DNA of 64,000 bases from an uncultured Pseudomonadota bacterium (GTDB taxonomy: Bacteria > Pseudomonadota > Alphaproteobacteria > JACZXZ01). Within the stretch, counting starts at the first letter, position 1, and every line of letters begins with the position of its first letter. Position numbers and translations under genes: made by a program. This document shows, piece by piece, positions 1 through 64,000 of the stretch. The stretch spans positions 896,001 through 960,000 of the forward strand of contig CAVVLJ010000017.1 of assembly GCA_963749075.1 (NCBI GenBank), read 5' to 3'. Under the pieces are notes generated by a model, which made no database searches, was not told the origin of the DNA, and worked only from the letters and a program-made list of their open reading frames with translations.

Positions 1-1
1 C

Positions 2-1207
2 GTAGCTCTCGCCGAGCTCGGCTGCCACCTCGTTCCGCACGTGGCCGCCTGCCACCAGCGCCGCCAGCGCCTCGCCGGTGCCGCGCACGCGCACGCCCGG
101 CTCGCGTCCGCCCCAGATGAGCTGCTGGGTTTGCGCGAAGAACTCGATCTCGCGGATGCCGCCGCGGCCGAGCTTGAGGTTGTGCCCGGCGATGGCGATC
201 TTGTCGCCGCCGCGGTGCGCGTGGATCTGGCGCTTGATCGAATGGATGTCGCGGATGGCCGCGAAGTCGAGGTGACGGCGCCAGAGGAAGGGCTTGAGGC
301 GGCCGAGGAAGGCCTCGCCCGCGGCGAGATCGCCGGCAATCGCGCGCGCCTTGATGAAGGCGGCGCGCTCCCAGTTCTGCCCGAGGCTCTCGTAGTAGAG
401 CTCGGCCGCCGCCGTCGAGATGGCGACCGGGGTGGCCGCCGGGTCGGGACGCAGGCGCAGGTCGGTGCGGAAGACGTAGCCCTCGGGCGTGCGCTCCTGC
501 ATCATGCGCACGAGGCTGCGCGTGAGGCGTATGAAGTTGCGCGGCAGCGCCTCGCGCTCGGCGCTCGCCACCTTGTCGTCGTCGTAGAGCACGACGAGAT
601 CGATGTCGCTCGAGTAATTGAGCTCGCGGGCGCCGAGCTTGCCGAGCCCGAGCACGAAGAAACCCGATTGGCGCTCCGGCTCGTCCGCGCGGTCGAGCGC
701 AAGCCAGCCGGCCTGAGCGGCCTGCCAGAGGAGCTGGCGCACCGCGAGCCGCAGGCTCGCCTCCGCGAAGTCGCTGAGCGCCGCGGTGACGCGCGCGAGG
801 GGCCACAGCCCCGCGATATCGGCAAGGGCGACGGTGAGGGCGATGCGGCGCTTGGCCACCCTCAGTGCCGCCATCACCTCGTCGCCCGTGCGCTCCCGCG
901 CATCCACCCGGCCGAGCCGATCGAGCACGCGCGCATAGCTCTCGTCGGCGCCGCACTGCAGCAACTCGCTAGTGAAGGCGATGTCGACGAGGACGCATTG
1001 GGTGAGGAAGGGGCTATTGCCGAAAAGTGCCTCGAAAAGGCGGCGCGCCGCCGAGTCGCGCGCCAGCGCCGCCGCCGCCTCGGCCAATGCCGCATCCCCG
1101 CTCGCCGCGGCGCGCTCGGCCCAATGCTCGAGCCCGACCGCAGTGCCATTCGCATCTGCCGCCTTGGGAAGGTCGGGCAAATCCGCTAAGAAGGTGGAAT
1201 GGATCAT
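2..1207 (-). CDS. glnE: Bifunctional glutamine synthetase adenylyltransferase/deadenylase (5' part; runs off window edge)
   Basis: Manual minus-strand translation from ATG 1207 (MIHSTFLADLPDLP...) contains GLGKLGARELNYSSDIDL and YVFRTDLRLRPDP, typical GlnE nucleotidyltransferase motifs. Absent from the ORF track because there is no stop in the window. Confidence 0.93.
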   Translation of the reverse strand, partial: MIHSTFLADLPDLPKAADANGTAVGLEHWAERAAASGDAALAEAAAALARDSAARRLFEALFGNSPFLTQCVLVDIAFTSELLQCGADESYARVLDRLGRVDARERTGDEVMAALRVAKRRIALTVALADIAGLWPLARVTAALSDFAEASLRLAVRQLLWQAAQAGWLALDRADEPERQSGFFVLGLGKLGARELNYSSDIDLVVLYDDDKVASAEREALPRNFIRLTRSLVRMMQERTPEGYVFRTDLRLRPDPAATPVAISTAAAELYYESLGQNWERAAFIKARAIAGDLAAGEAFLGRLKPFLWRRHLDFAAIRDIHSIKRQIHAHRGGDKIAIAGHNLKLGRGGIREIEFFAQTQQLIWGGREPGVRVRGTGEALAALVAGGHVRNEVAAELGESY

Positions 1208-1419
1208 GTCCGCTCGGCCCGCCAATCGGCAAACCTGCGCGAAGGCCGCCTAGCGGTCAAGTCTCGTCGGAAGGTGGCCGTGCTCGAGCTCCCGCAACTC
1301 TCCGCCCTCGGCCACGCGAGGCACCGGCCAGCACCTCGGGATGCGGGGCCGGGTGCTTCCGTTTCGCCGCGGCGGAGCGCGCCCTTGCGTTGCGCTCGAC
1401 GCCGCGAGGCGGCGCTTTA

Positions 1420-4400
1420 GTGGTCAGGCGCTCGGCAAAACTCCTCGTCGAGGTGCTCGGCACGCTGGTGGCCGGCGTCGCGATCCTGGTGGCCGCGGCG
1501 GCGTGGCGCCTCTCGGCGGGGCCGATCTCGCTCGATTTCCTTACCCCCTATGTCGAGGAGGCGCTCTCCGCTCCCGACAGCAATATCAGGCTGCGGCTCG
1601 AGCACACGGTCGTGGCGTGGGGCGGCTGGCGGCGCACGCTCGATCTGGAGGCGCTCGGCGTGCACGTCCTCGATGCCGGCGGCCGGGCCCTCCTCACGCT
1701 CCCGGCAATCTCGGTGCGGCTCAGCGCGCGCGCGCTCCTCGAGGGCGTCGTGGCGCCGACCTCCCTCGACATCCGCGGCGCCCGCCTCTATCTGCACCGC
1801 GACCCGAGCGGGAAGTTCAACCTCGAGCTCGGCGACGAGTTCGCCGAGCGCGGTCAGCCCAGCGTGCTGCCGCTCATGATCAACGACATGCTGCAGCAGC
1901 CCGATCCCCAGCGGCCGATCAGCTTTCTGCGCCGGGTGAGCATCGTCAACGCCGATCTCGTGGTCGACGACAGCCACTGGGAGAACGTCCTGGAAGGCGC
2001 AGCTCGAGCGCCTGGTGCTGGAGCGCGACGTAGCCGGCGTCCACGCGGAGGCGGCGCTCGATCTCAACGTGCAAGGCACCACCACGCATTTCGACATGAG
2101 CGGGCTCTATCGCGCGGCATCGCGGACGCTCGGCCTCGAGGTCGCCTTCGCCGGGCTCAATCCCGCCGTCTTCGCCCAGGCCACACCCCAGCTGGCGCCG
2201 CTCGAGCATCTGGCGCTGCCGTTTGCCGGCAAGGTCTCTGCGGAGATCGGCATCGACGGCGCGCTCGATCTGCTGCACTTCGACGTGACCGCCGGCGAGG
2301 GCCGCCTCGTGCTCCCCGATCTCTACCCCGAGGACCTCGCGGTGAAGAGCCTTGCCGCGAAGGGCACGCTCAGCGAGCACGGCACAGCACTCGCCGTCGA
2401 GGAGGCCAACGTCGACCTCGGCGGCGCCACGTTCACCTTCAGCGGCACCGCGCGCGGCCTCGACGGCAACAGCCAGGTGGCGCTCGAGCTCACGGGCATG
2501 AACGTCAAGGTCGACGATCTGCCGAGCCTGTGGCCGGCGAGCATAGCGCCCAACCCGCGGCGCTGGATCACCGACAACCTCTCGAGCGGCACGGTCGATA
2601 CGCTCTACGTCTCGCTCCTCGCCCACGGCAGCGGCCTCGACCCGCAGACGCTGGAGACCGACCGCATCGACGGCACCATGCGGCTCTCCGGCATCAACGT
2701 GCGCTATCTCGGCAAGATGCCCAAGGTGCGCGGCACCGCCGGCACGGTGCGCTTCGACGAGAAGAGCTTCAACATCAGCATCGACAAGGGCTCGGTGCAG
2801 GGCATCGGCATCGATGCGGGGACCATCGCCATCACCGGGCTCGACCTCCACGACCAATACATCGCCATCGACCTCTCGCTTCACGGTGCGCTGCGCTCGA
2901 TGCTCCAGCTCGTCGACGACGAGCCGCTCCGCTACGCTGCGGCGCTCGGTATCGATCCCAAGAAGGTCTCGGGCGACGCCGCCGTCCGCCTTGCCTTCAA
3001 GTTCGAGCTGATCAACCAGCTGCGCTTCCCGCAAATCGACGTGCACGCCGCCGCGGACATGAAGGACGTGGCGCTGGCGTCGATCTTCCTCGGCCACGAC
3101 ATGAGCCACGGCAATCTCGCGCTCAAGGTCGGCAAGGAGGGCATGGAGATCGGCGGCACGGCAGTGCTCGGCGCCGTGCCCGTGACGCTCTCCTGGAGCG
3201 AGACGTTCGGTCAATCGCCCGAGCGCCGGATGCGCCTTGCCGGCGTGCTCGACGACAGCGCCCGCAAGGCGCTCGGCCTGGATACGGGCGAATTCCTGAG
3301 CGGACCCGTTCCGCTCGAGCTCGAGCTCAGGCGGGCGGCGCGGCGCCCAGCCGACATCGATCTCTCGCTCGACCTTGCCAAGGCAACCTTGGCGTTCCCG
3401 CGCGTCGACTGGCGCAAGCCGCCGGGCATCGCGGGCAAGGCCCACGTCAGGCTCGTCCTCGATGACGACAAGATAAGCGCCGTTCCCGACTTCTCGATCG
3501 AGGCCGGCGATTTGTCGGCGCATGGCGAGGCGCGCTTCGCGGCCGACAGCGGCCGCTTCCAGGCGCTGCGCTTCGATCGCCTGGCACTCGGCCGCGACCG
3601 GCTGAGCGGCGCCGTCACGCGCCGGACGGACGGCGTCTACGCCATCGAGCTCAACGGCGAGGCGCTCGATGCGGCAGCTTTGCTCAACGCGAAGGGCGGC
3701 GGCACGAATGAGCGCGGGCCGGCGCTTGCCGTCAAGCTCGCGGTGAAGAAGCTCTGGCTGAGCCACGCGCCGGCACCGCCGCTCGGCGCCGTCGCCGGCA
3801 CCATCGAGCTGGACGGCTCCCGCGTGGCGCGCGCGGCGCTCGACGCCCGGACGGCGGGCGGCGCGCCGTTCCACCTCGGGATCGTTCCCGCCGCCGGCAA
3901 GCGCAACGTCATCTTGAGCTGCGCAGACGCCGGAGAGCTGCTCAAGGCCGTCGACTTCGCCGACAACGTGGTGGGCGGCAAGCTCGCGCTCAGCGGGACC
4001 GCCGACGACACCAAGGCCGAGAGCCCGCTTGCCGGCACGGTGCGCGTCGCCGACTTCAAGGTGCTGCAGGCTCCCACTCTCGCCAAGCTGCTCACGCTGG
4101 CCTCGCTCACCGGCATCGGCGACAGGCTCGCGGGCAAGGGCATCCACTTCAACTCCCTCCTGGCGTCCTTCGCCAAGACGGGCGACCGCATCGAGTTCCG
4201 CGACGGCCGCACCGCCGGCTCCGAGCTCGGCGTCACCTTTGGCGGCTGGCTCGATCTCGGCAGCGACAAGCTCGCCATCGACGGCACGATCGTGCCCGTC
4301 TATTCGCTCAACAGCATCCTGGGGAACATCCCCGGCCTGAATGACATTCTGGTCGGCCCCAAGGGCGGCGGCGTCTTTGCCGCGACCTACCGGGCGTCGG

Positions 4401-4549
4401 GCAATCTCAGCGATCCCGACGTGACGGTGAACGCGCTCTCGGTCCTTGCACCGGGGATCCTGCGCGGGATCATCGATCTGATCTTCCCGGGCGGCTCCAC
4501 GGTTCCCCCGACCGAACCCTACGAGAACCCCTTCCGCGGCAGCCAGTAG
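1420..4549 (+). CDS. YhdP/AsmA-like (DUF3971/AsmA_2) envelope protein, split by a +1 frameshift at 1982-1990
   Basis: N-part (VVRRSAKLLVEVLG..RLSAGPISLDFLTPY) is in the frame of ORF 1027; C-part (ORF 2015-4549, GTIVPVYSLNSILGNIP..GGVFAATY) is in the next frame. Removing one A from AGAACGTCC joins them (HWETSWKAQLERLVLERD). Confidence 0.85.
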
Positions 4550-4655
4550 GCGGCGGAGCGGAGGGCGCTGTTCGCTTGTGGGCGTGCCGCCTTGCTTATA
4601 GGGTCGCCGAGAGCACCAGGCGCACGGGCAATCCGATCAGGGAGAAAGCCGGCCC

Positions 4656-5411
4656 ATGGACGAAGCCGCCATCCGCAAGGCAGCCGGTCTTCTCGTCGAG
4701 GCGCGGCGAACGGGAGTGCCGCTCGGCCAGCTTCCCGAGGGTTGCCATCCCGCGAGCGTCGCCGAGGCGCATGCCATCCAGGACGCGGCGGTGGCGCTCT
4801 TGGGCGAGCCCGTCGCCGGATGGAAGGTGGCGCTCGCGGGCGACGGCTCGGTGATGCGCGGGGTCATCCTGCAATCCCGGGTCTGGGAGAGCCCGGCGCG
4901 CGTGCCGGCGGCACTCGTGCCGCTGCTCGGGGTGGAGGCGGAGATCGCCTTCCGCTTCGAGCGCGACCTGCCGCCGCGGCCGGAGGCCTATGCGCGGGAG
5001 GCGGTGGAGGCGGCGGTGACCGCGATCGTGGCGATCGAGATCGTGGCCTCGCGCTTCCAAAGCTACCGCGACACGCCGCTCCTCGACCGCGCGGCGGATT
5101 TCGTCTCGAACGGCGGCTTCGTCCGCGGCACGCTGCAGCCACGCTGGCGCGAGCACGAGCTTTCCTCCCTCGAGGTGACGCTCGCCATCGACGGCGAGAC
5201 CATCGTGAGCCGGCAGGGCGGCCACCCCGCGGTCGATCCGCTCCTCCCCGCGATCGCCCTCGTCAACGAGCTGAGGCGCGGGCCGGGCGTGCGGAGCGGC
5301 CAGCTCGTGACGACCGGCACCTATAGCGGCCTCAACTTCGCGAAACCCGGGCAGAGCGTCGCGGCGAGCTTCGCCGACTTCGGCACGGCGGAAGTCCGCT
5401 TCGACGCGTGA
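4656..5411 (+). CDS. Fumarylacetoacetate hydrolase family protein (2-keto-4-pentenoate hydratase-like)
   Basis: GWKVA, GVEAEIAF, AIEIVASR, ADFVSNG and VTTGT motifs; GGGAG RBS-like sequence upstream. Confidence 0.85.
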   Translation: MDEAAIRKAAGLLVEARRTGVPLGQLPEGCHPASVAEAHAIQDAAVALLGEPVAGWKVALAGDGSVMRGVILQSRVWESPARVPAALVPLLGVEAEIAFRFERDLPPRPEAYAREAVEAAVTAIVAIEIVASRFQSYRDTPLLDRAADFVSNGGFVRGTLQPRWREHELSSLEVTLAIDGETIVSRQGGHPAVDPLLPAIALVNELRRGPGVRSGQLVTTGTYSGLNFAKPGQSVAASFADFGTAEVRFDA

Positions 5412-5435
5412 GTGCCGCGTCCCGTCCGCCGGCGG

Positions 5436-5573
5436 CTAATCGGCGAAGCCCAAGAGCCCTGGCAGCGCGAGCGTGAACCAGGGGACGAAGGCCACCACCA
5501 GCAGGTCGAGCAGCAGCACCAGCACATAGGGGATCATGATGCGCGAGGCGCGCTCCATCGGCGCGCGCGCCGC
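5436..5573 (-). pseudogene. Orphan C-terminal fragment of a TRAP large permease (DctM)
   Basis: ARAPMERASRIMIPYVLVLLLDLLVVAFVPWFTLALPGLLGFAD* resembles the last TM helix of DctM; no upstream remainder of the gene is present. Confidence 0.65.
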
Positions 5574-5680
5574 CGCACCGCGGCGGCAAGGGCGCCCGCG
5601 AGCATGTACGGCCCTCCTGACGGCCACATTCGGACTGAGGACAGGACATGCTTGACCGCGGCCCGAAGCGTCACCTGGAA

Positions 5681-5717
5681 TTCTCCATTAGTGAATTGTC
5701 GTTCTGGTATACTGAAC
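5681..5717 (+). promoter_or_regulatory. Two tandem IclR-type operators overlapping an extended -10 promoter
   Basis: TTCTCCATTAGTGAA (5681-5695) and TTCTGGTATACTGAA (5702-5716) are both TTC-N9-GAA and 21 bp apart; TGnTATACT at 5705-5713; ATG at 5719 with no SD. Confidence 0.6.
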
Positions 5718-5718
5718 C

Positions 5719-6490
5719 ATGTATTCCAGCCTCGCCCGCGGAATTGCGGCGCTCGAGATCCTGGCGCAGGGAGGCGGGCCGCTCGGCCTCGCTGAAATCG
5801 CTCGGCGGCTTCAGAACGTCCAAATCGGGCATGCATGGGTTGCTGGCCGCTCTTGTCCGCTGCGGCTGCGTCAATCGGACTTCGGGCGGTTTCTATTCTC
5901 TCGGTCTCAAGGCCTGGGAGATCGGGCGAACGGTGCCGACCGCGCGCCTCGTGCAGGCCGCCGCTCCCGTCATGGAACGGCTCGCCGCGCAAGTGAATGA
6001 CGGCGTGATCCTCGGTGTCTTGAACGGCTTCGACGTTGTGTACGTGCATCTGGTCGGAAGCCCGCAGGCGGTCCGCATCCATGCGGAAGTGGGACAACGG
6101 ATACCGGCGCACTGCACGTCGACGGGTCTGGCCCTGCTCGCCTTTCGCGAGCCGGGCTACCTCGAGCGGGTCCTGCCCAAGCGCCTGCCGGCGCCGACGG
6201 AGGAGACCATCAGCGAGCCGGACCAGTTGCGTCGGGAGCTCGAGCGCGTCCGCGCGCGCGGCTATGCGCTCAACCGCGGCGGCTGGCGTTCGGACGTTGG
6301 CGGCATCGCGGTGCCGATCAAGGCAAATCCGGCATTCGGGTCGGCCGGCCTGTGCATTGCCGTGCCGCGCTATCGCATGACGCGGCAATGGATCAAGGCC
6401 GCTGCCGCCGACTTGGCCGATGCAGCTGCCGCGATCGCCGCGGCCTTGGCGCTTCCGCCGGGCCCGCTCGGGCTGGCAGCCGCCTCATGA
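5719..6490 (+). CDS. IclR family transcriptional regulator, split by a +1 frameshift at 5813-5821
   Basis: HTH start MYSSLARGIAALEILAQGGGPLGLAEIARRLQ (ORF 5719) continues as TSKSGMHGLLAAL...PAHCTSTGLALLA...VRARGYA in the frame of ORF 5648. Confidence 0.88.
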
Positions 6491-8547
6491 GTGCGCCGAA
6501 TGGCGGCTGGCGCATCGGCGTCGATGTCGGCGGAACCTTCACCGACCTCGTCTTGGCCGGACCCGGACAGGGATTTCGCGTCTTCAAAGTGCCGTCGGTT
6601 CCGGCAGATCCGAGCCAGGGCGTGCTGAGCGCGCTTGACAGGGCCGCCGAGGCCGAAGAGCTGCCGATCCGCGAGCTCCTCGGCCGCTGCACGCTGTTCG
6701 TCCATGGTTCGACGATCGCCACCAATACGGTGCTCGAAGGCAAGGGGGCGCGCGTCGGCATGCTCGCGACGGCTGGATTTCGCGACGCCGTGGAAATTCG
6801 CCGCGGCGCGCGCGACGATCCGTGGGACCATCGGACTCCCTACCCGCCGGTCCTCGTGCCGCGCTATCTGCGGCTTCCGATCCGGGGGCGGATCGACGGC
6901 AAGGGGCGCGAAGTGGAGCCGCTGGCCGCGGATGAAATTCCAGCGGCGCTCGAGGTCTTTCGCAACGAGAGCGTCGAAGCGGTGGCCATTTGCCTTTTCA
7001 ACAGCTTCGCCAATCCCGCCCATGAGCGCGAAGCCGCCAAGAGACTCGAAGGCTTTGCCAACGGGTTCGTATCGCTCTCGAGCGAGATCTCGCCGATCAT
7101 GGGAGAATACGAACGCTCGTCGACCGCCGTTCTGAATGCCTATGTCGCTCCCCGCACCCTCTCCTACCTTCGCTCCCTCAACGGGCGGCTCGGCGAATTG
7201 GGGCTCGGCTCGCCGCTCTTGCTCATTCAAAGCAACGGCGGCGTCGTCTCCGTGGCGGAGCTCGGCGATCGGCCGGTCACCCTGCTTCTGTCGGGGCCGG
7301 CTGCGGGTCGCGGCGCCCTGCAATATTACAGCGGGGCGATCGGCTCCACGGACCTCGTGTCGATGGAGATCGGCGGCACCAGCTGCGACGTCATCCTGAT
7401 GAGCCAAGGCGAGGTCGCCTTCACGGACATGCTCGATATCGGCGGCTACAAGTGCGCGAGTCCTGCGATCGAGGTCCATACGATCGGCGCGGGAGGCGGC
7501 ACCATCGCGCGCGTGGATGCGGCGGGTCTGCTTCAGGTCGGCCCGAAAGGTGCGGGTGCCTACCCGGGCCCGGCCTGTTACGGCCTCGGCGGCAGCGATC
7601 CCACCATCACCGACGCTCAAGTCGTGCTTGGGCGACTGAAGTCGGGCTCGTACGCCGGCGGTGCGATGACGATCGACGGCGGATTGGCGGCCAAAGCGAT
7701 CGAAGAAGCGATTGCAGCTCCGCTCGGGCTGTCGCTCGAACGGGCGGCGGCCGGCATGATCCAGCTCATGGAGCAGAAGCTGCTTCACGCCGTCCAGCGC
7801 GTCAGCACGGAGCGCGGCCACGACCCGCGCCGACTGACCCTGGTCGCAGCAGGGGGTGCGGGCCCTCTGCATGCCGCGGCCGTATCCCGCGCGCTCGGCT
7901 GCTCGCGGGCCTACGTTCCGCGCCTGTCCGGGGCGTTTTGCGCGCTCGGCATGCTGCACGCGGACGTGCGCCACGACTACCTTCGCATGTTCATCGAGAA
8001 GCTCCACGGCGCGGACGCGGACGCGGTCGAGACGATATTTCGCGAGCTCGAGGAGCAGGCGACCGCGGCACTGGCGCGCGAGGGATTCGCCCAAGTCGAC
8101 ATGCGCCTCGCCCGCGCGCTCGACCTCCGTTACATAGCCCAGCAATGGGATATTACGGTCCCCTTGGGCACGGCCTTCGACCCGGCCGTCGTTCGCCGCG
8201 ATTTCGAGCTGGAGCATGACCGCTTGTTCGGTCATACCCAGCCCGGCGGAGCGATCGAAATCACGAAGCTCCGGATGAGCGGCTTCGGGCGGATTCCCCG
8301 TCTCCAGCAAGTCGAGGCCCCGCGCGCCACGGCGGACCCCCAACCGACCGAGCATCGCCGCGTCTGGATCGACGGCCGGACCGACTGGTGCGAGACGCCG
8401 GTCTACGACGGCACGCGGCTCCAAGCCGGAAACGTCATCGCCGGCCCCGCCGTGATCGACGAGACGACGACGACGCTGCTGCTGGGCAAAGGCGACCGGC
8501 TCACGGTCGATGCAAGCGGCAATTACAGCATCGAGATTTCGAGGTAG
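6487..8547 (+). CDS. Hydantoinase/oxoprolinase subunit A (ATP-binding)
   Basis: IGVDVGGTFTD, HGSTIATN, LSGPAAG, EIGGTSCDV, TIGAGGG and GPACYG motifs; ATGA overlap with iclR. Confidence 0.93.
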   Translation: MSAPNGGWRIGVDVGGTFTDLVLAGPGQGFRVFKVPSVPADPSQGVLSALDRAAEAEELPIRELLGRCTLFVHGSTIATNTVLEGKGARVGMLATAGFRDAVEIRRGARDDPWDHRTPYPPVLVPRYLRLPIRGRIDGKGREVEPLAADEIPAALEVFRNESVEAVAICLFNSFANPAHEREAAKRLEGFANGFVSLSSEISPIMGEYERSSTAVLNAYVAPRTLSYLRSLNGRLGELGLGSPLLLIQSNGGVVSVAELGDRPVTLLLSGPAAGRGALQYYSGAIGSTDLVSMEIGGTSCDVILMSQGEVAFTDMLDIGGYKCASPAIEVHTIGAGGGTIARVDAAGLLQVGPKGAGAYPGPACYGLGGSDPTITDAQVVLGRLKSGSYAGGAMTIDGGLAAKAIEEAIAAPLGLSLERAAAGMIQLMEQKLLHAVQRVSTERGHDPRRLTLVAAGGAGPLHAAAVSRALGCSRAYVPRLSGAFCALGMLHADVRHDYLRMFIEKLHGADADAVETIFRELEEQATAALAREGFAQVDMRLARALDLRYIAQQWDITVPLGTAFDPAVVRRDFELEHDRLFGHTQPGGAIEITKLRMSGFGRIPRLQQVEAPRATADPQPTEHRRVWIDGRTDWCETPVYDGTRLQAGNVIAGPAVIDETTTTLLLGKGDRLTVDASGNYSIEISR

Positions 8548-10295
8548 TGCCGGTGCCCCACGCCGACCCCATCACGCTTGCGCTCGTGCAGAATCGGCTG
8601 GACCAGATCGCCAAACAGATGGGCTGGGTCATGGTGCGCACGTCGCGCAGCCCGATCTTCAATCAGTCGCACGATTTTTCCTGCTTCATCACCGATGCCA
8701 AAGGCACGATCGTCTCGCAGGCCGACGGCATTCCGATCCATACGGGCGGCGGCGGATTTGCCGTGCGGGCACTGATCGCGGCTTTCGCAGGCGGCATCGC
8801 CGAGGGCGACGCGTTCTTGCTCAACGATCCCTACGTGGCCGGCGGCAACCATCTCCCCGACTGGGTCGTGGCGCGCCCGGTCTTTGCCGAGGGAATGCTC
8901 CTCGCCTTTGCTTGCAACCGGGCGCATCAGTCCGACATCGGCGGGGGTGCCGCGGGAACCTACAATCCGCAGGCGACCGAGATATTCCACGAGGGCATCC
9001 GGTTGCCGCCGCTGAAGCTGATCGAGGAGGGCCGCGCGCGCGACGACCTCTGGCAGCTCCTGATGATCAATTCGCGCTGTCCGGATTTGCTGGACGGCGA
9101 TCTCCGCGCGATGCTCGGCGCCACGCGGGTCGGCGTCGAAGAGATCAGGCGCATCGCGGGCGATTTCGGCCCGCTCGAGACGGCCGCCCTTTTCGGCGAA
9201 ATCCTCGATCATGCCGATAGGCGCCTGCGATCCGCCATCTCGGAGCTTCCCGACGGGACCTACCGTGCCGAGGAACGCTTCGACAACGACTGCTTCGTCA
9301 ACGTGAAGGTCGCCTTGCGCATGACGCTCACGAAGACCGCGGACCGCATGGTCGTCGATTTCACCGGCACGGACCCCCAGATCCGCGGCTTCAAGAATTC
9401 CTCGCTCGCCAACACCTATTCGGCCGTCTATGCCGGCATCGCCTCGTTCTTCGACAGCGACCTCCCGCGCAACGAGGGCACGTTCCGGAGCGTATCGATC
9501 ATCGCGCCGCGCGGAACGGTCGTGAATGCGATGGCTCCAGCGGCGCTCACCATGTGCACGGTCTTCCCGGCTCACGAGATCATGCATATGGTCTGGTGGG
9601 CGTTGGGTCAGGCCGATCCGAAACGCGCCATCGCCGGATGGGGGAAAAACGTCTTTCCGGTCACCTCCGGCCGCGACGCCGATAGCATGACCTGGGTCAT
9701 GTACAATTGGGGCGGCAACTCCGGGGCCGGCGCGGTCGAAGGGCGCGACGGCTTCAATCAGATGGGGCCCATGGTCACGCTCGGCGGCCTCGTCATTCCC
9801 AATGCCGAAACCTACGAGCAGCTCTACCCCATCACGGTGCGCCGCCACGAGCTGCGCACGGACGGCGGCGGGCCGGGCCGCTATCGCGGCGGCACCGGAG
9901 TGGCCTACGAGGTCGACGTGCATTGCCCGGCCGAATACTCCTTCCGCGGCGAGGGCGTCACGCGGCCAACTGGGCTCGGCGTGGAGGGCGGGCGAGCGGG
10001 CTCCGCCGGCGAGGTGCGGATCACCCAAGCGGACGGCGCATCGCGCACCCCCGATCCCTATTGTCTCTGGGCGCTCCCACCGGTGCGGCTGTCGATCCTG
10101 TCCTCGGGCGGCGGCGGCTTCGGGGATCCCCTCGCCCGGCCGGTCGATCTGGTGGTGCGCGACGTGCGCGATGGACTGGTGAGCTGGGAAGCAGCCGAGA
10201 CGGAGTACGGGGTCGTGCTGTCGGCCGACGGCCGGTCAGCGGACGGCGCCGCCACCCGACAACTAAGGCAGACGAGGTGCGCAAACCTCAATTGA
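8547..10295 (+). CDS. Hydantoinase B/oxoprolinase subunit B
   Basis: DFSC, NDPYVAGGNHLPD, HQSDIGG, EIFHEGIRLPP and GGGGFGDP motifs. Confidence 0.93.
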   Translation: MPVPHADPITLALVQNRLDQIAKQMGWVMVRTSRSPIFNQSHDFSCFITDAKGTIVSQADGIPIHTGGGGFAVRALIAAFAGGIAEGDAFLLNDPYVAGGNHLPDWVVARPVFAEGMLLAFACNRAHQSDIGGGAAGTYNPQATEIFHEGIRLPPLKLIEEGRARDDLWQLLMINSRCPDLLDGDLRAMLGATRVGVEEIRRIAGDFGPLETAALFGEILDHADRRLRSAISELPDGTYRAEERFDNDCFVNVKVALRMTLTKTADRMVVDFTGTDPQIRGFKNSSLANTYSAVYAGIASFFDSDLPRNEGTFRSVSIIAPRGTVVNAMAPAALTMCTVFPAHEIMHMVWWALGQADPKRAIAGWGKNVFPVTSGRDADSMTWVMYNWGGNSGAGAVEGRDGFNQMGPMVTLGGLVIPNAETYEQLYPITVRRHELRTDGGGPGRYRGGTGVAYEVDVHCPAEYSFRGEGVTRPTGLGVEGGRAGSAGEVRITQADGASRTPDPYCLWALPPVRLSILSSGGGGFGDPLARPVDLVVRDVRDGLVSWEAAETEYGVVLSADGRSADGAATRQLRQTRCANLN

Positions 10296-10302
10296 CAGGG
10301 AG

Positions 10303-11397
10303 ATGGCAATGACCAAGCGAACGGCGTTCAACCGGAGCCTGCTCAAGGCGGCATGCTGCGCACTGCTCTCTGTCGGCACCGTCGGCTGGGCAACGATGCC
10401 CGGCAGCCGTGCCGACGAGCTTCCCGTGAGCGACAAGATCCCGGCAGCGGTGACCAAGATTCGAGTCATGACCTACAACGGCGCCTACACGTCGCTGCCT
10501 GCGCACATCGCCAAGGACCTCGGCTTCTACGCAAAATACAATCTCGACGCCGAGCTGACCGTGGTGAATTCCGGACCGGCCGGCGTCGCCGCCCTGCTCG
10601 GCGGAAGCCTCGACTTCATCGAACCGCCGACCGATCAGATCATCGAGAACCAGATCAAGGGAACCGACCTCAAGATCGTCGTCGGCAACGAAATAAAGAA
10701 CTTCTTCAATCTCATCGTATCGGCCAAGGTGCCGCTTCCGCACGCCGGCAAGGGCTATCCGGAGGTCATGCATGACCTCAAGGGCCTGCGCATCGGGGTC
10801 AACGCCCTCGGCGCGAGCACGCACCTGATGATGAACGCGCTCCTCAAGGGTGCCGGGATGACGCCGGACGACGTGACCTACGCCGCCGACGGCTCGTCGA
10901 ATACGGCGCTTGCCGCCTGGCAAGCGGACCGCATCGATGCCCAGATGGCCTTCACGCCGTTTCCCGAAATCATCCAGGCGCTGGGTACCGGGCGGTCGGC
11001 CATCGACCTCAGCAACGGACAGGGACCGGCGATCCTGCAGAAGCTCGGCGCGGCATTCGAGGATTTCTCGGCAAAGGGCTCCTACATCCGCGAACACCCG
11101 GATGTCGTGAACGCCTTCATCAAGGCGCATGTCGATGCGATCGACTGGATCAAGAATCCGGCCAACCGGGGCAAGCTGGCCGAGGAGGTCGGCAGCTACG
11201 TGAATACGGCGATCATTCCTGCGGACAAGCGGAGCGAAACCGTGGGCTTGATGATCGACAACTACAACCGCTACTTCGGCTATACGGTCGACCGCGGGGC
11301 CGTCGATGCGTGGAATCAATACCTCATCGAGAATCAGCTGATTCCGCATGCGGTGGACGCGGCGGACGTCATCTATGCAGGGGCGCCGAAACCTTGA
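10303..11397 (+). CDS. ABC transporter substrate-binding protein, SsuA/THI5-like (NitT/TauT family)
   Basis: Signal peptide; GFYAKYNLDAEL, AALLGGSLDF and DLKGLRIGV motifs; GGGAG RBS. Confidence 0.85.
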   Translation: MAMTKRTAFNRSLLKAACCALLSVGTVGWATMPGSRADELPVSDKIPAAVTKIRVMTYNGAYTSLPAHIAKDLGFYAKYNLDAELTVVNSGPAGVAALLGGSLDFIEPPTDQIIENQIKGTDLKIVVGNEIKNFFNLIVSAKVPLPHAGKGYPEVMHDLKGLRIGVNALGASTHLMMNALLKGAGMTPDDVTYAADGSSNTALAAWQADRIDAQMAFTPFPEIIQALGTGRSAIDLSNGQGPAILQKLGAAFEDFSAKGSYIREHPDVVNAFIKAHVDAIDWIKNPANRGKLAEEVGSYVNTAIIPADKRSETVGLMIDNYNRYFGYTVDRGAVDAWNQYLIENQLIPHAVDAADVIYAGAPKP

Positions 11398-12194
11398 GCA
11401 GCGAGACGGACGACGCCGGCGGGATTCTGATCGAGGGTGTGGTCCACTCCTACCGGAGCTCGCGAGCGCACCTGCCGGCACTCGATCGCATCTCTCTTAC
11501 CATCAGGCGCGGCGAGTTCGTCGCATTGGTGGGGCCGAGCGGCTGCGGCAAGACGACGTTGCTCGACATCTTGAGCGGCCTCATCCGGCTGCAGCAGGGC
11601 CGCGTGCTCTTGGCCCACGCTCCGCCCGCCGCCGGGCGCCGCGACACCGCCCGCATGTTCGCCCGGGACGCGCTCTTGCCGTGGCGGACGGCTTACGCCA
11701 ACGTGGATTTCGCCCTCTCGACGCGGAATCCGGACAGTCTCCGGCGCCGCACCATCATTCAATCCATGCTGCAGGACGTGGGCCTCGAGGGCTTCGAAAA
11801 CGCATATCCGCGAAAGCTCTCGCAGGGCATGCGGCAACGCGTGGCGTTGGCAAGGACGTTTTCGTTGGAGAGCAGTTTCATCTTCCTCGACGAGCCCTTC
11901 GGCGCCCTCGACGCACAGACGAAACTGGTGCTGCAAGACAAACTTCTGCACCTCTGGGAGAAATTCCAAAGCACGGTCGTTCTCGTCAGCCACGATCTGG
12001 CCGAGGCCGTGGCGCTGGCCGATCGCGTCGTCGTCATGTCCTCGCGACCCGGGCGCATCGCCGCCGACGTGTCGATCGCCCTCCCGCGACCGCGGTCCGT
12101 GGCCGCCCTGCAAAGCATGAGCGCATTCCACGATCTCTATTCCCGGCTGTGGCGGGAGCTCGAACGGGCGACGGGCGCAGTCGCGGGAGCGTGA
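11394..12194 (+). CDS. ABC transporter ATP-binding protein (NitT/TauT)
   Basis: Walker A GPSGCGKT, signature LSQGMRQR, Walker B FLDEPF. Confidence 0.92.
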   Translation: MSSETDDAGGILIEGVVHSYRSSRAHLPALDRISLTIRRGEFVALVGPSGCGKTTLLDILSGLIRLQQGRVLLAHAPPAAGRRDTARMFARDALLPWRTAYANVDFALSTRNPDSLRRRTIIQSMLQDVGLEGFENAYPRKLSQGMRQRVALARTFSLESSFIFLDEPFGALDAQTKLVLQDKLLHLWEKFQSTVVLVSHDLAEAVALADRVVVMSSRPGRIAADVSIALPRPRSVAALQSMSAFHDLYSRLWRELERATGAVAGA

Positions 12195-12195
12195 A

Positions 12196-13017
12196 TTGGC
12201 AAGGCCGACGACCGATGAGCCGCTCGAGCCGGGTTCGCCGCCAGGCGACGACGTCGGCCGATGGCACAAGGGGATGCCCATCCTCCTCGGGCGCCTCATC
12301 GTGCTTTTGGTATTTCTCGGCGCTTGGGAGGGATTGGCGCGTACGAACGCGATTCCGGCGGCGTTCATCGGGCAACCCTCGAAGTTCCTGCCGTTTCTCG
12401 CCGCTCAGCTCTGGAACGGAACAATTCCCCGCGCCGCCGTCGATACGCTTTCGGCCACCCTGACGGCCTTTGCGGTGGGCGGCATTCTCGCACTGGCGAC
12501 GGCGCTTGCACTCGCGGTTTCTCCGCTATTGAAGGCCTTGATCGACCCCTATATCGACGCGCTGAACGCCCTGCCGCGGGTGGCTCTCGTTCCGCTGTTC
12601 ATCGTCTGGTTCGGATTGGGGACATTGTCCAAAGTCGTTTCCGGCGTCTCCCTCATGTATTTCATCCTGCTCTACAACACGATTGCCGGCGCCCAATCGG
12701 TCGACCCTGATCATCTTCAACTCGCGCGCAGCCTCGGGCTGCCGCAAAGGCAGGTCTTTCTCCGCATCGTGATCCCGACGGCCGTGCCGTCCATTTTCGT
12801 AGGCCTCAGGCTCGGCCTCGTCTATACGCTGCTTGGCGTCGTGACCGCGGAGCTGATCGCCGGCGGAAAGGGTCTGGGCAGCCTGATCAGCTATTATTCC
12901 AACACCTTCGATGCGAACGGCGTTTTTGCGGTGCTTCTCGTGTTGATCGTGGTGGCCGACGTGCTCTCCATGATCATGACCAGGATCGAGCAATGGCTCA
13001 CGCGCTGGAACAGATAG
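12196..13017 (+). CDS. ABC transporter permease (NitT/TauT)
   Basis: Multiple TM helices; LPRVALVPLFIVWFGLG; EAA-like loop LARSLG; AELIAGGKGLG. Confidence 0.9.
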   Translation: MARPTTDEPLEPGSPPGDDVGRWHKGMPILLGRLIVLLVFLGAWEGLARTNAIPAAFIGQPSKFLPFLAAQLWNGTIPRAAVDTLSATLTAFAVGGILALATALALAVSPLLKALIDPYIDALNALPRVALVPLFIVWFGLGTLSKVVSGVSLMYFILLYNTIAGAQSVDPDHLQLARSLGLPQRQVFLRIVIPTAVPSIFVGLRLGLVYTLLGVVTAELIAGGKGLGSLISYYSNTFDANGVFAVLLVLIVVADVLSMIMTRIEQWLTRWNR

Positions 13018-13050
13018 GGGCCGGGAGAGAGAGACGCCGCCCGGTGCGGG

Positions 13051-14301
13051 ATGGAGGACTCCAAGATGACTTCGCTGCCGAAGACCGGAAGATCATGGGA
13101 TGAGCTTGACCGCGAGATGGATGCCGCCGCAGCAGGCGATGTCGATTGGCGGCATGGCCGGCTCGGAGTCTATATCCATTATGCGGGCGACGACGTTCTC
13201 GAGGTGGCGAAGAAGGCTTATCTGAAGTTCTTCTCCGAGAACGGCCTCGGGCCCAAGGCCTTCCCAAGTTTGGCGCGGTTCGAGAGCGACGTTGTGGCCA
13301 TGACGCTCGGCCTGCTGCACGGCGGACCCGATGCGCGCGGTGCCATGACGACGGGCGGAACCGAAAGTATCTTTCTTGCGGTCAAATCGGCGCGCGATCG
13401 TGCGCGCCTCAAGCATCCGACCCTGGATCGGCCGCAGATCGTCGTGCCGAGAACGGCGCATCCGGCGTTCAACAAGGCAGCCCACTGGCTCGGGCTCGAG
13501 GTGCTTCGCGTTCCCGTCGGCAAGGATTTCCGGGCCGATGTGGAGGCCATGGCAGCCGCGGTCGGGCCGCGGACGATCATGCTCGTAGGCTCGGCGCCGG
13601 CCTTCCCTCACGGCGTCATGGATCCGATTCCCGAGCTCGGGACCCTTGCCGAAAATCATGGACTGTGGCTGCACGTCGATGCCTGCGTCGGCGGCTTCAT
13701 CGCACCCTTCGCGAAGCGTCTCGGCAATCCGCTTCCCGACTTCGATTTTGCCGTACCGGGCGTCGTCTCGATTTCCGCCGATCTGCACAAATACGGCTAC
13801 ACAGCGAAGGGCGCCTCGACAATCCTCTACCGCAACAATGAGGCGTTTGGATTTCAGGCCTATACGTTTTCCGATTGGCCGCGCGGCACATATGCGACGC
13901 AGACGCTGGTGGGCACGCGGCCGGGCGGTGCCATCGCGGCGGCCTGGGCGGTGATGAATTTCCTCGGCGAAGAAGGATACCTCGAGGTGACCCGCCGCAT
14001 CCTCGCGACAAGGAAGGCCATTGGCGACGGCGTCGCAAAGCTCGGGCTCGAGGTCTGGGGAAAGCCCGAGCTCAGCATCGTCGGCTACGGCTCGCGCGAG
14101 CTCGACATGGCTGCCGTTGCGGACCGCCTGGCCTCCCGCGGCTGGTTCGTGGGACGGCTGGCCGAGCCGCCGGGCATTCACCTCATGCTCAATCTCACCC
14201 ACGAGGCCATCGTCGGAGACTATTTGAGCAACCTCGAATGGTCGATCGGTGAGGTCCGCGCCGGCCGGGCGCGATCGACGATCTCGCAAGCGACCTATTG
14301 A
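13051..14301 (+). CDS. PLP-dependent group II decarboxylase/aldolase, sphingosine-1-phosphate lyase-like
   Basis: TTGGTESI, HVDACVGGF, SISADLHKYG (PLP Lys) and GTRPGGAIAAAWA motifs. Confidence 0.85.
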   Translation: MEDSKMTSLPKTGRSWDELDREMDAAAAGDVDWRHGRLGVYIHYAGDDVLEVAKKAYLKFFSENGLGPKAFPSLARFESDVVAMTLGLLHGGPDARGAMTTGGTESIFLAVKSARDRARLKHPTLDRPQIVVPRTAHPAFNKAAHWLGLEVLRVPVGKDFRADVEAMAAAVGPRTIMLVGSAPAFPHGVMDPIPELGTLAENHGLWLHVDACVGGFIAPFAKRLGNPLPDFDFAVPGVVSISADLHKYGYTAKGASTILYRNNEAFGFQAYTFSDWPRGTYATQTLVGTRPGGAIAAAWAVMNFLGEEGYLEVTRRILATRKAIGDGVAKLGLEVWGKPELSIVGYGSRELDMAAVADRLASRGWFVGRLAEPPGIHLMLNLTHEAIVGDYLSNLEWSIGEVRAGRARSTISQATY

Positions 14302-14369
14302 GCGCGAGCGGGCTGACCCTGCCGCTCGACATTCAGGGCGGCGCTGCAACACGGCGTTGGAGGGCACCG

Positions 14370-15725
14370 ATGAATAGAGGCTCGAATGCCGACCGAATCT
14401 TTCATCGCGAGCTGGGCCGGGACTATCCGACCATCGATCGCGGCGACGGAATCTATCTCTACGACACGACGGGAAAGCGGTACATCGACGGTGCCGGCGG
14501 CGTCTTCGTCACGAACCTCGGTCATGGCAACAAGGCGGTTGTGGAAGCGCTGATTTCTCAGGCCCGGCGGGTCGGATTCGCGCATACCGGCAGCTTCACG
14601 AGCCAAGCGGCGATGGACTTCGCGGCCAAGCTCATCGAGCTTGCGCCGAATGGCTTCGCCAAGGTCTGGATGTCGACCTCGGGATCGACCGCCAACGAGA
14701 CCGCGATCAAATTGGCGCGCCAGTACCATCTCTTGACCGGAAATGCGGAGAAGACCCGCGTCATTGCGCGCTGGAACAGCTATCACGGGAGTACGCTCGG
14801 GGCACTGTCTCTCACGGGACAGCCCAGGCGCCGCGAACCGTACGAACCATACCTGTTGGGTTTTCCCCACATCGATCCCCCCTATTGCTACCGCTGTCCG
14901 CTCGGCAAGTCTCCGGCGACGTGCCATATCGACTGCGCCGACGAGCTCGAAAAAATCATTCGGCTGCTCGGCCCGCGGTATGTCTCTGCATTCATCCTCG
15001 AGCCGGTGTCCGGAGGACCTCTCGGCGCTCTCCCGGCTCCGGACGGCTATTTCCGCAAGGTCCGCGAGATTTGCGATCGATACGATGTCCTGCTCGTCGT
15101 TGACGAAGTCGTTTCCGGAATCGGACGTACCGGCCGGAACTTCGGGGTGGATCACTGGGGCGTCATTCCGGATCTGATTACGGTCGCGAAGGGCGTCGGG
15201 AGCGGATATGTGCCGATCGGGGCCACTCTGGTGCACGAAAGGATCTACAGCGCGTTCGAGACCGCGGCGGCGTCGTTTCGCCATGGCGAGACCTTCGCCG
15301 GACACGCGTTGGTTTGCGCCGTCGGCCTGGCAACGCTTCTGGAAATTGAACGGAATGGACTCGTCGAACGCGCGCGTGTCATGGGCGGATACCTCGGAAA
15401 GGCGCTTGAGGGGCTGCGCACTTTGCCGAGTGTCGGGGACGTTCGAGGGAAGGGGCTGCTCCGCGGAATCGAGTTGGTCCGGGACAAGGCAAGCAAAGCT
15501 CCCTACCCGCGGTCGCATCAGGTCGCGGAAAGGGTCGCCGCCGAGGCCGCGTCTCTCGGACTCTTGATCGTCGCAGGGAGCGGTTGCGTTGACGGCGTGG
15601 ATGGGGACACGCTTGCACTGGCGCCGCCATTCATCACGACCGAGGCGGACATCGATGAGATCGTCGGCATTCTGGGGACGGCGATCACGTCCATTGCGAA
15701 TGCCGAAATGTCCGCGTCCGCCTGA
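14370..15725 (+). CDS. Class III (omega-amino acid) aminotransferase
   Basis: SGSTANETAIK, SYHGST, DEVVSGIGRTG and TVAKG (PLP Lys) motifs. Confidence 0.9.
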   Translation: MNRGSNADRIFHRELGRDYPTIDRGDGIYLYDTTGKRYIDGAGGVFVTNLGHGNKAVVEALISQARRVGFAHTGSFTSQAAMDFAAKLIELAPNGFAKVWMSTSGSTANETAIKLARQYHLLTGNAEKTRVIARWNSYHGSTLGALSLTGQPRRREPYEPYLLGFPHIDPPYCYRCPLGKSPATCHIDCADELEKIIRLLGPRYVSAFILEPVSGGPLGALPAPDGYFRKVREICDRYDVLLVVDEVVSGIGRTGRNFGVDHWGVIPDLITVAKGVGSGYVPIGATLVHERIYSAFETAAASFRHGETFAGHALVCAVGLATLLEIERNGLVERARVMGGYLGKALEGLRTLPSVGDVRGKGLLRGIELVRDKASKAPYPRSHQVAERVAAEAASLGLLIVAGSGCVDGVDGDTLALAPPFITTEADIDEIVGILGTAITSIANAEMSASA

Positions 15726-15827
15726 TCCAAGGCACCGGCAATAGAACGCTGGTGCGGCCCTAAATGGCGAGTTAACGCGCCAATGCCGCGAGACCGGCGA
15801 GAAAGGCCGCCCCGGCCCGCCGGCGGC

Positions 15828-17081
15828 TCAGCCGAGCCTGACGAGGGCGTGGCGCTTCCTGCCGTGGGAGAGCTTGATGACGCCCTCGGCCGTGAGGTCG
15901 GCCAAGGTGAGCTGGCGCATCTCGTCGCCGACCACGGCATCGTTCACGCGCACGGCACCCTCGCGGATCTTACGGCGCGCGTCGCTGTTGCTCGCGGCGA
16001 GCCTGGCCTCGACGAGCGCCTGAAGGAGCGGCAGCCCGGAGGCGAGTGCCGTCCGGCTCACCGCGGCCTCGGGCAGCGCGTCGCCGAAGCGGCCCTCGAC
16101 AAAGGTGAGCCGCGCGGTCGCCGCCGCCGCCTTGGCCGCCGCCGCGCCGTGGCAGAGCGCAGTCGCCGCATCGGCGAGCACGGTCTTGGCCTCGTTGACG
16201 GCGCTGCCGGGGAGCGCCTCGAGCCGGGCGATCTCGTCGAGCGGGAGCTCGGTGAAGAGGCGGAGGAAGCGCCCCACGTCGGCGTCGTGCGTGTTGCGCC
16301 AGAACTGCCAATAGTCGTAGGCGCTGAGCATCTCGGCGTTGAGCCACACGGCGCCCGCCGACGTCTTCCCCATCTTGGCGCCCGAGGCGGTCGCGATGAG
16401 CGGGGTGGTGAGCGCGAAGAGCTCGCGGCCGTCGGCGCGGCGGGCGAGCTCGACGCCGTTCACGATGTTGCCCCACTGGTCGGAGCCGCCCATCTGCAGC
16501 GCGCAGCCATGGCGCCGGGCAAGCTCCAGGAAGTCGTAGGCCTGCACCACCATGTAGTTGAACTCGAGGAAGGAGAGCGGCTGCTCGCGCTCGAGCCGCA
16601 GCTTGACGCTGTCCATGGAGAGCATGCGGTTGACCGAGAAGTGCCGGCCGATGTCGCGCAGGAACGGGATGTACTCGAGCCGGTCGAGCCACTCCGCGTT
16701 GTCGACCATGAGGGCGTCGCCCGGGCCCCGGCCGAAGACGAGGAACTTCTCGAAGACGGCCTTGATGCTCGCCATGTTGGCGGCGATGTCGGCCTCGCTC
16801 AGGAGCTTGCGCACCTCGTCCTTGCCGGAGGGATCGCCGACCTTGGTGGTGCCGCCGCCCATGAGCACGATCGGCCTGTGCCCGCTCTTCTGGAAGTGGC
16901 GCAGCAGCATGACGCCGACGAGGTTGCCCACGTGGAGGCTCGGCGCCGTGCAGTCGAAGCCGATGTAGGCGACGACGGGACCGCCGGCCAGGCGCGCGTC
17001 GAGCGCTGCGGGATCGCTGATCTGGTGGACGAACCCGCGCTCCGTGACGGTCTTGAGAAAGGCGGAGCGGAACTCGGTCAT
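15828..17081 (-). CDS. tyrS: Tyrosine--tRNA ligase
   Basis: [15 protein letters not shown] (HIGH-like), [10 protein letters not shown] and KMGKT motifs; C-terminal S4 domain. Confidence 0.97.
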
Positions 17082-17217
17082 GGGCCTGCTGCAAAGGGAA
17101 GCGGCGGGCGTCATTGCCCGGTTGCCGGAAGCGCCGTGCTTTAGCACAATCGACCGCAAGGGACAACGCCGCGGCAGCCGGTGCGGCGGGCGCCGGATGG
17201 GCGGACGAGAGGCAAGC

Positions 17218-18309
17218 GTGAAACTGCCGGCGACAGCACTCGGGCTCATGAGCGGCACCTCGCTCGACGGCATCGACGTGGCGTGCCTCGCGAGCGACGG
17301 CGAGGGCCGCATCGAGCCGGGTCCGTGGGCGAGCTACCCTTACGACGCGGGCTTGCGCGAGCTCGTGCGCAGCGTGCTCGGCGGCAAGGGCGAGGTGGCC
17401 GCGGCGGAGCGGGAGCTCACCATGGCCCACGCGGCGGCCGTAGAGCGCTTTCTCGCGAGCCATGGTCTCGCGCCGCGGGAGATCGATCTCCTGGGCTTTC
17501 ACGGCCATACCATCCTCCACCGCCCCCAGGAGGGGCGCACCTGGCAGATCGGCGACGGAGCACTCCTCGCGCGCGAGACCGGCATCGCCGTGGTCAACGA
17601 CTTCCGCAGCGCCGACATGGCCGAGGGCGGCGAAGGGGCGCCGCTTGTCCCCCTCTTCCACGCGGCCTTGGCGGAGGGCCTGGCACGGCCGCTCGCCGTC
17701 CTCAACCTGGGCGGCGTCGCGAACGTGAGCTGGATCGGCGAGGACGGCACGGTGCTCGCCTTCGATACCGGCCCGGGCAACGCGCCGCTCGACGATTGGC
17801 TCCGCCGCCACACCGGCCGCATCATGGACGAGGGCGGAGCGCTGGCCCGCCAGGGCCGCGTCGACCCCGCCGTGCTCGCCGCCTTTCTCGACCATCCCTA
17901 TTTCGCGCGCCGGCCGCCGAAGTCCCTCGACCGCGACGATTTCGGCTGGCGCATGGTGGAGCATCTCGGCGCCGCGGACGGCGCCGCCACGCTGACCGCA
18001 CTCGCGGCCCATGGCGTGGCGGCGGCGGCGCGCCACTTCCCCCGCCCGGCCCGGCGCTGGCTCGTGACGGGCGGCGGGCGGCACAATCCGGCACTGATGG
18101 CGGCACTCGCCCAAGCGCTCGGCACGGCGCTCGAGCCGGTCGAGGCAGTCGGCTGGCAGGGCGACGCGCTCGAGGCCCAGGCCTTCGCCTGGCTCGCGGT
18201 GCGCGCACGCCGCGGCTTGCCCCTGAGCCTCCCCTCCACCACCGGCGTGCGGCGACCTACGTCCGGCGGCCGTTTCCACCCGGCGCCGCGTGCGGATGGA
18301 GCGTCTTAA
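17218..18309 (+). CDS. anmK: Anhydro-N-acetylmuramic acid kinase
   Basis: [33 protein letters not shown] and FDTGPGN motifs; divergent from tyrS. Confidence 0.95.
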
Positions 18310-18327
18310 GCGCTGTGAAGATTTGCA

Positions 18328-18349
18328 TGTAGCACGCATTTGTGCTACA
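18328..18349. promoter_or_regulatory. Inverted-repeat operator of the TA operon
   Basis: TGTAGCAC-gcattt-GTGCTACA, perfect 8-bp arms about 30 bp upstream of the antitoxin start. Confidence 0.65.
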
Positions 18350-18380
18350 AAGAGCGAGGCGGCGTCGTGGAGACCGTTCG

Positions 18381-18629
18381 ATGAGCAAAACGATCAGCTT
18401 GCGTGAGGCCAACCAAGGTTTTGCCCGCTGCATCCGCCAGGTCGAGGCGGGCGAGGACTATGTCATCACGCGCAAGGGCAAGCCGGTCGCCCGGCTTGTC
18501 CCCATCGCGGGCCCTCGCGCGCTCAGCGCTGCGCAACAGGCAGCGCGGGCTCGGGCGCGGGCGCGCATGGAGAAAGGGTGGCCGATCGGCGCCGGCGCGC
18601 TCGACCGCGATGGGCTCCATGAGCGTTGA
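18381..18629 (+). CDS. Phd/YefM family antitoxin
   Basis: MSKTISLREANQGFARCIRQVEAGEDYVITRKGKPVARLVP. Confidence 0.9.
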   Translation: MSKTISLREANQGFARCIRQVEAGEDYVITRKGKPVARLVPIAGPRALSAAQQAARARARARMEKGWPIGAGALDRDGLHER

Positions 18630-19086
18630 GGCCGAGCGCTTCACACTTGATACGAACATTCTCGTCTATAGCGTCGATCATGCAGCAGGTGCTCGCCACC
18701 ATCTGGCGGCCGAGATCGTAGACCGCGCGGTGGTGTGCGACTGCTGGCTCACGCTCCAGGCGCTCGCAGAGTTTTACGCCGTGGTGACGCGCAAGGGCGC
18801 CGTCTCTCGGGGCGAGGCCGCTGCACAAGCGAGCGATTGGCTCGACCTTTTCCCTTGTGCCGCCGCGTCGCAGACCGCGCTACGCACGGCATTCGGCGCC
18901 GCCGCAGGAAGACATACATCTTTTTGGGACGCTCTTCTTCTCGCCACCGCTGTCGAGGCCGGCTGCACCGCGGTCCTTACCGAGGATATGGCGGACGGTG
19001 CCAGCTTCGCCGGCATACGAATCTACAACCCTTTCGCCGGCACCAAGCTGGCAGCACCCGCGCGCAGGCTCCTCGGCATGGAATAG
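18619..19086 (+). CDS. PIN-domain (VapC-like) toxin
   Basis: LDTNILVY, QALAEF, SFWDALL and LTED acidic PIN residues; overlaps the antitoxin stop. Confidence 0.9.
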   Translation: MSVEAERFTLDTNILVYSVDHAAGARHHLAAEIVDRAVVCDCWLTLQALAEFYAVVTRKGAVSRGEAAAQASDWLDLFPCAAASQTALRTAFGAAAGRHTSFWDALLLATAVEAGCTAVLTEDMADGASFAGIRIYNPFAGTKLAAPARRLLGME

Positions 19087-19099
19087 CGCGGCTGGCGCC

Positions 19100-19750
19100 C
19101 TACTCCGCGGCCTGGGCGAGGCGCTGGTCGAGGTAGCTCTCCATGTTGGAGACCACGGCGGCGAGCTGGTCGCTGAAGAAGTGGTTGGCGCCCGGGATGA
19201 TGCGGTAGTCGATCTTGATGCCGCGCTGGTGGTTGAGCTTGTCGACCAGCTTGTTGACGGCCTCGAGCGGCACCACCTCGTCGGAGTTGCCCTGGATGAT
19301 CATGCCCGAGGCCGGGCAGGGGGCGAGGAACGAGAAGTCGTAGATGTTGGCGGGGGGTGCTACCGAGATGAAGCCGGCGATCTCCGGCCGCCGCATGAGG
19401 AGCTGCATGCCGATCCAGGCGCCGAATGAGAAGCCGGCGATCCAGCAGCTCGCCGCATTGGGGTTGAAGGTCTGCAGCCAGTCGAGCGCCGAGGCGGCAT
19501 CCGAGAGCTCGCCCTCGCCGCGGTCGAAGCTGCCCTGCGAGCGCCCGACGCCGCGGAAGTTGAAGCGCAAGCTGGAGAAGCCGCGGCGCACGAAGGACTG
19601 GAAGAGGTTGTAGACGATCTTGTTGTTCATGGTGCCGCCGTGCTGCGGGTGGGGGTGCAGCAGCAGCGCCACCGGCGCGTTCGGCATCTTGCTGTGATGA
19701 TAGCGGCCCTCGATGCGGCCGTCCGGTCCGTTGAAGATCACTTCGGGCAT
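19100..19750 (-). CDS. Alpha/beta hydrolase (conserved partner of isc/suf loci)
   Basis: MPEVIFNGPDGRIEGRY, HPHPQHGGTMNN, GFSFG nucleophile elbow, GANHFF. Confidence 0.92.
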   Translation of the reverse strand: MPEVIFNGPDGRIEGRYHHSKMPNAPVALLLHPHPQHGGTMNNKIVYNLFQSFVRRGFSSLRFNFRGVGRSQGSFDRGEGELSDAASALDWLQTFNPNAASCWIAGFSFGAWIGMQLLMRRPEIAGFISVAPPANIYDFSFLAPCPASGMIIQGNSDEVVPLEAVNKLVDKLNHQRGIKIDYRIIPGANHFFSDQLAAVVSNMESYLDQRLAQAAE

Positions 19751-19849
19751 TGGCCGACACTTCCTCCCGCGGCATCCCCGATCGGGCGAGGACCCGCCCC
19801 GACAGGCGCTCCGGGCCGCCCTCTCCTGCGGCAGCCGCCCGAGCCGCTG

Positions 19850-19881
19850 AACTTGACCGATAATAACGGGCAAATTATATG
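19850..19881 (+). promoter_or_regulatory. Sigma70-like promoter of cysE operon with IscR/Rrf2-like site
   Basis: AACTTGACCGATAATAACGGGCAAATTATATG: TTGACC-N17-TATATG, AT-rich in a high-GC context, resembles type 1 IscR sites. Confidence 0.5.
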
Positions 19882-19965
19882 CCCGCCTGAAGCCCGCGGG
19901 CGGCGAGGCGACCGCAAAGCGCCGCAGCAGCCCTGAGGCACCCCGAGACATATCGCAGTCGGACC

Positions 19966-20709
19966 ATGGATTTCAAGAGTTTGCGCGAGCAGATCGATTC
20001 CATGATGGCACGCGACCCCGCGGCGCGCTCGCGCCTCGAGGTGGTGCTGGCCTATCCCTGCCTCCATGCCATCGTCTTCCACGCCCTTGCCCACGGGGCC
20101 TGGCGGCACGGCTGGCGGCTCTTGGGCCGCATCCTCTCCAACCTCGGCCGCTTCCTGACCGGCATCGAGATCCATCCGGGTGCTACCATCGGCCGCCGCC
20201 TCTTCATCGACCACGGCATGGGCGTCGTCATCGGCGAGACCGCCGTGGTCGGCGACGACGTGACGCTCTACCACGACGTGACCCTGGGCGGCGTGCTGCC
20301 CGCGGTCAATTCGGCGTCCCAGGTCGGTATTAAGCGCCACCCCACCCTCGGCAACGGGGTCATCGTCGGCTCGGGCGCCCAGATCCTCGGTGCGATTACG
20401 GTGGGCGAGGGCGCGCGCGTCGGCGCCAATGCGGTGGTGACCAAGGACGTGCCCGCGGGCGTCACCGTGGTGGGCAACCCGGCGCGCATCGTCATGCCCA
20501 AGGACAAGCGCACGAGCAAGGAGTTCCTCGCCTACGGCACGCCCACGGGGGACGTCGTCGACCCCTTCCTCCGCGCCATCGAGGACCTGCGCGGCAACGT
20601 GCAGGCGCTCAATGAGCGGGTGGCCGAGCTCGAGGCCCAGCTCGCCGCGCGCGAGGCTGACGATGAGGCCGCGGAGCGGGCAAGCGCTGTTTCCTCCCGC
20701 CAGCCGTGA
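19966..20709 (+). CDS. cysE: Serine O-acetyltransferase
   Basis: [28 protein letters not shown] and KRHPTLG motifs; C-terminal coiled coil. Confidence 0.95.
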
Positions 20710-21818
20710 ACGGCGAGATCTATCTCGACTACAACGCGACCGCGCCCTTGCGGCCCGAAGTGCCGCGCGCGATCGCGGAGGCGCTCGCCGAGCTCGGCAA
20801 TCCCTCCTCGGTGCACCGCTTCGGCCAGCGTGCGAGGAAGCGCCTCGAGGAGGCGCGCGAGACGCTCGCCGCCCTCGTGCGAGCCGAGCCGGGCAGCATC
20901 GTCTTCACGGGCGGCGGCACCGAGGCCAACAACCTGGCGCTTGCCGGCGGCGGCCGCGAGCGCCTCCTCGTCTCCGCCATCGAGCATGATTCGGTGCTCG
21001 CCGCGGCACCCGAGGCCGAGCGCATTCCGGTCGGCCCCGACGGCAGGGTGCGCCTCGAGGCGCTCGAGGCCATGCTCCGCGCGGACGCGCGGCCGGCCCT
21101 CGTCGCCGTCATGCTCGCCAACAACGAGACGGGCGTCGTCCAGCCGCTCGCAGAGGTAGCATCCCTCGCCCACGCCCACGGCGCCCTCCTCCACGCCGAC
21201 GCGGTCCAGGCCGCGGGCAAGCTTGCCCTCGATTTCCCTGCCCTCGGCGCCGATTTCATGTCGCTTTCCGCCCACAAGCTCGGCGGCCCGCAGGGCGTGG
21301 GCGCCCTCCTGGTGCGGCCGGGCGTGAGGCTGGCGGCCCTCCATCGCGGCGGCGGGCAGGAGCGCGGCTTGCGCGCCGGCACCGAGAATGTCCCCGGCAT
21401 CGCCGGCTTCGCGGCAGCGGCAGCGGCCGCGCAGCAGGGATTGGCCGCCTACGCGCGTATCTCCTCTTTACGCGACCGGCTGGAGGAGGGCGTAGCGGAG
21501 CTCTCGCCCGCGACGCGCTTCTTCGGCCGGGGCGTGCCGCGCCTTGCCAATACCGCCTGCTTCACCATGCCCGGCGTTGCGAGCGAAACACAGGTCATCG
21601 CCCTCGATCTCGCCGGCATCGCGGTGAGCGCCGGCTCGGCCTGCTCCTCGGGCAAGGTGCGGCCGTCCCATGTGCTCTCCGCCATGGGGGCCGCGGAGAG
21701 CGAGGCCGCGAGCGCCATCCGCGTGAGCCTCGGCTGGCTCACCACGGCCGAGGAGGTCGAGCGCTTCATCGCGGCCTGGGGGGCGCTCCATGCCCGTCTC
21801 GGTGCCAGGGCCGCCTGA
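20706..21818 (+). CDS. iscS: Cysteine desulfurase (IscS/NifS family)
   Basis: [26 protein letters not shown] and SAGSACSSG motifs. Confidence 0.92.
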
Positions 21819-21838
21819 AGGGCTCGCGCCGCGGGGGG

Positions 21839-21886
21839 AGGGCGAGCTTGCGCATCGGCTGCGGGAGGTTTACCCGAGGAGCGGCG
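21839..21886 (+). pseudogene. Possible remnant of a second cysteine desulfurase C-terminus
   Basis: Intergenic DNA reads [16 protein letters not shown], resembling the group I IscS motif S(I/L)RxGxGRFT. Confidence 0.45.
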
Positions 21887-21919
21887 GACCTGCAGGAGCT
21901 GGAGACGGAGAGGAGTGCG

Positions 21920-22255
21920 ATGCCGAGGATGGTCTTCATCGAGCGCAACGGCAACCGCAAGGAGGTGGAGGCGCCCCTCGGCATGTCGCTCCTCGAGATC
22001 GCCCATCGCAACGACGTCGACCTCGAGGGCGCCTGCGAGGGCTCGCTATCCTGCTCGACCTGCCACGTCGTCGTCGAGCCCGATTGGTTCGACATGCTCG
22101 CCGAGCCGAGCGAGGACGAGGAGGACATGCTCGATCTCGCCTTGGGCCTCACCAAGACCTCGCGCCTCGGCTGCCAGATCAAGATGACCGAGGAGCTCGA
22201 CGGCCTGACCGTGCGCCTCCCCGCCGGCAGCCGCAACCTCCTCCTCGGCGACTGA
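21920..22255 (+). CDS. fdx: 2Fe-2S ferredoxin (ISC/adrenodoxin type)
   Basis: [22 protein letters not shown] and SRLGCQ motifs; AGGAG RBS. Confidence 0.93.
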
Positions 22256-22262
22256 GGCGGCC

Positions 22263-23393
22263 ATGATGAACAGCCTCGCCATCGCCAAGCCTCCCCGCGA
22301 GACGCGCGTCGTCGTCGCCATGTCGGGCGGCGTCGACAGCTCGACCGTGGCCGCCCTCCTCCGCGAGGAGGGCTACGAGGTCATCGGCTTGACGCTCCAG
22401 CTCTACGACCACGGGGCGGCGAGCGGGAAGAAGGGCGCCTGCTGCGCCGGCCAGGACATCTACGACGCCCGCCGCGTGGCGGAGCGCCTGGCGATCCCCC
22501 ACTACGTGCTCGACTACGAGGGCCGCTTCAAGCGCGAGGTCATGGCGCCCTTCGCCGCAAGCTATCTCGCCGGCGAGACGCCCATCCCTTGCGTCAATTG
22601 CAATGCGCGGGTGAAGTTCCGCGACCTCCTGGCGCTTACGCGCGAGCTCGGCGCCGAGGCACTCGCGACCGGCCACTACGTGCGCCGCGTCGAGGGACCG
22701 GCGGGGCCCGAGCTCCACCGCGCCGCCGACCCGGCGCGCGACCAGAGCTATTTCCTCTTCTCGACCACGCGGGAGCAGCTCGCCCACTTGCGCTTTCCGC
22801 TGGGCGCGCGGCTCAAGGCGGAGACGCGGGCGCTCGCCGAGCGCCTCGGGCTTGCGGTCGCCCAAAAGCCCGACAGCCAGGACATCTGCTTCGTGCCAGA
22901 GGGCTCCTATGCGGGCGCCGTCGAGCGCTTGCGTCCCGGTGCCGCCGAGCCCGGCGAGATCGTCGATCTCGCGGGCCGCGTGCTCGGCCGGCATGCGGGC
23001 ATCATCCATTTCACCGTGGGCCAGCGCCGCGGCCTCAACGTGGGCGGCAGCGCCGAGCCGCTCTTCGTCGTGCGCTTCGACGCCGCCTCGCGGCGCGTGG
23101 TGGTGGGCCCGCGCGCGGCACTTGCGCGCGATACGGTCGCGCTCCGCGAGATGAATTGGCTCGACGCAGAGCCGCTGCCGGAGGGCGGCCGGCCGGTGAC
23201 GGCCAAGCTGCGCTCGGCGCAAGCGCCGCTCGCGGCCAGGGTGACGCCGCTTCCCGGCGGCCGCGCCGAGCTCAGCCTCGCGGCACCGCACGAGGGCATC
23301 GCCCCCGGCCAGGCCGCGGTGCTCTACGACGGCACGCGCCTCTTGGGCGGCGGCTGGATCGAGGCCGCGGCATTGCGCCGCGAGGCCGCATAA
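22263..23393 (+). CDS. mnmA: tRNA 2-thiouridine(34) synthase
   Basis: [35 protein letters not shown] and PGQAAV motifs. Confidence 0.96.
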
Positions 23394-23409
23394 GGGAGCG
23401 CGTCACATC

Positions 23410-23712
23410 ATGAGCCTCGAGAGCATGACCGCCGAACTCGGCCGCCGCGCCTCCCAGAACGCCCCGCTCGGCTACAAGGTCAAGTTCGACCTGGGCGCCG
23501 ACGGGATCATCTATTGGGACGGCACGGAGGCGGCCGCCAAGGTCACCAACGACGACGCCGAGGCCGACACGGTGATCCACCTCTCGGCCGACGATTTCGC
23601 CAAGCTCATGACCGGCGCCCTCGACCCCACCATGGCCTTCATGCTCGGCAAGCTCAAGGTCGAGGGCAAGCTTGGCGTCGCCATGAAGCTCACGACGCTC
23701 TTGGGCGATTGA
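23410..23712 (+). CDS. SCP2 sterol/lipid-binding domain protein
   Basis: LDPTMAFMLGKLKVEG motif, 100 aa. Confidence 0.88.
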   Translation: MSLESMTAELGRRASQNAPLGYKVKFDLGADGIIYWDGTEAAAKVTNDDAEADTVIHLSADDFAKLMTGALDPTMAFMLGKLKVEGKLGVAMKLTTLLGD

Positions 23713-23719
23713 CCTCCAG

Positions 23720-23871
23720 TCCTCTCCTCCTTCAGGAGGAGAGGAAGGGGCCCATCGCGAAAGCGATGGGAAGGTGAGGAGGACGAGCGCTTGTGCGCTT
23801 CTGCGGCCGGCGATGTGCCATGCATAGCCATCTCCTCACCCCAACCCTCTCCTCCTCAAGGAGGAGAGGGA
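23720..23871. repeat. Composite REP-like palindromic element
   Basis: Hairpins CCTCTCCTCC-ttca-GGAGGAGAGG (23721-23744), CCCATCGC-gaaa-GCGATGGG (23751-23770) and CCCTCTCCTCC-tcaa-GGAGGAGAGGG (23845-23870); GGTGAGGAG pairs with CTCCTCACC. Confidence 0.8.
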
Positions 23872-23933
23872 GATCGGCGCCGCTCGAGTTTCGAAAATCT
23901 CACGCCGAGACACCGCCCACCATGCCCCTTCGC

Positions 23934-23963
23934 TTGACAGCTTCGCGGCTTTCGCCCTATAGG
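23934..23963 (+). promoter_or_regulatory. Sigma70 promoter of tRNA-Met
   Basis: TTGACA (23934-23939), N17, CTATAG. Confidence 0.6.
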
Positions 23964-24016
23964 CCTTGCCGGCACCGCACCGTCTCGCCATCTTCGAGCG
24001 GCGGCGCTCATCCCGT

Positions 24017-24093
24017 GGCGGAGTAGCTCAGCTGGTTAGAGCAGCGGAATCATAATCCGTGTGTCGGGGGTTCAAGTCCCTCCTCCGCTACCA
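24017..24093 (+). tRNA. tRNA-Met (CAT), elongator type
   Basis: GGCGGAG acceptor arm pairs with CTCCGCT; D-arm AGCTCAGCTGGTTAGAGC; anticodon loop with CAT; T-loop GTTCAAG; encoded CCA; 77 nt. Confidence 0.95.
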
Positions 24094-24219
24094 ACACAAT
24101 ATTGATAATACATACATATTTCGAAGAACGCCGATCTGTTGGATGCCCCTCCGAGCCGCTCGGCTCCGGCTCTCGACGACAGCGGCCGAGGACGAGGCCC
24201 TACTGGGAAAGACCGTATC

Positions 24220-24594
24220 ATGGTCGGATTCATCGTTCGCGCGGCGCTCGTCGCACTCGGTCTCTGGCTGGCCTCGAGAATCGTGCCGGGAGTCGAGGTG
24301 GGCTCGGTCGGCAGTCTGCTCTGGGCGGCGCTGCTCCTGGGCGTCGTCAACGCCGTCGTTCGGCCGGTCCTGGTGATCCTGACCCTCCCGATCACGCTGA
24401 TCACGCTCGGCCTTTTCCTCCTCGTCATAAACGGGCTGATGATCGAGCTCGTCACCGTCTTCGTGGCCGGGTTCATCGTCCATGGGCTTATGTCGGCGAT
24501 CCTCTGCGCTCTGATCGTCAGCCTGACGAGCTGGCTCGTCTCCTGGTTCATCGGCCCGCGGGGCAGGATCGAGGTGGTGGTCGTCCGACGGTAG
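24220..24594 (+). CDS. 4-TM membrane protein, YvlD/phage holin 4_2 family
   Basis: LGVVNAVVRPVLVILTLPITLITLGLFLLVING motif. Confidence 0.85.
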   Translation: MVGFIVRAALVALGLWLASRIVPGVEVGSVGSLLWAALLLGVVNAVVRPVLVILTLPITLITLGLFLLVINGLMIELVTVFVAGFIVHGLMSAILCALIVSLTSWLVSWFIGPRGRIEVVVVRR

Positions 24595-24630
24595 GCCTGC
24601 GTCGCGAAGCGTGTGCTTCGGGAGATCCGC

Positions 24631-24981
24631 CTAAACCACCCTCCGCACGATGTGATGCCGGTTGCGCGTGTAGGGCCGCACCTCGGTGGCCCAGCGGCCG
24701 AGCTCCGACGCCGCGGCCCAGGCCGCGCTGGTGAGGACGGCCGGGCTGTCGATCTCGTAGATCGCCGTGTATGTGGGCGCACCCTCGCCCGTGAGCCGCT
24801 TCGTCTCCCCGCCGATGTTGAGGCTGGCGGGCTCGGTGCAGAGCCGCGTGACCGAGCGCACGCCCGGCACCTTCAAGAGGTTCGGCACGTGCTCGCGGTC
24901 GTAGACCTCGTTGAAGAGCGCCTCCTTCTCGGGCGCCACGTTCATGCTCGCGATGAAGACGTATTTCGTTGCAATCGCCAT
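24631..24981 (-). CDS. EthD-like dimeric alpha-beta barrel protein
   Basis: EALFNEVYDREHVPNLLKVPGV and YTAIYEIDSP; GGGAGAG RBS. Confidence 0.7.
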   Translation of the reverse strand: MAIATKYVFIASMNVAPEKEALFNEVYDREHVPNLLKVPGVRSVTRLCTEPASLNIGGETKRLTGEGAPTYTAIYEIDSPAVLTSAAWAAASELGRWATEVRPYTRNRHHIVRRVV

Positions 24982-25090
24982 TTCGCTCTCCCTTGCACGC
25001 GTCGTCCGTCGCAATTATACGGGCCGTCTATGGCCAGCGGATCGAAATCGACCGTGGACGCGCGACCTCGGTAGTGCGCTCACGGTCCGT

Positions 25091-25549
25091 CTAATGCGTG
25101 TCGAATTCGCCCAGGGGGAGTTCCCATTCCAGGTGCGCATACAATTCGAGGAGATATTGGGACACAGGATCAGACACATCAACGAAGCGGACACTCATCC
25201 TCCTTACTCTCGCGATCTCTCGCTCAAACACAGGGCGAAACCTCGCATCCTGAGCTAAGGCTGCTCGTGATCCCTCGGGCTTGTATGTTGCGGGCAACTT
25301 CAGCGCCAGACGTGCTTGCTTGAATGCGAACGTAGCGGAGTAATGGTTCCGTCTAAAGTGGCCTCGTAATCTTGCCAGCAAATTCCGTGTGCGACCGACG
25401 TGAACCGGCCGTCCTCCCTCGAAGAAAGCATAGACGCCTTTTCGGCCCAGGAGAGTAGCGTCCACCTTCTCGATGGCGCTTGCCTCAGCGGCTAGCTTCG
25501 CAAATAGAACGGGTATCTGTTCCGTCGCTCTAGCAAAGTCCTTGTTCAT
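25091..25549 (-). CDS. Stand-alone GIY-YIG nuclease family protein
   Basis: GVYAF..VHVGRTRNLLARLRGH and distal LLE; visibly more AT-rich than flanking genes. Confidence 0.75.
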   Translation of the reverse strand: MNKDFARATEQIPVLFAKLAAEASAIEKVDATLLGRKGVYAFFEGGRPVHVGRTRNLLARLRGHFRRNHYSATFAFKQARLALKLPATYKPEGSRAALAQDARFRPVFEREIARVRRMSVRFVDVSDPVSQYLLELYAHLEWELPLGEFDTH

Positions 25550-25725
25550 ATCGTCCCCATCCGCGAGACATCATGACCTGCTCCCGTCCGGTCCCTCATC
25601 GGTAACCTTCGTCAAGAAGCCTTGGACGGCCACTGCTCCAGCACCCAGGGCGGCGCTCCAAGGGTCGAACCGGTGCAAGGACCGGAAGCCGTGCGGGAAA
25701 CGGCGGGATATGGTATGTTAAATCT

Positions 25726-25953
25726 ATGGTTGCGAAAGTCCTTAAAGACGTGATCGAGCAAGCGGAGGCTTGGCCGGAAGAGGATCAGGCTGAGCTTGCG
25801 GAATACGCACGCGACATAGAGGCGCGTCGCCGTGGCGTGTACCATGCGACGCCAGCAGAGTTGGAGGCGATCGACGAGGCTGACCGCAGCGGCATAGCGT
25901 CCGATCAGGAGATCGAAGCGGCCTTCAGAACGTTCCGCCGGAATGAAGGTTGA
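25726..25953 (+). CDS. Putative antitoxin of a RelE/ParE module
   Basis: Acidic 75-aa ORF overlapping the toxin start; TGnTATGTT (25711-25719) just before the ATG suggests a leaderless mRNA. Confidence 0.72.
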   Translation: MVAKVLKDVIEQAEAWPEEDQAELAEYARDIEARRRGVYHATPAELEAIDEADRSGIASDQEIEAAFRTFRRNEG

Positions 25954-26230
25954 GTATACCACCCGCGCAGCGGCCGATCTTCGCAAAGTTTCTGCTGACG
26001 GCCGCCCTTTCGGCGAGGCAGTCGCCGCGGCAATCGAGGCGCGGATCCGTCAAGTTGTCGCGCACATCTCCGAGCATCCCGAGGCTGCGCCGCGCATTGC
26101 GGAGCGACCGGGCGTGCGCGTCGTGCCGCTCAGTCGTTACCCGTACAGGATTTTCTACAGAGTCCTGGAAGGTAGAGTGAGGATACTTCACATTCGGCAC
26201 ACTTCGCGGCGGCCGTGGAAAGGAGATTGA
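25943..26230 (+). CDS. RelE/ParE family toxin
   Basis: VEYTTRAAADL, HPE, RYPYRIFYRV..VRILHIRHTSR. Confidence 0.88.
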   Translation: MKVEYTTRAAADLRKVSADGRPFGEAVAAAIEARIRQVVAHISEHPEAAPRIAERPGVRVVPLSRYPYRIFYRVLEGRVRILHIRHTSRRPWKGD

Positions 26231-26329
26231 TAGGCGGACCATCCACGATCGTGTCCGAATAGAATGCTCCTCGGACCGAAGCTTCCTCCGCGGGACAGCC
26301 GTCCGCGGCAGAACCTCGAGATCGCCGCC

Positions 26330-26404
26330 CTACCTCCACCACCTCAGCGCCGCCGCCGCCGCCGCTGCGATCTCGGCCTCCGCAACCGCGAATGAGAACC
26401 GCAC
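26330..26404 (-). pseudogene. Degenerate duplicate of the 3' end of the aminotransferase at 31002-32171
   Basis: Reads VRFSFAVAEAEIAAAAAAALRWWR*, versus LRFSFAGSEAEIAAAAEALKRWR at 31032-31100. Confidence 0.8.
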
Positions 26405-26416
26405 GCCCGGCCTCGT

Positions 26417-27448
26417 CTACCGCAGCTCCCGCCGCACCATCTCGGCACCCTCGCCGAGCGCCTTGAGCTTGCCGAAGGCGGTTGCGCGCGGGAGGTATTT
26501 CATGCCGCAGTCGGGAGCCGGGATGAGGCGATCGGCGGGGACGCGCTTGAGCGCCGCGCGGATGCGCGAAGCTACCGTCTCGGCGCTTTCGACCTCGGGG
26601 TCGCCCAGGTTGAGCACGCCGAGGATGATGGTCTTGCCGGCGAGCTCGTCGAGCACGCCGAGATCGAGCTTGGGCTGGGCGGCCTCGATCGAGATCTGCC
26701 GTGCCGAGCTGTCGGCGAGCTGGGGGAGGAAGGAATAGGCGGTCGGCTTGTTGTCGCCCACGAGCTGCGCGTAGCCGAAGCAGAGGTGCACCGCCGTCGT
26801 GGCCTTGAGCCCCGCGAGCGCCCGGTCGATCGCCTTGACCGCATAGCGCTTGGCCGCCTCGGGATCGTTGCGCAGCCAGGGCTCGTCCAGCTGGATCACG
26901 TCGGCGCCAGCGGCCTCGAGCTCGCGCGCCTCCGCGTTCACCGCCGCGGCGAAGTCGAGCGCCATCTCCTCGTCGTCGCGATAGAACTCGTTCTTCGCCT
27001 GCTGCGCCATGGTGAAGGGCCCCGGCAGCGTGATCTTGGCCAGGCGCTCGGTGTTGCGGCGGAGGAACTGCATGTCGCGCAGCTCGACCGCGTGCCGGCG
27101 GCGGATCGGGCCGGTCACGCGCGGCACGAGCGTCTCCTGCCCCGTGCGGTTGACGATCGTGCCGGGATTGGCGATGTCCATGCCGTCGAGCGCCGTCGCG
27201 AAGCGGTTCGAGTAGCTCTCGCGGCGCATCTCGCCGTCGCTGACGATGTCGATCCCCGCCCGCTCCATGTCGCGGATGGCGAGCAAGGTGGCGTCGTCCT
27301 GCGCCTCCTCGAGATAGGGCTCGGGCACCCGCCAGATCTCCGTCATGCGCACCCGCGGCACGGTCTTGGAGAGCTTGGCGCGGTCGATCAGCCACTCGGG
27401 CTGCGGATAGCTGCCGACCACGGTGGTCGGTAAGATGCGCTGCGTCAT
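26417..27448 (-). CDS. Cobalamin-independent methionine synthase II / MetE C-terminal-like Zn enzyme
   Basis: TTVVGSYP, SDGEMRRESY, QLDEP; Zn ligands HLC, E and PDCG; no MetE N-terminal barrel. Confidence 0.88.
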   Translation of the reverse strand: MTQRILPTTVVGSYPQPEWLIDRAKLSKTVPRVRMTEIWRVPEPYLEEAQDDATLLAIRDMERAGIDIVSDGEMRRESYSNRFATALDGMDIANPGTIVNRTGQETLVPRVTGPIRRRHAVELRDMQFLRRNTERLAKITLPGPFTMAQQAKNEFYRDDEEMALDFAAAVNAEARELEAAGADVIQLDEPWLRNDPEAAKRYAVKAIDRALAGLKATTAVHLCFGYAQLVGDNKPTAYSFLPQLADSSARQISIEAAQPKLDLGVLDELAGKTIILGVLNLGDPEVESAETVASRIRAALKRVPADRLIPAPDCGMKYLPRATAFGKLKALGEGAEMVRRELR

Positions 27449-27491
27449 CGCGCGGCCCTCCTTCTTGCTGTCGCTCTCGTCCCGCCCGGCG

Positions 27492-28298
27492 TCACGCCGT
27501 GACCGCCGCCACCTCGGCGGACGGACCAGCGGCCTCGCCGCCGCCGCGCCGTCCCGCCGTCTGCCAGATCACCGTGCGCCGCTCGACCGCGCGCACCAGC
27601 GCGTTGAAGGCGACGGTCAGGAGGATGATGAGCAGCACGGCGGCGAAGACGTGGGTGCTGTCGAGGACGGTACGGTAGCGCGTCACGAGATAGCCGATGC
27701 CGGCGGCGGACGTGAGCATCTCCGAGACCACGACGCCCACGATGACGAGGGCGCCGCCCAGGCGCAGGCCCGCGAGCACCGTCGGGATCGAGGCCGGAAT
27801 GATCACCCGCGCCACGCGCTGGGAAAACGAGGCGCCCATGCTGCGCGCGGCGAGGAGAAGCTGGGGATCGATGGTGCGGATGCCGGCGGCGGTGCCGAGC
27901 ATCGTGGGAAAGAAGCCGTAGACCCCGGCGAAGGCAATCTTCGATTCCGAGCCGATGCCGAGCCAGGCGGTGAAGACCGGGTAGAGGATCACGATCGGCA
28001 CGGCATAGAGCGTCGAGAAGAGCGGCAAAAGGAGACTGCGCGTGAGCGCGAAGCCGCCGACCGCGGCACCCGCGAGGATGCCGCCGCCGCAGGCGATGAC
28101 CATGGCGAGCGCCATCTCGTAAAGCGTCACCCAGAGTGCCGCCGCATATTCCTGCCAGTCGGCGACGGCGGCCGCGATGGTCGCGCTGAGCGGCGGCAGG
28201 AAGAGCACGGGCACGAGGCCGAGGCGGGGCAGCGCCTCCCACAGCACGATCAGCGTGACGACGATGATCCGGCGCGCGGCAGCGGGGGAAGGGCGCAT
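27492..28298 (-). CDS. ABC transporter permease (NitT/TauT)
   Basis: TM helices; AARSMGAS; SEMLTSAAGIG. Confidence 0.9.
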   Translation of the reverse strand: MRPSPAAARRIIVVTLIVLWEALPRLGLVPVLFLPPLSATIAAAVADWQEYAAALWVTLYEMALAMVIACGGGILAGAAVGGFALTRSLLLPLFSTLYAVPIVILYPVFTAWLGIGSESKIAFAGVYGFFPTMLGTAAGIRTIDPQLLLAARSMGASFSQRVARVIIPASIPTVLAGLRLGGALVIVGVVVSEMLTSAAGIGYLVTRYRTVLDSTHVFAAVLLIILLTVAFNALVRAVERRTVIWQTAGRRGGGEAAGPSAEVAAVTA

Positions 28299-28306
28299 CG
28301 CCTACC

Positions 28307-29095
28307 TCACGCCGCCGAGCGGATCTGCCGCCAGATGCGGTCGCGCAGGCGCCCAAAGGCGTCGCTCGCCATCATCTCGTAGGTGCGCGGGCGCGCGAGC
28401 GCCACCTCGATGCGGTCGATGATGCGGCCGGGGCGCGGCGACATCACCAGCACCTCGTCGGCGAGATAGACCGCCTCGGTCAAGCTGTGGGTGACGAAGA
28501 CCACGGTCTTCCCGGTTTTGGACCAGATGCGCAGCAGCTCCTCTCCCATGGTCATGCGCGTCTGCTCGTCGAGGGCGGCGAAGGGCTCGTCCATGAGCAG
28601 GACCGGCGGGTCCTGGACGAGGCCGCGGGCGATCGCGACGCGCTGCTTCATGCCGCCCGAGAGCTCGTGGGGATAGCGGCCGTCGAAGCCCTCGAGCCCG
28701 ACGAGACGCAGCATGGCCGCCGCGCGCCGGCGCCGCTCTTCTCGCGGCAGGCGGCGGATGGCAAGGGGGAACTCGACGTTCTCGACGGCGGTGAGCCAGG
28801 GGAAGAGGCTCGCGTCCTGGAAGACGACGCCGACGCGGTCGGGGTCGGGATCGAGGATCGGCCGGCCGTCGCAGAGGATCGTCCCCGCCATGGGGCGCCT
28901 CAAGCCCGCCATCATCATGAGGAGCGAGGATTTGCCGCAGCCGCTCGGGCCGACCACGACGGCAAAGCGTCCGGGTGCGACCGAGAGCGAGACGCCGGAG
29001 AGCGCCGGCACCTCGCCGCCGGCGCCGGCATAGACGTGGGTCACCTCCTGGACCTCGACGGCCCCCCGCTCGCGCAACGCGGTCACGCTCGCCAT
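28307..29095 (-). CDS. ABC transporter ATP-binding protein
   Basis: GPSGCGKS, LSGGMKQR, LMDEPF and VTH motifs. Confidence 0.93.
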   Translation of the reverse strand: MASVTALRERGAVEVQEVTHVYAGAGGEVPALSGVSLSVAPGRFAVVVGPSGCGKSSLLMMMAGLRRPMAGTILCDGRPILDPDPDRVGVVFQDASLFPWLTAVENVEFPLAIRRLPREERRRRAAAMLRLVGLEGFDGRYPHELSGGMKQRVAIARGLVQDPPVLLMDEPFAALDEQTRMTMGEELLRIWSKTGKTVVFVTHSLTEAVYLADEVLVMSPRPGRIIDRIEVALARPRTYEMMASDAFGRLRDRIWRQIRSAA

Positions 29096-29835
29096 GCGCT
29101 CGACCGCGTCTCGAGCCAGCGGATCGCCTCGTTGCAGGCGATCGAGAGCAGCGCCACCAGCAGCACGCTGGCGTAGAGCTGCGGCATCATGAAGTCGTCG
29201 CCCCAATTGGCGATGCGATTGCCGATGCCGGTGCGCGAGGCGTACATCTCGGCGAGGATGACGCCGGTGAAATTGAAGATCATCGCGATGCGCAGCGTCT
29301 CGAGCAGCACCGGCAGCATGCTCGGCGCATAGACCCGCGTCACGGTCTGGAGCCGCCCGGCACCGCAGGCGCGCGCCACGAGGAGGTGATCGGCGCGCAC
29401 CGATTCGACCGCGGCCGCGGCCCCCATGATGAGGATGAAGACGGTCGAGAGCATGCCGAAGGCGACCTTCTGCCAGAAGCCGATGCCGAGCGCCAGGATC
29501 ATCAGCGGCAGGAAGATCGATTTCGGAATGCTGAGCACGAAGAAGAAGAGCGGCTTGAGCACGCGGCCGGCATAGTCGCTCTCCGCCACGAGCACGCCGA
29601 CCGCGGCCCCGAGCGGCACCGCGAGGGCGAAAGCGACGAGTATCTCGCCGATCGTCATCAAAAGGTCGCTCTTCATCGCCGGGCGGCCGAGAATGTCGAG
29701 CAGCGTGACGACCGTGGTGCTGAAGGGCGGCAGGAGCTGCGCGTTCACCGCACCGCTCCGCGGCAGCGCCTCCCACGCCGCGAGAAGGGCGGCGAGGATG
29801 GCGAACCGCCCGAGAAGGATGCCGCTCCGGCTCAC
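29083..29835 (-). CDS. ABC transporter permease (NitT/TauT)
   Basis: IPKSIFLPLMILALGIG, VARACGA and AEMYASRTGIG. Confidence 0.88.
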   Translation of the reverse strand: MSRSGILLGRFAILAALLAAWEALPRSGAVNAQLLPPFSTTVVTLLDILGRPAMKSDLLMTIGEILVAFALAVPLGAAVGVLVAESDYAGRVLKPLFFFVLSIPKSIFLPLMILALGIGFWQKVAFGMLSTVFILIMGAAAAVESVRADHLLVARACGAGRLQTVTRVYAPSMLPVLLETLRIAMIFNFTGVILAEMYASRTGIGNRIANWGDDFMMPQLYASVLLVALLSIACNEAIRWLETRSSAWRA

Positions 29836-29846
29836 GCTTCCCCCCT

Positions 29847-30809
29847 TCAGGGCTTGGTCGGCACCGGCTTGAAGGTGGTGACGAAGATCCGGTCCGCGGG
29901 GGCGAGGTCCTTCATGCCGCCGAGGGCGGCGAGCTCGAGCGCGCGCACCACCCATTCCTTTTGGATGACGCCGTTGGCCGAGAGCTTGACGATGTTGCCC
30001 TCGTATTCCATGGCGGCGATCTCGGGAGGGATCTCGTCGATCTCGGAGATCGTCTTGATCGCCGCCTCGCGGTTGTTGCGCAGGTAGGCGAGCGCGCCAT
30101 AGATCGCGTTCACCGTGCGCTGCACGAGCTGAGGCTTCTCCTCGATCATCTTGTCGGTCGCGATCCAGCCGCCGTTGAGATGGGGCGGCACGGCTGTGCC
30201 GTAGTCGATCAGGCTCACCGCCTGCTTCGAGCGCATCATCTGGAAGGAGAGCGGCGAGTAGAGCACCGCGGCGTCCACGTTGCCTGAGAGCATGTTGGGG
30301 ACGAGCCCGCCGCCGCCGAGGGGCACGCGGGTGAAGTTGATCTTCTTGTCCTGGATCGTCCAGAGCGCCAGGAGATCGGTGCCGGAGCCCGCCGAGGTGA
30401 TGCCGACCTTCTTGCCGTCGAGCTGGGACACGTTGGTGATCTTCGAGCCGGTCGGCACCATGAGATGCCAGCCGAAATAGGCGAGAGCACCGCAGGTGAC
30501 GAGCTTGGACTTGATGCCCTTGGTGACGCCTGCCGCGACCAGCGAGGGGGCATCCAAGATCACGTCGGCGGCGCCGGCGGCGAGCCCCTCGAAGGCCTCG
30601 CCCCCGCTCCGGTAGACGGTGAGCTCGGCCGTGATCCCTTCCTTGGCGAAGAGCTTCTGCCTGACCGCGGTCTCGGCAAGAACGGTTGGCCAATAGGTCT
30701 TGGTCGGCAGCCCGATGCGCACCGTATCGTCGGCGCGCGCCTCGACGGCGGCGCCGGTCCAGAGCGCCGCGAGCGCCACTCCCAAGGCAAGACGAATGCA
30801 TGCTCGCAT
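29847..30809 (-). CDS. ABC transporter substrate-binding protein, SsuA/THI5-like
   Basis: Signal peptide; LFAKEGI and LDGKKVGITSAGSGT. Confidence 0.88.
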   Translation of the reverse strand: MRACIRLALGVALAALWTGAAVEARADDTVRIGLPTKTYWPTVLAETAVRQKLFAKEGITAELTVYRSGGEAFEGLAAGAADVILDAPSLVAAGVTKGIKSKLVTCGALAYFGWHLMVPTGSKITNVSQLDGKKVGITSAGSGTDLLALWTIQDKKINFTRVPLGGGGLVPNMLSGNVDAAVLYSPLSFQMMRSKQAVSLIDYGTAVPPHLNGGWIATDKMIEEKPQLVQRTVNAIYGALAYLRNNREAAIKTISEIDEIPPEIAAMEYEGNIVKLSANGVIQKEWVVRALELAALGGMKDLAPADRIFVTTFKPVPTKP

Positions 30810-31001
30810 GATCGTTTCCTCCCCAGTGCCGTTCGGATGTTCTTGTTGCGGCCGGCCCCGAACGCTTCACAGACTATGACCCGCCGTGCTGGTGCGTTGC
30901 AAGCCTCCCGCGCCGCGTGCGGCGAGGCTTCCGCCCGCCGCATGACCTCTTCGAGCAGCGTTGCCGTCAGGCCGCTATCGTGCCGAGCCGGCTTGCCTGC
31001 G

Positions 31002-32171
31002 TCAGCGCTGAGCCCGCGGAGCGCTGCCCTCCCTCCACCGCTTCAACGCCTCCGCCGCCGCCGCGATCTCCGCCTCCGACCCCGCGAAGGAGAAGCGCAA
31101 CGTACGCCTGCCCCGCGCCGCGTCGAAATCGGTGCCCGGTGCGGCGGCCACGCCCGCCTCCTCGAGCATGCGCTTAGAGAAGGCCTCGCTGTCGTTGGTC
31201 AAGTGGTGCACGTCGGCATAGAGGTAGAAGGCGCCGTCGGCGGGCGCGAAACGGTCGAAGCCGGCGTTCGGGAGCTCGCGCAAGAGGAGGGCGCGGTTGC
31301 GCGCGTAGCCGGCCACGATGGTATCGAGCTCGGCCGTGCACTCGAAGGCCGTCTCGGCCGCGATCTGGCTCAAGGCGGGCGGGCTGATGTAGAGGTTCTG
31401 CGCCAGGCACTCGATGGGGCGCACGAGATCGCGAGGTGCCACCATCCAGCCGATGCGCCAGCCGGTCATCGCGTAGTATTTCGAGAAGCTGTTGACCACG
31501 ATGGCCGCCTCGCTCGCGGCGAGCGCCGTCGCCGCCGGCGCCTCGTAGGTGATGCCGTGGTAGATCTCGTCGGAGACGAAGCGGATGCCGCTCGTCTCGC
31601 AGTGCCGCGCCAGGCGTGCCAGCTCGTCGGCCGCCAGCATGGTGCCGGCCGGATTGGAGGGGCTCGCGACGATGAGCCCGTCGAGCGGGCCCACCTCCTC
31701 GACGAGCTCGACCGTCGGCTGGAAACGCGTCGCCTCGCCCGCCTCGATGATCACCGGCTCGATGCCGAATGCGGTCAGGATGTTGCGGTAGGCGGGGTAG
31801 CTCGGCGAGGCGAGCGCCACGCGGTCGCCGGGATCGAAGGCGGCGAGGAAGGCGGTGACGAAGGCGCCCGAGGAGCCGGTGGTGACGACGATGCGCTCGC
31901 GCGGCACGGCTATGCCGTAGCGCTCCCGATAATGCCGCGCGATGCGCTCGCGCAAAGTAGCGGTGCCGAGCGCCTCGGTATAGCCGAGCCGGTCGCTGCC
32001 GAGTGCTGCCCGGGCTGCGGCGAGCACGCGGGCGGGCGCCCCCGTGCCCGGCTGGCCCACCTCGAGGTGATAGACCTGCCGACCTGCGGCCTGGCGCTCG
32101 TTGGCCGCGCGCAGCACGTCCATGACGATGAAAGGCGGGGTCCCACCCCGCCGCGCCACCTTGAGCGCCAT
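31002..32171 (-). CDS. Class I/II PLP aminotransferase
   Basis: PFIVMDV, HLEVGQP, SPSNPAG, SDEIYHG and SFSKYYAMTGWRIGW motifs. Confidence 0.93.
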   Translation of the reverse strand: MALKVARRGGTPPFIVMDVLRAANERQAAGRQVYHLEVGQPGTGAPARVLAAARAALGSDRLGYTEALGTATLRERIARHYRERYGIAVPRERIVVTTGSSGAFVTAFLAAFDPGDRVALASPSYPAYRNILTAFGIEPVIIEAGEATRFQPTVELVEEVGPLDGLIVASPSNPAGTMLAADELARLARHCETSGIRFVSDEIYHGITYEAPAATALAASEAAIVVNSFSKYYAMTGWRIGWMVAPRDLVRPIECLAQNLYISPPALSQIAAETAFECTAELDTIVAGYARNRALLLRELPNAGFDRFAPADGAFYLYADVHHLTNDSEAFSKRMLEEAGVAAAPGTDFDAARGRRTLRFSFAGSEAEIAAAAEALKRWREGSAPRAQR

Positions 32172-32303
32172 GGCTTCGCTTCCTCCCAGGACCTGCCGCA
32201 ACCGCTACGCTCATAAGGGAGCGCCCGCTGCGGCGCAACCTCCCCGTGGCCTGGCGGTCGAGCTTGCCATTGATTTTGCCGGCGGCACTCCTTAGGTTGG
32301 GCC

Positions 32304-33692
32304 ATGGCCTGGATGACCTGCCTGCGGCGCCGCGCGACCGCAGCCGTGGCGCTCGCGAGCCTCTTGGCGGCGCTCGCGACGGACGTGCGCGCGCAGAGCG
32401 AGACCGGCTCGGCGTCGGTGGCGCGCATCCGCGACGCCGAGATCGAGAGCGATTTGCGCACCTGGGCGACGCCCGTGTGGGTGGCCGCCGGCCTCGATCC
32501 GCAGCAGGTGCAGATCGTCCTCGTCAACCAGGACGTGATCAACGCCTTCGTGGCGGGCGGCCTCAACATCTTCATCTATGCCGGCCTCCTCATCCAGTCG
32601 GACAGCGCCAACCAGGTGGCGGGCGTCATGGCCCACGAGACCGGGCACATCGCGGGCGGCCACTTGGCACGCATGAGCGACGAGATCCAGAACGCGGAGA
32701 TCATCCAGATTCTCGGCCTTGTCCTGGGGGCCGCCGCGGCCGTGGCGACGGGTCGCGGGGACGCCGCGGCGGCGGGGCTCGGTGCCGGCTCCGACATGGC
32801 GGTGCGCAACTTCCTCTCCTTCAGCCGCACCCAGGAGCGCTCCGCCGACCAGGCCGGCGTCACCTTCCTCGAGCGCAGCGGCCAGTCGTCGCGCGGCCTC
32901 CTCGAATTCATGCAGAAGCTGCAGAGCCAGGAGTTCATCAATGCCTGGCGCCAGGACCCCTATCTCAGGACCCACCCCCTCACCCAGGACCGCATCGACT
33001 TCATCGCGCACTTCATCGAGACCTCGAAATACACCAACGCGCCGCCGCGCCCCGGCTATGTCGAGGAGCATGCCCGCATGCGCGGCAAGCTGATCGGCTT
33101 CCTCTGGCCGGTCGCGCGCGTCTTCCAGCGCTACAAGGAGAACGACGCCAGCATCGAGGCGCGCTACGCGCGCTCGATCGCCTATCACCGCCAGAGCCGC
33201 GATCAAGAGGCCCTCAAGCTCATCGACGGCCTCCTGGCCGAGCATCCCGACGATGCCTTCTTCAACGAGCTCAAGGGCCAGTTCCTCTTCGAGGCCGGCC
33301 GCGTGGCCGACGCGATTCAACCTTACGAGAAGGCCAACAAGGAATTCCCGCACAACTCGCTCATCGAGTCCGAGCTCGCCCAGGTCATGGTCGAGACCGG
33401 CGATCAGCGCTACAACGCCGAGGCGCTCGCCAACTTGACCGAGGCGTCGGGGCTCGACAAGGACGATCCCCTGACCTGGCGCCTGCTCGCCACCGTCTAT
33501 GGCCGCCAGGGCGACCAGGGGCGCACGGCGCTGGCCTTGGCCGAGCAGTGCTACGCCGAGGGCCGCTTCGGCGAGGCGCGCGCCCAGGCCAAGCGCGCGC
33601 AGCAGATACTGCCCTACGGCTCGCCCGGCGGCTTGCGCGCGCAGGACATCGAGCAGGCGTCGCAGAAGGCGATCAAGGACGCCAAGGATTAG
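32304..33692 (+). CDS. M48 family metalloprotease with TPRs (BepA/YfgC-like)
   Basis: INAFV, HETGH zinc motif, FSRTQERSAD and YLRTHP. Confidence 0.92.
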   Translation: MAWMTCLRRRATAAVALASLLAALATDVRAQSETGSASVARIRDAEIESDLRTWATPVWVAAGLDPQQVQIVLVNQDVINAFVAGGLNIFIYAGLLIQSDSANQVAGVMAHETGHIAGGHLARMSDEIQNAEIIQILGLVLGAAAAVATGRGDAAAAGLGAGSDMAVRNFLSFSRTQERSADQAGVTFLERSGQSSRGLLEFMQKLQSQEFINAWRQDPYLRTHPLTQDRIDFIAHFIETSKYTNAPPRPGYVEEHARMRGKLIGFLWPVARVFQRYKENDASIEARYARSIAYHRQSRDQEALKLIDGLLAEHPDDAFFNELKGQFLFEAGRVADAIQPYEKANKEFPHNSLIESELAQVMVETGDQRYNAEALANLTEASGLDKDDPLTWRLLATVYGRQGDQGRTALALAEQCYAEGRFGEARAQAKRAQQILPYGSPGGLRAQDIEQASQKAIKDAKD

Positions 33693-33759
33693 AGGCGGCA
33701 GCAGCCGTCGCAAGCGCGCCGAGAGGCGGAATGAGGCGAGACGGGACAAGGAGCATCAC

Positions 33760-34530
33760 GTGAAAGCATTGCGCATACTCTCCTATTTCATTGCGGCGAT
33801 GACGGGCGCCTTGCTCGCCGCGGCGGTGCTGCTCCACCTCCCGGGCGTGCGCGGCGAGGACAAGCTCTCCCCCGGCCAGGCCAAGGCGGTCGAGGGCCTC
33901 GTCGCCGCCTATCTCGAGGCCCACCCCGAGACCATCGGCAAGGCCATCGACGAGCTCCAGGAGCACGAGAAGACCGCCGCGCACGAGGCGGCGCGCTCGG
34001 CCGTCCACGGCAAGAGCGACGCCATCTTCCACGACCCGGCCGACCTCGTCCTCGGCAACGCCAAGGGCGACGTGACCATCGTCGAGTTCTTCGACTACCG
34101 CTGCCCCTACTGCAAGCGCGCGGTCCCCGACATCATGGGGGCACTCAAGAGCGACGGCGGCCTCCGCCTGGTGCTCAAGGAGTTCCCCATCCTGGGCGCC
34201 AATTCGGTGCTCGCCTCGCGCGCGGCGCTCGCCTCGGCCAAGCAGGGCAAGTATGCCGCCTTCCACATGGCCCTCCTGACCTCCGCGGGCGCGCTCGACG
34301 AGGCCAGCATCATGGAGATCGCCCGCGGCCTCGGCATCGATACCGAGCGCCTCGCGGCGGACATGAAGGATCCGGCGATCGACGCGCTCATCAAGAAGAA
34401 CTACGACCTCGCCCAGGATCTGAGGATCGAGGGCACCCCAGCCTTCATCGTCGGCGACGAGCTGGTGCCGGGCGCCCTCGACCGGCACGGCCTCGAGGAG
34501 CTCGTGAAGGAGGCGCGCGGCAAGAGCTGA
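33760..34530 (+). CDS. DsbA family thiol-disulfide protein
   Basis: EFFDYRCPYCK, KEFPILG and GTPAF motifs; AAGGAG RBS. Confidence 0.92.
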   Translation: MKALRILSYFIAAMTGALLAAAVLLHLPGVRGEDKLSPGQAKAVEGLVAAYLEAHPETIGKAIDELQEHEKTAAHEAARSAVHGKSDAIFHDPADLVLGNAKGDVTIVEFFDYRCPYCKRAVPDIMGALKSDGGLRLVLKEFPILGANSVLASRAALASAKQGKYAAFHMALLTSAGALDEASIMEIARGLGIDTERLAADMKDPAIDALIKKNYDLAQDLRIEGTPAFIVGDELVPGALDRHGLEELVKEARGKS

Positions 34531-34544
34531 GCGCCTGAGCCGCC

Positions 34545-35192
34545 TCAGGGCTCGGCGTCGGGCTGCTTCGCGGGCTGCGCCCGATCGAAGGCCTCGAGCG
34601 CCATGCAGGCGGCGAAGATGCGCTTGAGCGTCGGCCGCCTGCCGAGCGGGTCCTTGTCGTAGCGCATGGCATTGAAGAGCTGCGGCACGAGAGCGATGTC
34701 GGCGAGGCCCGGCGCATCGCCGTGGCAGAAACGGCCCGTCGCGCGCTCGCCCGCGAGCCGCGTCTCGAGCGAATCGAGCCCCACGTCGATCCAGTGCCGG
34801 TACCACTCGGCGATCGCCACCTCGTCGCACTTGAGCACATGGGTGAGATAGGCGAGCACGCGCGCGTTGTTGATCGGGTGGATGTCGCAGGCGACGATCT
34901 CGGCGAGCGAGCGCACGCGCGCGCGGCCGGCGGGGCTCGCGGGCAGGAGCGGCGGCGCCGGCCGCGTCTCGTCGAGATACTCGATGATGGCGAGCGACTG
35001 GCTCAGCGTCAGCTCGTCGATTTGCAGCACCGGCACCAGGCCCTCGGGATTGAGCGCCATATAGGCGGCCGAGCGCTGCTCGCCGTTGCGCAGATGCACG
35101 GCGTGCGGCTCGTAGGCGAGGCCCTTGAGGTTGAGTGCGATGCGCACGCGGAAGGCGGCCGAGGAGCGGAAGAAGGTGTGGAGCGCGATCAT
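34545..35192 (-). CDS. maiA: Maleylacetoacetate isomerase (GST zeta class)
   Basis: FRSSAAFRVRIALNLKG, QSLAIIEYL and DIHPINN motifs. Confidence 0.9.
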   Translation of the reverse strand: MIALHTFFRSSAAFRVRIALNLKGLAYEPHAVHLRNGEQRSAAYMALNPEGLVPVLQIDELTLSQSLAIIEYLDETRPAPPLLPASPAGRARVRSLAEIVACDIHPINNARVLAYLTHVLKCDEVAIAEWYRHWIDVGLDSLETRLAGERATGRFCHGDAPGLADIALVPQLFNAMRYDKDPLGRRPTLKRIFAACMALEAFDRAQPAKQPDAEP

Positions 35193-35251
35193 GTCGTTTC
35201 CCCTTGCACGAGCCGTCGCTGCGGTCCGGCGCTGCCGCGGCGGCCGAGCCC

Positions 35252-36598
35252 TTAGAGATAGCGCCACCAAAGATACGCCTGGCACATCGCCACGTGGAGC
35301 ACCATGAGGCCGAAGGCGTATTTCGTGTAGGTCCAGAAGCCGAAGGGGATGCCGTTGCGCTCGGCGATCCCGGCGACCGTCAGGTTGGCGGAGGCGCCGA
35401 TGAGGGTGCCGTTGCCGCCGAGGCAGCCGCCGAGCGAGAGCGCCCACCACAGCGGCTGAAGATGCTGGGCACCGCCGAAGTCGCCCGCCATCGACTTGAT
35501 GAGAGGGATCATGGCCGCGACGTAGGGGATATTGTCGACGATCGAGGAGAGGAAGGCGGAGGACCACAGGACGACGGACGCGGTAAGCGCGAAATTGCCG
35601 CCCGTAGCATCGACGAGGCGGCGCGCCAGCTCGGCGAGTGCGCCCGTGACCTCGAGCCCGTGCACCACCACGAAGAGGCCCACGAAGAAGAAGATGGTGA
35701 TCCAGTCGATCTCGCCGAAGGTCGCGGTCACCTTCTCGTTCTGCTTCTCGATCTCGCGGTGGTGCTCGATGTTGTGCAGCAGCATGAGGACCGCGGCACC
35801 CAAGAGCGAGATCGTGCCCGGCTCCAGCCCGAGCGGCTTGGCGAAGACGAAGGCGAGGATGACGAGCGCGATGACGGCGAGCGAGGCGCGAAGCAGCGGC
35901 GCGTCGCTGATCGCCGAGCGCTCGTCCATCGCCATGACCTCGGCTCGCGCCGCGTCCGAGGCGCGCATCGCCCGTCCCCAGATGAGGTGCGTGGCGAGCG
36001 CCTGCACCGCCATCACGGCAACGATGACCGGCGTCAGGTGGAGGACGAAATCGTCGAAGCTGAGATGCGCCGCCGAGCCGATGATGATGTTGGGCGGATC
36101 GCCGATGAGCGTCGCCGTGCCGCCGATGTTGGAGGCGAGCACCTCGGCGAAGAGGAAGGGATAGGGGGCGACCCCGAGCCGGCGCGTCACCGAGAGCGTC
36201 ACCGGTGCGATGAGGAGCACCGTCGTTACGTTGTCGAGGAAGGCCGAGAGCACGGCGGTGGTGAGCGAGAGGATGAGCAGCATGCGCCAAGGCTCGGCGC
36301 GGCCGCGCTTCGCCGACCAGATGGCGAGATACTCGAACATGCCGCTCCGCCGCGCGATCGAGACCAGCACCATCATGCCGGTCAGGAGGGCTATGGTATT
36401 GAAATCGATGCCGCGGATCGCCTCGGCCTGGTCGAGCACGCCCGAGGCGATCATGAGGCCGGCGCCGAGGAGGGCGATGATCGAGCGGTTGAGCCGCTCG
36501 GCCACGATCAGGGCGTAGACGAGGACGAGGATGGCGCCCGCGACCCACATGGCGCCGATGCCGAAGACGAGATGCGCGTGCCCGGGCGCCCCCTCCAT
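35252..36598 (-). CDS. ArsB/NhaD (SLC13-like) ion transporter
   Basis: LSAFLDNVTT, SNIGGTATLIGDPPNI, VDNIP and GGNGTLIGASAN motifs. Confidence 0.88.
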   Translation of the reverse strand: MEGAPGHAHLVFGIGAMWVAGAILVLVYALIVAERLNRSIIALLGAGLMIASGVLDQAEAIRGIDFNTIALLTGMMVLVSIARRSGMFEYLAIWSAKRGRAEPWRMLLILSLTTAVLSAFLDNVTTVLLIAPVTLSVTRRLGVAPYPFLFAEVLASNIGGTATLIGDPPNIIIGSAAHLSFDDFVLHLTPVIVAVMAVQALATHLIWGRAMRASDAARAEVMAMDERSAISDAPLLRASLAVIALVILAFVFAKPLGLEPGTISLLGAAVLMLLHNIEHHREIEKQNEKVTATFGEIDWITIFFFVGLFVVVHGLEVTGALAELARRLVDATGGNFALTASVVLWSSAFLSSIVDNIPYVAAMIPLIKSMAGDFGGAQHLQPLWWALSLGGCLGGNGTLIGASANLTVAGIAERNGIPFGFWTYTKYAFGLMVLHVAMCQAYLWWRYL

Positions 36599-36682
36599 CG
36601 CAGAACCTCCCCCGCATTTTTCCCGCCCGGCTGCTGCGACGCGCCCGGGCTCTTCCTTGGCCGCGATAGGATATTGCCTCAA

Positions 36683-36698
36683 ATCGCAATTGTGCGAT
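36683..36698. promoter_or_regulatory. Palindrome between divergent arsB-like and dctQ genes
   Basis: ATCGCA-attg-TGCGAT in an AT-rich patch. Confidence 0.4.
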
Positions 36699-36759
36699 AT
36701 TGCGCTCGAAGCGGACGAGCGAAGCCGCCCGGATCAGACAAAATGCAGGGAGGGCCGGC

Positions 36760-37332
36760 TTGGCGGTATTGTTGCGATTGAGCGGCCTGATCGACGCGCT
36801 CAACGAGCGGATCGGGAAGCTCTTCTATTGGCTGGTCCTGGGTGCCGTCCTGGTGAGCGCGGGAAACGCCCTCGTGCGCTACACCTTCGATACCAGCTCG
36901 AATGCCTGGCTCGAGCTGCAGTGGTACATGTTCTCCGCCATCTTCGTGCTGTGCTCCGGCTATACGCTGCTGCGCAACGAGCACATCCGCATCGACATCG
37001 TCAACAGCCGCTTCCCCAAGCGGGTGCAGATCTGGATCGACATCATCGGCGGCATCGTCTGCCTCCTGCCCATGACGCTGATCATCATGGTTCTGTCGTG
37101 GCCGATCTTCGTCGATTCCTTCATGCGCCATGAGGTGTCGTCCAACGCCGGCGGCCTCTTGCGCTGGCCGTTCAAGCTGATCGTGCCGGTCGGCTTCTTC
37201 CTGCTGGCCCTCCAGGGCGTCTCCGAGATCGTCAAGCGCATCGCCTACCTCAAGGGCCTGGCTCCCGACCCGACCGAGCGGATCCACGCCCACGGCGCCG
37301 AATCTCCGTCCGGGCCGGCGCCCTCGCCGTGA
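36760..37332 (+). CDS. TRAP small permease DctQ (copy 1)
   Basis: ELQWYMF and EHIRIDIV; 4 TMs. Confidence 0.9.
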   Translation: MAVLLRLSGLIDALNERIGKLFYWLVLGAVLVSAGNALVRYTFDTSSNAWLELQWYMFSAIFVLCSGYTLLRNEHIRIDIVNSRFPKRVQIWIDIIGGIVCLLPMTLIIMVLSWPIFVDSFMRHEVSSNAGGLLRWPFKLIVPVGFFLLALQGVSEIVKRIAYLKGLAPDPTERIHAHGAESPSGPAPSP

Positions 37333-38957
37333 GCCAGTTCCTCATCGCCAATATGGCGCCGCTCATGTTCGCGGCGCTCGTGGTGGGCCTCCTCATCGGC
37401 TACCCGGTCGCCTTCTCGCTGGGTGCGGTTGGCCTCTCCTTCGGCTTTCTCGGCATCAAGCTGGGCTTGCTCAATTTCACGCTTCTGCAGGCGCTGCCCG
37501 AGCGCGTGATCGGCATCATGAGCAACGACACGCTGCTCGCGATCCCGTTCTTCACCTTCATGGGCCTCATCCTCGAGCGCAGCGGCATGGCCGAGGACCT
37601 GCTCGACACCATCGGCCAGCTCTTCGGCCCGTTGCGCGGCGGGCTCGCCTATGCGGTGATCTTCGTAGGCGCCCTCCTCGCCGCCACCACCGGCGTGGTG
37701 GCCGCCTCGGTCATCTCGATGGGCCTCATCTCGCTGCCCATCATGCTGCGCTACGGCTACGACCGGCGCGTGGCCGCAGGCGTCATCGCCGCCTCGGGCA
37801 CGCTCGCCCAGATCATCCCGCCGAGCCTCGTGCTCATCGTCATGGCCGACCAGCTCGGCCGCTCGGTCGGCGACATGTACGAGGGCGCCTTCATCCCGGG
37901 GCTCACGCTCGCGGCGCTCTATGCCGTCTATGTCTTCGTCGTCTCGCTTCTGCGGCCCGAGGCGGTTCCGGCGCTGCCGCGCGACGCCATCACCGTGCGC
38001 GACGAAAACGGCGGGGTGGGCTATGCCTCGCTCGGCGCCATCGTCGCGGCGGCGGTCGCCTGCGGCTATCTTCTCAGCGGCTACATGCACGCGATCTGGG
38101 CTTGCGCGCTTGCCGGGCTCGCGGCCTATCTCGCAGCACTCGCCGACAAGCTGCTGCGGCTGGGGCTCCTCAGCCTGCTCGCCCGCCAGGTCGTCATCGT
38201 GATGATGCCTCCCCTCTCGCTCATCTTCCTCGTGCTCGGCACCATCTTCGTCGGCATCGCCACGCCGACCGAGGGGGGTGCGATGGGGGCGTCGGGCGCG
38301 CTCGCCCTGGCGCTCGCCAACCGCCGCCTTACCTGGAGCCTGCTGCGCCAGGCCATGGACACGACGGCCAAGATCTCCTCCTTCGTGCTCTTCATCCTGA
38401 TCGGCTCGACCGTCTTCAGCCTCGTCTTCCGCGGCGTCAACGGCGACCTCTGGGTCGAGCACATGCTGACCAACCTGCCCGGCGGGCAAGTGGGCTTCCT
38501 CATCTTCGTCAATTTTTTCGTCTTCTTCCTCGCCTTCTTCCTCGACTTCTTCGAGCTCGCCTTCATCGTCATTCCGCTCCTGGGGCCGGTCGCGGAGAAG
38601 CTCGGCATCGACCTCATCTGGTTCGGCGTGCTGCTCGGCATCAACATGCAGACCTCGTTCATGCATCCCCCATTCGGCTTCGCGCTCTTCTACCTGCGCA
38701 GCGTGGCGCCCAGCCGGGCCTTCACCGACAAGGTCACCGGCAGGCTCACGGAGCCCCTGACGACCGGCCAGATCTACTGGGGCGCCATCCCGTTCGTCTG
38801 CATCCAGCTGGTCATGGTCGGGCTCGTCATCGCCTTCCCGGCGCTCGTGCTGTCGGCACTCGGCGGCGGCCCGAAGATCGACCCCAACAAGGTCAAGATC
38901 GAGATCCAGACCCCGCAATCGGATCAGGGCGAGATCCCGCAGTTCAACATCAAGTGA
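37329..38957 (+). CDS. TRAP large permease DctM (copy 1)
   Basis: GYPVAFSL, GTLAQIIPPS, TPTEGG and QTSFMHPPFGF motifs. Confidence 0.93.
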   Translation: MSQFLIANMAPLMFAALVVGLLIGYPVAFSLGAVGLSFGFLGIKLGLLNFTLLQALPERVIGIMSNDTLLAIPFFTFMGLILERSGMAEDLLDTIGQLFGPLRGGLAYAVIFVGALLAATTGVVAASVISMGLISLPIMLRYGYDRRVAAGVIAASGTLAQIIPPSLVLIVMADQLGRSVGDMYEGAFIPGLTLAALYAVYVFVVSLLRPEAVPALPRDAITVRDENGGVGYASLGAIVAAAVACGYLLSGYMHAIWACALAGLAAYLAALADKLLRLGLLSLLARQVVIVMMPPLSLIFLVLGTIFVGIATPTEGGAMGASGALALALANRRLTWSLLRQAMDTTAKISSFVLFILIGSTVFSLVFRGVNGDLWVEHMLTNLPGGQVGFLIFVNFFVFFLAFFLDFFELAFIVIPLLGPVAEKLGIDLIWFGVLLGINMQTSFMHPPFGFALFYLRSVAPSRAFTDKVTGRLTEPLTTGQIYWGAIPFVCIQLVMVGLVIAFPALVLSALGGGPKIDPNKVKIEIQTPQSDQGEIPQFNIK

Positions 38958-38999
38958 GGCGTCGCCGGGCGGGGAGCGCGGCGCCGCCTGCCAGAAACG

Positions 39000-39025
39000 G
39001 AAAGCCCCGCCGGAGCGGGGCTTTC
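39000..39025. terminator. Likely bidirectional intrinsic terminator
   Basis: GAAAGCCCCGC-cgga-GCGGGGCTTTC between convergent dctM and dctP. Confidence 0.75.
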
Positions 39026-39055
39026 GCTTGCCATCGCGGCCGCGCGCGGCAGCGC

Positions 39056-40162
<1,107 letters not shown>

Positions 40163-40259
40163 GTCATCCTCCCTGGTTTCGCTTCTGTTGTTCATTCATG
40201 TAGCAGATATGATACACCGTTGACAATGATTTGACAGTCTACAGCCGCCGGAGAGCGGA

Positions 40260-40781
40260 GTGACCCAGAGGGAGCGCATCGTCGCAGCGATCGACAGCTT
40301 CGTCGACTGGACCGGGCGGGCGGCCTCGTGGCTCATCCTCGCGGTCGTCGCTCTCCTTTTCCTGCAGATCCCCATGCGCGAGTTCGCCCACTTCGGGCAC
40401 AACGAGGTGAACGACATCGGTCAGCTCTGCCATGCCGCCGTGTTCATGATCGGCGTCGCCTACGCCATGCGCTGGGACGCGCACGTGCGCGTCGACATCT
40501 TCTACGGCCGCCTGAGCGCGCGGCGGAAGGCGCTCATCGACCTCCTCGGCACGCTCTTCTTCGTGCTGCCCTGGCTCTTCATCGTGACGCGCGACTCGAT
40601 CCCGATCGTGGTCAATTCCTGGCGCGAGCTCGAGGCCTTCGCCGAGACCTATACGCCCGGCTACTTCCTCCTCAAGACCCAGCTCCTCGTCTTCGCGGCA
40701 CTCGTGGCGCTCGCGGCGACTGCCAACATCCTGCGCGACCTCGGCACGCTCGCCAGGACGGCCGCGCAGAAGCGCCGATAG
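40260..40781 (+). CDS. TRAP small permease DctQ (copy 2)
   Basis: AHVRVDIFY; 4 TMs. Confidence 0.88.
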   Translation: MTQRERIVAAIDSFVDWTGRAASWLILAVVALLFLQIPMREFAHFGHNEVNDIGQLCHAAVFMIGVAYAMRWDAHVRVDIFYGRLSARRKALIDLLGTLFFVLPWLFIVTRDSIPIVVNSWRELEAFAETYTPGYFLLKTQLLVFAALVALAATANILRDLGTLARTAAQKRR

Positions 40782-40787
40782 CCGCGC

Positions 40788-42300
40788 ATGAGCGCCACGC
40801 CCGCCGAGGCCCTCGGACTCTCGATGTTCGGCGCGGTTTTCGTCCTCCTCATGTTCGGCTTTCCCGTCGCCTTCACCCTCATCGGCACCGCCGTCGCCTT
40901 CGCCTTCCTCGGCCACGCCCTCGGGCTCTTCGACCTCCAGCTCCTCTCGGCGCTGCCGCTCCGCATCGTCGGCCTCATGGACAACGACCTCCTGCAGGCG
41001 ATCCCGCTCTTCCTCTACCTCGGCGTGGTGCTGCAGCGGACGACGCTCGCCGCCGATCTGCTCGAGGGGCTCGCGGCGCTCTTCGGCCGCCGAGCCGGCG
41101 GGCTCGCGATCGCGACCGTGCTCGTCAGCATGCTCCTGGCCCCGACCACGGGCGCCGTCGGCGCCACGGTGCTGACCATCGGCCTCCTGGCCCTGCCGAG
41201 CATGCTGGCCGCCGGTTACGACCACAAGCTCGCCGCCGGCATCATCTGCAGCGCCGGCACGCTCGGCACCATCATGCCGCCCTCGATCGTGCTCATCCTG
41301 CTCGGCGATTTCATGCAGCACGCCAACATCGAGGCGCAGCTCGCGCGCGGCAAGGCGATCGCCTCGGCGATGACCGTCCAGGACGTTCTACCTGGGTGCG
41401 GTGGTGCCGGTCGGGCTGCTGCTGGCGCTCTATCTCGGCTTTGTGGTGCTGGTCGCGGTCGCGGCGCCCAAGCGCTGCCCGCCGGCTGAGGCGCAGCTCG
41501 AGCGGCGGCGCTCGCCGCTCCGCCTCTTTGCCACCATCCTGGCGCCGTTGACGCTTCTCGTGACCATGCTGGCGCTGATCATCAGCGGGCTCGCCTATAC
41601 GGTCGAAGCGGCGGCGAGCGGCGCCGTGGCCGCGACGCTCTATGCGCTGGCGCGGCGCGAGCTCAACCTGGCGCGCCTCGCCGAGACGCTCCGCCTCGTG
41701 CTCAAGCTGACCGCCATGGTGTTCATGCTGCTGATGGGCGCCTCGACCTTCTCGCTCGTCTTCCGCGGTTTCTCCGGCGACGTCTTCGTAGCACACCTCC
41801 TCTCCGGCGTTCCCGGCGGCGTGATGGGAGCGACGGCCACGGTGATGGCGATCATGTTCGGGCTCGCCTTTTTCCTGGACGCGCTCGAGATCATCTTTCT
41901 GGCGGTACCGATCGCCATGCCGCCTTTGCTCTTCCTCGGTGCCGACCCGGTCTGGCTCGCCATGTTGACCGCGATTAACCTGCAAACCGCCTTCCTTCAT
42001 CCGCCTTTCGGCTTTGCGTTGTTCTTCCTGCGCGGCGTCGCGCCGAAGGAGGTCACCACAAGCGAGATTTACCTCGGCGTCATCCCCTTCATCGCCATCC
42101 AGATCGTGGTCTTGGCGCTCGTCTGGAGCCATCCCCGCCTGGTGACGGCGTTGCCCGAGCGGTGGAACCGGGAGGCGGCCGCCGCAAGCGCCGTGGCGCG
42201 CCACGCGCCCGGGCGGCCCGGCACGCCCGAGGGCGGCCTGCCGGCGCCGAGCTACGGCGGCCCCGACCAGGTGCCGCTCGAGCTGCGCCGGCCGCCATGA
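40788..42300 (+). CDS. TRAP large permease DctM (copy 2), split by a +1 frameshift at 41381-41389
   Basis: ORF 40788 (GTLGTIMPPS) and ORF 41401 (QTAFLHPPFGF) join as VQDVYLGAVVP when one T of GGACGTTCT is removed. Confidence 0.88.
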
Positions 42301-42340
42301 AGTCTTGCGAGGTCTTTTGAAGTCTTCTAATCGAGGTCTT
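42299..42340. repeat. Four short direct repeats GARGTCTT
   Basis: GAAGTCTT 42299, GAGGTCTT 42309, GAAGTCTT 42319, GAGGTCTT 42333. Confidence 0.7.
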
Positions 42341-42402
42341 CCTAGACGGCCCTCCACTCCTGTATATTCTCCGGCCGGGAGGCTTTACTGGCGAGCCATG
42401 CC

Positions 42403-42582
42403 ATGGTCGATGGGCTGACACCCGGTACCCGCGTGCGCAACCCGCTCGAGCCCGAATGGGGGCTGGGCCAGGTGCAATCCGCGGTCGGCGCCCGCATCAC
42501 CGTCAACTTCGAGAATGCCGGCAAGCGGCTGATCAACGCGGACATGGTCTCGCTCGAGGTGGTGGAGGAGCCGCGTGGCTGA
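42403..42582 (+). CDS. DUF3553-like small protein (59 aa, below the ORF-track cutoff)
   Basis: Manual translation: MVDGLTPGTRVRNPLEPEWGLGQVQSAVGARITVNFENAGKRLINADMVSLEVVEEPRG*. Confidence 0.8.
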   Translation: MVDGLTPGTRVRNPLEPEWGLGQVQSAVGARITVNFENAGKRLINADMVSLEVVEEPRG

Positions 42583-43164
42583 GGAGGTCCTGCGGTGGCC
42601 CGGCGCCGTCCGGACGCCTGGCCCTCCGGCCGGCCGGCGGGACCTCCAATGGCGAGTCGCGAACCTTTAGTCCCTCGCCTTATCATGGTATGCTGCGCGC
42701 TCGCCGGGGCGGGGGACGTTCGGAGATGCCCCGGCAAGCTTCTGGTGGACTTCGGCGGTGGCGCGTTCGGCATCGCTGTCGGGTAGATCGCGTTCGTTAC
42801 CACGGGCATGAAAGTCGCCGGTGCGGCGGGGCATAATTTGCAACCGCCGCGCCGAGCGGGCGTTATGGTCAAGCGGCACCCGGCGTGCAAACGAGGGCCG
42901 CGGACCGCAAGCAGGAGCGAGCGCCGCCGCCTCGAGCGGCGGCTGGTACGGAAGGACGGCTGGTTGCCCATATGGTGGAGCATGGCCCGCGCGCGGCCAA
43001 GGGCGCCTCGCGCGGACAACCCGGCCCGCATTGACGTTGCTGGAGCGAGGCCGGGGCAACGATAACAACCCGCCAAAGGGGGCAAGCGTTCTATTGGGAG
43101 CCGCAACGGGTCGAGGTCATCGCCTCGATCGAGGGGACGCATTGCAGGTCAAGAAAAATCTCTC

Positions 43165-46100
43165 ATGGGTGTCGGCATGAAGAAAAGCGAGAGGATCGGC
43201 GTCGCGTCGGATTTCTATGCGACGGTGCTCGACGGCCTTCGCGAGGGCGTGCTGGTCTCCGGCGAGGACGACGCGGTGCGCTATGCCAATCCGAGTGCAG
43301 CAAGCCTGATCGGCATGCCTGCGGCGGCACTCGTCGGGACGCCATTCCTCGCCGAGCCGCCGCTGGCGGCATTGGCGGAACTGCAGCCGCTCTATCGCGT
43401 GGCCAAGGCGGCGCTGGCGACGCAGAGCGCCGAGGCCTTAGCCGTAGAGAACGCCTCCGGAGCGCTCACGCTGCAGGCGGTCTCCATGGTCCCGCTGGTG
43501 GAGAGCGGGGTTTACCGCGGCATGATCTGCACCATGGCCAACATCTCCGAGCGCGCCCTGAGGGAGGAGGCGCTGCGCAACTCCGAGCTGCGCCATCGGC
43601 GCCTCTTCGAGACCGCCGGCTACGGCATCATCGTTCTGGACGGGGAGACGCGGCGCATCATCGACGTGAATGCGGCTCTCCTCGCCCTCTTCGGCCACGG
43701 GCCCGAGGAATTCCTCGGCAAGACCCTAGCCGAGACGGCGCCCTTCAAGGGCGCCGCGGCGAGTGCTGCCAGCCTCAACGGGATCGAGGCCGCCGACCAA
43801 TTGCTCTACGAGGAGCTCCCCCTCGCAACGCGCGACGGACGTCTGGTCGAGGTCGAGCTCGTCGCAGCGCTTACCGAGGCCGGCGCGGCGAAGCTCATTC
43901 AATGCAGCCTGCGCGACGTGAGCGAGTGGGCGCACGCCATCGCCGAGCTCAAGCGCCGCGAGGTCATGCTCCAGGCCGTGATGGCGCGCGCCTCCGAGCT
44001 CTTGCGCGCGAGCGAGCTCTCCCGCGCCATCCCCGAGCTGCTCGAGCACTTGGGCGGAGCCCTCGGAATCGGGCGCGCGGACCTCTTCGAGAACGAGCGC
44101 CGCGCCGACGGGCGGCTCGTCGCCCGCCAGCGCTTCGAATGGCGCGCGTCCGACGCCCCTCAGCGCGCCGACAGGTGGTTCTGGCGCGCCCTCGATTTCG
44201 AGGCGCTGGGCCTCGCCGCCTGGCTTACGGGGCTGGCGCAGGGCCAGGTCGCGGCGGTGGACGCGGCACAGGCCGAAGGTGAGCTGCGCCGCGCCATGGC
44301 GGCGGCGGGTGCTGCCTCGCTCCTCGTCGTGCCCATCCTCGCCGAGGGCGTCTGGTGGGGCGAGATCGCCTGCATCCGCGGCGTCCGGGAGCGCTCCTGG
44401 TCCGGCAGCGAGATCGACGTGCTCAAGACCGTGGCGGACCTGATCGGCGGCTGGCTCGCCAAACGGCGGATGTTGGGGGATATGGAGGACGCCGAGCGCA
44501 TCGCGGCAAGCAGCCCGACGGTGCTCATCCGCATGGCCGCCAAGGAGAAATGGCCGATCGCCTACGTCTCGCGCAACGTCGCGCGCTACGGCTACGAGGC
44601 GCGCAGCCTCGTCGAGGCTGCCGCGAGCTGCGAGGAGCTCATCCATCCCGACGACCGCGCGGCGTTCGTCGAGGACAGCCGGCGCATCCTCAACGGCGTC
44701 AGCGACAGTCTCAAGCGCGAATGCCGCGTGCGCGCTGCGGACGAGACCTATCGCTGGGTCGAGATGCGCATGAACGCCGTGCGCGCCGCCGACGGACGCC
44801 TCGTCGCCCTCGAGGGCGCGGTCACCAACGTCGACGACCGGCGCCGCATCGAGGACAAGGCTTCCGAGCTCGCGCGCAACGATGCGCTGACCGGGCTTGC
44901 CAACCGCGCCTCCTTCCACGACCGGCTGAACCAGGTGTTCTCCGCGGCGAAGCGGGGTGCCGCACCCTTCGCCGTGCTCTACCTCGATCTCGACCGCTTC
45001 AAGGAGGTCAACGACACGCTCGGCCACCCCGTAGGCGATCTCCTGCTGCAGGCCGTGGCGGAGCGCCTCACCAAGCTCGTGCGCAAGGCGGACATCGTCG
45101 CGCGCTTCGGGGGCGACGAGTTCGCCATCCTGCAGGCCGGCGTCGCCGACCCCGAGGGCGCCGGCGCGCTCGCGGCCAAGATCGGGGCGGAGATCGCGGC
45201 AGCCTTCCGCCTGGGCAGCTCGCAGGTGCAGATCACGGCGAGCGTCGGCATCGCGATCTATGCCGCCGACACGGAAAGCCCCTCGGACATGATCGCGCAG
45301 GCGGACCTGGCGCTCTACCGGGCCAAAGAGGAGGGCCGCAACCAGTACCGCTTCCACACCAAGAAGCTCGACGAGCTGGTGCGCGATCGCGTGGTCCTCG
45401 CCAACGAGCTGCGCTCGGGCATCGGGCGCAACGAGCTCGAGCTCTACTACCAGCCGCAAGTGGAGCTCGCTTCCGGCCGCATTTCTGGCATGGAGGCGCT
45501 GGTGCGCTGGAACCACCCCAAGCGCGGCCAGCTCCTGCCCGGCGTCTTCGTGCCGGTCGCCGAGCGGACGGGCGGTATCCAGCCGCTCGGAGACTGGGTG
45601 CTCGGCGAGGCCTTCCGCCAGTACGGGCGCTGGCGCGAGCTGGGCATCGCGCCGTCGGTGATCGCCGTCAACCTCTCGGCCGGGCAATTCAAGATCCGCT
45701 CCGAGTTCGGGGCCACCGTCGCCGAGGATCTCAAGACGGTGGGCATCGACCCCGGCGACGTGGAGCTCGAGCTCACCGAGGCGGCGCTGATGGAGACCAC
45801 GCGCGCGCGCGAGGGCTCCCTCGATCGCCTGCGCGAGCTCGGCCTGCGCATCGTCATCGACGACTTCGGCACCGGCTACTCCTCGCTCGAGTATTTGCGC
45901 GACAACCGGGTGAGCCGCCTCAAGATCGCTCCGCAATATGTCCGCGACATGATGACGGACCCCGGATCGGCCACCATCGTGCGCGCGACGATCGGGCTGG
46001 CGCGCGAGCTCGGCATCGAGACCGTGGCGCAAGGGGTGGAGGCGGAAAGCCAGCGCGCCTTCCTGGAGGACGCCGGCTGCAAGTACATCCAGGGCTACTA

Positions 46101-46218
46101 CTTCAGCGCGCCGGTGCCGCCGGGCCGCGCCACCGAGCTCCTGCTGCAGCGCACGATCGAGCCGGCGGCGCCGAGGCCCGCCGGCGCCAACGGCGGGGGC
46201 GGGAGCCCGCCGGCCTGA
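43165..46218 (+). CDS. PAS-PAS-GAF-PAS-GGDEF-EAL c-di-GMP signalling protein
   Basis: IHPDD PAS, DALTGLANR, RKAD I-site with GGDEF, MEALVRW and DDFGTGYSS. Confidence 0.92.
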   Translation: MGVGMKKSERIGVASDFYATVLDGLREGVLVSGEDDAVRYANPSAASLIGMPAAALVGTPFLAEPPLAALAELQPLYRVAKAALATQSAEALAVENASGALTLQAVSMVPLVESGVYRGMICTMANISERALREEALRNSELRHRRLFETAGYGIIVLDGETRRIIDVNAALLALFGHGPEEFLGKTLAETAPFKGAAASAASLNGIEAADQLLYEELPLATRDGRLVEVELVAALTEAGAAKLIQCSLRDVSEWAHAIAELKRREVMLQAVMARASELLRASELSRAIPELLEHLGGALGIGRADLFENERRADGRLVARQRFEWRASDAPQRADRWFWRALDFEALGLAAWLTGLAQGQVAAVDAAQAEGELRRAMAAAGAASLLVVPILAEGVWWGEIACIRGVRERSWSGSEIDVLKTVADLIGGWLAKRRMLGDMEDAERIAASSPTVLIRMAAKEKWPIAYVSRNVARYGYEARSLVEAAASCEELIHPDDRAAFVEDSRRILNGVSDSLKRECRVRAADETYRWVEMRMNAVRAADGRLVALEGAVTNVDDRRRIEDKASELARNDALTGLANRASFHDRLNQVFSAAKRGAAPFAVLYLDLDRFKEVNDTLGHPVGDLLLQAVAERLTKLVRKADIVARFGGDEFAILQAGVADPEGAGALAAKIGAEIAAAFRLGSSQVQITASVGIAIYAADTESPSDMIAQADLALYRAKEEGRNQYRFHTKKLDELVRDRVVLANELRSGIGRNELELYYQPQVELASGRISGMEALVRWNHPKRGQLLPGVFVPVAERTGGIQPLGDWVLGEAFRQYGRWRELGIAPSVIAVNLSAGQFKIRSEFGATVAEDLKTVGIDPGDVELELTEAALMETTRAREGSLDRLRELGLRIVIDDFGTGYSSLEYLRDNRVSRLKIAPQYVRDMMTDPGSATIVRATIGLARELGIETVAQGVEAESQRAFLEDAGCKYIQGYYFSAPVPPGRATELLLQRTIEPAAPRPAGANGGGGSPPA

Positions 46219-46248
46219 GACCGTGACGTTCGAGCGGACGGCCGCCCT

Positions 46249-48588
46249 TCAGCCGCGCGGGCCCATGCGGGTGCTGCCGTGCGCTTCGCGGATGGCGCGC
46301 CACACCCGCTCCGGCGTCGCCGGCATGTCGAGCTGCCGCACGCCGAGCGGCGCCAGGGCGTCGAGCACGGCGTTCATGACGGTCTGCGGTGCCGCGATGC
46401 AGCCGGCCTGGCCCGAGCCCTTGACGCCGAGCGGGTTCGCCGCGGTCGGCGTGCCCGAGAGCGTGACCTCGAAGAAAGGGAGATCGTCCGCCCGCGGGAG
46501 CGCGTAATCCATGAGCGAGCCGCTCAAGAGCTGGCCCGACTGCGGGTCGTAGACGGTGTGCTCGAGGAGCGCCTGGCCGATGCCCTGGGCGACCCCTCCC
46601 AGCACCTGGCCCTCGGTCAGGCGCGGATTGACGAGGCGGCCGAAGTCGTCGACGACGGTATAGCGCACGAGGGTCACCCGGCCGGTCTCCGGGTCGACCT
46701 CGACCTCCGCCACGTGGCAGCCGTTCGGATAGGTGTATTGCACGCACCGGTTCCGTGCCGCGGCGTCGAGGCCGGGCGGCATGCCGTCGGGCAAATTGCC
46801 CGCATCGCGCGCCGCGTGCGCGAGTGCCAGGAGATCGATGCCGCGCTCGCTTCTGCCGGCCGTGTAGCGCCCGCCGGCGAAGTCGACCTCATCGGGTGCG
46901 GCCTGGAGGAGGTGCGCTGCGATGATGCGGCCCTTGGCGATGACGCCCTCCGCCGCCATGACGAGCGCCGCCCCACCCATATGCATGGAGCGGGCACCGC
47001 CATGCCCGGCGCCGCGCGCCACGGTCCGGGTATCCGCTTGCACGAAGCGGAAGGCCGCGAGCGGCAGGCCCAAGAGATCGGCCGCGATCTGGGCATAGCT
47101 CGTCTCGTGGCCCTGGCCGTTCGACTGGGTGCCGAGCACGAGCGCTACGCGGCCGCCGTCCTCGAAGCGGATCTCGGCCGCCTCCTCGGGCTGGCCGCGC
47201 GCCGTCTCGAGGAAGCAGGCGACGCCCAGGCCGCGCAGCCGGCCGCGCGCCTTCGTCTCGGCGCGGCGTGCCGCGAAGCCGGCGCGGTCGGCCCGCACCA
47301 CCGCCTCGTCGAGATTGGCGGCAAAGCGCCCGCCGTCGATCACCATGCCCATGGCGCTTCTGTAGGGGAAGGCGGCGATCATGTTGCGCCGGCGGAGCTC
47401 CACCGCATCGCCGCCGAGGCGCTCGGCCGCGAGCTCGACCAGGCGCTCGATGAGATAATTGGCCTCGGGCTTGCCGGCGCCGCGGTAGGCGTCGATGGGG
47501 ACGGTGTTGGTGAAGGCGCCGCGCACGTCCATGAAGATCGCCGGGATGGCGTAGACGCCGCCCATGGCGGTGGCCGGCGCATTGGTCGAGCTCGCCGGAC
47601 CGAGGGTCGAGAGATAGGCGCCGAGGTTGGCGACCGTCGCGACGTGGAGAGCGAGGAAGCGGCCGGAGGCGTCGAGCGCCAGGCGCGCGCGCGTATGGTT
47701 GTCGCGGCCTTGCGTGGCACTCACGAACTCCTCGCCGCGCTCGGCGGTCCATTTGACCGGGCGGCCGAGGCGCCGCGCCGCCCACAGCACGAGCACCCAT
47801 TCGGGATAGAGGAAGTTCTTCATGCCGAAGCCGCCGCCCACGTCGGGCGCCCACACGTCGATGCGCTCGGGCGGCAGGTGGAAGATGGCGCCGGCGAGCT
47901 GGCGGCGAATGGCATGCACGTCCTGGCCGGTGACGAGGAGCTCGAGGCGGTCGGCCGCGGCGTCGTAGCTGCCGATCGCCGCGCGCGGCTCGATCGGCGT
48001 CACCACGATGCGGTTGTTGACGAGCTCGATCTCGACGACGACGGGGGCCGCGGCAAAGGCCCTCTCCACGGCCGCGCGGTCGCCCTTCTGGAAGCGGTAG
48101 GCGAGATTTCCCGGGCATTCCTCCCACAAGAGCGGCGCCCCGGGCTCGAGGGCCAGCGGACCATCGACCACCGCGGGCAGCGCCTCATAGGCGACCTCGA
48201 TGAGCTCGGCCGCGTCGAGCGCCGCATCGGCGCTCTCGGCCACCACGAGCGCCACCGGGTCGCCCACGTGGCGCACGCGGCCGCGCGCGAGCGCATAACG
48301 CGGCGGCACCACCAAGGGAGCGAGCATCTCGGCGGTCGAAATGCAGGGCAGTGCCCCGATGCCGTCGGCCCGGAGATCGTCCTCGGTGAAGACGCCGAGC
48401 ACGCCCGGCACGCCGCGCGCCGCTGCCGCATCGATCCGCTCGATGAGCGCATGGGCGTGCGGCGAGCGCAGCACGCGGGCATGGAGTTGGCCCGCAAGAT
48501 TGACGTTGTCGACAAATCGCCCGCGCCCGGTGAGGAAGCGATCGTCCTCGAGCCGAGGGACCGACCGGCCGGTACTCTTGAGCTCCAC
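46249..48588 (-). CDS. Xanthine dehydrogenase family molybdopterin-binding large subunit (CoxL form II-like)
   Basis: RLEDDRFLTGRG, VGGGFGMK, AYRGAGKPE, GQGHETSY and GQVLGGVAQGIG motifs. Confidence 0.9.
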   Translation of the reverse strand: MELKSTGRSVPRLEDDRFLTGRGRFVDNVNLAGQLHARVLRSPHAHALIERIDAAAARGVPGVLGVFTEDDLRADGIGALPCISTAEMLAPLVVPPRYALARGRVRHVGDPVALVVAESADAALDAAELIEVAYEALPAVVDGPLALEPGAPLLWEECPGNLAYRFQKGDRAAVERAFAAAPVVVEIELVNNRIVVTPIEPRAAIGSYDAAADRLELLVTGQDVHAIRRQLAGAIFHLPPERIDVWAPDVGGGFGMKNFLYPEWVLVLWAARRLGRPVKWTAERGEEFVSATQGRDNHTRARLALDASGRFLALHVATVANLGAYLSTLGPASSTNAPATAMGGVYAIPAIFMDVRGAFTNTVPIDAYRGAGKPEANYLIERLVELAAERLGGDAVELRRRNMIAAFPYRSAMGMVIDGGRFAANLDEAVVRADRAGFAARRAETKARGRLRGLGVACFLETARGQPEEAAEIRFEDGGRVALVLGTQSNGQGHETSYAQIAADLLGLPLAAFRFVQADTRTVARGAGHGGARSMHMGGAALVMAAEGVIAKGRIIAAHLLQAAPDEVDFAGGRYTAGRSERGIDLLALAHAARDAGNLPDGMPPGLDAAARNRCVQYTYPNGCHVAEVEVDPETGRVTLVRYTVVDDFGRLVNPRLTEGQVLGGVAQGIGQALLEHTVYDPQSGQLLSGSLMDYALPRADDLPFFEVTLSGTPTAANPLGVKGSGQAGCIAAPQTVMNAVLDALAPLGVRQLDMPATPERVWRAIREAHGSTRMGPRG

Positions 48589-48738
48589 CTGTCGGCCGTC
48601 CTCCCATCCGAGCTCGCGCTGGCACCCGCGTGCCGCTGCATCGTCATCTACCCGAGGCACCGGCAGACGGCAAGCGGGCGCGGCATCGCACGGCCGTGAC
48701 GACAGCCGCCGCCTTGCCCGGGCCGTGCGATGCCATAT

Positions 48739-48755
48739 ATATTCTAGCTGAATAT
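48739..48755. promoter_or_regulatory. Palindromic operator upstream of vapBC
   Basis: ATATTC-tagct-GAATAT in an AT-rich patch before vapB. Confidence 0.45.
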
Positions 48756-48782
48756 CCTCCTAGGTAGAAACAAGGCCCCGCC

Positions 48783-49037
48783 ATGGCCCTCAGCATCAAG
48801 GATCCGCAGACCGACAAGCTCGCGCGCGAGGTCGCGCGGCTCGCGGGGGAAAGCATTACCCAAGCGGTCAACCGTGCGCTCGAGGAGCGTCTCAAGAAGC
48901 TCAAACAGCGGCGCGGCAGCCGCTCGCTCGCGGCCGACCTGATCGAGATCGCCCGGCATTGCGCATCGCTGCCTGTGCTCGACGACCGCTCGCCCGACGA
49001 GATCATCGGTTATGACGAGAATGGCCTGCCTCGCTGA
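48783..49037 (+). CDS. vapB: VapB family antitoxin
   Basis: MALSIKDPQTDKLAREVA..GESITQAV..IIGYDENGLP. Confidence 0.9.
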   Translation: MALSIKDPQTDKLAREVARLAGESITQAVNRALEERLKKLKQRRGSRSLAADLIEIARHCASLPVLDDRSPDEIIGYDENGLPR

Positions 49038-49423
49038 TGGTCATCGATAGCTCTGCCGTACTCGCGATTCTGCTGATGGAACCGGACGCCGAGCGTCTTG
49101 CCCAGGCGATCGAGGCCGGCGTCCCGCGCCTCATGTCGGCTGCGACGTTGCTCGAGACGGCGATTGTCGTGGAACGGCGCAGCAACGGCACCGGCGCGCA
49201 TGCGCTCGACGCCTTCGTTAGGCGCGCCGGCATCGAGATCGTGCCCTTCGACGCGGAGCAGGCAGCAATCGCACGCGCGGCGGATCGCCGCTACGGCAAG
49301 GGCCGGCACCGTGCCGGGCTCAATTTCGGCGATCTCTTCGCCTATGCGCTTGCCAAGACGACGGGCGAGCCGCTGCTCTGCAAGGGCGGCGATTTCGCCC
49401 GCACCGACCTCGAGCTGCTCTGA
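49037..49423 (+). CDS. vapC: VapC PIN toxin
   Basis: MVIDSSA, LLE, YGKGRHRAGLNFGD and KGGDF motifs; TGATG coupling. Confidence 0.93.
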   Translation: MVIDSSAVLAILLMEPDAERLAQAIEAGVPRLMSAATLLETAIVVERRSNGTGAHALDAFVRRAGIEIVPFDAEQAAIARAADRRYGKGRHRAGLNFGDLFAYALAKTTGEPLLCKGGDFARTDLELL

Positions 49424-49466
49424 GCCGCCGATTGTCATTTCGGGCCCAGGGGCGCAAGAAGAGGCC

Positions 49467-50744
49467 ATGACCACCGCTCCGCCGTCCCGCGCCGAAGCGC
49501 CGGCTCTCCTTCCGGGTGCCGTGCTCGCGGCTCCGGACGGTGGCACGGGCCGCGTGCTCCGCGATTTCGCGCGCGAGCTCGCCGCGCGCGGCTGGCGCAC
49601 CGGGGGCGTCGTCATCGAGACTCGCCTCGACGCCGGCGGCGAGAAGAGAAGGCTCGACCTCATCGAGCTTGGCCGCGGCGAGAGGCGCTTGGTGCTGGAC
49701 GCGGCGGCGCTCGAGGAGGGCAACCGCATCATCCGGCGCGCCGTAGCGGAGCGGGCCGAACTCGTCGTGGTCGACGGATTCGGCCCGATCGAGGGCGGCG
49801 GCCAGGGCTTCTCGGAGGGCCTGCGCGCGGCCCTCGACGCCGGCAGCCCGCTCCTCGTCGCCGTGCCGGGCGAGCTCCTCGAGCGCTTCGACCGCTTCGC
49901 CGCCACGCCCACCGCCCTGCTGCGGCCGGAGACAGCGGCGCTGTGGCGCTGGTGGGGTCCCTATCGGCTCTATGAGGAGCTCGCGCGCGGCGTCGCCGAT
50001 GCACCGGCCTCGCGCGTCATAGCCGGTCTCAACTGGACCCTCGTCGAGGGCCCGGACGGCATCGGGCTCGCCCACAGTCCCGCGCGCGACGCGCCCGGCT
50101 GCCGCACGGCGGCGAGGCTCGGAGACTATGCCGGCACCCCGCTCGGCAAGCTCGCCAGGCTTGCCCTCTCGTGGAACCCCTTCGAGGCGGCGATCGGGCT
50201 CGCCGCGATCAACGCCCACTACAACCGGCATGACCTCGCGGGCGCTGCGGTCAACGGGCTCGATCACATCGCCCGGCTCCCCGGGCGCAAGCTCGTGATC
50301 GGGCGCTTTCCCGAGCTCGAGCGGCGCATACCGGACGCCCGCGTGATCGAGCGCGCGCCCGGCCCCGGCGATCTCCCCGAGGCGGCGGCCGATTGGCTGC
50401 TGGGTGCCGCCGACGCGGTCGCCGTCACCGCCTCGGCCCTGGGCAACCTCACGCTGCCGCGCCTCCTCTCCTCAGCATCGGGCGCACGCATGGCCCTCGT
50501 GGGCCCGGGCACGCCGCTCTCGCCGCAGCTCCACGCCTACGGCATCGAGGTGCTCTCGGGCCTCGTCATCGAGGACGGCGAGCGCGCCGCGCGCGCGGTC
50601 GCGGAAGGCGGTGCCGTCAAGGCGCTCAAGGCCTGCGGACGGCAGGTGACCCTCGTCCAAGGCCGCCCGCCGCCTGCCGAGGGGTCGCCCGAGGGGCCGG
50701 CGGATAGCCGCGCGACGGGCAGGAAACTATCGCTGCATCAATAG
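49467..50744 (+). CDS. DUF2478-like domain fused to DUF4213/DUF364 Rossmann-like domain
   Basis: N-part ELAARGWRTGGVV..LVVVDGFG..PLLVAV; C-part SWNPFEAAIGLAAINA, IGRFP, VTASALGNLTLPRLL and LVGPGTPL. Confidence 0.7.
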   Translation: MTTAPPSRAEAPALLPGAVLAAPDGGTGRVLRDFARELAARGWRTGGVVIETRLDAGGEKRRLDLIELGRGERRLVLDAAALEEGNRIIRRAVAERAELVVVDGFGPIEGGGQGFSEGLRAALDAGSPLLVAVPGELLERFDRFAATPTALLRPETAALWRWWGPYRLYEELARGVADAPASRVIAGLNWTLVEGPDGIGLAHSPARDAPGCRTAARLGDYAGTPLGKLARLALSWNPFEAAIGLAAINAHYNRHDLAGAAVNGLDHIARLPGRKLVIGRFPELERRIPDARVIERAPGPGDLPEAAADWLLGAADAVAVTASALGNLTLPRLLSSASGARMALVGPGTPLSPQLHAYGIEVLSGLVIEDGERAARAVAEGGAVKALKACGRQVTLVQGRPPPAEGSPEGPADSRATGRKLSLHQ

Positions 50745-50891
50745 CTTGCCCTGCCTCCGCCGATGCCGGCACGGGCCCCGCCACGGGCCTCATTGCGAAT
50801 CTCGCCTTTCGCCGGGACCCGTGCTATGGATGCCCCTCGCGGGGCCTTTAGGCCCCGCCTCCATGTGAGGTCGCGCAGGTTGCCAGCCGCC

Positions 50892-51989
50892 ATGAAGCTC
50901 GCCCAAATCGCCACCGCGCTTGGCGCCCGCCTGGTCGGCGACGGCGGCATCGAGATCGAGCGCCCGGTCCATCCGGCGGACGCGGAATCGGCGCGCGACC
51001 TGGCGCTTGCCATGGAGCCCGAGACGCTGGCGCTCCTCGCCGGCAGCCCGGTGCGCGCCGCCCTCGTGCGCGACGAGAGCAAGCTCGCGGAGGGACCGCT
51101 CGGCGGCTACATCGTGGTCGGGCGCTCGCGCTACGCCATGGCGCAGCTCCTCGAGCTCTTCCCGCGCCCGCCCCAGGCCGAGCCCGGCATCCATCCGACG
51201 GCGCTCGTCGAAGGCGACGCAGCACTCGGGCGCGACGTGCGGGTGGGCCCCTTCTGCTACATAGGCCCCGGCGTCGAGATCGGCGAGGGCACCACGCTCC
51301 TCGCCCATGTCACGGTCGCTGCAGGGGCCAGGATCGGACGCGGGGGCCTCCTCTATCCCGGCGTGCGCATCGGCGAGCGCGTGGTGGTGGGCGACCGGGT
51401 GATCATCCACCACAATGCCAGCCTGGGCGCCGACGGCTTCAGCTTCGTGAGCCCGGAGGCGGACAACGTCGAGAGCGCCAAGGAGACCGGCGAGATCCAT
51501 CCGAGCAAGCAGGAGCTGGTGCGCGTGAACTCGATCGGCACGGTGGTGCTCGCCGACGACGTCGAGATCGGCGCCTGCGCCTGCGTCGACCGCGGCACGG
51601 TGAGCGCCACGCGGGTCGGCCGCAATACCAAGATCGACGACCTCGTCATGATCGGACATAACTGTGTCATAGGCGAGAATTGTATGCTATGCGGTCAGGT
51701 CGGAATCGCCGGCAGCACGGTGGTCGGCGACCGCGTCGTGCTGGGCGGCAAGGTCGGCGTCGCGGATCATCTGCGCATCGGCAGCGACTCGGTCATCGGC
51801 GGCGGCACCATGATCGGAATCAACGTGCGGCCGAAGTCCCTCCTCATGGGCTGGCCGCCGCAGACGCCGAAGGACACGTTCACCACGCTCCTGACCATCC
51901 GGCGCATCAAGCGGGTCCTGTCGGATCTGGAGGACCTGAAGCGGCGCATGAGCGCGCTCGACGGCGGCGAGGGTGCCGCGGGCGGCTGA
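50892..51989 (+). CDS. lpxD: UDP-3-O-(3-hydroxyacyl)glucosamine N-acyltransferase
   Basis: IHPTALV, hexapeptide repeats, GADGFSF, DRGT and KIDDLVMIGHN. Confidence 0.9.
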   Translation: MKLAQIATALGARLVGDGGIEIERPVHPADAESARDLALAMEPETLALLAGSPVRAALVRDESKLAEGPLGGYIVVGRSRYAMAQLLELFPRPPQAEPGIHPTALVEGDAALGRDVRVGPFCYIGPGVEIGEGTTLLAHVTVAAGARIGRGGLLYPGVRIGERVVVGDRVIIHHNASLGADGFSFVSPEADNVESAKETGEIHPSKQELVRVNSIGTVVLADDVEIGACACVDRGTVSATRVGRNTKIDDLVMIGHNCVIGENCMLCGQVGIAGSTVVGDRVVLGGKVGVADHLRIGSDSVIGGGTMIGINVRPKSLLMGWPPQTPKDTFTTLLTIRRIKRVLSDLEDLKRRMSALDGGEGAAGG

Positions 51990-52023
51990 GCGGCGGGCGG
52001 CGGAGGCAACAAGGGAAGAGTCC

Positions 52024-52305
52024 ATGGCGAGCCTAGAGAACGACGTGCTCGACATCGTCGCCAAGCAGGCCAACATCGACCGCGCCAAGCTGACGCGCGA
52101 TGCCAACCTCGCGGACCTCGACATCCAGTCGCTCGACGTGGTCGAGATCATCTTCGCGCTCGAGGAGAAGTTCGACATCTCGGTGCCCTACAACGCCAAC
52201 GACCCGAGCGGCGCCTCGGCGGGAATGGCGTTCAAGACCATCGGCGACGTGGTCGACGCGATCGCCAAGCTGGTGGGCGAGCGCGACGCCGCGAAATCGG
52301 CTTGA
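52024..52305 (+). CDS. Specialised acyl carrier protein
   Basis: LDIQSLDVVEIIFALEEKFDISVPYNAN; Ppant Ser in a QSL context. Confidence 0.88.
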   Translation: MASLENDVLDIVAKQANIDRAKLTRDANLADLDIQSLDVVEIIFALEEKFDISVPYNANDPSGASAGMAFKTIGDVVDAIAKLVGERDAAKSA

Positions 52306-52364
52306 CGGGGGCGAGTGCGCACCGCGATGACCCCGACCGGCACAGCGAACGACATGCAGGGCGC

Positions 52365-53579
52365 ATGACCCGCGTGGTGGTGACGGGACTCGGCGCCTTC
52401 GCGGCACCCGGGAAGAATGCCGCGGAGTTCGAGGCCTCCATGCGCGCCGGCAAGAGCGCCATCGGGCCGCTCACCTTCATCCGCACCGAGGGGCTTCTCG
52501 TCAAGATCGGCGCGGAGGTGGGCGCCTTCGATCCCAAGCAGCATTTCGACGATACGAAGCTCGCCCTCCTCGACCGCTTCTCCATGTTCGGCGTCATTGC
52601 CGCGCGCGAGGCGGTCGCCGACAGCGGGCTCGCCTTCCGCAACGGGCTCGGTGCGCGCACCGCCGTCATCATCGGCTCCGGCGTGGGCGGCCAGACGACG
52701 CTCGACGACAACTACTACCGCATCTACGCCGAGGGGGCGAAGCGCCTGCATCCCTTCACCATCCCCAAGCTGATGATCAACGCGCCCACCAGCCACATCA
52801 GCATGGAGCACGGCATCACCGGCCCGTCGTTCTCGGTGGCGAGCGCCTGCTCGTCCGCCAACCACGCCATCGGCATCGCCTTCCACATGGTGCGCTCGGG
52901 CGCCGTCGAGGCGGCGGTGACGGGCGGCGCCGAGGCGACGGTGACCTACGGCACCATGAAGGGCTGGGAGGCGCTGCGCGTCATGGCGCCCGACACCTGC
53001 CGGCCCTTCAGCAAGGACCGCAAGGGCATGGTGCTGGGCGAGGGCTCGGCGATCCTGGTGCTCGAGACGCTCGAGCGGGCCAAGGCGCGCGGGGCGCACA
53101 TCCACGGCGAGATCGTCGGCTTCGGCATGAGCTCGGATGCGGGCGACATCGTGCTGCCCGCCGCGAGCGGTGCCGCCGCCGCCATGCAGGCCTGCCTCGC
53201 CGACGGCAAGCTGCAGCCCGAGGAGGTCGGCTACGTCAACGCGCACGGCACCGGCACCGCCGCCAACGACGTGACCGAGACCAAGGCCATCCATATGACC
53301 TTCGGCGCGCACGCCAAGAAGCTGCTCGTCTCCTCGACCAAGTCGATGCACGGCCATGCACTGGGTGCTGCGGGCGCCATCGAGCTCGCCGCCACGCTCC
53401 TCGCACTGCGCGACGGCTTCATCCCGCCCACCGCCAACTTCACCGAAGCGGATCCCCAGTGCGACCTCGACTATGTGCCGAATGCCGCGCGCGAGGTCCA
53501 GGTGGAAGTGGCGATCTCCAATTCCTTCGCCTTCGGCGGTCACAATGCCGTGATCGCGGTGCGCCGCTTCATGGGCTGA
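52365..53579 (+). CDS. Beta-ketoacyl-ACP synthase (FabF/NodE-like)
   Basis: SACSSANH, NAHGTGT, KSMHGH and NSFAFGG motifs; WEALRVMAPDTCRPFS. Confidence 0.92.
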   Translation: MTRVVVTGLGAFAAPGKNAAEFEASMRAGKSAIGPLTFIRTEGLLVKIGAEVGAFDPKQHFDDTKLALLDRFSMFGVIAAREAVADSGLAFRNGLGARTAVIIGSGVGGQTTLDDNYYRIYAEGAKRLHPFTIPKLMINAPTSHISMEHGITGPSFSVASACSSANHAIGIAFHMVRSGAVEAAVTGGAEATVTYGTMKGWEALRVMAPDTCRPFSKDRKGMVLGEGSAILVLETLERAKARGAHIHGEIVGFGMSSDAGDIVLPAASGAAAAMQACLADGKLQPEEVGYVNAHGTGTAANDVTETKAIHMTFGAHAKKLLVSSTKSMHGHALGAAGAIELAATLLALRDGFIPPTANFTEADPQCDLDYVPNAAREVQVEVAISNSFAFGGHNAVIAVRRFMG

Positions 53580-53719
53580 GCTGGCGGCCGCAGGGAAACC
53601 CGCTATGATCGGCAAGCGTCGGCGGTCCCGTGCGCCGGCTTGTCCGAGAGCGATGTGGGGCGCGAATGCGCCGCGGCGCGCTCGCCGGGAGCGCCCGCCA
53701 ACCAGCCGGGGAGTGGATC

Positions 53720-54460
53720 ATGGCAAAGTGTCGCGTGGCCGGTCTCGCGCGCCGGGATTTTCTCCGCCTTAGCGCAAGCGGCGCCGTGCTGCTCGCGGGC
53801 TCGCCGCTCGCAGCCCTCGCCGCCGATCCGCCGCTCAAGATCGGCACCATCGGCGCCGGGCATATCGGCGGCACGCTCGGCACGCTCTGGGTGCACGCCG
53901 GTCACCCGGTGACGTTCTCCTCGCGCAATCCCGAGGAGCTCAAGGGCCTGGTCGACGGCCTCGGCGCCCTGGCCCATGCCGGCACGGTCGCCGAAGCCAT
54001 CGCCTTCGCGGACGTGATCCTGCTCGCCGTGCCCTACAAGGCGATCCCCGACATCGGCAAGGAGTTCGCGACGGCGCTCGCCGCCAAGTCCCTCGTCCTC
54101 AACGCGAGCAATCCAATTGTGGCGCGCGACGGCGATATCGCGACCCGGGCGCGCGAGAAGGGCACCGGCCTCGCCACGGCGGAGATGCTGCCCGGGGCGC
54201 ATCTGGTGCGCGGCTTCAACGCGATCAATTATATGAAGCTGAAGGAAGATGCCAACCGCCAGGGCGGCCTGATCGGGGTGCCGCTCGCGGGCGACGACCA
54301 GAAAGCCCTCGCATTGGCCTCGAACCTGGTGCGCGAGATCGGCTTCGAGCCCGTGGTGGTCGGGCCGCTCGCCATGGGCAAGTATCTCATCCCGGGAACG
54401 CCGCTCGCGGGCGAGCACACGGCGGAGGAGATCCGCAAGATCGTGGCGACGCTCCACTGA
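53720..54460 (+). CDS. NADPH-dependent F420 reductase-like oxidoreductase with Tat signal
   Basis: RRDFL twin-Arg; GTIGAGHIG Rossmann motif; LAVP, ASNP, VRGFN and AGDD. Confidence 0.82.
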   Translation: MAKCRVAGLARRDFLRLSASGAVLLAGSPLAALAADPPLKIGTIGAGHIGGTLGTLWVHAGHPVTFSSRNPEELKGLVDGLGALAHAGTVAEAIAFADVILLAVPYKAIPDIGKEFATALAAKSLVLNASNPIVARDGDIATRAREKGTGLATAEMLPGAHLVRGFNAINYMKLKEDANRQGGLIGVPLAGDDQKALALASNLVREIGFEPVVVGPLAMGKYLIPGTPLAGEHTAEEIRKIVATLH

Positions 54461-54495
54461 GCGCTGCCCGGTCAAGCGGCGTTACCGCTCCAGTC

Positions 54496-54546
54496 GTCAT
54501 TCCCGCGAAAGCGGCAATCCATCGGCTCCGGACCCCCGCTTTCGCG
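54496..54546. repeat. REP-like element, left part (interrupted by IS)
   Basis: GTCATTCCCGCGAAAGCGG...GGACCCCCGCTTTCGCG; the remainder GGGGTGAC lies at 56041-56048. Confidence 0.8.
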
Positions 54547-56030
54547 CTAGTAGATGCACACATCTTGGTGCGGCAAAGTGACTCAGCGCGATATTTTGGG
54601 GTATCGCCAACATGATTTTGTGTGATTCTCTTTCCGGCACTTCGATTTTTGAGGAGTGCCGCGATGTCGGACGCGCAGTATTGGCCGGGTCGGTTTGGGG
54701 ATCGTCGCCTCGAAAAAGGGGGGCGGCTTTGCTCAAGGGCATGGTTGCGCGTGAAAGCAGCTGCTTGCGGCGAGCGGCCGGCGGCGAGCGCCGCGCGATC
54801 GTGCGTTACGGCCGGCTTCTTGCGAACCCCAAGGTAACGGTGGAGGCATTGCTCGCTGGCTGGGGCGAGCAGACCGCGCGCGCGGCCAGCGGGCGGCACG
54901 TGCTGGCGATCCAGGACACCAGCGAGATCGGTTTCCGGACGACGGCCGAGCGGCGGCGCGGGTTGGGCGAGATCGGCAAAGGCGTGGGGCGGGGCTTGCT
55001 GCTGCACGCGATGCTGGCGCTCGATGCCGAGACTGACGGCTGTCTCGGCCTCGTCGCCGGCCAGCTCTGGACGCGCCAGGGCCGCATCACGACGCCGCAT
55101 AACGAGCGGCCGCTGGCCGCCAAGGAATCGCAGCGCTGGCTCAGGACGGCCGAGCAGGCCAAAGAGGTCCTGTCCGCTGCCGCGATGGTGACCGTGATCG
55201 CCGATCGCGAGAGCGATATCTACGCGGAATGGGCGACGCTGCCGAGTGCGGGCTTTCATTTGCTGACGCGCTCGATGCAGGACCGTCTGCTGGCCGATGG
55301 CCGAACGCTCTATGCCGCAGGGGCGGCAATGCCGCTCGCCGCGCACACAAGCGTTTCGCTCATGGCGCGCGCCAATCGGCCGGCGCGCCAAGCCACGCTG
55401 GCGTTGCGCTTCGGGCCGGTCACGCTGCGCAGACCGCAGAGCCCAGGCGAGCACGGATTGCCAATGTGGGTCGCCCTCAGGCTGGTGGAGGTCGTCGAAT
55501 GCGACCCGCCGGCCGATGCCGAGCCGCTGCACTGGCGGCTGCTCACAACCCACGAGGTCGGCGATACGGCAGCCGCTTGGCGCATCGTCGATTGGTACAA
55601 GAAACGCTGGACGATCGAGCAGCTCTTCCGAACCCTCAAGCTCCAAGGGCTCAAGCTGGAAGACAGTCGGCTCGAGAGCGCCGAACGCTTGCTCAAGCTG
55701 GCCGCCATCGCGACCAAGGCTGCCGCCATTACCCTGCAGCTCGTGCAGGCGCGTGACGGGCAAAATGCCGCGGCGGCCAGCATCGCCTTCAACCCAGATC
55801 AAATCCAAGCCCTCATCGCACTCGATGCGACATACCGCGGCAGGACAAAACTCCAAAGCAATCCCCATCCACCGCGAAGTCTCGCCTGGGCGGCCTGGAT
55901 CATCGCCCGCCTCGGCGGATGGGACGGATACCCACGCACCAAGCCCGGGCCAATCACCTTCAAGCATGGCCTCGAATACTTCCTCGCCGTCGCCCACGGA
56001 TGGACCCTCAAAAATGTGTGAATCAACTAG
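54547..56030 (+). mobile_element. IS4 family insertion sequence (IS50/Tn5-like transposase), 1484 bp
   Basis: TIRs CTAGTAGATGCACACATCTT and CTAGTTGATTCACACATTTT (17/20); 10-bp TSD CGCTTTCGCG at 54537-54546 and 56031-56040. Confidence 0.93.
54664..56021 (+). CDS. IS4 family DDE transposase requiring a -1 shift at A5G6 (54713-54723)
   Basis: GAGGAG RBS and MSDAQYWPGRFGDRRLEK, then -1 frame RGAALL..IQDTSE..ADRESD..YKKRWTIEQLFRTLK (YREK)..IARLGGW. Confidence 0.88.
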
Positions 56031-56113
56031 CGCTTTCGCGGGGGTGACGAGAGAGCTGGTTCCACCTAATCGAGACATGCTCCGGCCGCGAGGCGGGCTT
56101 CGCCGCGGCAGCC

Positions 56114-57088
56114 TCAGTGGAGGTGGGGCTTCTTGAGGAAGTCCTCGCGGTTGGCCGAGCCGATGCGCACGTCGAAGCTGTCGCCCTCGCGCATGAGGGT
56201 GAGCGGCACCTCGGTGCCGGCGGGGCCGAGCGCCCAGATCTTGCGGTAGAGATCGGCCAAGCCCGTGACGCGCGCGCCGGCCACGGCGACGATGCGGTCG
56301 CCGGCGCGGATCTGGGCGCGGTGCGCCGGCCCGTTGCGCGCCAGGCTCACCACCGTCGGGCCCTCGCCCGCCTCCGTCGTGTACATGCCGAGCCAGGGCC
56401 GCGGCGGGCGGTTGCTGCGCCCGAAGCGCAGCAGGTCCTCGAAGATGGGATCGAGGAGATCGATCGGCACGATCATGTTGGCGTCGACCTGCTCGCCCGA
56501 TTCCGCGACCCCTTGCACGAGGAGCGAGCCGATGCCGAGGAGCTTGCCGTCGCGGCCGATAAGGGCGGCACCGCCCCATTGCGGATGGGCGGGAAGCGTG
56601 AAGATCGCCTCGTCGAGCACGTATTCCCAGTAGCCGGCGAACTCGCGCTTGGATGCGATGCGCGCCTGGAGCGCGTGGCGAGGGCCGCCGTGGCCGGCCA
56701 CGATGACGAGATCGCCTACCGCGCAGGCCTCCGAGCCGCCGCGCTCGAGCGCCGGCACGTCGAGCCGGCCGAGCGCCTGCACGAGCCCGAAGCCCGTCGA
56801 CTGGTCGTAGGCCAGCACGTGGCCGGGTGCCGCACCGCCTCTGCTCGTGGTGAGCCAGACGGTCGCCGCCTCCGAGATCAGGTAGCCGATGGTGAGCACG
56901 AGGCCGTCTTCGCGGATGACGACGCCGTTGCCGTCGCGCTCGGTGCCCAAGGTGGCGGCGGTGAAGGCGTCCTGCGGCACCTCGGCGCGCAGATGCACCA
57001 CGGCGGAAAGCGCCGCCTCGAGGTCGAAGGCCACGTCCTTGACGTTCGGCCGGACCTCCGAGGGAAATTCCCAATCGCGTGACGCCAC
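56114..57088 (-). CDS. S1C/HtrA-like trypsin-PDZ protein with degenerate catalytic motifs
   Basis: GNGVVI, LTIGYLI (no TNxH), HPQWGGAAL (no GNSGG); PDZ PWLG..GPAHRAQIRAGD. Confidence 0.8.
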   Translation of the reverse strand: MASRDWEFPSEVRPNVKDVAFDLEAALSAVVHLRAEVPQDAFTAATLGTERDGNGVVIREDGLVLTIGYLISEAATVWLTTSRGGAAPGHVLAYDQSTGFGLVQALGRLDVPALERGGSEACAVGDLVIVAGHGGPRHALQARIASKREFAGYWEYVLDEAIFTLPAHPQWGGAALIGRDGKLLGIGSLLVQGVAESGEQVDANMIVPIDLLDPIFEDLLRFGRSNRPPRPWLGMYTTEAGEGPTVVSLARNGPAHRAQIRAGDRIVAVAGARVTGLADLYRKIWALGPAGTEVPLTLMREGDSFDVRIGSANREDFLKKPHLH

Positions 57089-57192
57089 GGCTCCGAAGCC
57101 TCCTCAGCTCCCGCACTCCGCCAAGGAGTTTACCACGAGCCGTCGTGGAAGATGAGACAAGTTTATCGAGCGCGCGCCGCCGCGGCCGGCCC

Positions 57193-57819
57193 TCACTCGA
57201 GCGGGATCATGACGTTGGTCTGGTAGGCCTTGAGCGCCGTAAGCCGCTTGTACCACGCCGCGAGGTGCGGCATCTCCGGCCGCTCGACGGGCAAGACGTA
57301 CCAGCGGTGGACCGAGATGCCGCAGGCTACGTCGGCGAGCGAGAGCTCCTCGCCGCTGAGGAAAGGTCCCGCCGCGAGCGGCGCATCGGCCATGCGCCAG
57401 AGCGTCGCCGTGCGTTGGCGCGCCGCCTCGATCGCCGCCATGTCGCGCTTCTCGGGCGGCGTGCGCACGAAGCCGAGGAAGATCGGCGTGATCGCGGGAT
57501 TGAGATGGGCAAGCTGCCAGTCCATCCAGCGTTCCACCTTGGCCGCCGCCGCGAGGTCCTCGGGGTAGAGGGCGCCGTGACCGTATCTCTTCGCAAGATA
57601 GCGGATGATCGTATTGGACTCCCAGAGCACGAGCCCGCCGTCCTCGACGGTCGGCACCAGGCCGTTCGGATTGAGCGCGCGATACTTCGGATCGTTGTTG
57701 CCGCCGAAGGGTCCGCCGATGTCGATGCGCTCGAAGGAAATGCCGAGCGCGTCGCAGCACCACAGCACCTTCTGCACGTTGGACGATGTCTTGCGTCCCC
57801 AGATCTTGAGCTTGGCCAT
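57193..57819 (-). CDS. Glutathione S-transferase family protein
   Basis: WGRKTSSNVQKV, NPNGLVP and LWESNTIIRYL. Confidence 0.9.
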   Translation of the reverse strand: MAKLKIWGRKTSSNVQKVLWCCDALGISFERIDIGGPFGGNNDPKYRALNPNGLVPTVEDGGLVLWESNTIIRYLAKRYGHGALYPEDLAAAAKVERWMDWQLAHLNPAITPIFLGFVRTPPEKRDMAAIEAARQRTATLWRMADAPLAAGPFLSGEELSLADVACGISVHRWYVLPVERPEMPHLAAWYKRLTALKAYQTNVMIPLE

Positions 57820-57866
57820 GCAGGTGTTCTCCCTAAGCGGTGTTCCGCGCGAGCGTCGGAGCGGCG

Positions 57867-58919
57867 TCACGCCGTCAGCACGGCGCGCCCGACGACACGG
57901 CCGGCCTTGAGGTCCTCGAGCGCCGCATAGGCTTCGCTGAGCGGCCTCTTGCGGATGGGGATGGGCGGCACTTTCTCCCGCCGCACGAGCTCGAGGAGCT
58001 CGCGGAGCTCGGCGAGGCTGCCGACGTAGGAGCCCTCTATGGTCAGCGCGCGCTGCGGAATGCTGGGCAGCGGCAGCGTGATGTCGCCGCCGAAGAGGCC
58101 GACGACGATGAGCTTGCCGCCTTTGCCGAAGCAGTCGATGGCGAGCTGTGCCGTGGCGCGCGAGCCCACCAGGTCGATGGCCGTCCACACCGTGCCGCCC
58201 ACAGCCTCCCGGATCGCCTGGACGGCGTCGGGGGCGGCGCCGTCGACGGCGGCGAGGGCGCCCGCCTTGAGTGCCGCCGCACGCTTCGCCGGATCGATGT
58301 CGACGACGACGGCGCCCCGCCCCTTCATGGCCTTGAGCAGGAGCAGGCACATGAGCCCGAGGCCGCCCGCGCCGATGACGACGGTCGGCTTCTCGGCAAG
58401 CCGCGGGCCGACCTTGCGCAGCGCCGAATAGGTGGTGAGCCCCGAGCAGGCATAGGGCGCCGCCTCGCTCGCCTCCATGTCCGACACGTCGAGCAGATAG
58501 CGCGGATGCGGCACCAGGAGATGGTCGCTGTAGCCGCCCGGGCGCTGGATGCCGAGGAAGCGCGGCGCCAGGCAGAGCTGCTCCTCCCCCATGCGGCAGA
58601 CCTCGCAAGCGCCGCAGCCGATCCAGGGATAGGCAAGGCAGCGCTGGCCGAGCTTGAGCCCGCTCGCCTCGGGCCCGAGGGCGGCGACCTCGCCCACCGT
58701 CTCGTGACCGAGCGTGTGCGGCAGCTTCATGCCGCGCTCGGCCATCATGAGCTTCCTGCCGCCGCCGAGGTCGAAGTAGCCCTCCCAGATATGGAGATCG
58801 CTGTGGCACACGCCGGCAGCGGTCACGCGCAGCAGCACCTCGCTGCCGCGCGGCGCCGGCGTTGCGCGGTCGAACGGCTGCAAGGGAGCGCCCCATGCGG
58901 TGATGTCGTAGCTGCGCAT
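57867..58919 (-). CDS. Zinc-dependent alcohol dehydrogenase
   Basis: GVCHSD, GHE, CGACEVC..C and GAGGLG motifs. Confidence 0.92.
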   Translation of the reverse strand: MRSYDITAWGAPLQPFDRATPAPRGSEVLLRVTAAGVCHSDLHIWEGYFDLGGGRKLMMAERGMKLPHTLGHETVGEVAALGPEASGLKLGQRCLAYPWIGCGACEVCRMGEEQLCLAPRFLGIQRPGGYSDHLLVPHPRYLLDVSDMEASEAAPYACSGLTTYSALRKVGPRLAEKPTVVIGAGGLGLMCLLLLKAMKGRGAVVVDIDPAKRAAALKAGALAAVDGAAPDAVQAIREAVGGTVWTAIDLVGSRATAQLAIDCFGKGGKLIVVGLFGGDITLPLPSIPQRALTIEGSYVGSLAELRELLELVRREKVPPIPIRKRPLSEAYAALEDLKAGRVVGRAVLTA

Positions 58920-59102
58920 CCTGGCCTCCCCTCGCTGCCCGCCTCTCGCGGCAGAGCCTTGCGCTATCGAGCGCACTCGGCCCGTCCCAGTCAAGAGCGA
59001 AGGTTGCGGCCGGAGAGCACCTTGGCTCTGGACTTGGCACGACCGCCACCCGCAGGATGGCGGCGGAAGAGGAGCCAACCGGCTTGCAGGGAAGGGCGGC
59101 AC

Positions 59103-59990
59103 ATGGACGAACGCCTCGGATTCATCGGCATGGGTGCCATGGGGGCGCCGATGGCGGGCCGCCTCAGGAAAGCGGGCTATGCCGTGACGGTGTGGAACCG
59201 CGCAGGCGGGAAGACGGCGCCGCTCATTGCCCTTGGCGCCGCCCAAGGCCTCGACCCCGCGGACGTGCTGGCCAGGAGCGACGTCGTCCATCTCTGCGTC
59301 TTCGACACGGCCGCTGTGGAGGCCGTGACGTTCGGCCCGCGCGGCCTCGCCGCGGCAGGGCCCCAGGCGGAGAAGCTCATCGTCGATCATTCGAGCATCG
59401 AGCCCGCGGCCACGCGCCGCATCGCGGCGCGGCTCAGCCGCGAGATCGGCGCCGGCTGGGTCGATGCGCCGGTCACGGGCGGCGTGCCCGGAGCCGAGGC
59501 CGGCACGCTCGCCATCATGGCGGGAGGCGAGCCCGCCGACATCGCCCGCCTTCGCCCCATTCTCGCCCATGTCTCCCAGCGCTTGACCCACATGGGAGCC
59601 GTGGGCGCCGGCCAGATCACCAAGCTCTGCAACCAGATGATGGTGGGCGGCACCATGGCGCTCATCGCCGAGATGCTGCAGATCGCCGCGAGCGGCGGGC
59701 TGGCGCTCGAGCGCCTGCCCGAGTGCCTCGCCGGCGGCTACGCCAATTCCGTCATCCTGCAGAACTTCGCCCTTGCCATGGCGGCGGGCGGCGTCAAGTC
59801 GGGCAATCTCGTCACCACCTTGCTCAAGGACCTCGGCAATGCCTGCGCCTTCGGCGACGGCACGGCCACGCCGATGCCGATGACGGCGCTCGCCGCGCAA
59901 CTTTACCGCACGCTCTACGTTAACCATGGCGGCGCCCACGACGGCCTCGGGGTTCTGCGGCTTTACCGCTCGCGCGCCTTGGCCGGGTGA
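59103..59990 (+). CDS. NAD(P)-dependent beta-hydroxyacid dehydrogenase (3-hydroxyisobutyrate DH family)
   Basis: GFIGMGAMG, DAPVTGG, KLCNQ and KDL motifs. Confidence 0.9.
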   Translation: MDERLGFIGMGAMGAPMAGRLRKAGYAVTVWNRAGGKTAPLIALGAAQGLDPADVLARSDVVHLCVFDTAAVEAVTFGPRGLAAAGPQAEKLIVDHSSIEPAATRRIAARLSREIGAGWVDAPVTGGVPGAEAGTLAIMAGGEPADIARLRPILAHVSQRLTHMGAVGAGQITKLCNQMMVGGTMALIAEMLQIAASGGLALERLPECLAGGYANSVILQNFALAMAAGGVKSGNLVTTLLKDLGNACAFGDGTATPMPMTALAAQLYRTLYVNHGGAHDGLGVLRLYRSRALAG

Positions 59991-60024
59991 CGCGGGAGCG
60001 GCCGGCCCCCGCTCCCGCATTCCC

Positions 60025-60642
60025 TCAGGCGCTGCCCAGCACCCCGTGAAGGAATTGCCGGATGAGGCGCTCCGCGATGGCTTCGATCTCTCGCACCGGC
60101 TTCCCTTCGTACCAATGGAGCGCGCCGTTCGCGAGGGCGAGGAGGCCGATGGCCGCGGCCTTCACGTCGAAGCCGGCGGGAAGCTCGCCGGCTACAACGG
60201 CGCGGCGGAAGATGTCCTCCCAGAGGCGGTGATAGTCTTCGGCCAGGGCCTTGAGCTCGGGCAGCACGGCTTCCGGCAGATTGCACCTCGCGAAGGTGAA
60301 GGCCGCCGCAAGATAGGAGCGGTTGTGCGTGAAATGCAGCATCATGCCCGCGCGGACCTTCTCCGCGATCGGCCGCCCGCTTTCCAGCACGACCGCAAGG
60401 CGCGCGTTGAATGTGGCACCCTCCTCGCGGCACACCTCGGCCAGCGCCGCCTCCTTGGAGGGCACGTAGTAATAGAGGCTGCCGGGGAGGAGGCCGATGC
60501 GCTCGCCGATGTCGCGCGTGGTGGCCTCGTGGAAGCCCTTTTCCGAGAACACGGCCGCCGCGGCCGCGATGACCTCGCGGCGGCGCCGGTTGCGCTTCTC
60601 GGCACTCCGTCCTTTGGCGCTCGCCGTCATCCTCTCTGGCAT
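60025..60642 (-). CDS. TetR family regulator (KstR2-like C-terminus)
   Basis: VFSEKGFHEATTRDIG..GSLYYYVPSKE HTH; alternative start at 60630. Confidence 0.88.
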   Translation of the reverse strand: MPERMTASAKGRSAEKRNRRRREVIAAAAAVFSEKGFHEATTRDIGERIGLLPGSLYYYVPSKEAALAEVCREEGATFNARLAVVLESGRPIAEKVRAGMMLHFTHNRSYLAAAFTFARCNLPEAVLPELKALAEDYHRLWEDIFRRAVVAGELPAGFDVKAAAIGLLALANGALHWYEGKPVREIEAIAERLIRQFLHGVLGSA

Positions 60643-60653
60643 CCCCGGCCCCG

Positions 60654-61754
60654 CTAGCTCCACACCTCGGCAGCCACCTTGCCGACGAGCTCGAGCTTGC
60701 GCCACTGCTCCTCCTCGCCCATGGGAGCGCCGCCCACGGTGGTGCCGAAGCCGCATTGCGGGCTGAGCGCCAATTGGCCGTGGCTCGCGAAGGCGGCCGC
60801 CTCGTCGATGCGCCGCTTGAGATGCGCCGCCGCCTCGAGCACTGGCGTCTTGCTGCTGACCAGCCCGAGCACGGCCGATTTCTCCTTCGGCAGGAAGCGC
60901 AGCGGCCGGAAGTCGCCGGCGCGCGCGCTGTCGTATTCCAGAAGGAAGTGGTCTGCCGCGGCCTCTGAGAAGAGCCGCTCCGCCACCGGCTCGTAGCCGC
61001 CCGAGCCGATCCAGTGGCCGCGGAAATTGCCGCGGCAGAGGTGGATGCCGACCGCCATGCCGGGCGGGCGGGCGGCGATGGCGCGGTTGAGCGCGTCGAT
61101 GTAGCGGCCGAGAAGTTGCCGCCAGTCCCAGCCCCACTGTGCCACGCGCTCGCGCACCTTGGCGTCGCAGAGGAGTGCGATCGGCACCTCGTCGAGCTGC
61201 AGGTAGCGGCAGCCAAGCCGGCCGAGCTCGGCGATCTCCTCGGCATAGACGGCGACGAGATCGTCCCAATAGGCCTCGTCGCCGCCGTAGACGCCGCGGT
61301 CGATGCCGTCGGGTCCGCGGAAGAAATGCATGACCGAGGGTGCCGGCATGGTGATCTTGACGGGCCGCGCCGCGACCGCGCGGGCGAAGGCGAACTCGGC
61401 ACCGGCGATGCTCTTGACGCGGCGGATGCGGCCCTGGTTGTGCGGCACCGGCACCGGGATGCTCGCCTCCTCGCCGGCGAGGAAATTGAAGCGGGTGTCG
61501 CGGTGCTCGAGCCCCTCCACCGCATCGACGAAGCCCGCGAGCCAGGAGCGCCGGCGGAACTCGCCGTCGCTCACGGCACCGAGGCCCGCCGCCTCCTGAC
61601 GCCGGATCGCGGCGCCGATCGCCTCATCGAGTGCTGCCTCGAATCCGGCGGCGTCCAGACGCCCGGCCCCGTGCGCCTTGTAGGCGTCGCGCAGCGCCTT
61701 GGGGCGGAGCAGGCTGCCGATGTGATCGGCACGGTAGATGGTATGTGCGGACAC
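60654..61754 (-). CDS. Cobalamin-independent methionine synthase II-like Zn enzyme (second paralogue)
   Basis: RADHIGSLLRP, DGEFRR, HLCRGN, LEYD and LSPQCGF motifs. Confidence 0.88.
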   Translation of the reverse strand: MSAHTIYRADHIGSLLRPKALRDAYKAHGAGRLDAAGFEAALDEAIGAAIRRQEAAGLGAVSDGEFRRRSWLAGFVDAVEGLEHRDTRFNFLAGEEASIPVPVPHNQGRIRRVKSIAGAEFAFARAVAARPVKITMPAPSVMHFFRGPDGIDRGVYGGDEAYWDDLVAVYAEEIAELGRLGCRYLQLDEVPIALLCDAKVRERVAQWGWDWRQLLGRYIDALNRAIAARPPGMAVGIHLCRGNFRGHWIGSGGYEPVAERLFSEAAADHFLLEYDSARAGDFRPLRFLPKEKSAVLGLVSSKTPVLEAAAHLKRRIDEAAAFASHGQLALSPQCGFGTTVGGAPMGEEEQWRKLELVGKVAAEVWS

Positions 61755-61761
61755 CGGACGT

Positions 61762-63081
61762 TCAACGCTTGTCGAGGAAGCGCGGCGCCTTGATCGCCCG
61801 CTCGAAGTCGCGCGCGAGGCTGCCGCTCTCGAGAAGCACGACCTCGGGCGTCACCTCGAAGCGCCGCCGCACGCACTCGACGAGCGCCAGCCGTGCGCCT
61901 TCCGCGTCGGCACCCCGCGCGGTTTCGACGAGGAGGCGGAGTGCGTCGACGCCCTCCGTCGCCACGATCTCGACGCGGAAGTCGGCGACCGCCGGCTCGG
62001 CGAACATGGCGTCCTCGAACTCGGTGTGGTTGAGGTTGACGCCGCGCACCTTGGAGAAGCCCTCGGTGCGCAGCGCGTGATGCAGCACGGGGAAGACCGA
62101 GAAGGGATCGCCGCTTGCCGGCTGGCGCCGGAGCGTCACGATGTCGCCCGAGAACCAGCGCAGGAAGGGCGTCATCGTGTTCGACCAGAGCGGCGTCATG
62201 ACGAGAGCGCCCTCCTCGCCCTCTTTCACGGCAGCGCCCGATTCGGGATCGATGACTTCGAGGAAGAAGAGATCGGAGAACGCGACCATGCCCTCCATGC
62301 CGTCGCGCTCGACCGAGATCATGGCGCCCTCGGTCATGCCGAAGGAGTTGTGGACCCTGGCGCCCCAGCTGCGCTCGAGCTTGGCGCGCTTGGCGGCGGT
62401 GAGCGGTTCGGCGCTCACCAGGAGCATGCGCACGCCGAGCGTGCGGAGATCGACGCCGGCCGCCTCGGCCACGTTGGCGAGATGGAGCGCGTAGCTCGGC
62501 ATCGCCGCCACCACGCTCGGCCTCAAGGTGGCGATGAGCTCGATCTGGGTTTGCGAGGCGGTGGTGGTGCCGGCACCTGCCCAGAGCGTCGCCATGCCCT
62601 CCATCTCGGCCGAGCGCGGCAAGAGCTGGCCGATGGGATGGATGCCCATGGGGAAGGAGACGTGAAGGAGGTCCGCCGCACCGGCGCCGATGCAGGGCCA
62701 GATGCGCCGGAAAGAGACGCCCAACATGTAGCGCATGTCCTCCGCCGAGCGCGGATAGAAGAGCGGCTTTCCGGTCACCCCGCCCGAGCGCCAGAACTCG
62801 ACGGCCTCCGCAAAGCCCGCGATGCAGAAGTCGCGGTAGAACTCCTCGCTCGAGAGCTTGCGCAGCTCGTCCTTGGTGAGGAGCGGGATGCGGCGCCACA
62901 CCTCGGGATCGTCGAGCCGCGCCGCATCGATGCCGGCCAGGCGCGGCGCCAGAAGCGCCGAGCGCTGCGCCCGTGCGAAGGCGATGCGTTTCCGCTCGCG
63001 ATGGATCGCGGCAATCTCCGCGGCGCTCTTCGGCAGTGCGAGCGCCCAGGCGGGCCGCCCCGCGTCATCCGTCCTTGCCAC
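61762..63081 (-). CDS. Phenylacetate--CoA ligase-like (PaaK family) adenylate-forming enzyme
   Basis: IPLLTKDELR, SGGVTGKP, FGMTE, SGD and KVRGVN motifs; alternative start at 63123. Confidence 0.85.
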   Translation of the reverse strand: MARTDDAGRPAWALALPKSAAEIAAIHRERKRIAFARAQRSALLAPRLAGIDAARLDDPEVWRRIPLLTKDELRKLSSEEFYRDFCIAGFAEAVEFWRSGGVTGKPLFYPRSAEDMRYMLGVSFRRIWPCIGAGAADLLHVSFPMGIHPIGQLLPRSAEMEGMATLWAGAGTTTASQTQIELIATLRPSVVAAMPSYALHLANVAEAAGVDLRTLGVRMLLVSAEPLTAAKRAKLERSWGARVHNSFGMTEGAMISVERDGMEGMVAFSDLFFLEVIDPESGAAVKEGEEGALVMTPLWSNTMTPFLRWFSGDIVTLRRQPASGDPFSVFPVLHHALRTEGFSKVRGVNLNHTEFEDAMFAEPAVADFRVEIVATEGVDALRLLVETARGADAEGARLALVECVRRRFEVTPEVVLLESGSLARDFERAIKAPRFLDKR

Positions 63082-63133
63082 GGCCTTCCCCCTCGCCTTC
63101 CCGAGCGCAGCATCGCACGCCATCGTGGGAAAA

Positions 63134-63168
63134 TCAAATGCGGTTTGAATAATCTAATGCTGTTAGAT
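63134..63168. promoter_or_regulatory. Palindromic operator(s), probably for the adjacent TetR
   Basis: TCAAA-tgcgg-TTTGA (63134-63148) and ATCTAA-tgctg-TTAGAT (63152-63168) in the divergent intergenic region. Confidence 0.55.
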
Positions 63169-63285
63169 AGATTTGCCGTCCGCCATGCCGCGGCGGCGGA
63201 GCCTCGGCTGACGCCGGGGACGCGCCGGCCGCCTTGTGGCACCATGCCAGGGGGAACCGGGGCAGCGGGGAGCGGGAGCCGCAGC

Positions 63286-64000
63286 ATGTGGAAGCCGCCG
63301 CAGCGCCTCAAGCACCGGCCGAGCCTCGGCGTCATGCCGAGCCGGGCCGAGGCGGCGCGCGCGCGGCTCTTCAGCGCGGTAGCACTCGGACCCGTTCGGC
63401 TGGCCCAGCGAACCTGGGTGCCCGCGATGGTGCCGTGGCGCGCGACCGAGGACGGCCTGGTGACCCCGGAGGTGCTCGCCTGGTACCGGCGCTTTGCGGC
63501 CGGCCGGCCGGGCGCCATCGTGGTCGAGGCCACGGGCATCCGCGACATCCCGAGCGGGCCGCTCCTGCGCATCGGCCACGACCGCTTCATCCCCGGCCTT
63601 CGCCGCCTCACAGACACGGTGCGCGAGGCGAGCGAGGGTCGTACGCGGCTCTTCATCCAGATCATCGATTTCCTCAGCATCAAGCGCCGCCCCGAGCCGG
63701 CCAAGTACTTCGCGCGCTTCCTTGCCGTGAGCGAGCGCCACCGCGCGCTCCTGGAAGCACCCGGCCTGCCGGAGGAGGAGGTGCGCGGGCGCCTTGCAGC
63801 GCTCTCCGAGGACGAGCTCGCTCGCGTGCTCACGCCGCGCGAGCTCGAGGCGTTGCGCTACGGCGCCCGCGAGCGCGTGAGCGACCTCGATCTCCCGCAT
63901 ATCCGCGCATTGCCTCGCGTCCTTCCCGGCCTCTTCGCCGAGGCCGCGGCGCGCGCCGAGGCTGCCGGCTTCGACGGCGTCGAGCTCCATTACGCCCACG
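63286..64000 (+). CDS. NADH:flavin oxidoreductase (Old Yellow Enzyme family), 3' end outside window
   Basis: Manual translation: MWKPPQRLKH..WVPAMVPWRA..IVVEATG..AGFDGVELHYAH. Confidence 0.85.
   Translation, partial: MWKPPQRLKHRPSLGVMPSRAEAARARLFSAVALGPVRLAQRTWVPAMVPWRATEDGLVTPEVLAWYRRFAAGRPGAIVVEATGIRDIPSGPLLRIGHDRFIPGLRRLTDTVREASEGRTRLFIQIIDFLSIKRRPEPAKYFARFLAVSERHRALLEAPGLPEEEVRGRLAALSEDELARVLTPRELEALRYGARERVSDLDLPHIRALPRVLPGLFAEAAARAEAAGFDGVELHYAH

Follow-up and report, generated by a model that had tools for sequence, protein, structure and literature searches.

Recurrent errors at methylated motifs have been described in nanopore assemblies of bacteria (PMC10687267, PMC12392509), and methylation-motif errors in Oxford Nanopore bacterial assemblies are also reported in 10.1101/2023.09.15.556300. 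GANTC, the CcrM motif, is named as error-associated in Brucella (PMC12392509). In the sections of these studies consulted, the errors are mostly substitutions. GACGTC was not found as an error motif in the nanopore error papers examined, though it may have been reported elsewhere. The same hexamer is the target of M.AatII, which methylates its A to N6-methyladenine (PMC3287169).

We present here an analysis of a one-base assembly error in an uncultured alphaproteobacterium (GenBank assembly GCA_963749075.1). The window, meaning the whole stretch analysed, is 64,000 nucleotides long (contig CAVVLJ010000017.1, positions 896,001 to 960,000 of the forward strand). As in the Oxford Nanopore cases, the error affects one short motif genome-wide and is absent from independent data, and its motif would correspond to a methylase specificity. 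Unlike those cases, a frameshifting one-base insertion is prominent, accompanied by G-to-A substitution. The hexamer is that of AatII-type modification, and the surplus A falls on the adenine methylated by M.AatII; in contrast to AatII, the type and position of the GACGTC modification are putative here. We hold with high confidence that the extra A is an assembly artefact, very likely linked to modification, and that the three genes it breaks in the window are best regarded as intact.

Results

The original prediction placed three +1 frameshifts of the window on an identical 9-mer, AGAACGTCC, sense in two genes and antisense in one, and both statements hold. The 9-mer occurs three times against 0.32 expected (0 of 100 shuffles reached three), each copy lies at a frame change, and the YhdP-family, IclR and DctM genes are all on the plus strand. 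The genes and sites are as follows.

1420-4549, plus strand: YhdP-family gene, spread over two reading frames of the assembly; start not fixed (PF13116, translations)
1982-1990, plus strand: AGAACGTCC within the YhdP-family gene, with a spurious A at 1984 or 1985
5719-6490, plus strand: IclR-family regulator gene, interrupted by the surplus base (Pfam, translations)
5813-5821, plus strand: AGAACGTCC within the IclR-family regulator gene, with one spurious A
40788-42300, plus strand: TRAP transporter DctM gene, interrupted by the surplus base (Pfam, translations)
41381-41389, minus strand: AGAACGTCC (GGACGTTCT on the plus strand) within the DctM gene, with a spurious T at 41386 or 41387

Pfam matches place each of the three breaks inside one gene. 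The PF13116 (YhdP family) match lies on 1985-4546, downstream of 1985. Positions 1-28 of 52 of HTH_IclR stop at 5814, and IclR_C comes next, in the following frame. The DctM profile is divided into positions 1-180 to the left of 41386 and 171-412 to the right. In the YhdP-family and DctM genes the third-position GC signal passes to the neighbouring frame (+1) at the motif. For the IclR gene this profile is too weak to reveal a frame change, and the evidence for its break comes from the Pfam pieces and from read-derived contigs.

Same-genus genomes locate the surplus base at two sites. At site 1, five of them are one base shorter from TGGGA to TCCTGG, and the difference is confined to GAACG versus CACC. 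At site 3 (41381) the basis is the Pfam split together with one relative, 89% identical there, which reads CAGGACA-TCTACC and confines the surplus base to GTT versus AT. None of the five same-genus genomes matched at the IclR site.

Contigs from X1 and X2, public runs of one soil-metagenome study, were compared over window positions 1-20000. They represent independent k-mer assembly without the base, not individual reads; their library type is not on record, so the runs are not necessarily short-read data, and one of the two could be the genome's source data. X1 contigs match the window with 0-1 other letters across 786-4,220 bases. Both runs lack the base at 1984 (depth 6.74 of 6.74 for X1, 4.1 of 4.1 for X2), and X1 also lacks it at 5815 (5.26 of 5.26); two of the three spurious bases are thus missing from the contigs. 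The matching contigs contain only two substitutions, both at the motif.

2408-2413, plus strand: AACGTC where the read-derived contig reads GACGTC, the substitution form of the error (A>G at 2408; X1 depth 6.74 of 6.74)
13288-13293, minus strand: GACGTT on the plus strand (AACGTC on the minus) where read-derived contigs read GACGTC (T>C at 13293; X1 9.95 of 9.95, X2 3.1 of 3.1)

All four differences in near-identical X1 contigs (1984, 5815, 2408 and 13293) restore GACGTC. Three of them lie in eight listed pieces (12,271 bases), and the contig with 5815 is outside that list. In-frame GAACGTC at 2500, 3202, 13192 and 15438 is unchanged in the contigs and is real sequence. A further run, X3, held next to none of the stretch, its aligned contigs being those of other organisms.

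The window contains 14 GAACGTC/GACGTTC sites, only three of them frameshifts, and 10 intact GACGTC sites; no frameshift besides the three was found in it. Two further sites are listed below.

43837-43844, minus strand: intact AGACGTCC, in frame, sole copy
61757-61763, minus strand: GACGTTC at the ordinary junction between the stop of one minus-strand gene and the start of the next; no frameshift

The first of these is the intact in-frame copy that had been reported earlier. At the second, a simple frame classifier called a +1 shift. Inspection showed the open reading frame at 61762-63123 closing with a stop and the next opening at GTG 61754 with a plausible N-terminus, while same-genus relatives covered one side only. 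This miscall is the reason for relying on stricter frame tests. Frame changes at 20675 and 37300 are likewise ordinary gene junctions.

A genome-wide association of the motif with frameshifts, set beforehand as the test of a systematic effect, was found. Of 339 classifiable GAACGTC sites, 50 (14.7%) give an open frame, with coding signal both before and after the site, once one A is deleted. This outcome is seen at 77 of 9,584 random positions (0.8%) and at 2 of 624 GACGTC sites, and ten control variants, in which GACGTC has either an additional internal base or a single flanking base, give 0-1.0%. In an unbiased scan of 7-mers for +1 frame changes, GAACGTC/GACGTTC came first (46 of 757 sites, p 1.4e-25, 16,384 tests). 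Among unique +1 events with no stop close by, 47 of 187 contain the motif, versus 1 of 69 -1 events. Relative to the gene, 25 of the 50 sites are sense and 25 antisense. Homopolymer length fails to account for the remaining +1 events.

The unit of error is GACGTC, of which GAACGTC is a copy with one added A. The 9-mer is too narrow as the unit, the 7-mer being at the top of the scan, and AGACGTCCW, once proposed as the modified motif, is too wide: flanks only modulate the error rate. By the base before the motif the rate is 4.7% for A, 2.2% for C, 0.8% for G and 0.3% for T, and upstream CTC, CGA or CCA raises it to 10-28%. Nor is A or T required after the motif, as had been suggested from the window, since G follows at two of the seven AGAACGTCC frameshift sites in the genome. 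A double-insertion form, GAACGTTC, occurs 24 times.

GACGTC sites also show G-to-A substitution, giving AACGTC, a sequence with 2,214 sites in the genome. The GACGTC/CTGCAG ratio is 0.64 here versus 1.05-1.37 in five same-genus genomes, and the AACGTC/CTGCAA ratio is 1.28 versus 0.98-1.14. Natural avoidance of the site could explain part of the GACGTC deficit relative to these kin.

The motif also cuts an essential gene. The sole gyrA is split at GACGTTC (C16:1332579), with profile positions 1-600 and 603-797 in different frames; the other match is below cut-off. The genes glnE, acs, boxB and one for a RegB-type kinase are likewise cut at the motif.

Two other motifs are enriched at +1 events. 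GAACTC accounts for 27 unique events (34 rows versus 4.6 expected; 36 of 1,452), while GAAGTC, GAAATC and GAATTC show no enrichment. AGAATCT (7 of 85) and AGAATCC (4 of 63) are enriched as well. Of the GANTC forms GACTC alone shows the error, and of the NGATCN forms AGATCY alone.

Both secondary motifs have a candidate system in the genome. GAACTC errors would fit CcrM/GANTC, and the genome carries a gene for a CcrM homologue of full length. BstYI (PDB 1SDO chain) is matched over its whole length by a 203-aa protein (E 2.3e-88), whose gene overlaps the end of a PF01555 methylase gene (C17:655231-656778, outside the window). BstYI specificity we take to be RGATCY. AGAATCT and AGAATCC equal AGATCY plus an A, and these errors would fit a BstYI-like system of predicted specificity; here only the A-preceded half of RGATCY shows errors. 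A BstYI-type methylase presumably modifies C, not A, so the surplus A need not mark the modified base.

Candidate methylases in the genome comprise a DPPY protein on C2, a PF01555 protein on a C21 island, a D12-class protein on C17 and four large PF02384 proteins, besides a fifth PF02384 match that is weaker; none was tied to GACGTC. Profile searches recognised no AatII-like endonuclease near the candidate methylases, and BstYI was the sole endonuclease match; we know of no profile for an AatII-like endonuclease in the libraries searched. Neighbours of the other methylases (a weak DndB match below cut-off, HATPase_c_3, a ResIII helicase, a KaiC-like ATPase and Vsr) are not assignable to GACGTC. 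A 500-aa open reading frame beside the C2 methylase, considered as an endonuclease, is an antisense shadow of an amidase gene.

Discussion

The association with the motif, its independence of strand, the lack of the base in read-derived contigs and the break in an essential gene are observed; the sequencing platform, a modification as the cause and the base that carries it are inferred. True GACGTC was written GAACGTC (a surplus A, or T on the other strand) in the long-read consensus, or alternatively AACGTC, with G misread as A; an insertion inside a gene then appears as a +1 frameshift. Most likely GACGTC is methylated in this bacterium, with the N6-methyl group on A that an AatII-type methylase places as the precedent. 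The modified site would disturb the signal for the basecaller or polisher, and the 5' flank would set how often this fails. GACTC (CcrM, GANTC) and AGATCY (BstYI type, RGATCY) may carry weaker traces of the same process. The original prediction favoured a systematic long-read error over mutation and recoding, a judgement supported by the contigs without the base at two of three sites, the genome-wide occurrence, the strand independence and the split gyrA. Its attribution to a modified base is plausible, two side motifs matching encoded methyltransferases and M.AatII serving as precedent; a gene responsible for GACGTC did not emerge.

The nature of the mark is a separate matter. About half of true GACGTC sites are miswritten (4 of 7 in the compared stretch; a deficit of about 40% relative to kin), whereas only about 1-3% of GACTC is affected. 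There is some chance, though a small one, that the basecaller handles the GACGTC mark far worse than CcrM methylation and that this mark differs from AatII-type m6A. Another methylated position or a bulkier modification, made by an orphan methylase or an island-borne system, could then be responsible. Modification might also be dispensed with altogether, the plain GACGTC context misleading the basecaller or polisher. The strong dependence of the rate on an unmodified 5' flank (10-28% versus 0.3%) speaks for this, as does the failure to match a methylase to GACGTC. We nevertheless consider it improbable: the three error motifs are unrelated apart from GA, two coincide with encoded CcrM/GANTC and BstYI-like/RGATCY systems, and the restriction to GACTC in GANTC and to AGATCY in NGATCN is what motif-specific marks seen through a context filter would give. 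Nanopore error studies, in the sections consulted, also link recurrent errors to methylated motifs (PMC10687267, PMC12392509).

That the assembly is correct and the genes are true pseudogenes, through a mutational hotspot or decay of GACGTC, is very hard to sustain. The organism would have its sole gyrA truncated along with at least 50 other genes, always by the same surplus A, which is absent from run contigs at two sites. GACGTC is indeed rarer here than in kin, as if sites were being lost, and X1 and X2 could in principle represent a sister strain, but strain divergence would not put all four differences at the motif and none elsewhere (12,271 bases in the listed pieces). A programmed +1 shift of the ribosome at AGAACGTCC, or slippage during transcription there, could explain an identical 9-mer that keeps one codon phase in both sense cases (xAG AAC GTC C). 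The antisense cases, in the DctM gene and at 25 of 50 sites genome-wide, refute it; DNA without the base is present in the runs, and the sites have neither a slippery run nor a stimulatory element. Its probability is close to nil.

Recognising an assembly artefact at a probably modified GACGTC is of practical, not biological, value. GAACGTC sites account for at least 50 false frameshifts, and probably about twice that number, because only about 45% of GAACGTC sites were classifiable. At least 37 more lie at GAACTC and AGAATC, and false G-to-A substitutions at GACGTC sites probably number some hundreds. As a result of these errors, annotation will acquire false pseudogenes, gyrA, glnE and acs included, and false changes of the Asp-to-Asn type. 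The pattern supplies a simple cleaning rule for this and similar assemblies. It also offers a free read-out of the probably modified motifs GACGTC, GANTC and RGATCY, two of which agree with systems that the genome encodes.

The window contains three copies of the 9-mer AGAACGTCC against 0.32 expected, a number that none of 100 shuffles reached.

Copies of AGAACGTCC in the window
1982-1990, + strand, in a YhdP-family gene
5813-5821, + strand, in an IclR regulator gene
41381-41389, - strand, in a DctM permease gene

Each of the three breaks lies within a single gene. By Pfam, a PF13116 (YhdP family) match lies downstream of 1985, the HTH profile of the IclR regulator ends at 28 of 52 (base 5814) with IclR_C following in the next frame, and the DctM permease profile is broken at 41386 into positions 1-180 and 171-412. 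Third-position GC makes a +1 frame move at the YhdP-family and DctM sites; the profile at the IclR site is too weak. Since the three genes all run on the + strand, the motif is sense twice and antisense once, as originally predicted. At the first site, the segment between TGGGA and TCCTGG is one base shorter in five genomes of the same genus (72-74% identical); at the third, one same-genus genome (89% identical locally) has CAGGACA-TCTACC where the window has CAGGACGTTCTACC. No further frameshifts were found in the window; 20675, 37300, and 61757 were considered and rejected, their frame changes being ordinary gene junctions. Two DctM-type permease genes lie in tandem regions at 37300-42300; the broken copy is 40788-42300, and the other starts near 37330, after the end of a DctQ-like gene.

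The genome holding the window, G000, comprises 5.49 Mb in 23 contigs, with 68% GC, 96.3% completeness, and 5.15% contamination. A codon log-odds score trained on long open reading frames was used to label the best coding frame on either side of each genome position. In an unbiased scan of all k-mers, GAACGTC/GACGTTC, which is GACGTC with one surplus A (T on the other strand), was the 7-mer ranked highest for +1 changes, which it showed at 46 of its 757 sites (p 1.4e-25). Familiar stop/start overlap signals, among them ATGA and TGAGC, made up the rest of the top k-mers. An event-based scan placed GAACGTC in 47 of 187 unique +1 events without a nearby stop versus 1 of 69 -1 events. A strict test scored whether deletion of one base gave a frame without stops across 360 bases that showed coding signal to the left and to the right.

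Frames reopened in the strict test
GAACGTC: 50/339 classifiable (14.7%)
Random positions: 77/9,584 (0.8%)
Ten control variants of GACGTC: 0-1.0%
GACGTC itself: 2/624
GAACTC: 36/1,452 (p 7e-9)
AGAATCT: 7/85
AGAATCC: 4/63
AGAATCG: 1/44
AGAATCA: 0/27

The 50 GAACGTC sites divide evenly by gene orientation (25 sense, 25 antisense), and by contig strand 21 are + and 29 are -. The flanks of GACGTC modulate the error rate, which per half-site is 4.7%, 2.2%, 0.8%, and 0.3% after A, C, G, and T, respectively, and reaches 10-28% with CTC, CGA, or CCA upstream. The original prediction took the 9-mer, followed by A or T, as the unit. Genome-wide, there are 39 copies of it versus 97 of AGACGTCC; 19 could be classified, 7 as frameshifts and 12 as intact, while the IclR site lies too near its gene start for classification. 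G follows the 9-mer at 2 of the 7 frameshifts, so A or T is not required. A genome-wide association with frameshifts was found for GAACGTC; the 9-mer is too long, and the true unit is GACGTC.

Two public soil metagenome runs from a single study, X1 and X2, contain the stretch (0.66 and 0.30 of sampled words, respectively); their library type is not on record, and the genome may have been built from one of them. Contigs from both were compared with window positions 1-20000, which include the first two sites. X1 contigs align to the window in pieces of 786 to 4,220 bases, with 0 or 1 other letters. The extra base is absent at 1984 in X1 (depth 6.74/6.74) and X2 (4.1/4.1) and at 5815 in X1 (5.26/5.26). 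Near-identical contigs contain no other indels in this range. Their sole full-depth substitutions are A>G at 2408 (window context ccAACGTCg) and T>C at 13293 (GACGTTg), each of which gives back GACGTC; the other changes belong to contigs of other organisms. All four differences therefore fall on GACGTC, and the predicted insertion is accompanied by a G-to-A form that the prediction missed. Seven true GACGTC sites are covered, of which four are miswritten in the assembly; at 7387, 11365, and 12250, assembly and contigs agree. Genuine GAACGTC is also present, since in-frame copies at 2500, 3202, 13192, and 15438 are the same in the contigs.

The GACGTC/CTGCAG ratio is 0.64 in G000 versus 1.05-1.37 in five same-genus genomes, and AACGTC/CTGCAA is 1.28 versus 0.98-1.14. 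These values fit the conversion of a large share of GACGTC sites into (G)AACGTC in the assembly, but give only a rough indication, because the relatives are different species and natural site avoidance is possible.

Two further motifs were found. With GAACGTC removed, GAACTC occurs at +1 events in 34 rows (27 unique events) versus 4.6 expected. GAACTC is GACTC plus one A, and GACTC belongs to the four sequences covered by GANTC, the specificity of CcrM. GAAGTC, GAAATC, and GAATTC showed no enrichment in the genome-wide tests. The genome encodes a 358-aa protein with a full-length match to the CcrM model (609.8 bits, below the strict cut-off of 830). AGAATC occurs at 10 +1 events versus 0.58 expected, the next base being T (6), C (3), or G (1); AGAATCT and AGAATCC are AGATCY plus one A. 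BstYI recognizes RGATCY, and BstYI-type methylases probably modify cytosine, so the surplus A is no proof of the marked base. Outside the window, a 55-60% GC island carries a BstYI-like restriction-modification pair (L058:5232-6778 = C17:655231-656778), made up of a PF01555 methylase gene (312 aa) and a 203-aa gene that begins within it; the product of the second gene matches BstYI (PDB 1SDO) over its full length (E 2.3e-88). With CcrM and BstYI homologues present, two independent error motifs coincide with encoded modification systems. Removal of all three motifs left 103 unique +1 and 62 unique -1 events without a stop within 30 bases; the residual +1 events contain no strong motif genome-wide, and homopolymers are not dominant. 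Part of the residual consists of ordinary junctions, as at window 20675 and 37300.

M.AatII methylates the adenine of GACGTC, as determined by SMRT sequencing (PMC3287169), and this adenine is the position of the surplus A here. The surplus A is also at the CcrM adenine in GACTC. A search of the genome for methylases gave homologues fitting GANTC and RGATCY and, for GACGTC, the following candidates.

Candidate GACGTC methylases in G000 (L, stretches outside the window; C, contigs)
L024:6946-8031 = C2:140945-142030, - strand: orphan beta-class amino-methylase, 361 aa, TDPPYG (DPPY motif)
L026:4034-8772 = C21:482033-486771: island with PF01555 methylase, 336 aa
L058:6887-8035 (C17), - strand: D12-class methylase, 382 aa, beside the BstYI-like pair
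PF02384 matches: four large proteins of 997-1,160 aa, plus a 316-aa frame
L059:5888-7297 = C16:949887-951296: C5 cytosine methylase with Vsr gene

The C2 gene has native GC and lies downstream of an amidase gene, with no endonuclease nearby. The C21 island (50-53% GC) contains an integrase, the methylase, a ResIII helicase, and a 529-aa HATPase_c_3 protein that weakly matches MzaB and BbrUII/HgiDII-type enzymes. The island may serve in defence, or may be of foreign or contaminant origin. A weak DndB-like ORF also adjoins the BstYI-like pair. The C5 methylase/Vsr island (51-58% GC) lies behind an 892-aa KaiC-like ATPase, and the assembly breaks its methylase gene too, at cgcGAACTCgat (GAGTTC, C16:950433), a CcrM-type error.

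Recurrent nanopore errors at methylated motifs, usable to recover the motif, are established in PMC10687267 (chiefly mismatches; GCAGC and GCTGG) and PMC12392509 (GATC and GANTC, the CcrM motif, in Brucella); 10.1101/2023.09.15.556300 is a further entry on the subject. The literature found in a limited search, supplements excluded, does not name GACGTC as an error motif. DNA modification is the likely cause of the errors at GACGTC; from the error type, our guess is that the platform was nanopore.

Pieces adjoining 20 of the 50 GAACGTC sites were scanned for families; two lacked a match. DNA gyrase subunit A was identified in the piece that ends at C16:1332579 (965.6 bits; cut-off, 902; profile positions 2-600). 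The gene is found once in the whole genome (C16:1331844-1334475), a second match being below the cut-off, and a change of frame at GACGTTC (C16:1332579) separates profile positions 1-600 from 603-797 (of 798). The motif also interrupts glnE (profile 15-716/986), acetate-CoA ligase (7-348/649), a BoxB gene, and a RegB-type kinase gene. All these lesions together cannot occur in a living cell. The central prediction, a systematic sequencing error, was right, given the single split gyrA and the X1 and X2 contigs without the extra base. The organism itself does not carry the frameshifts, and the split gyrA is a clear marker for judging re-polished versions of G000.
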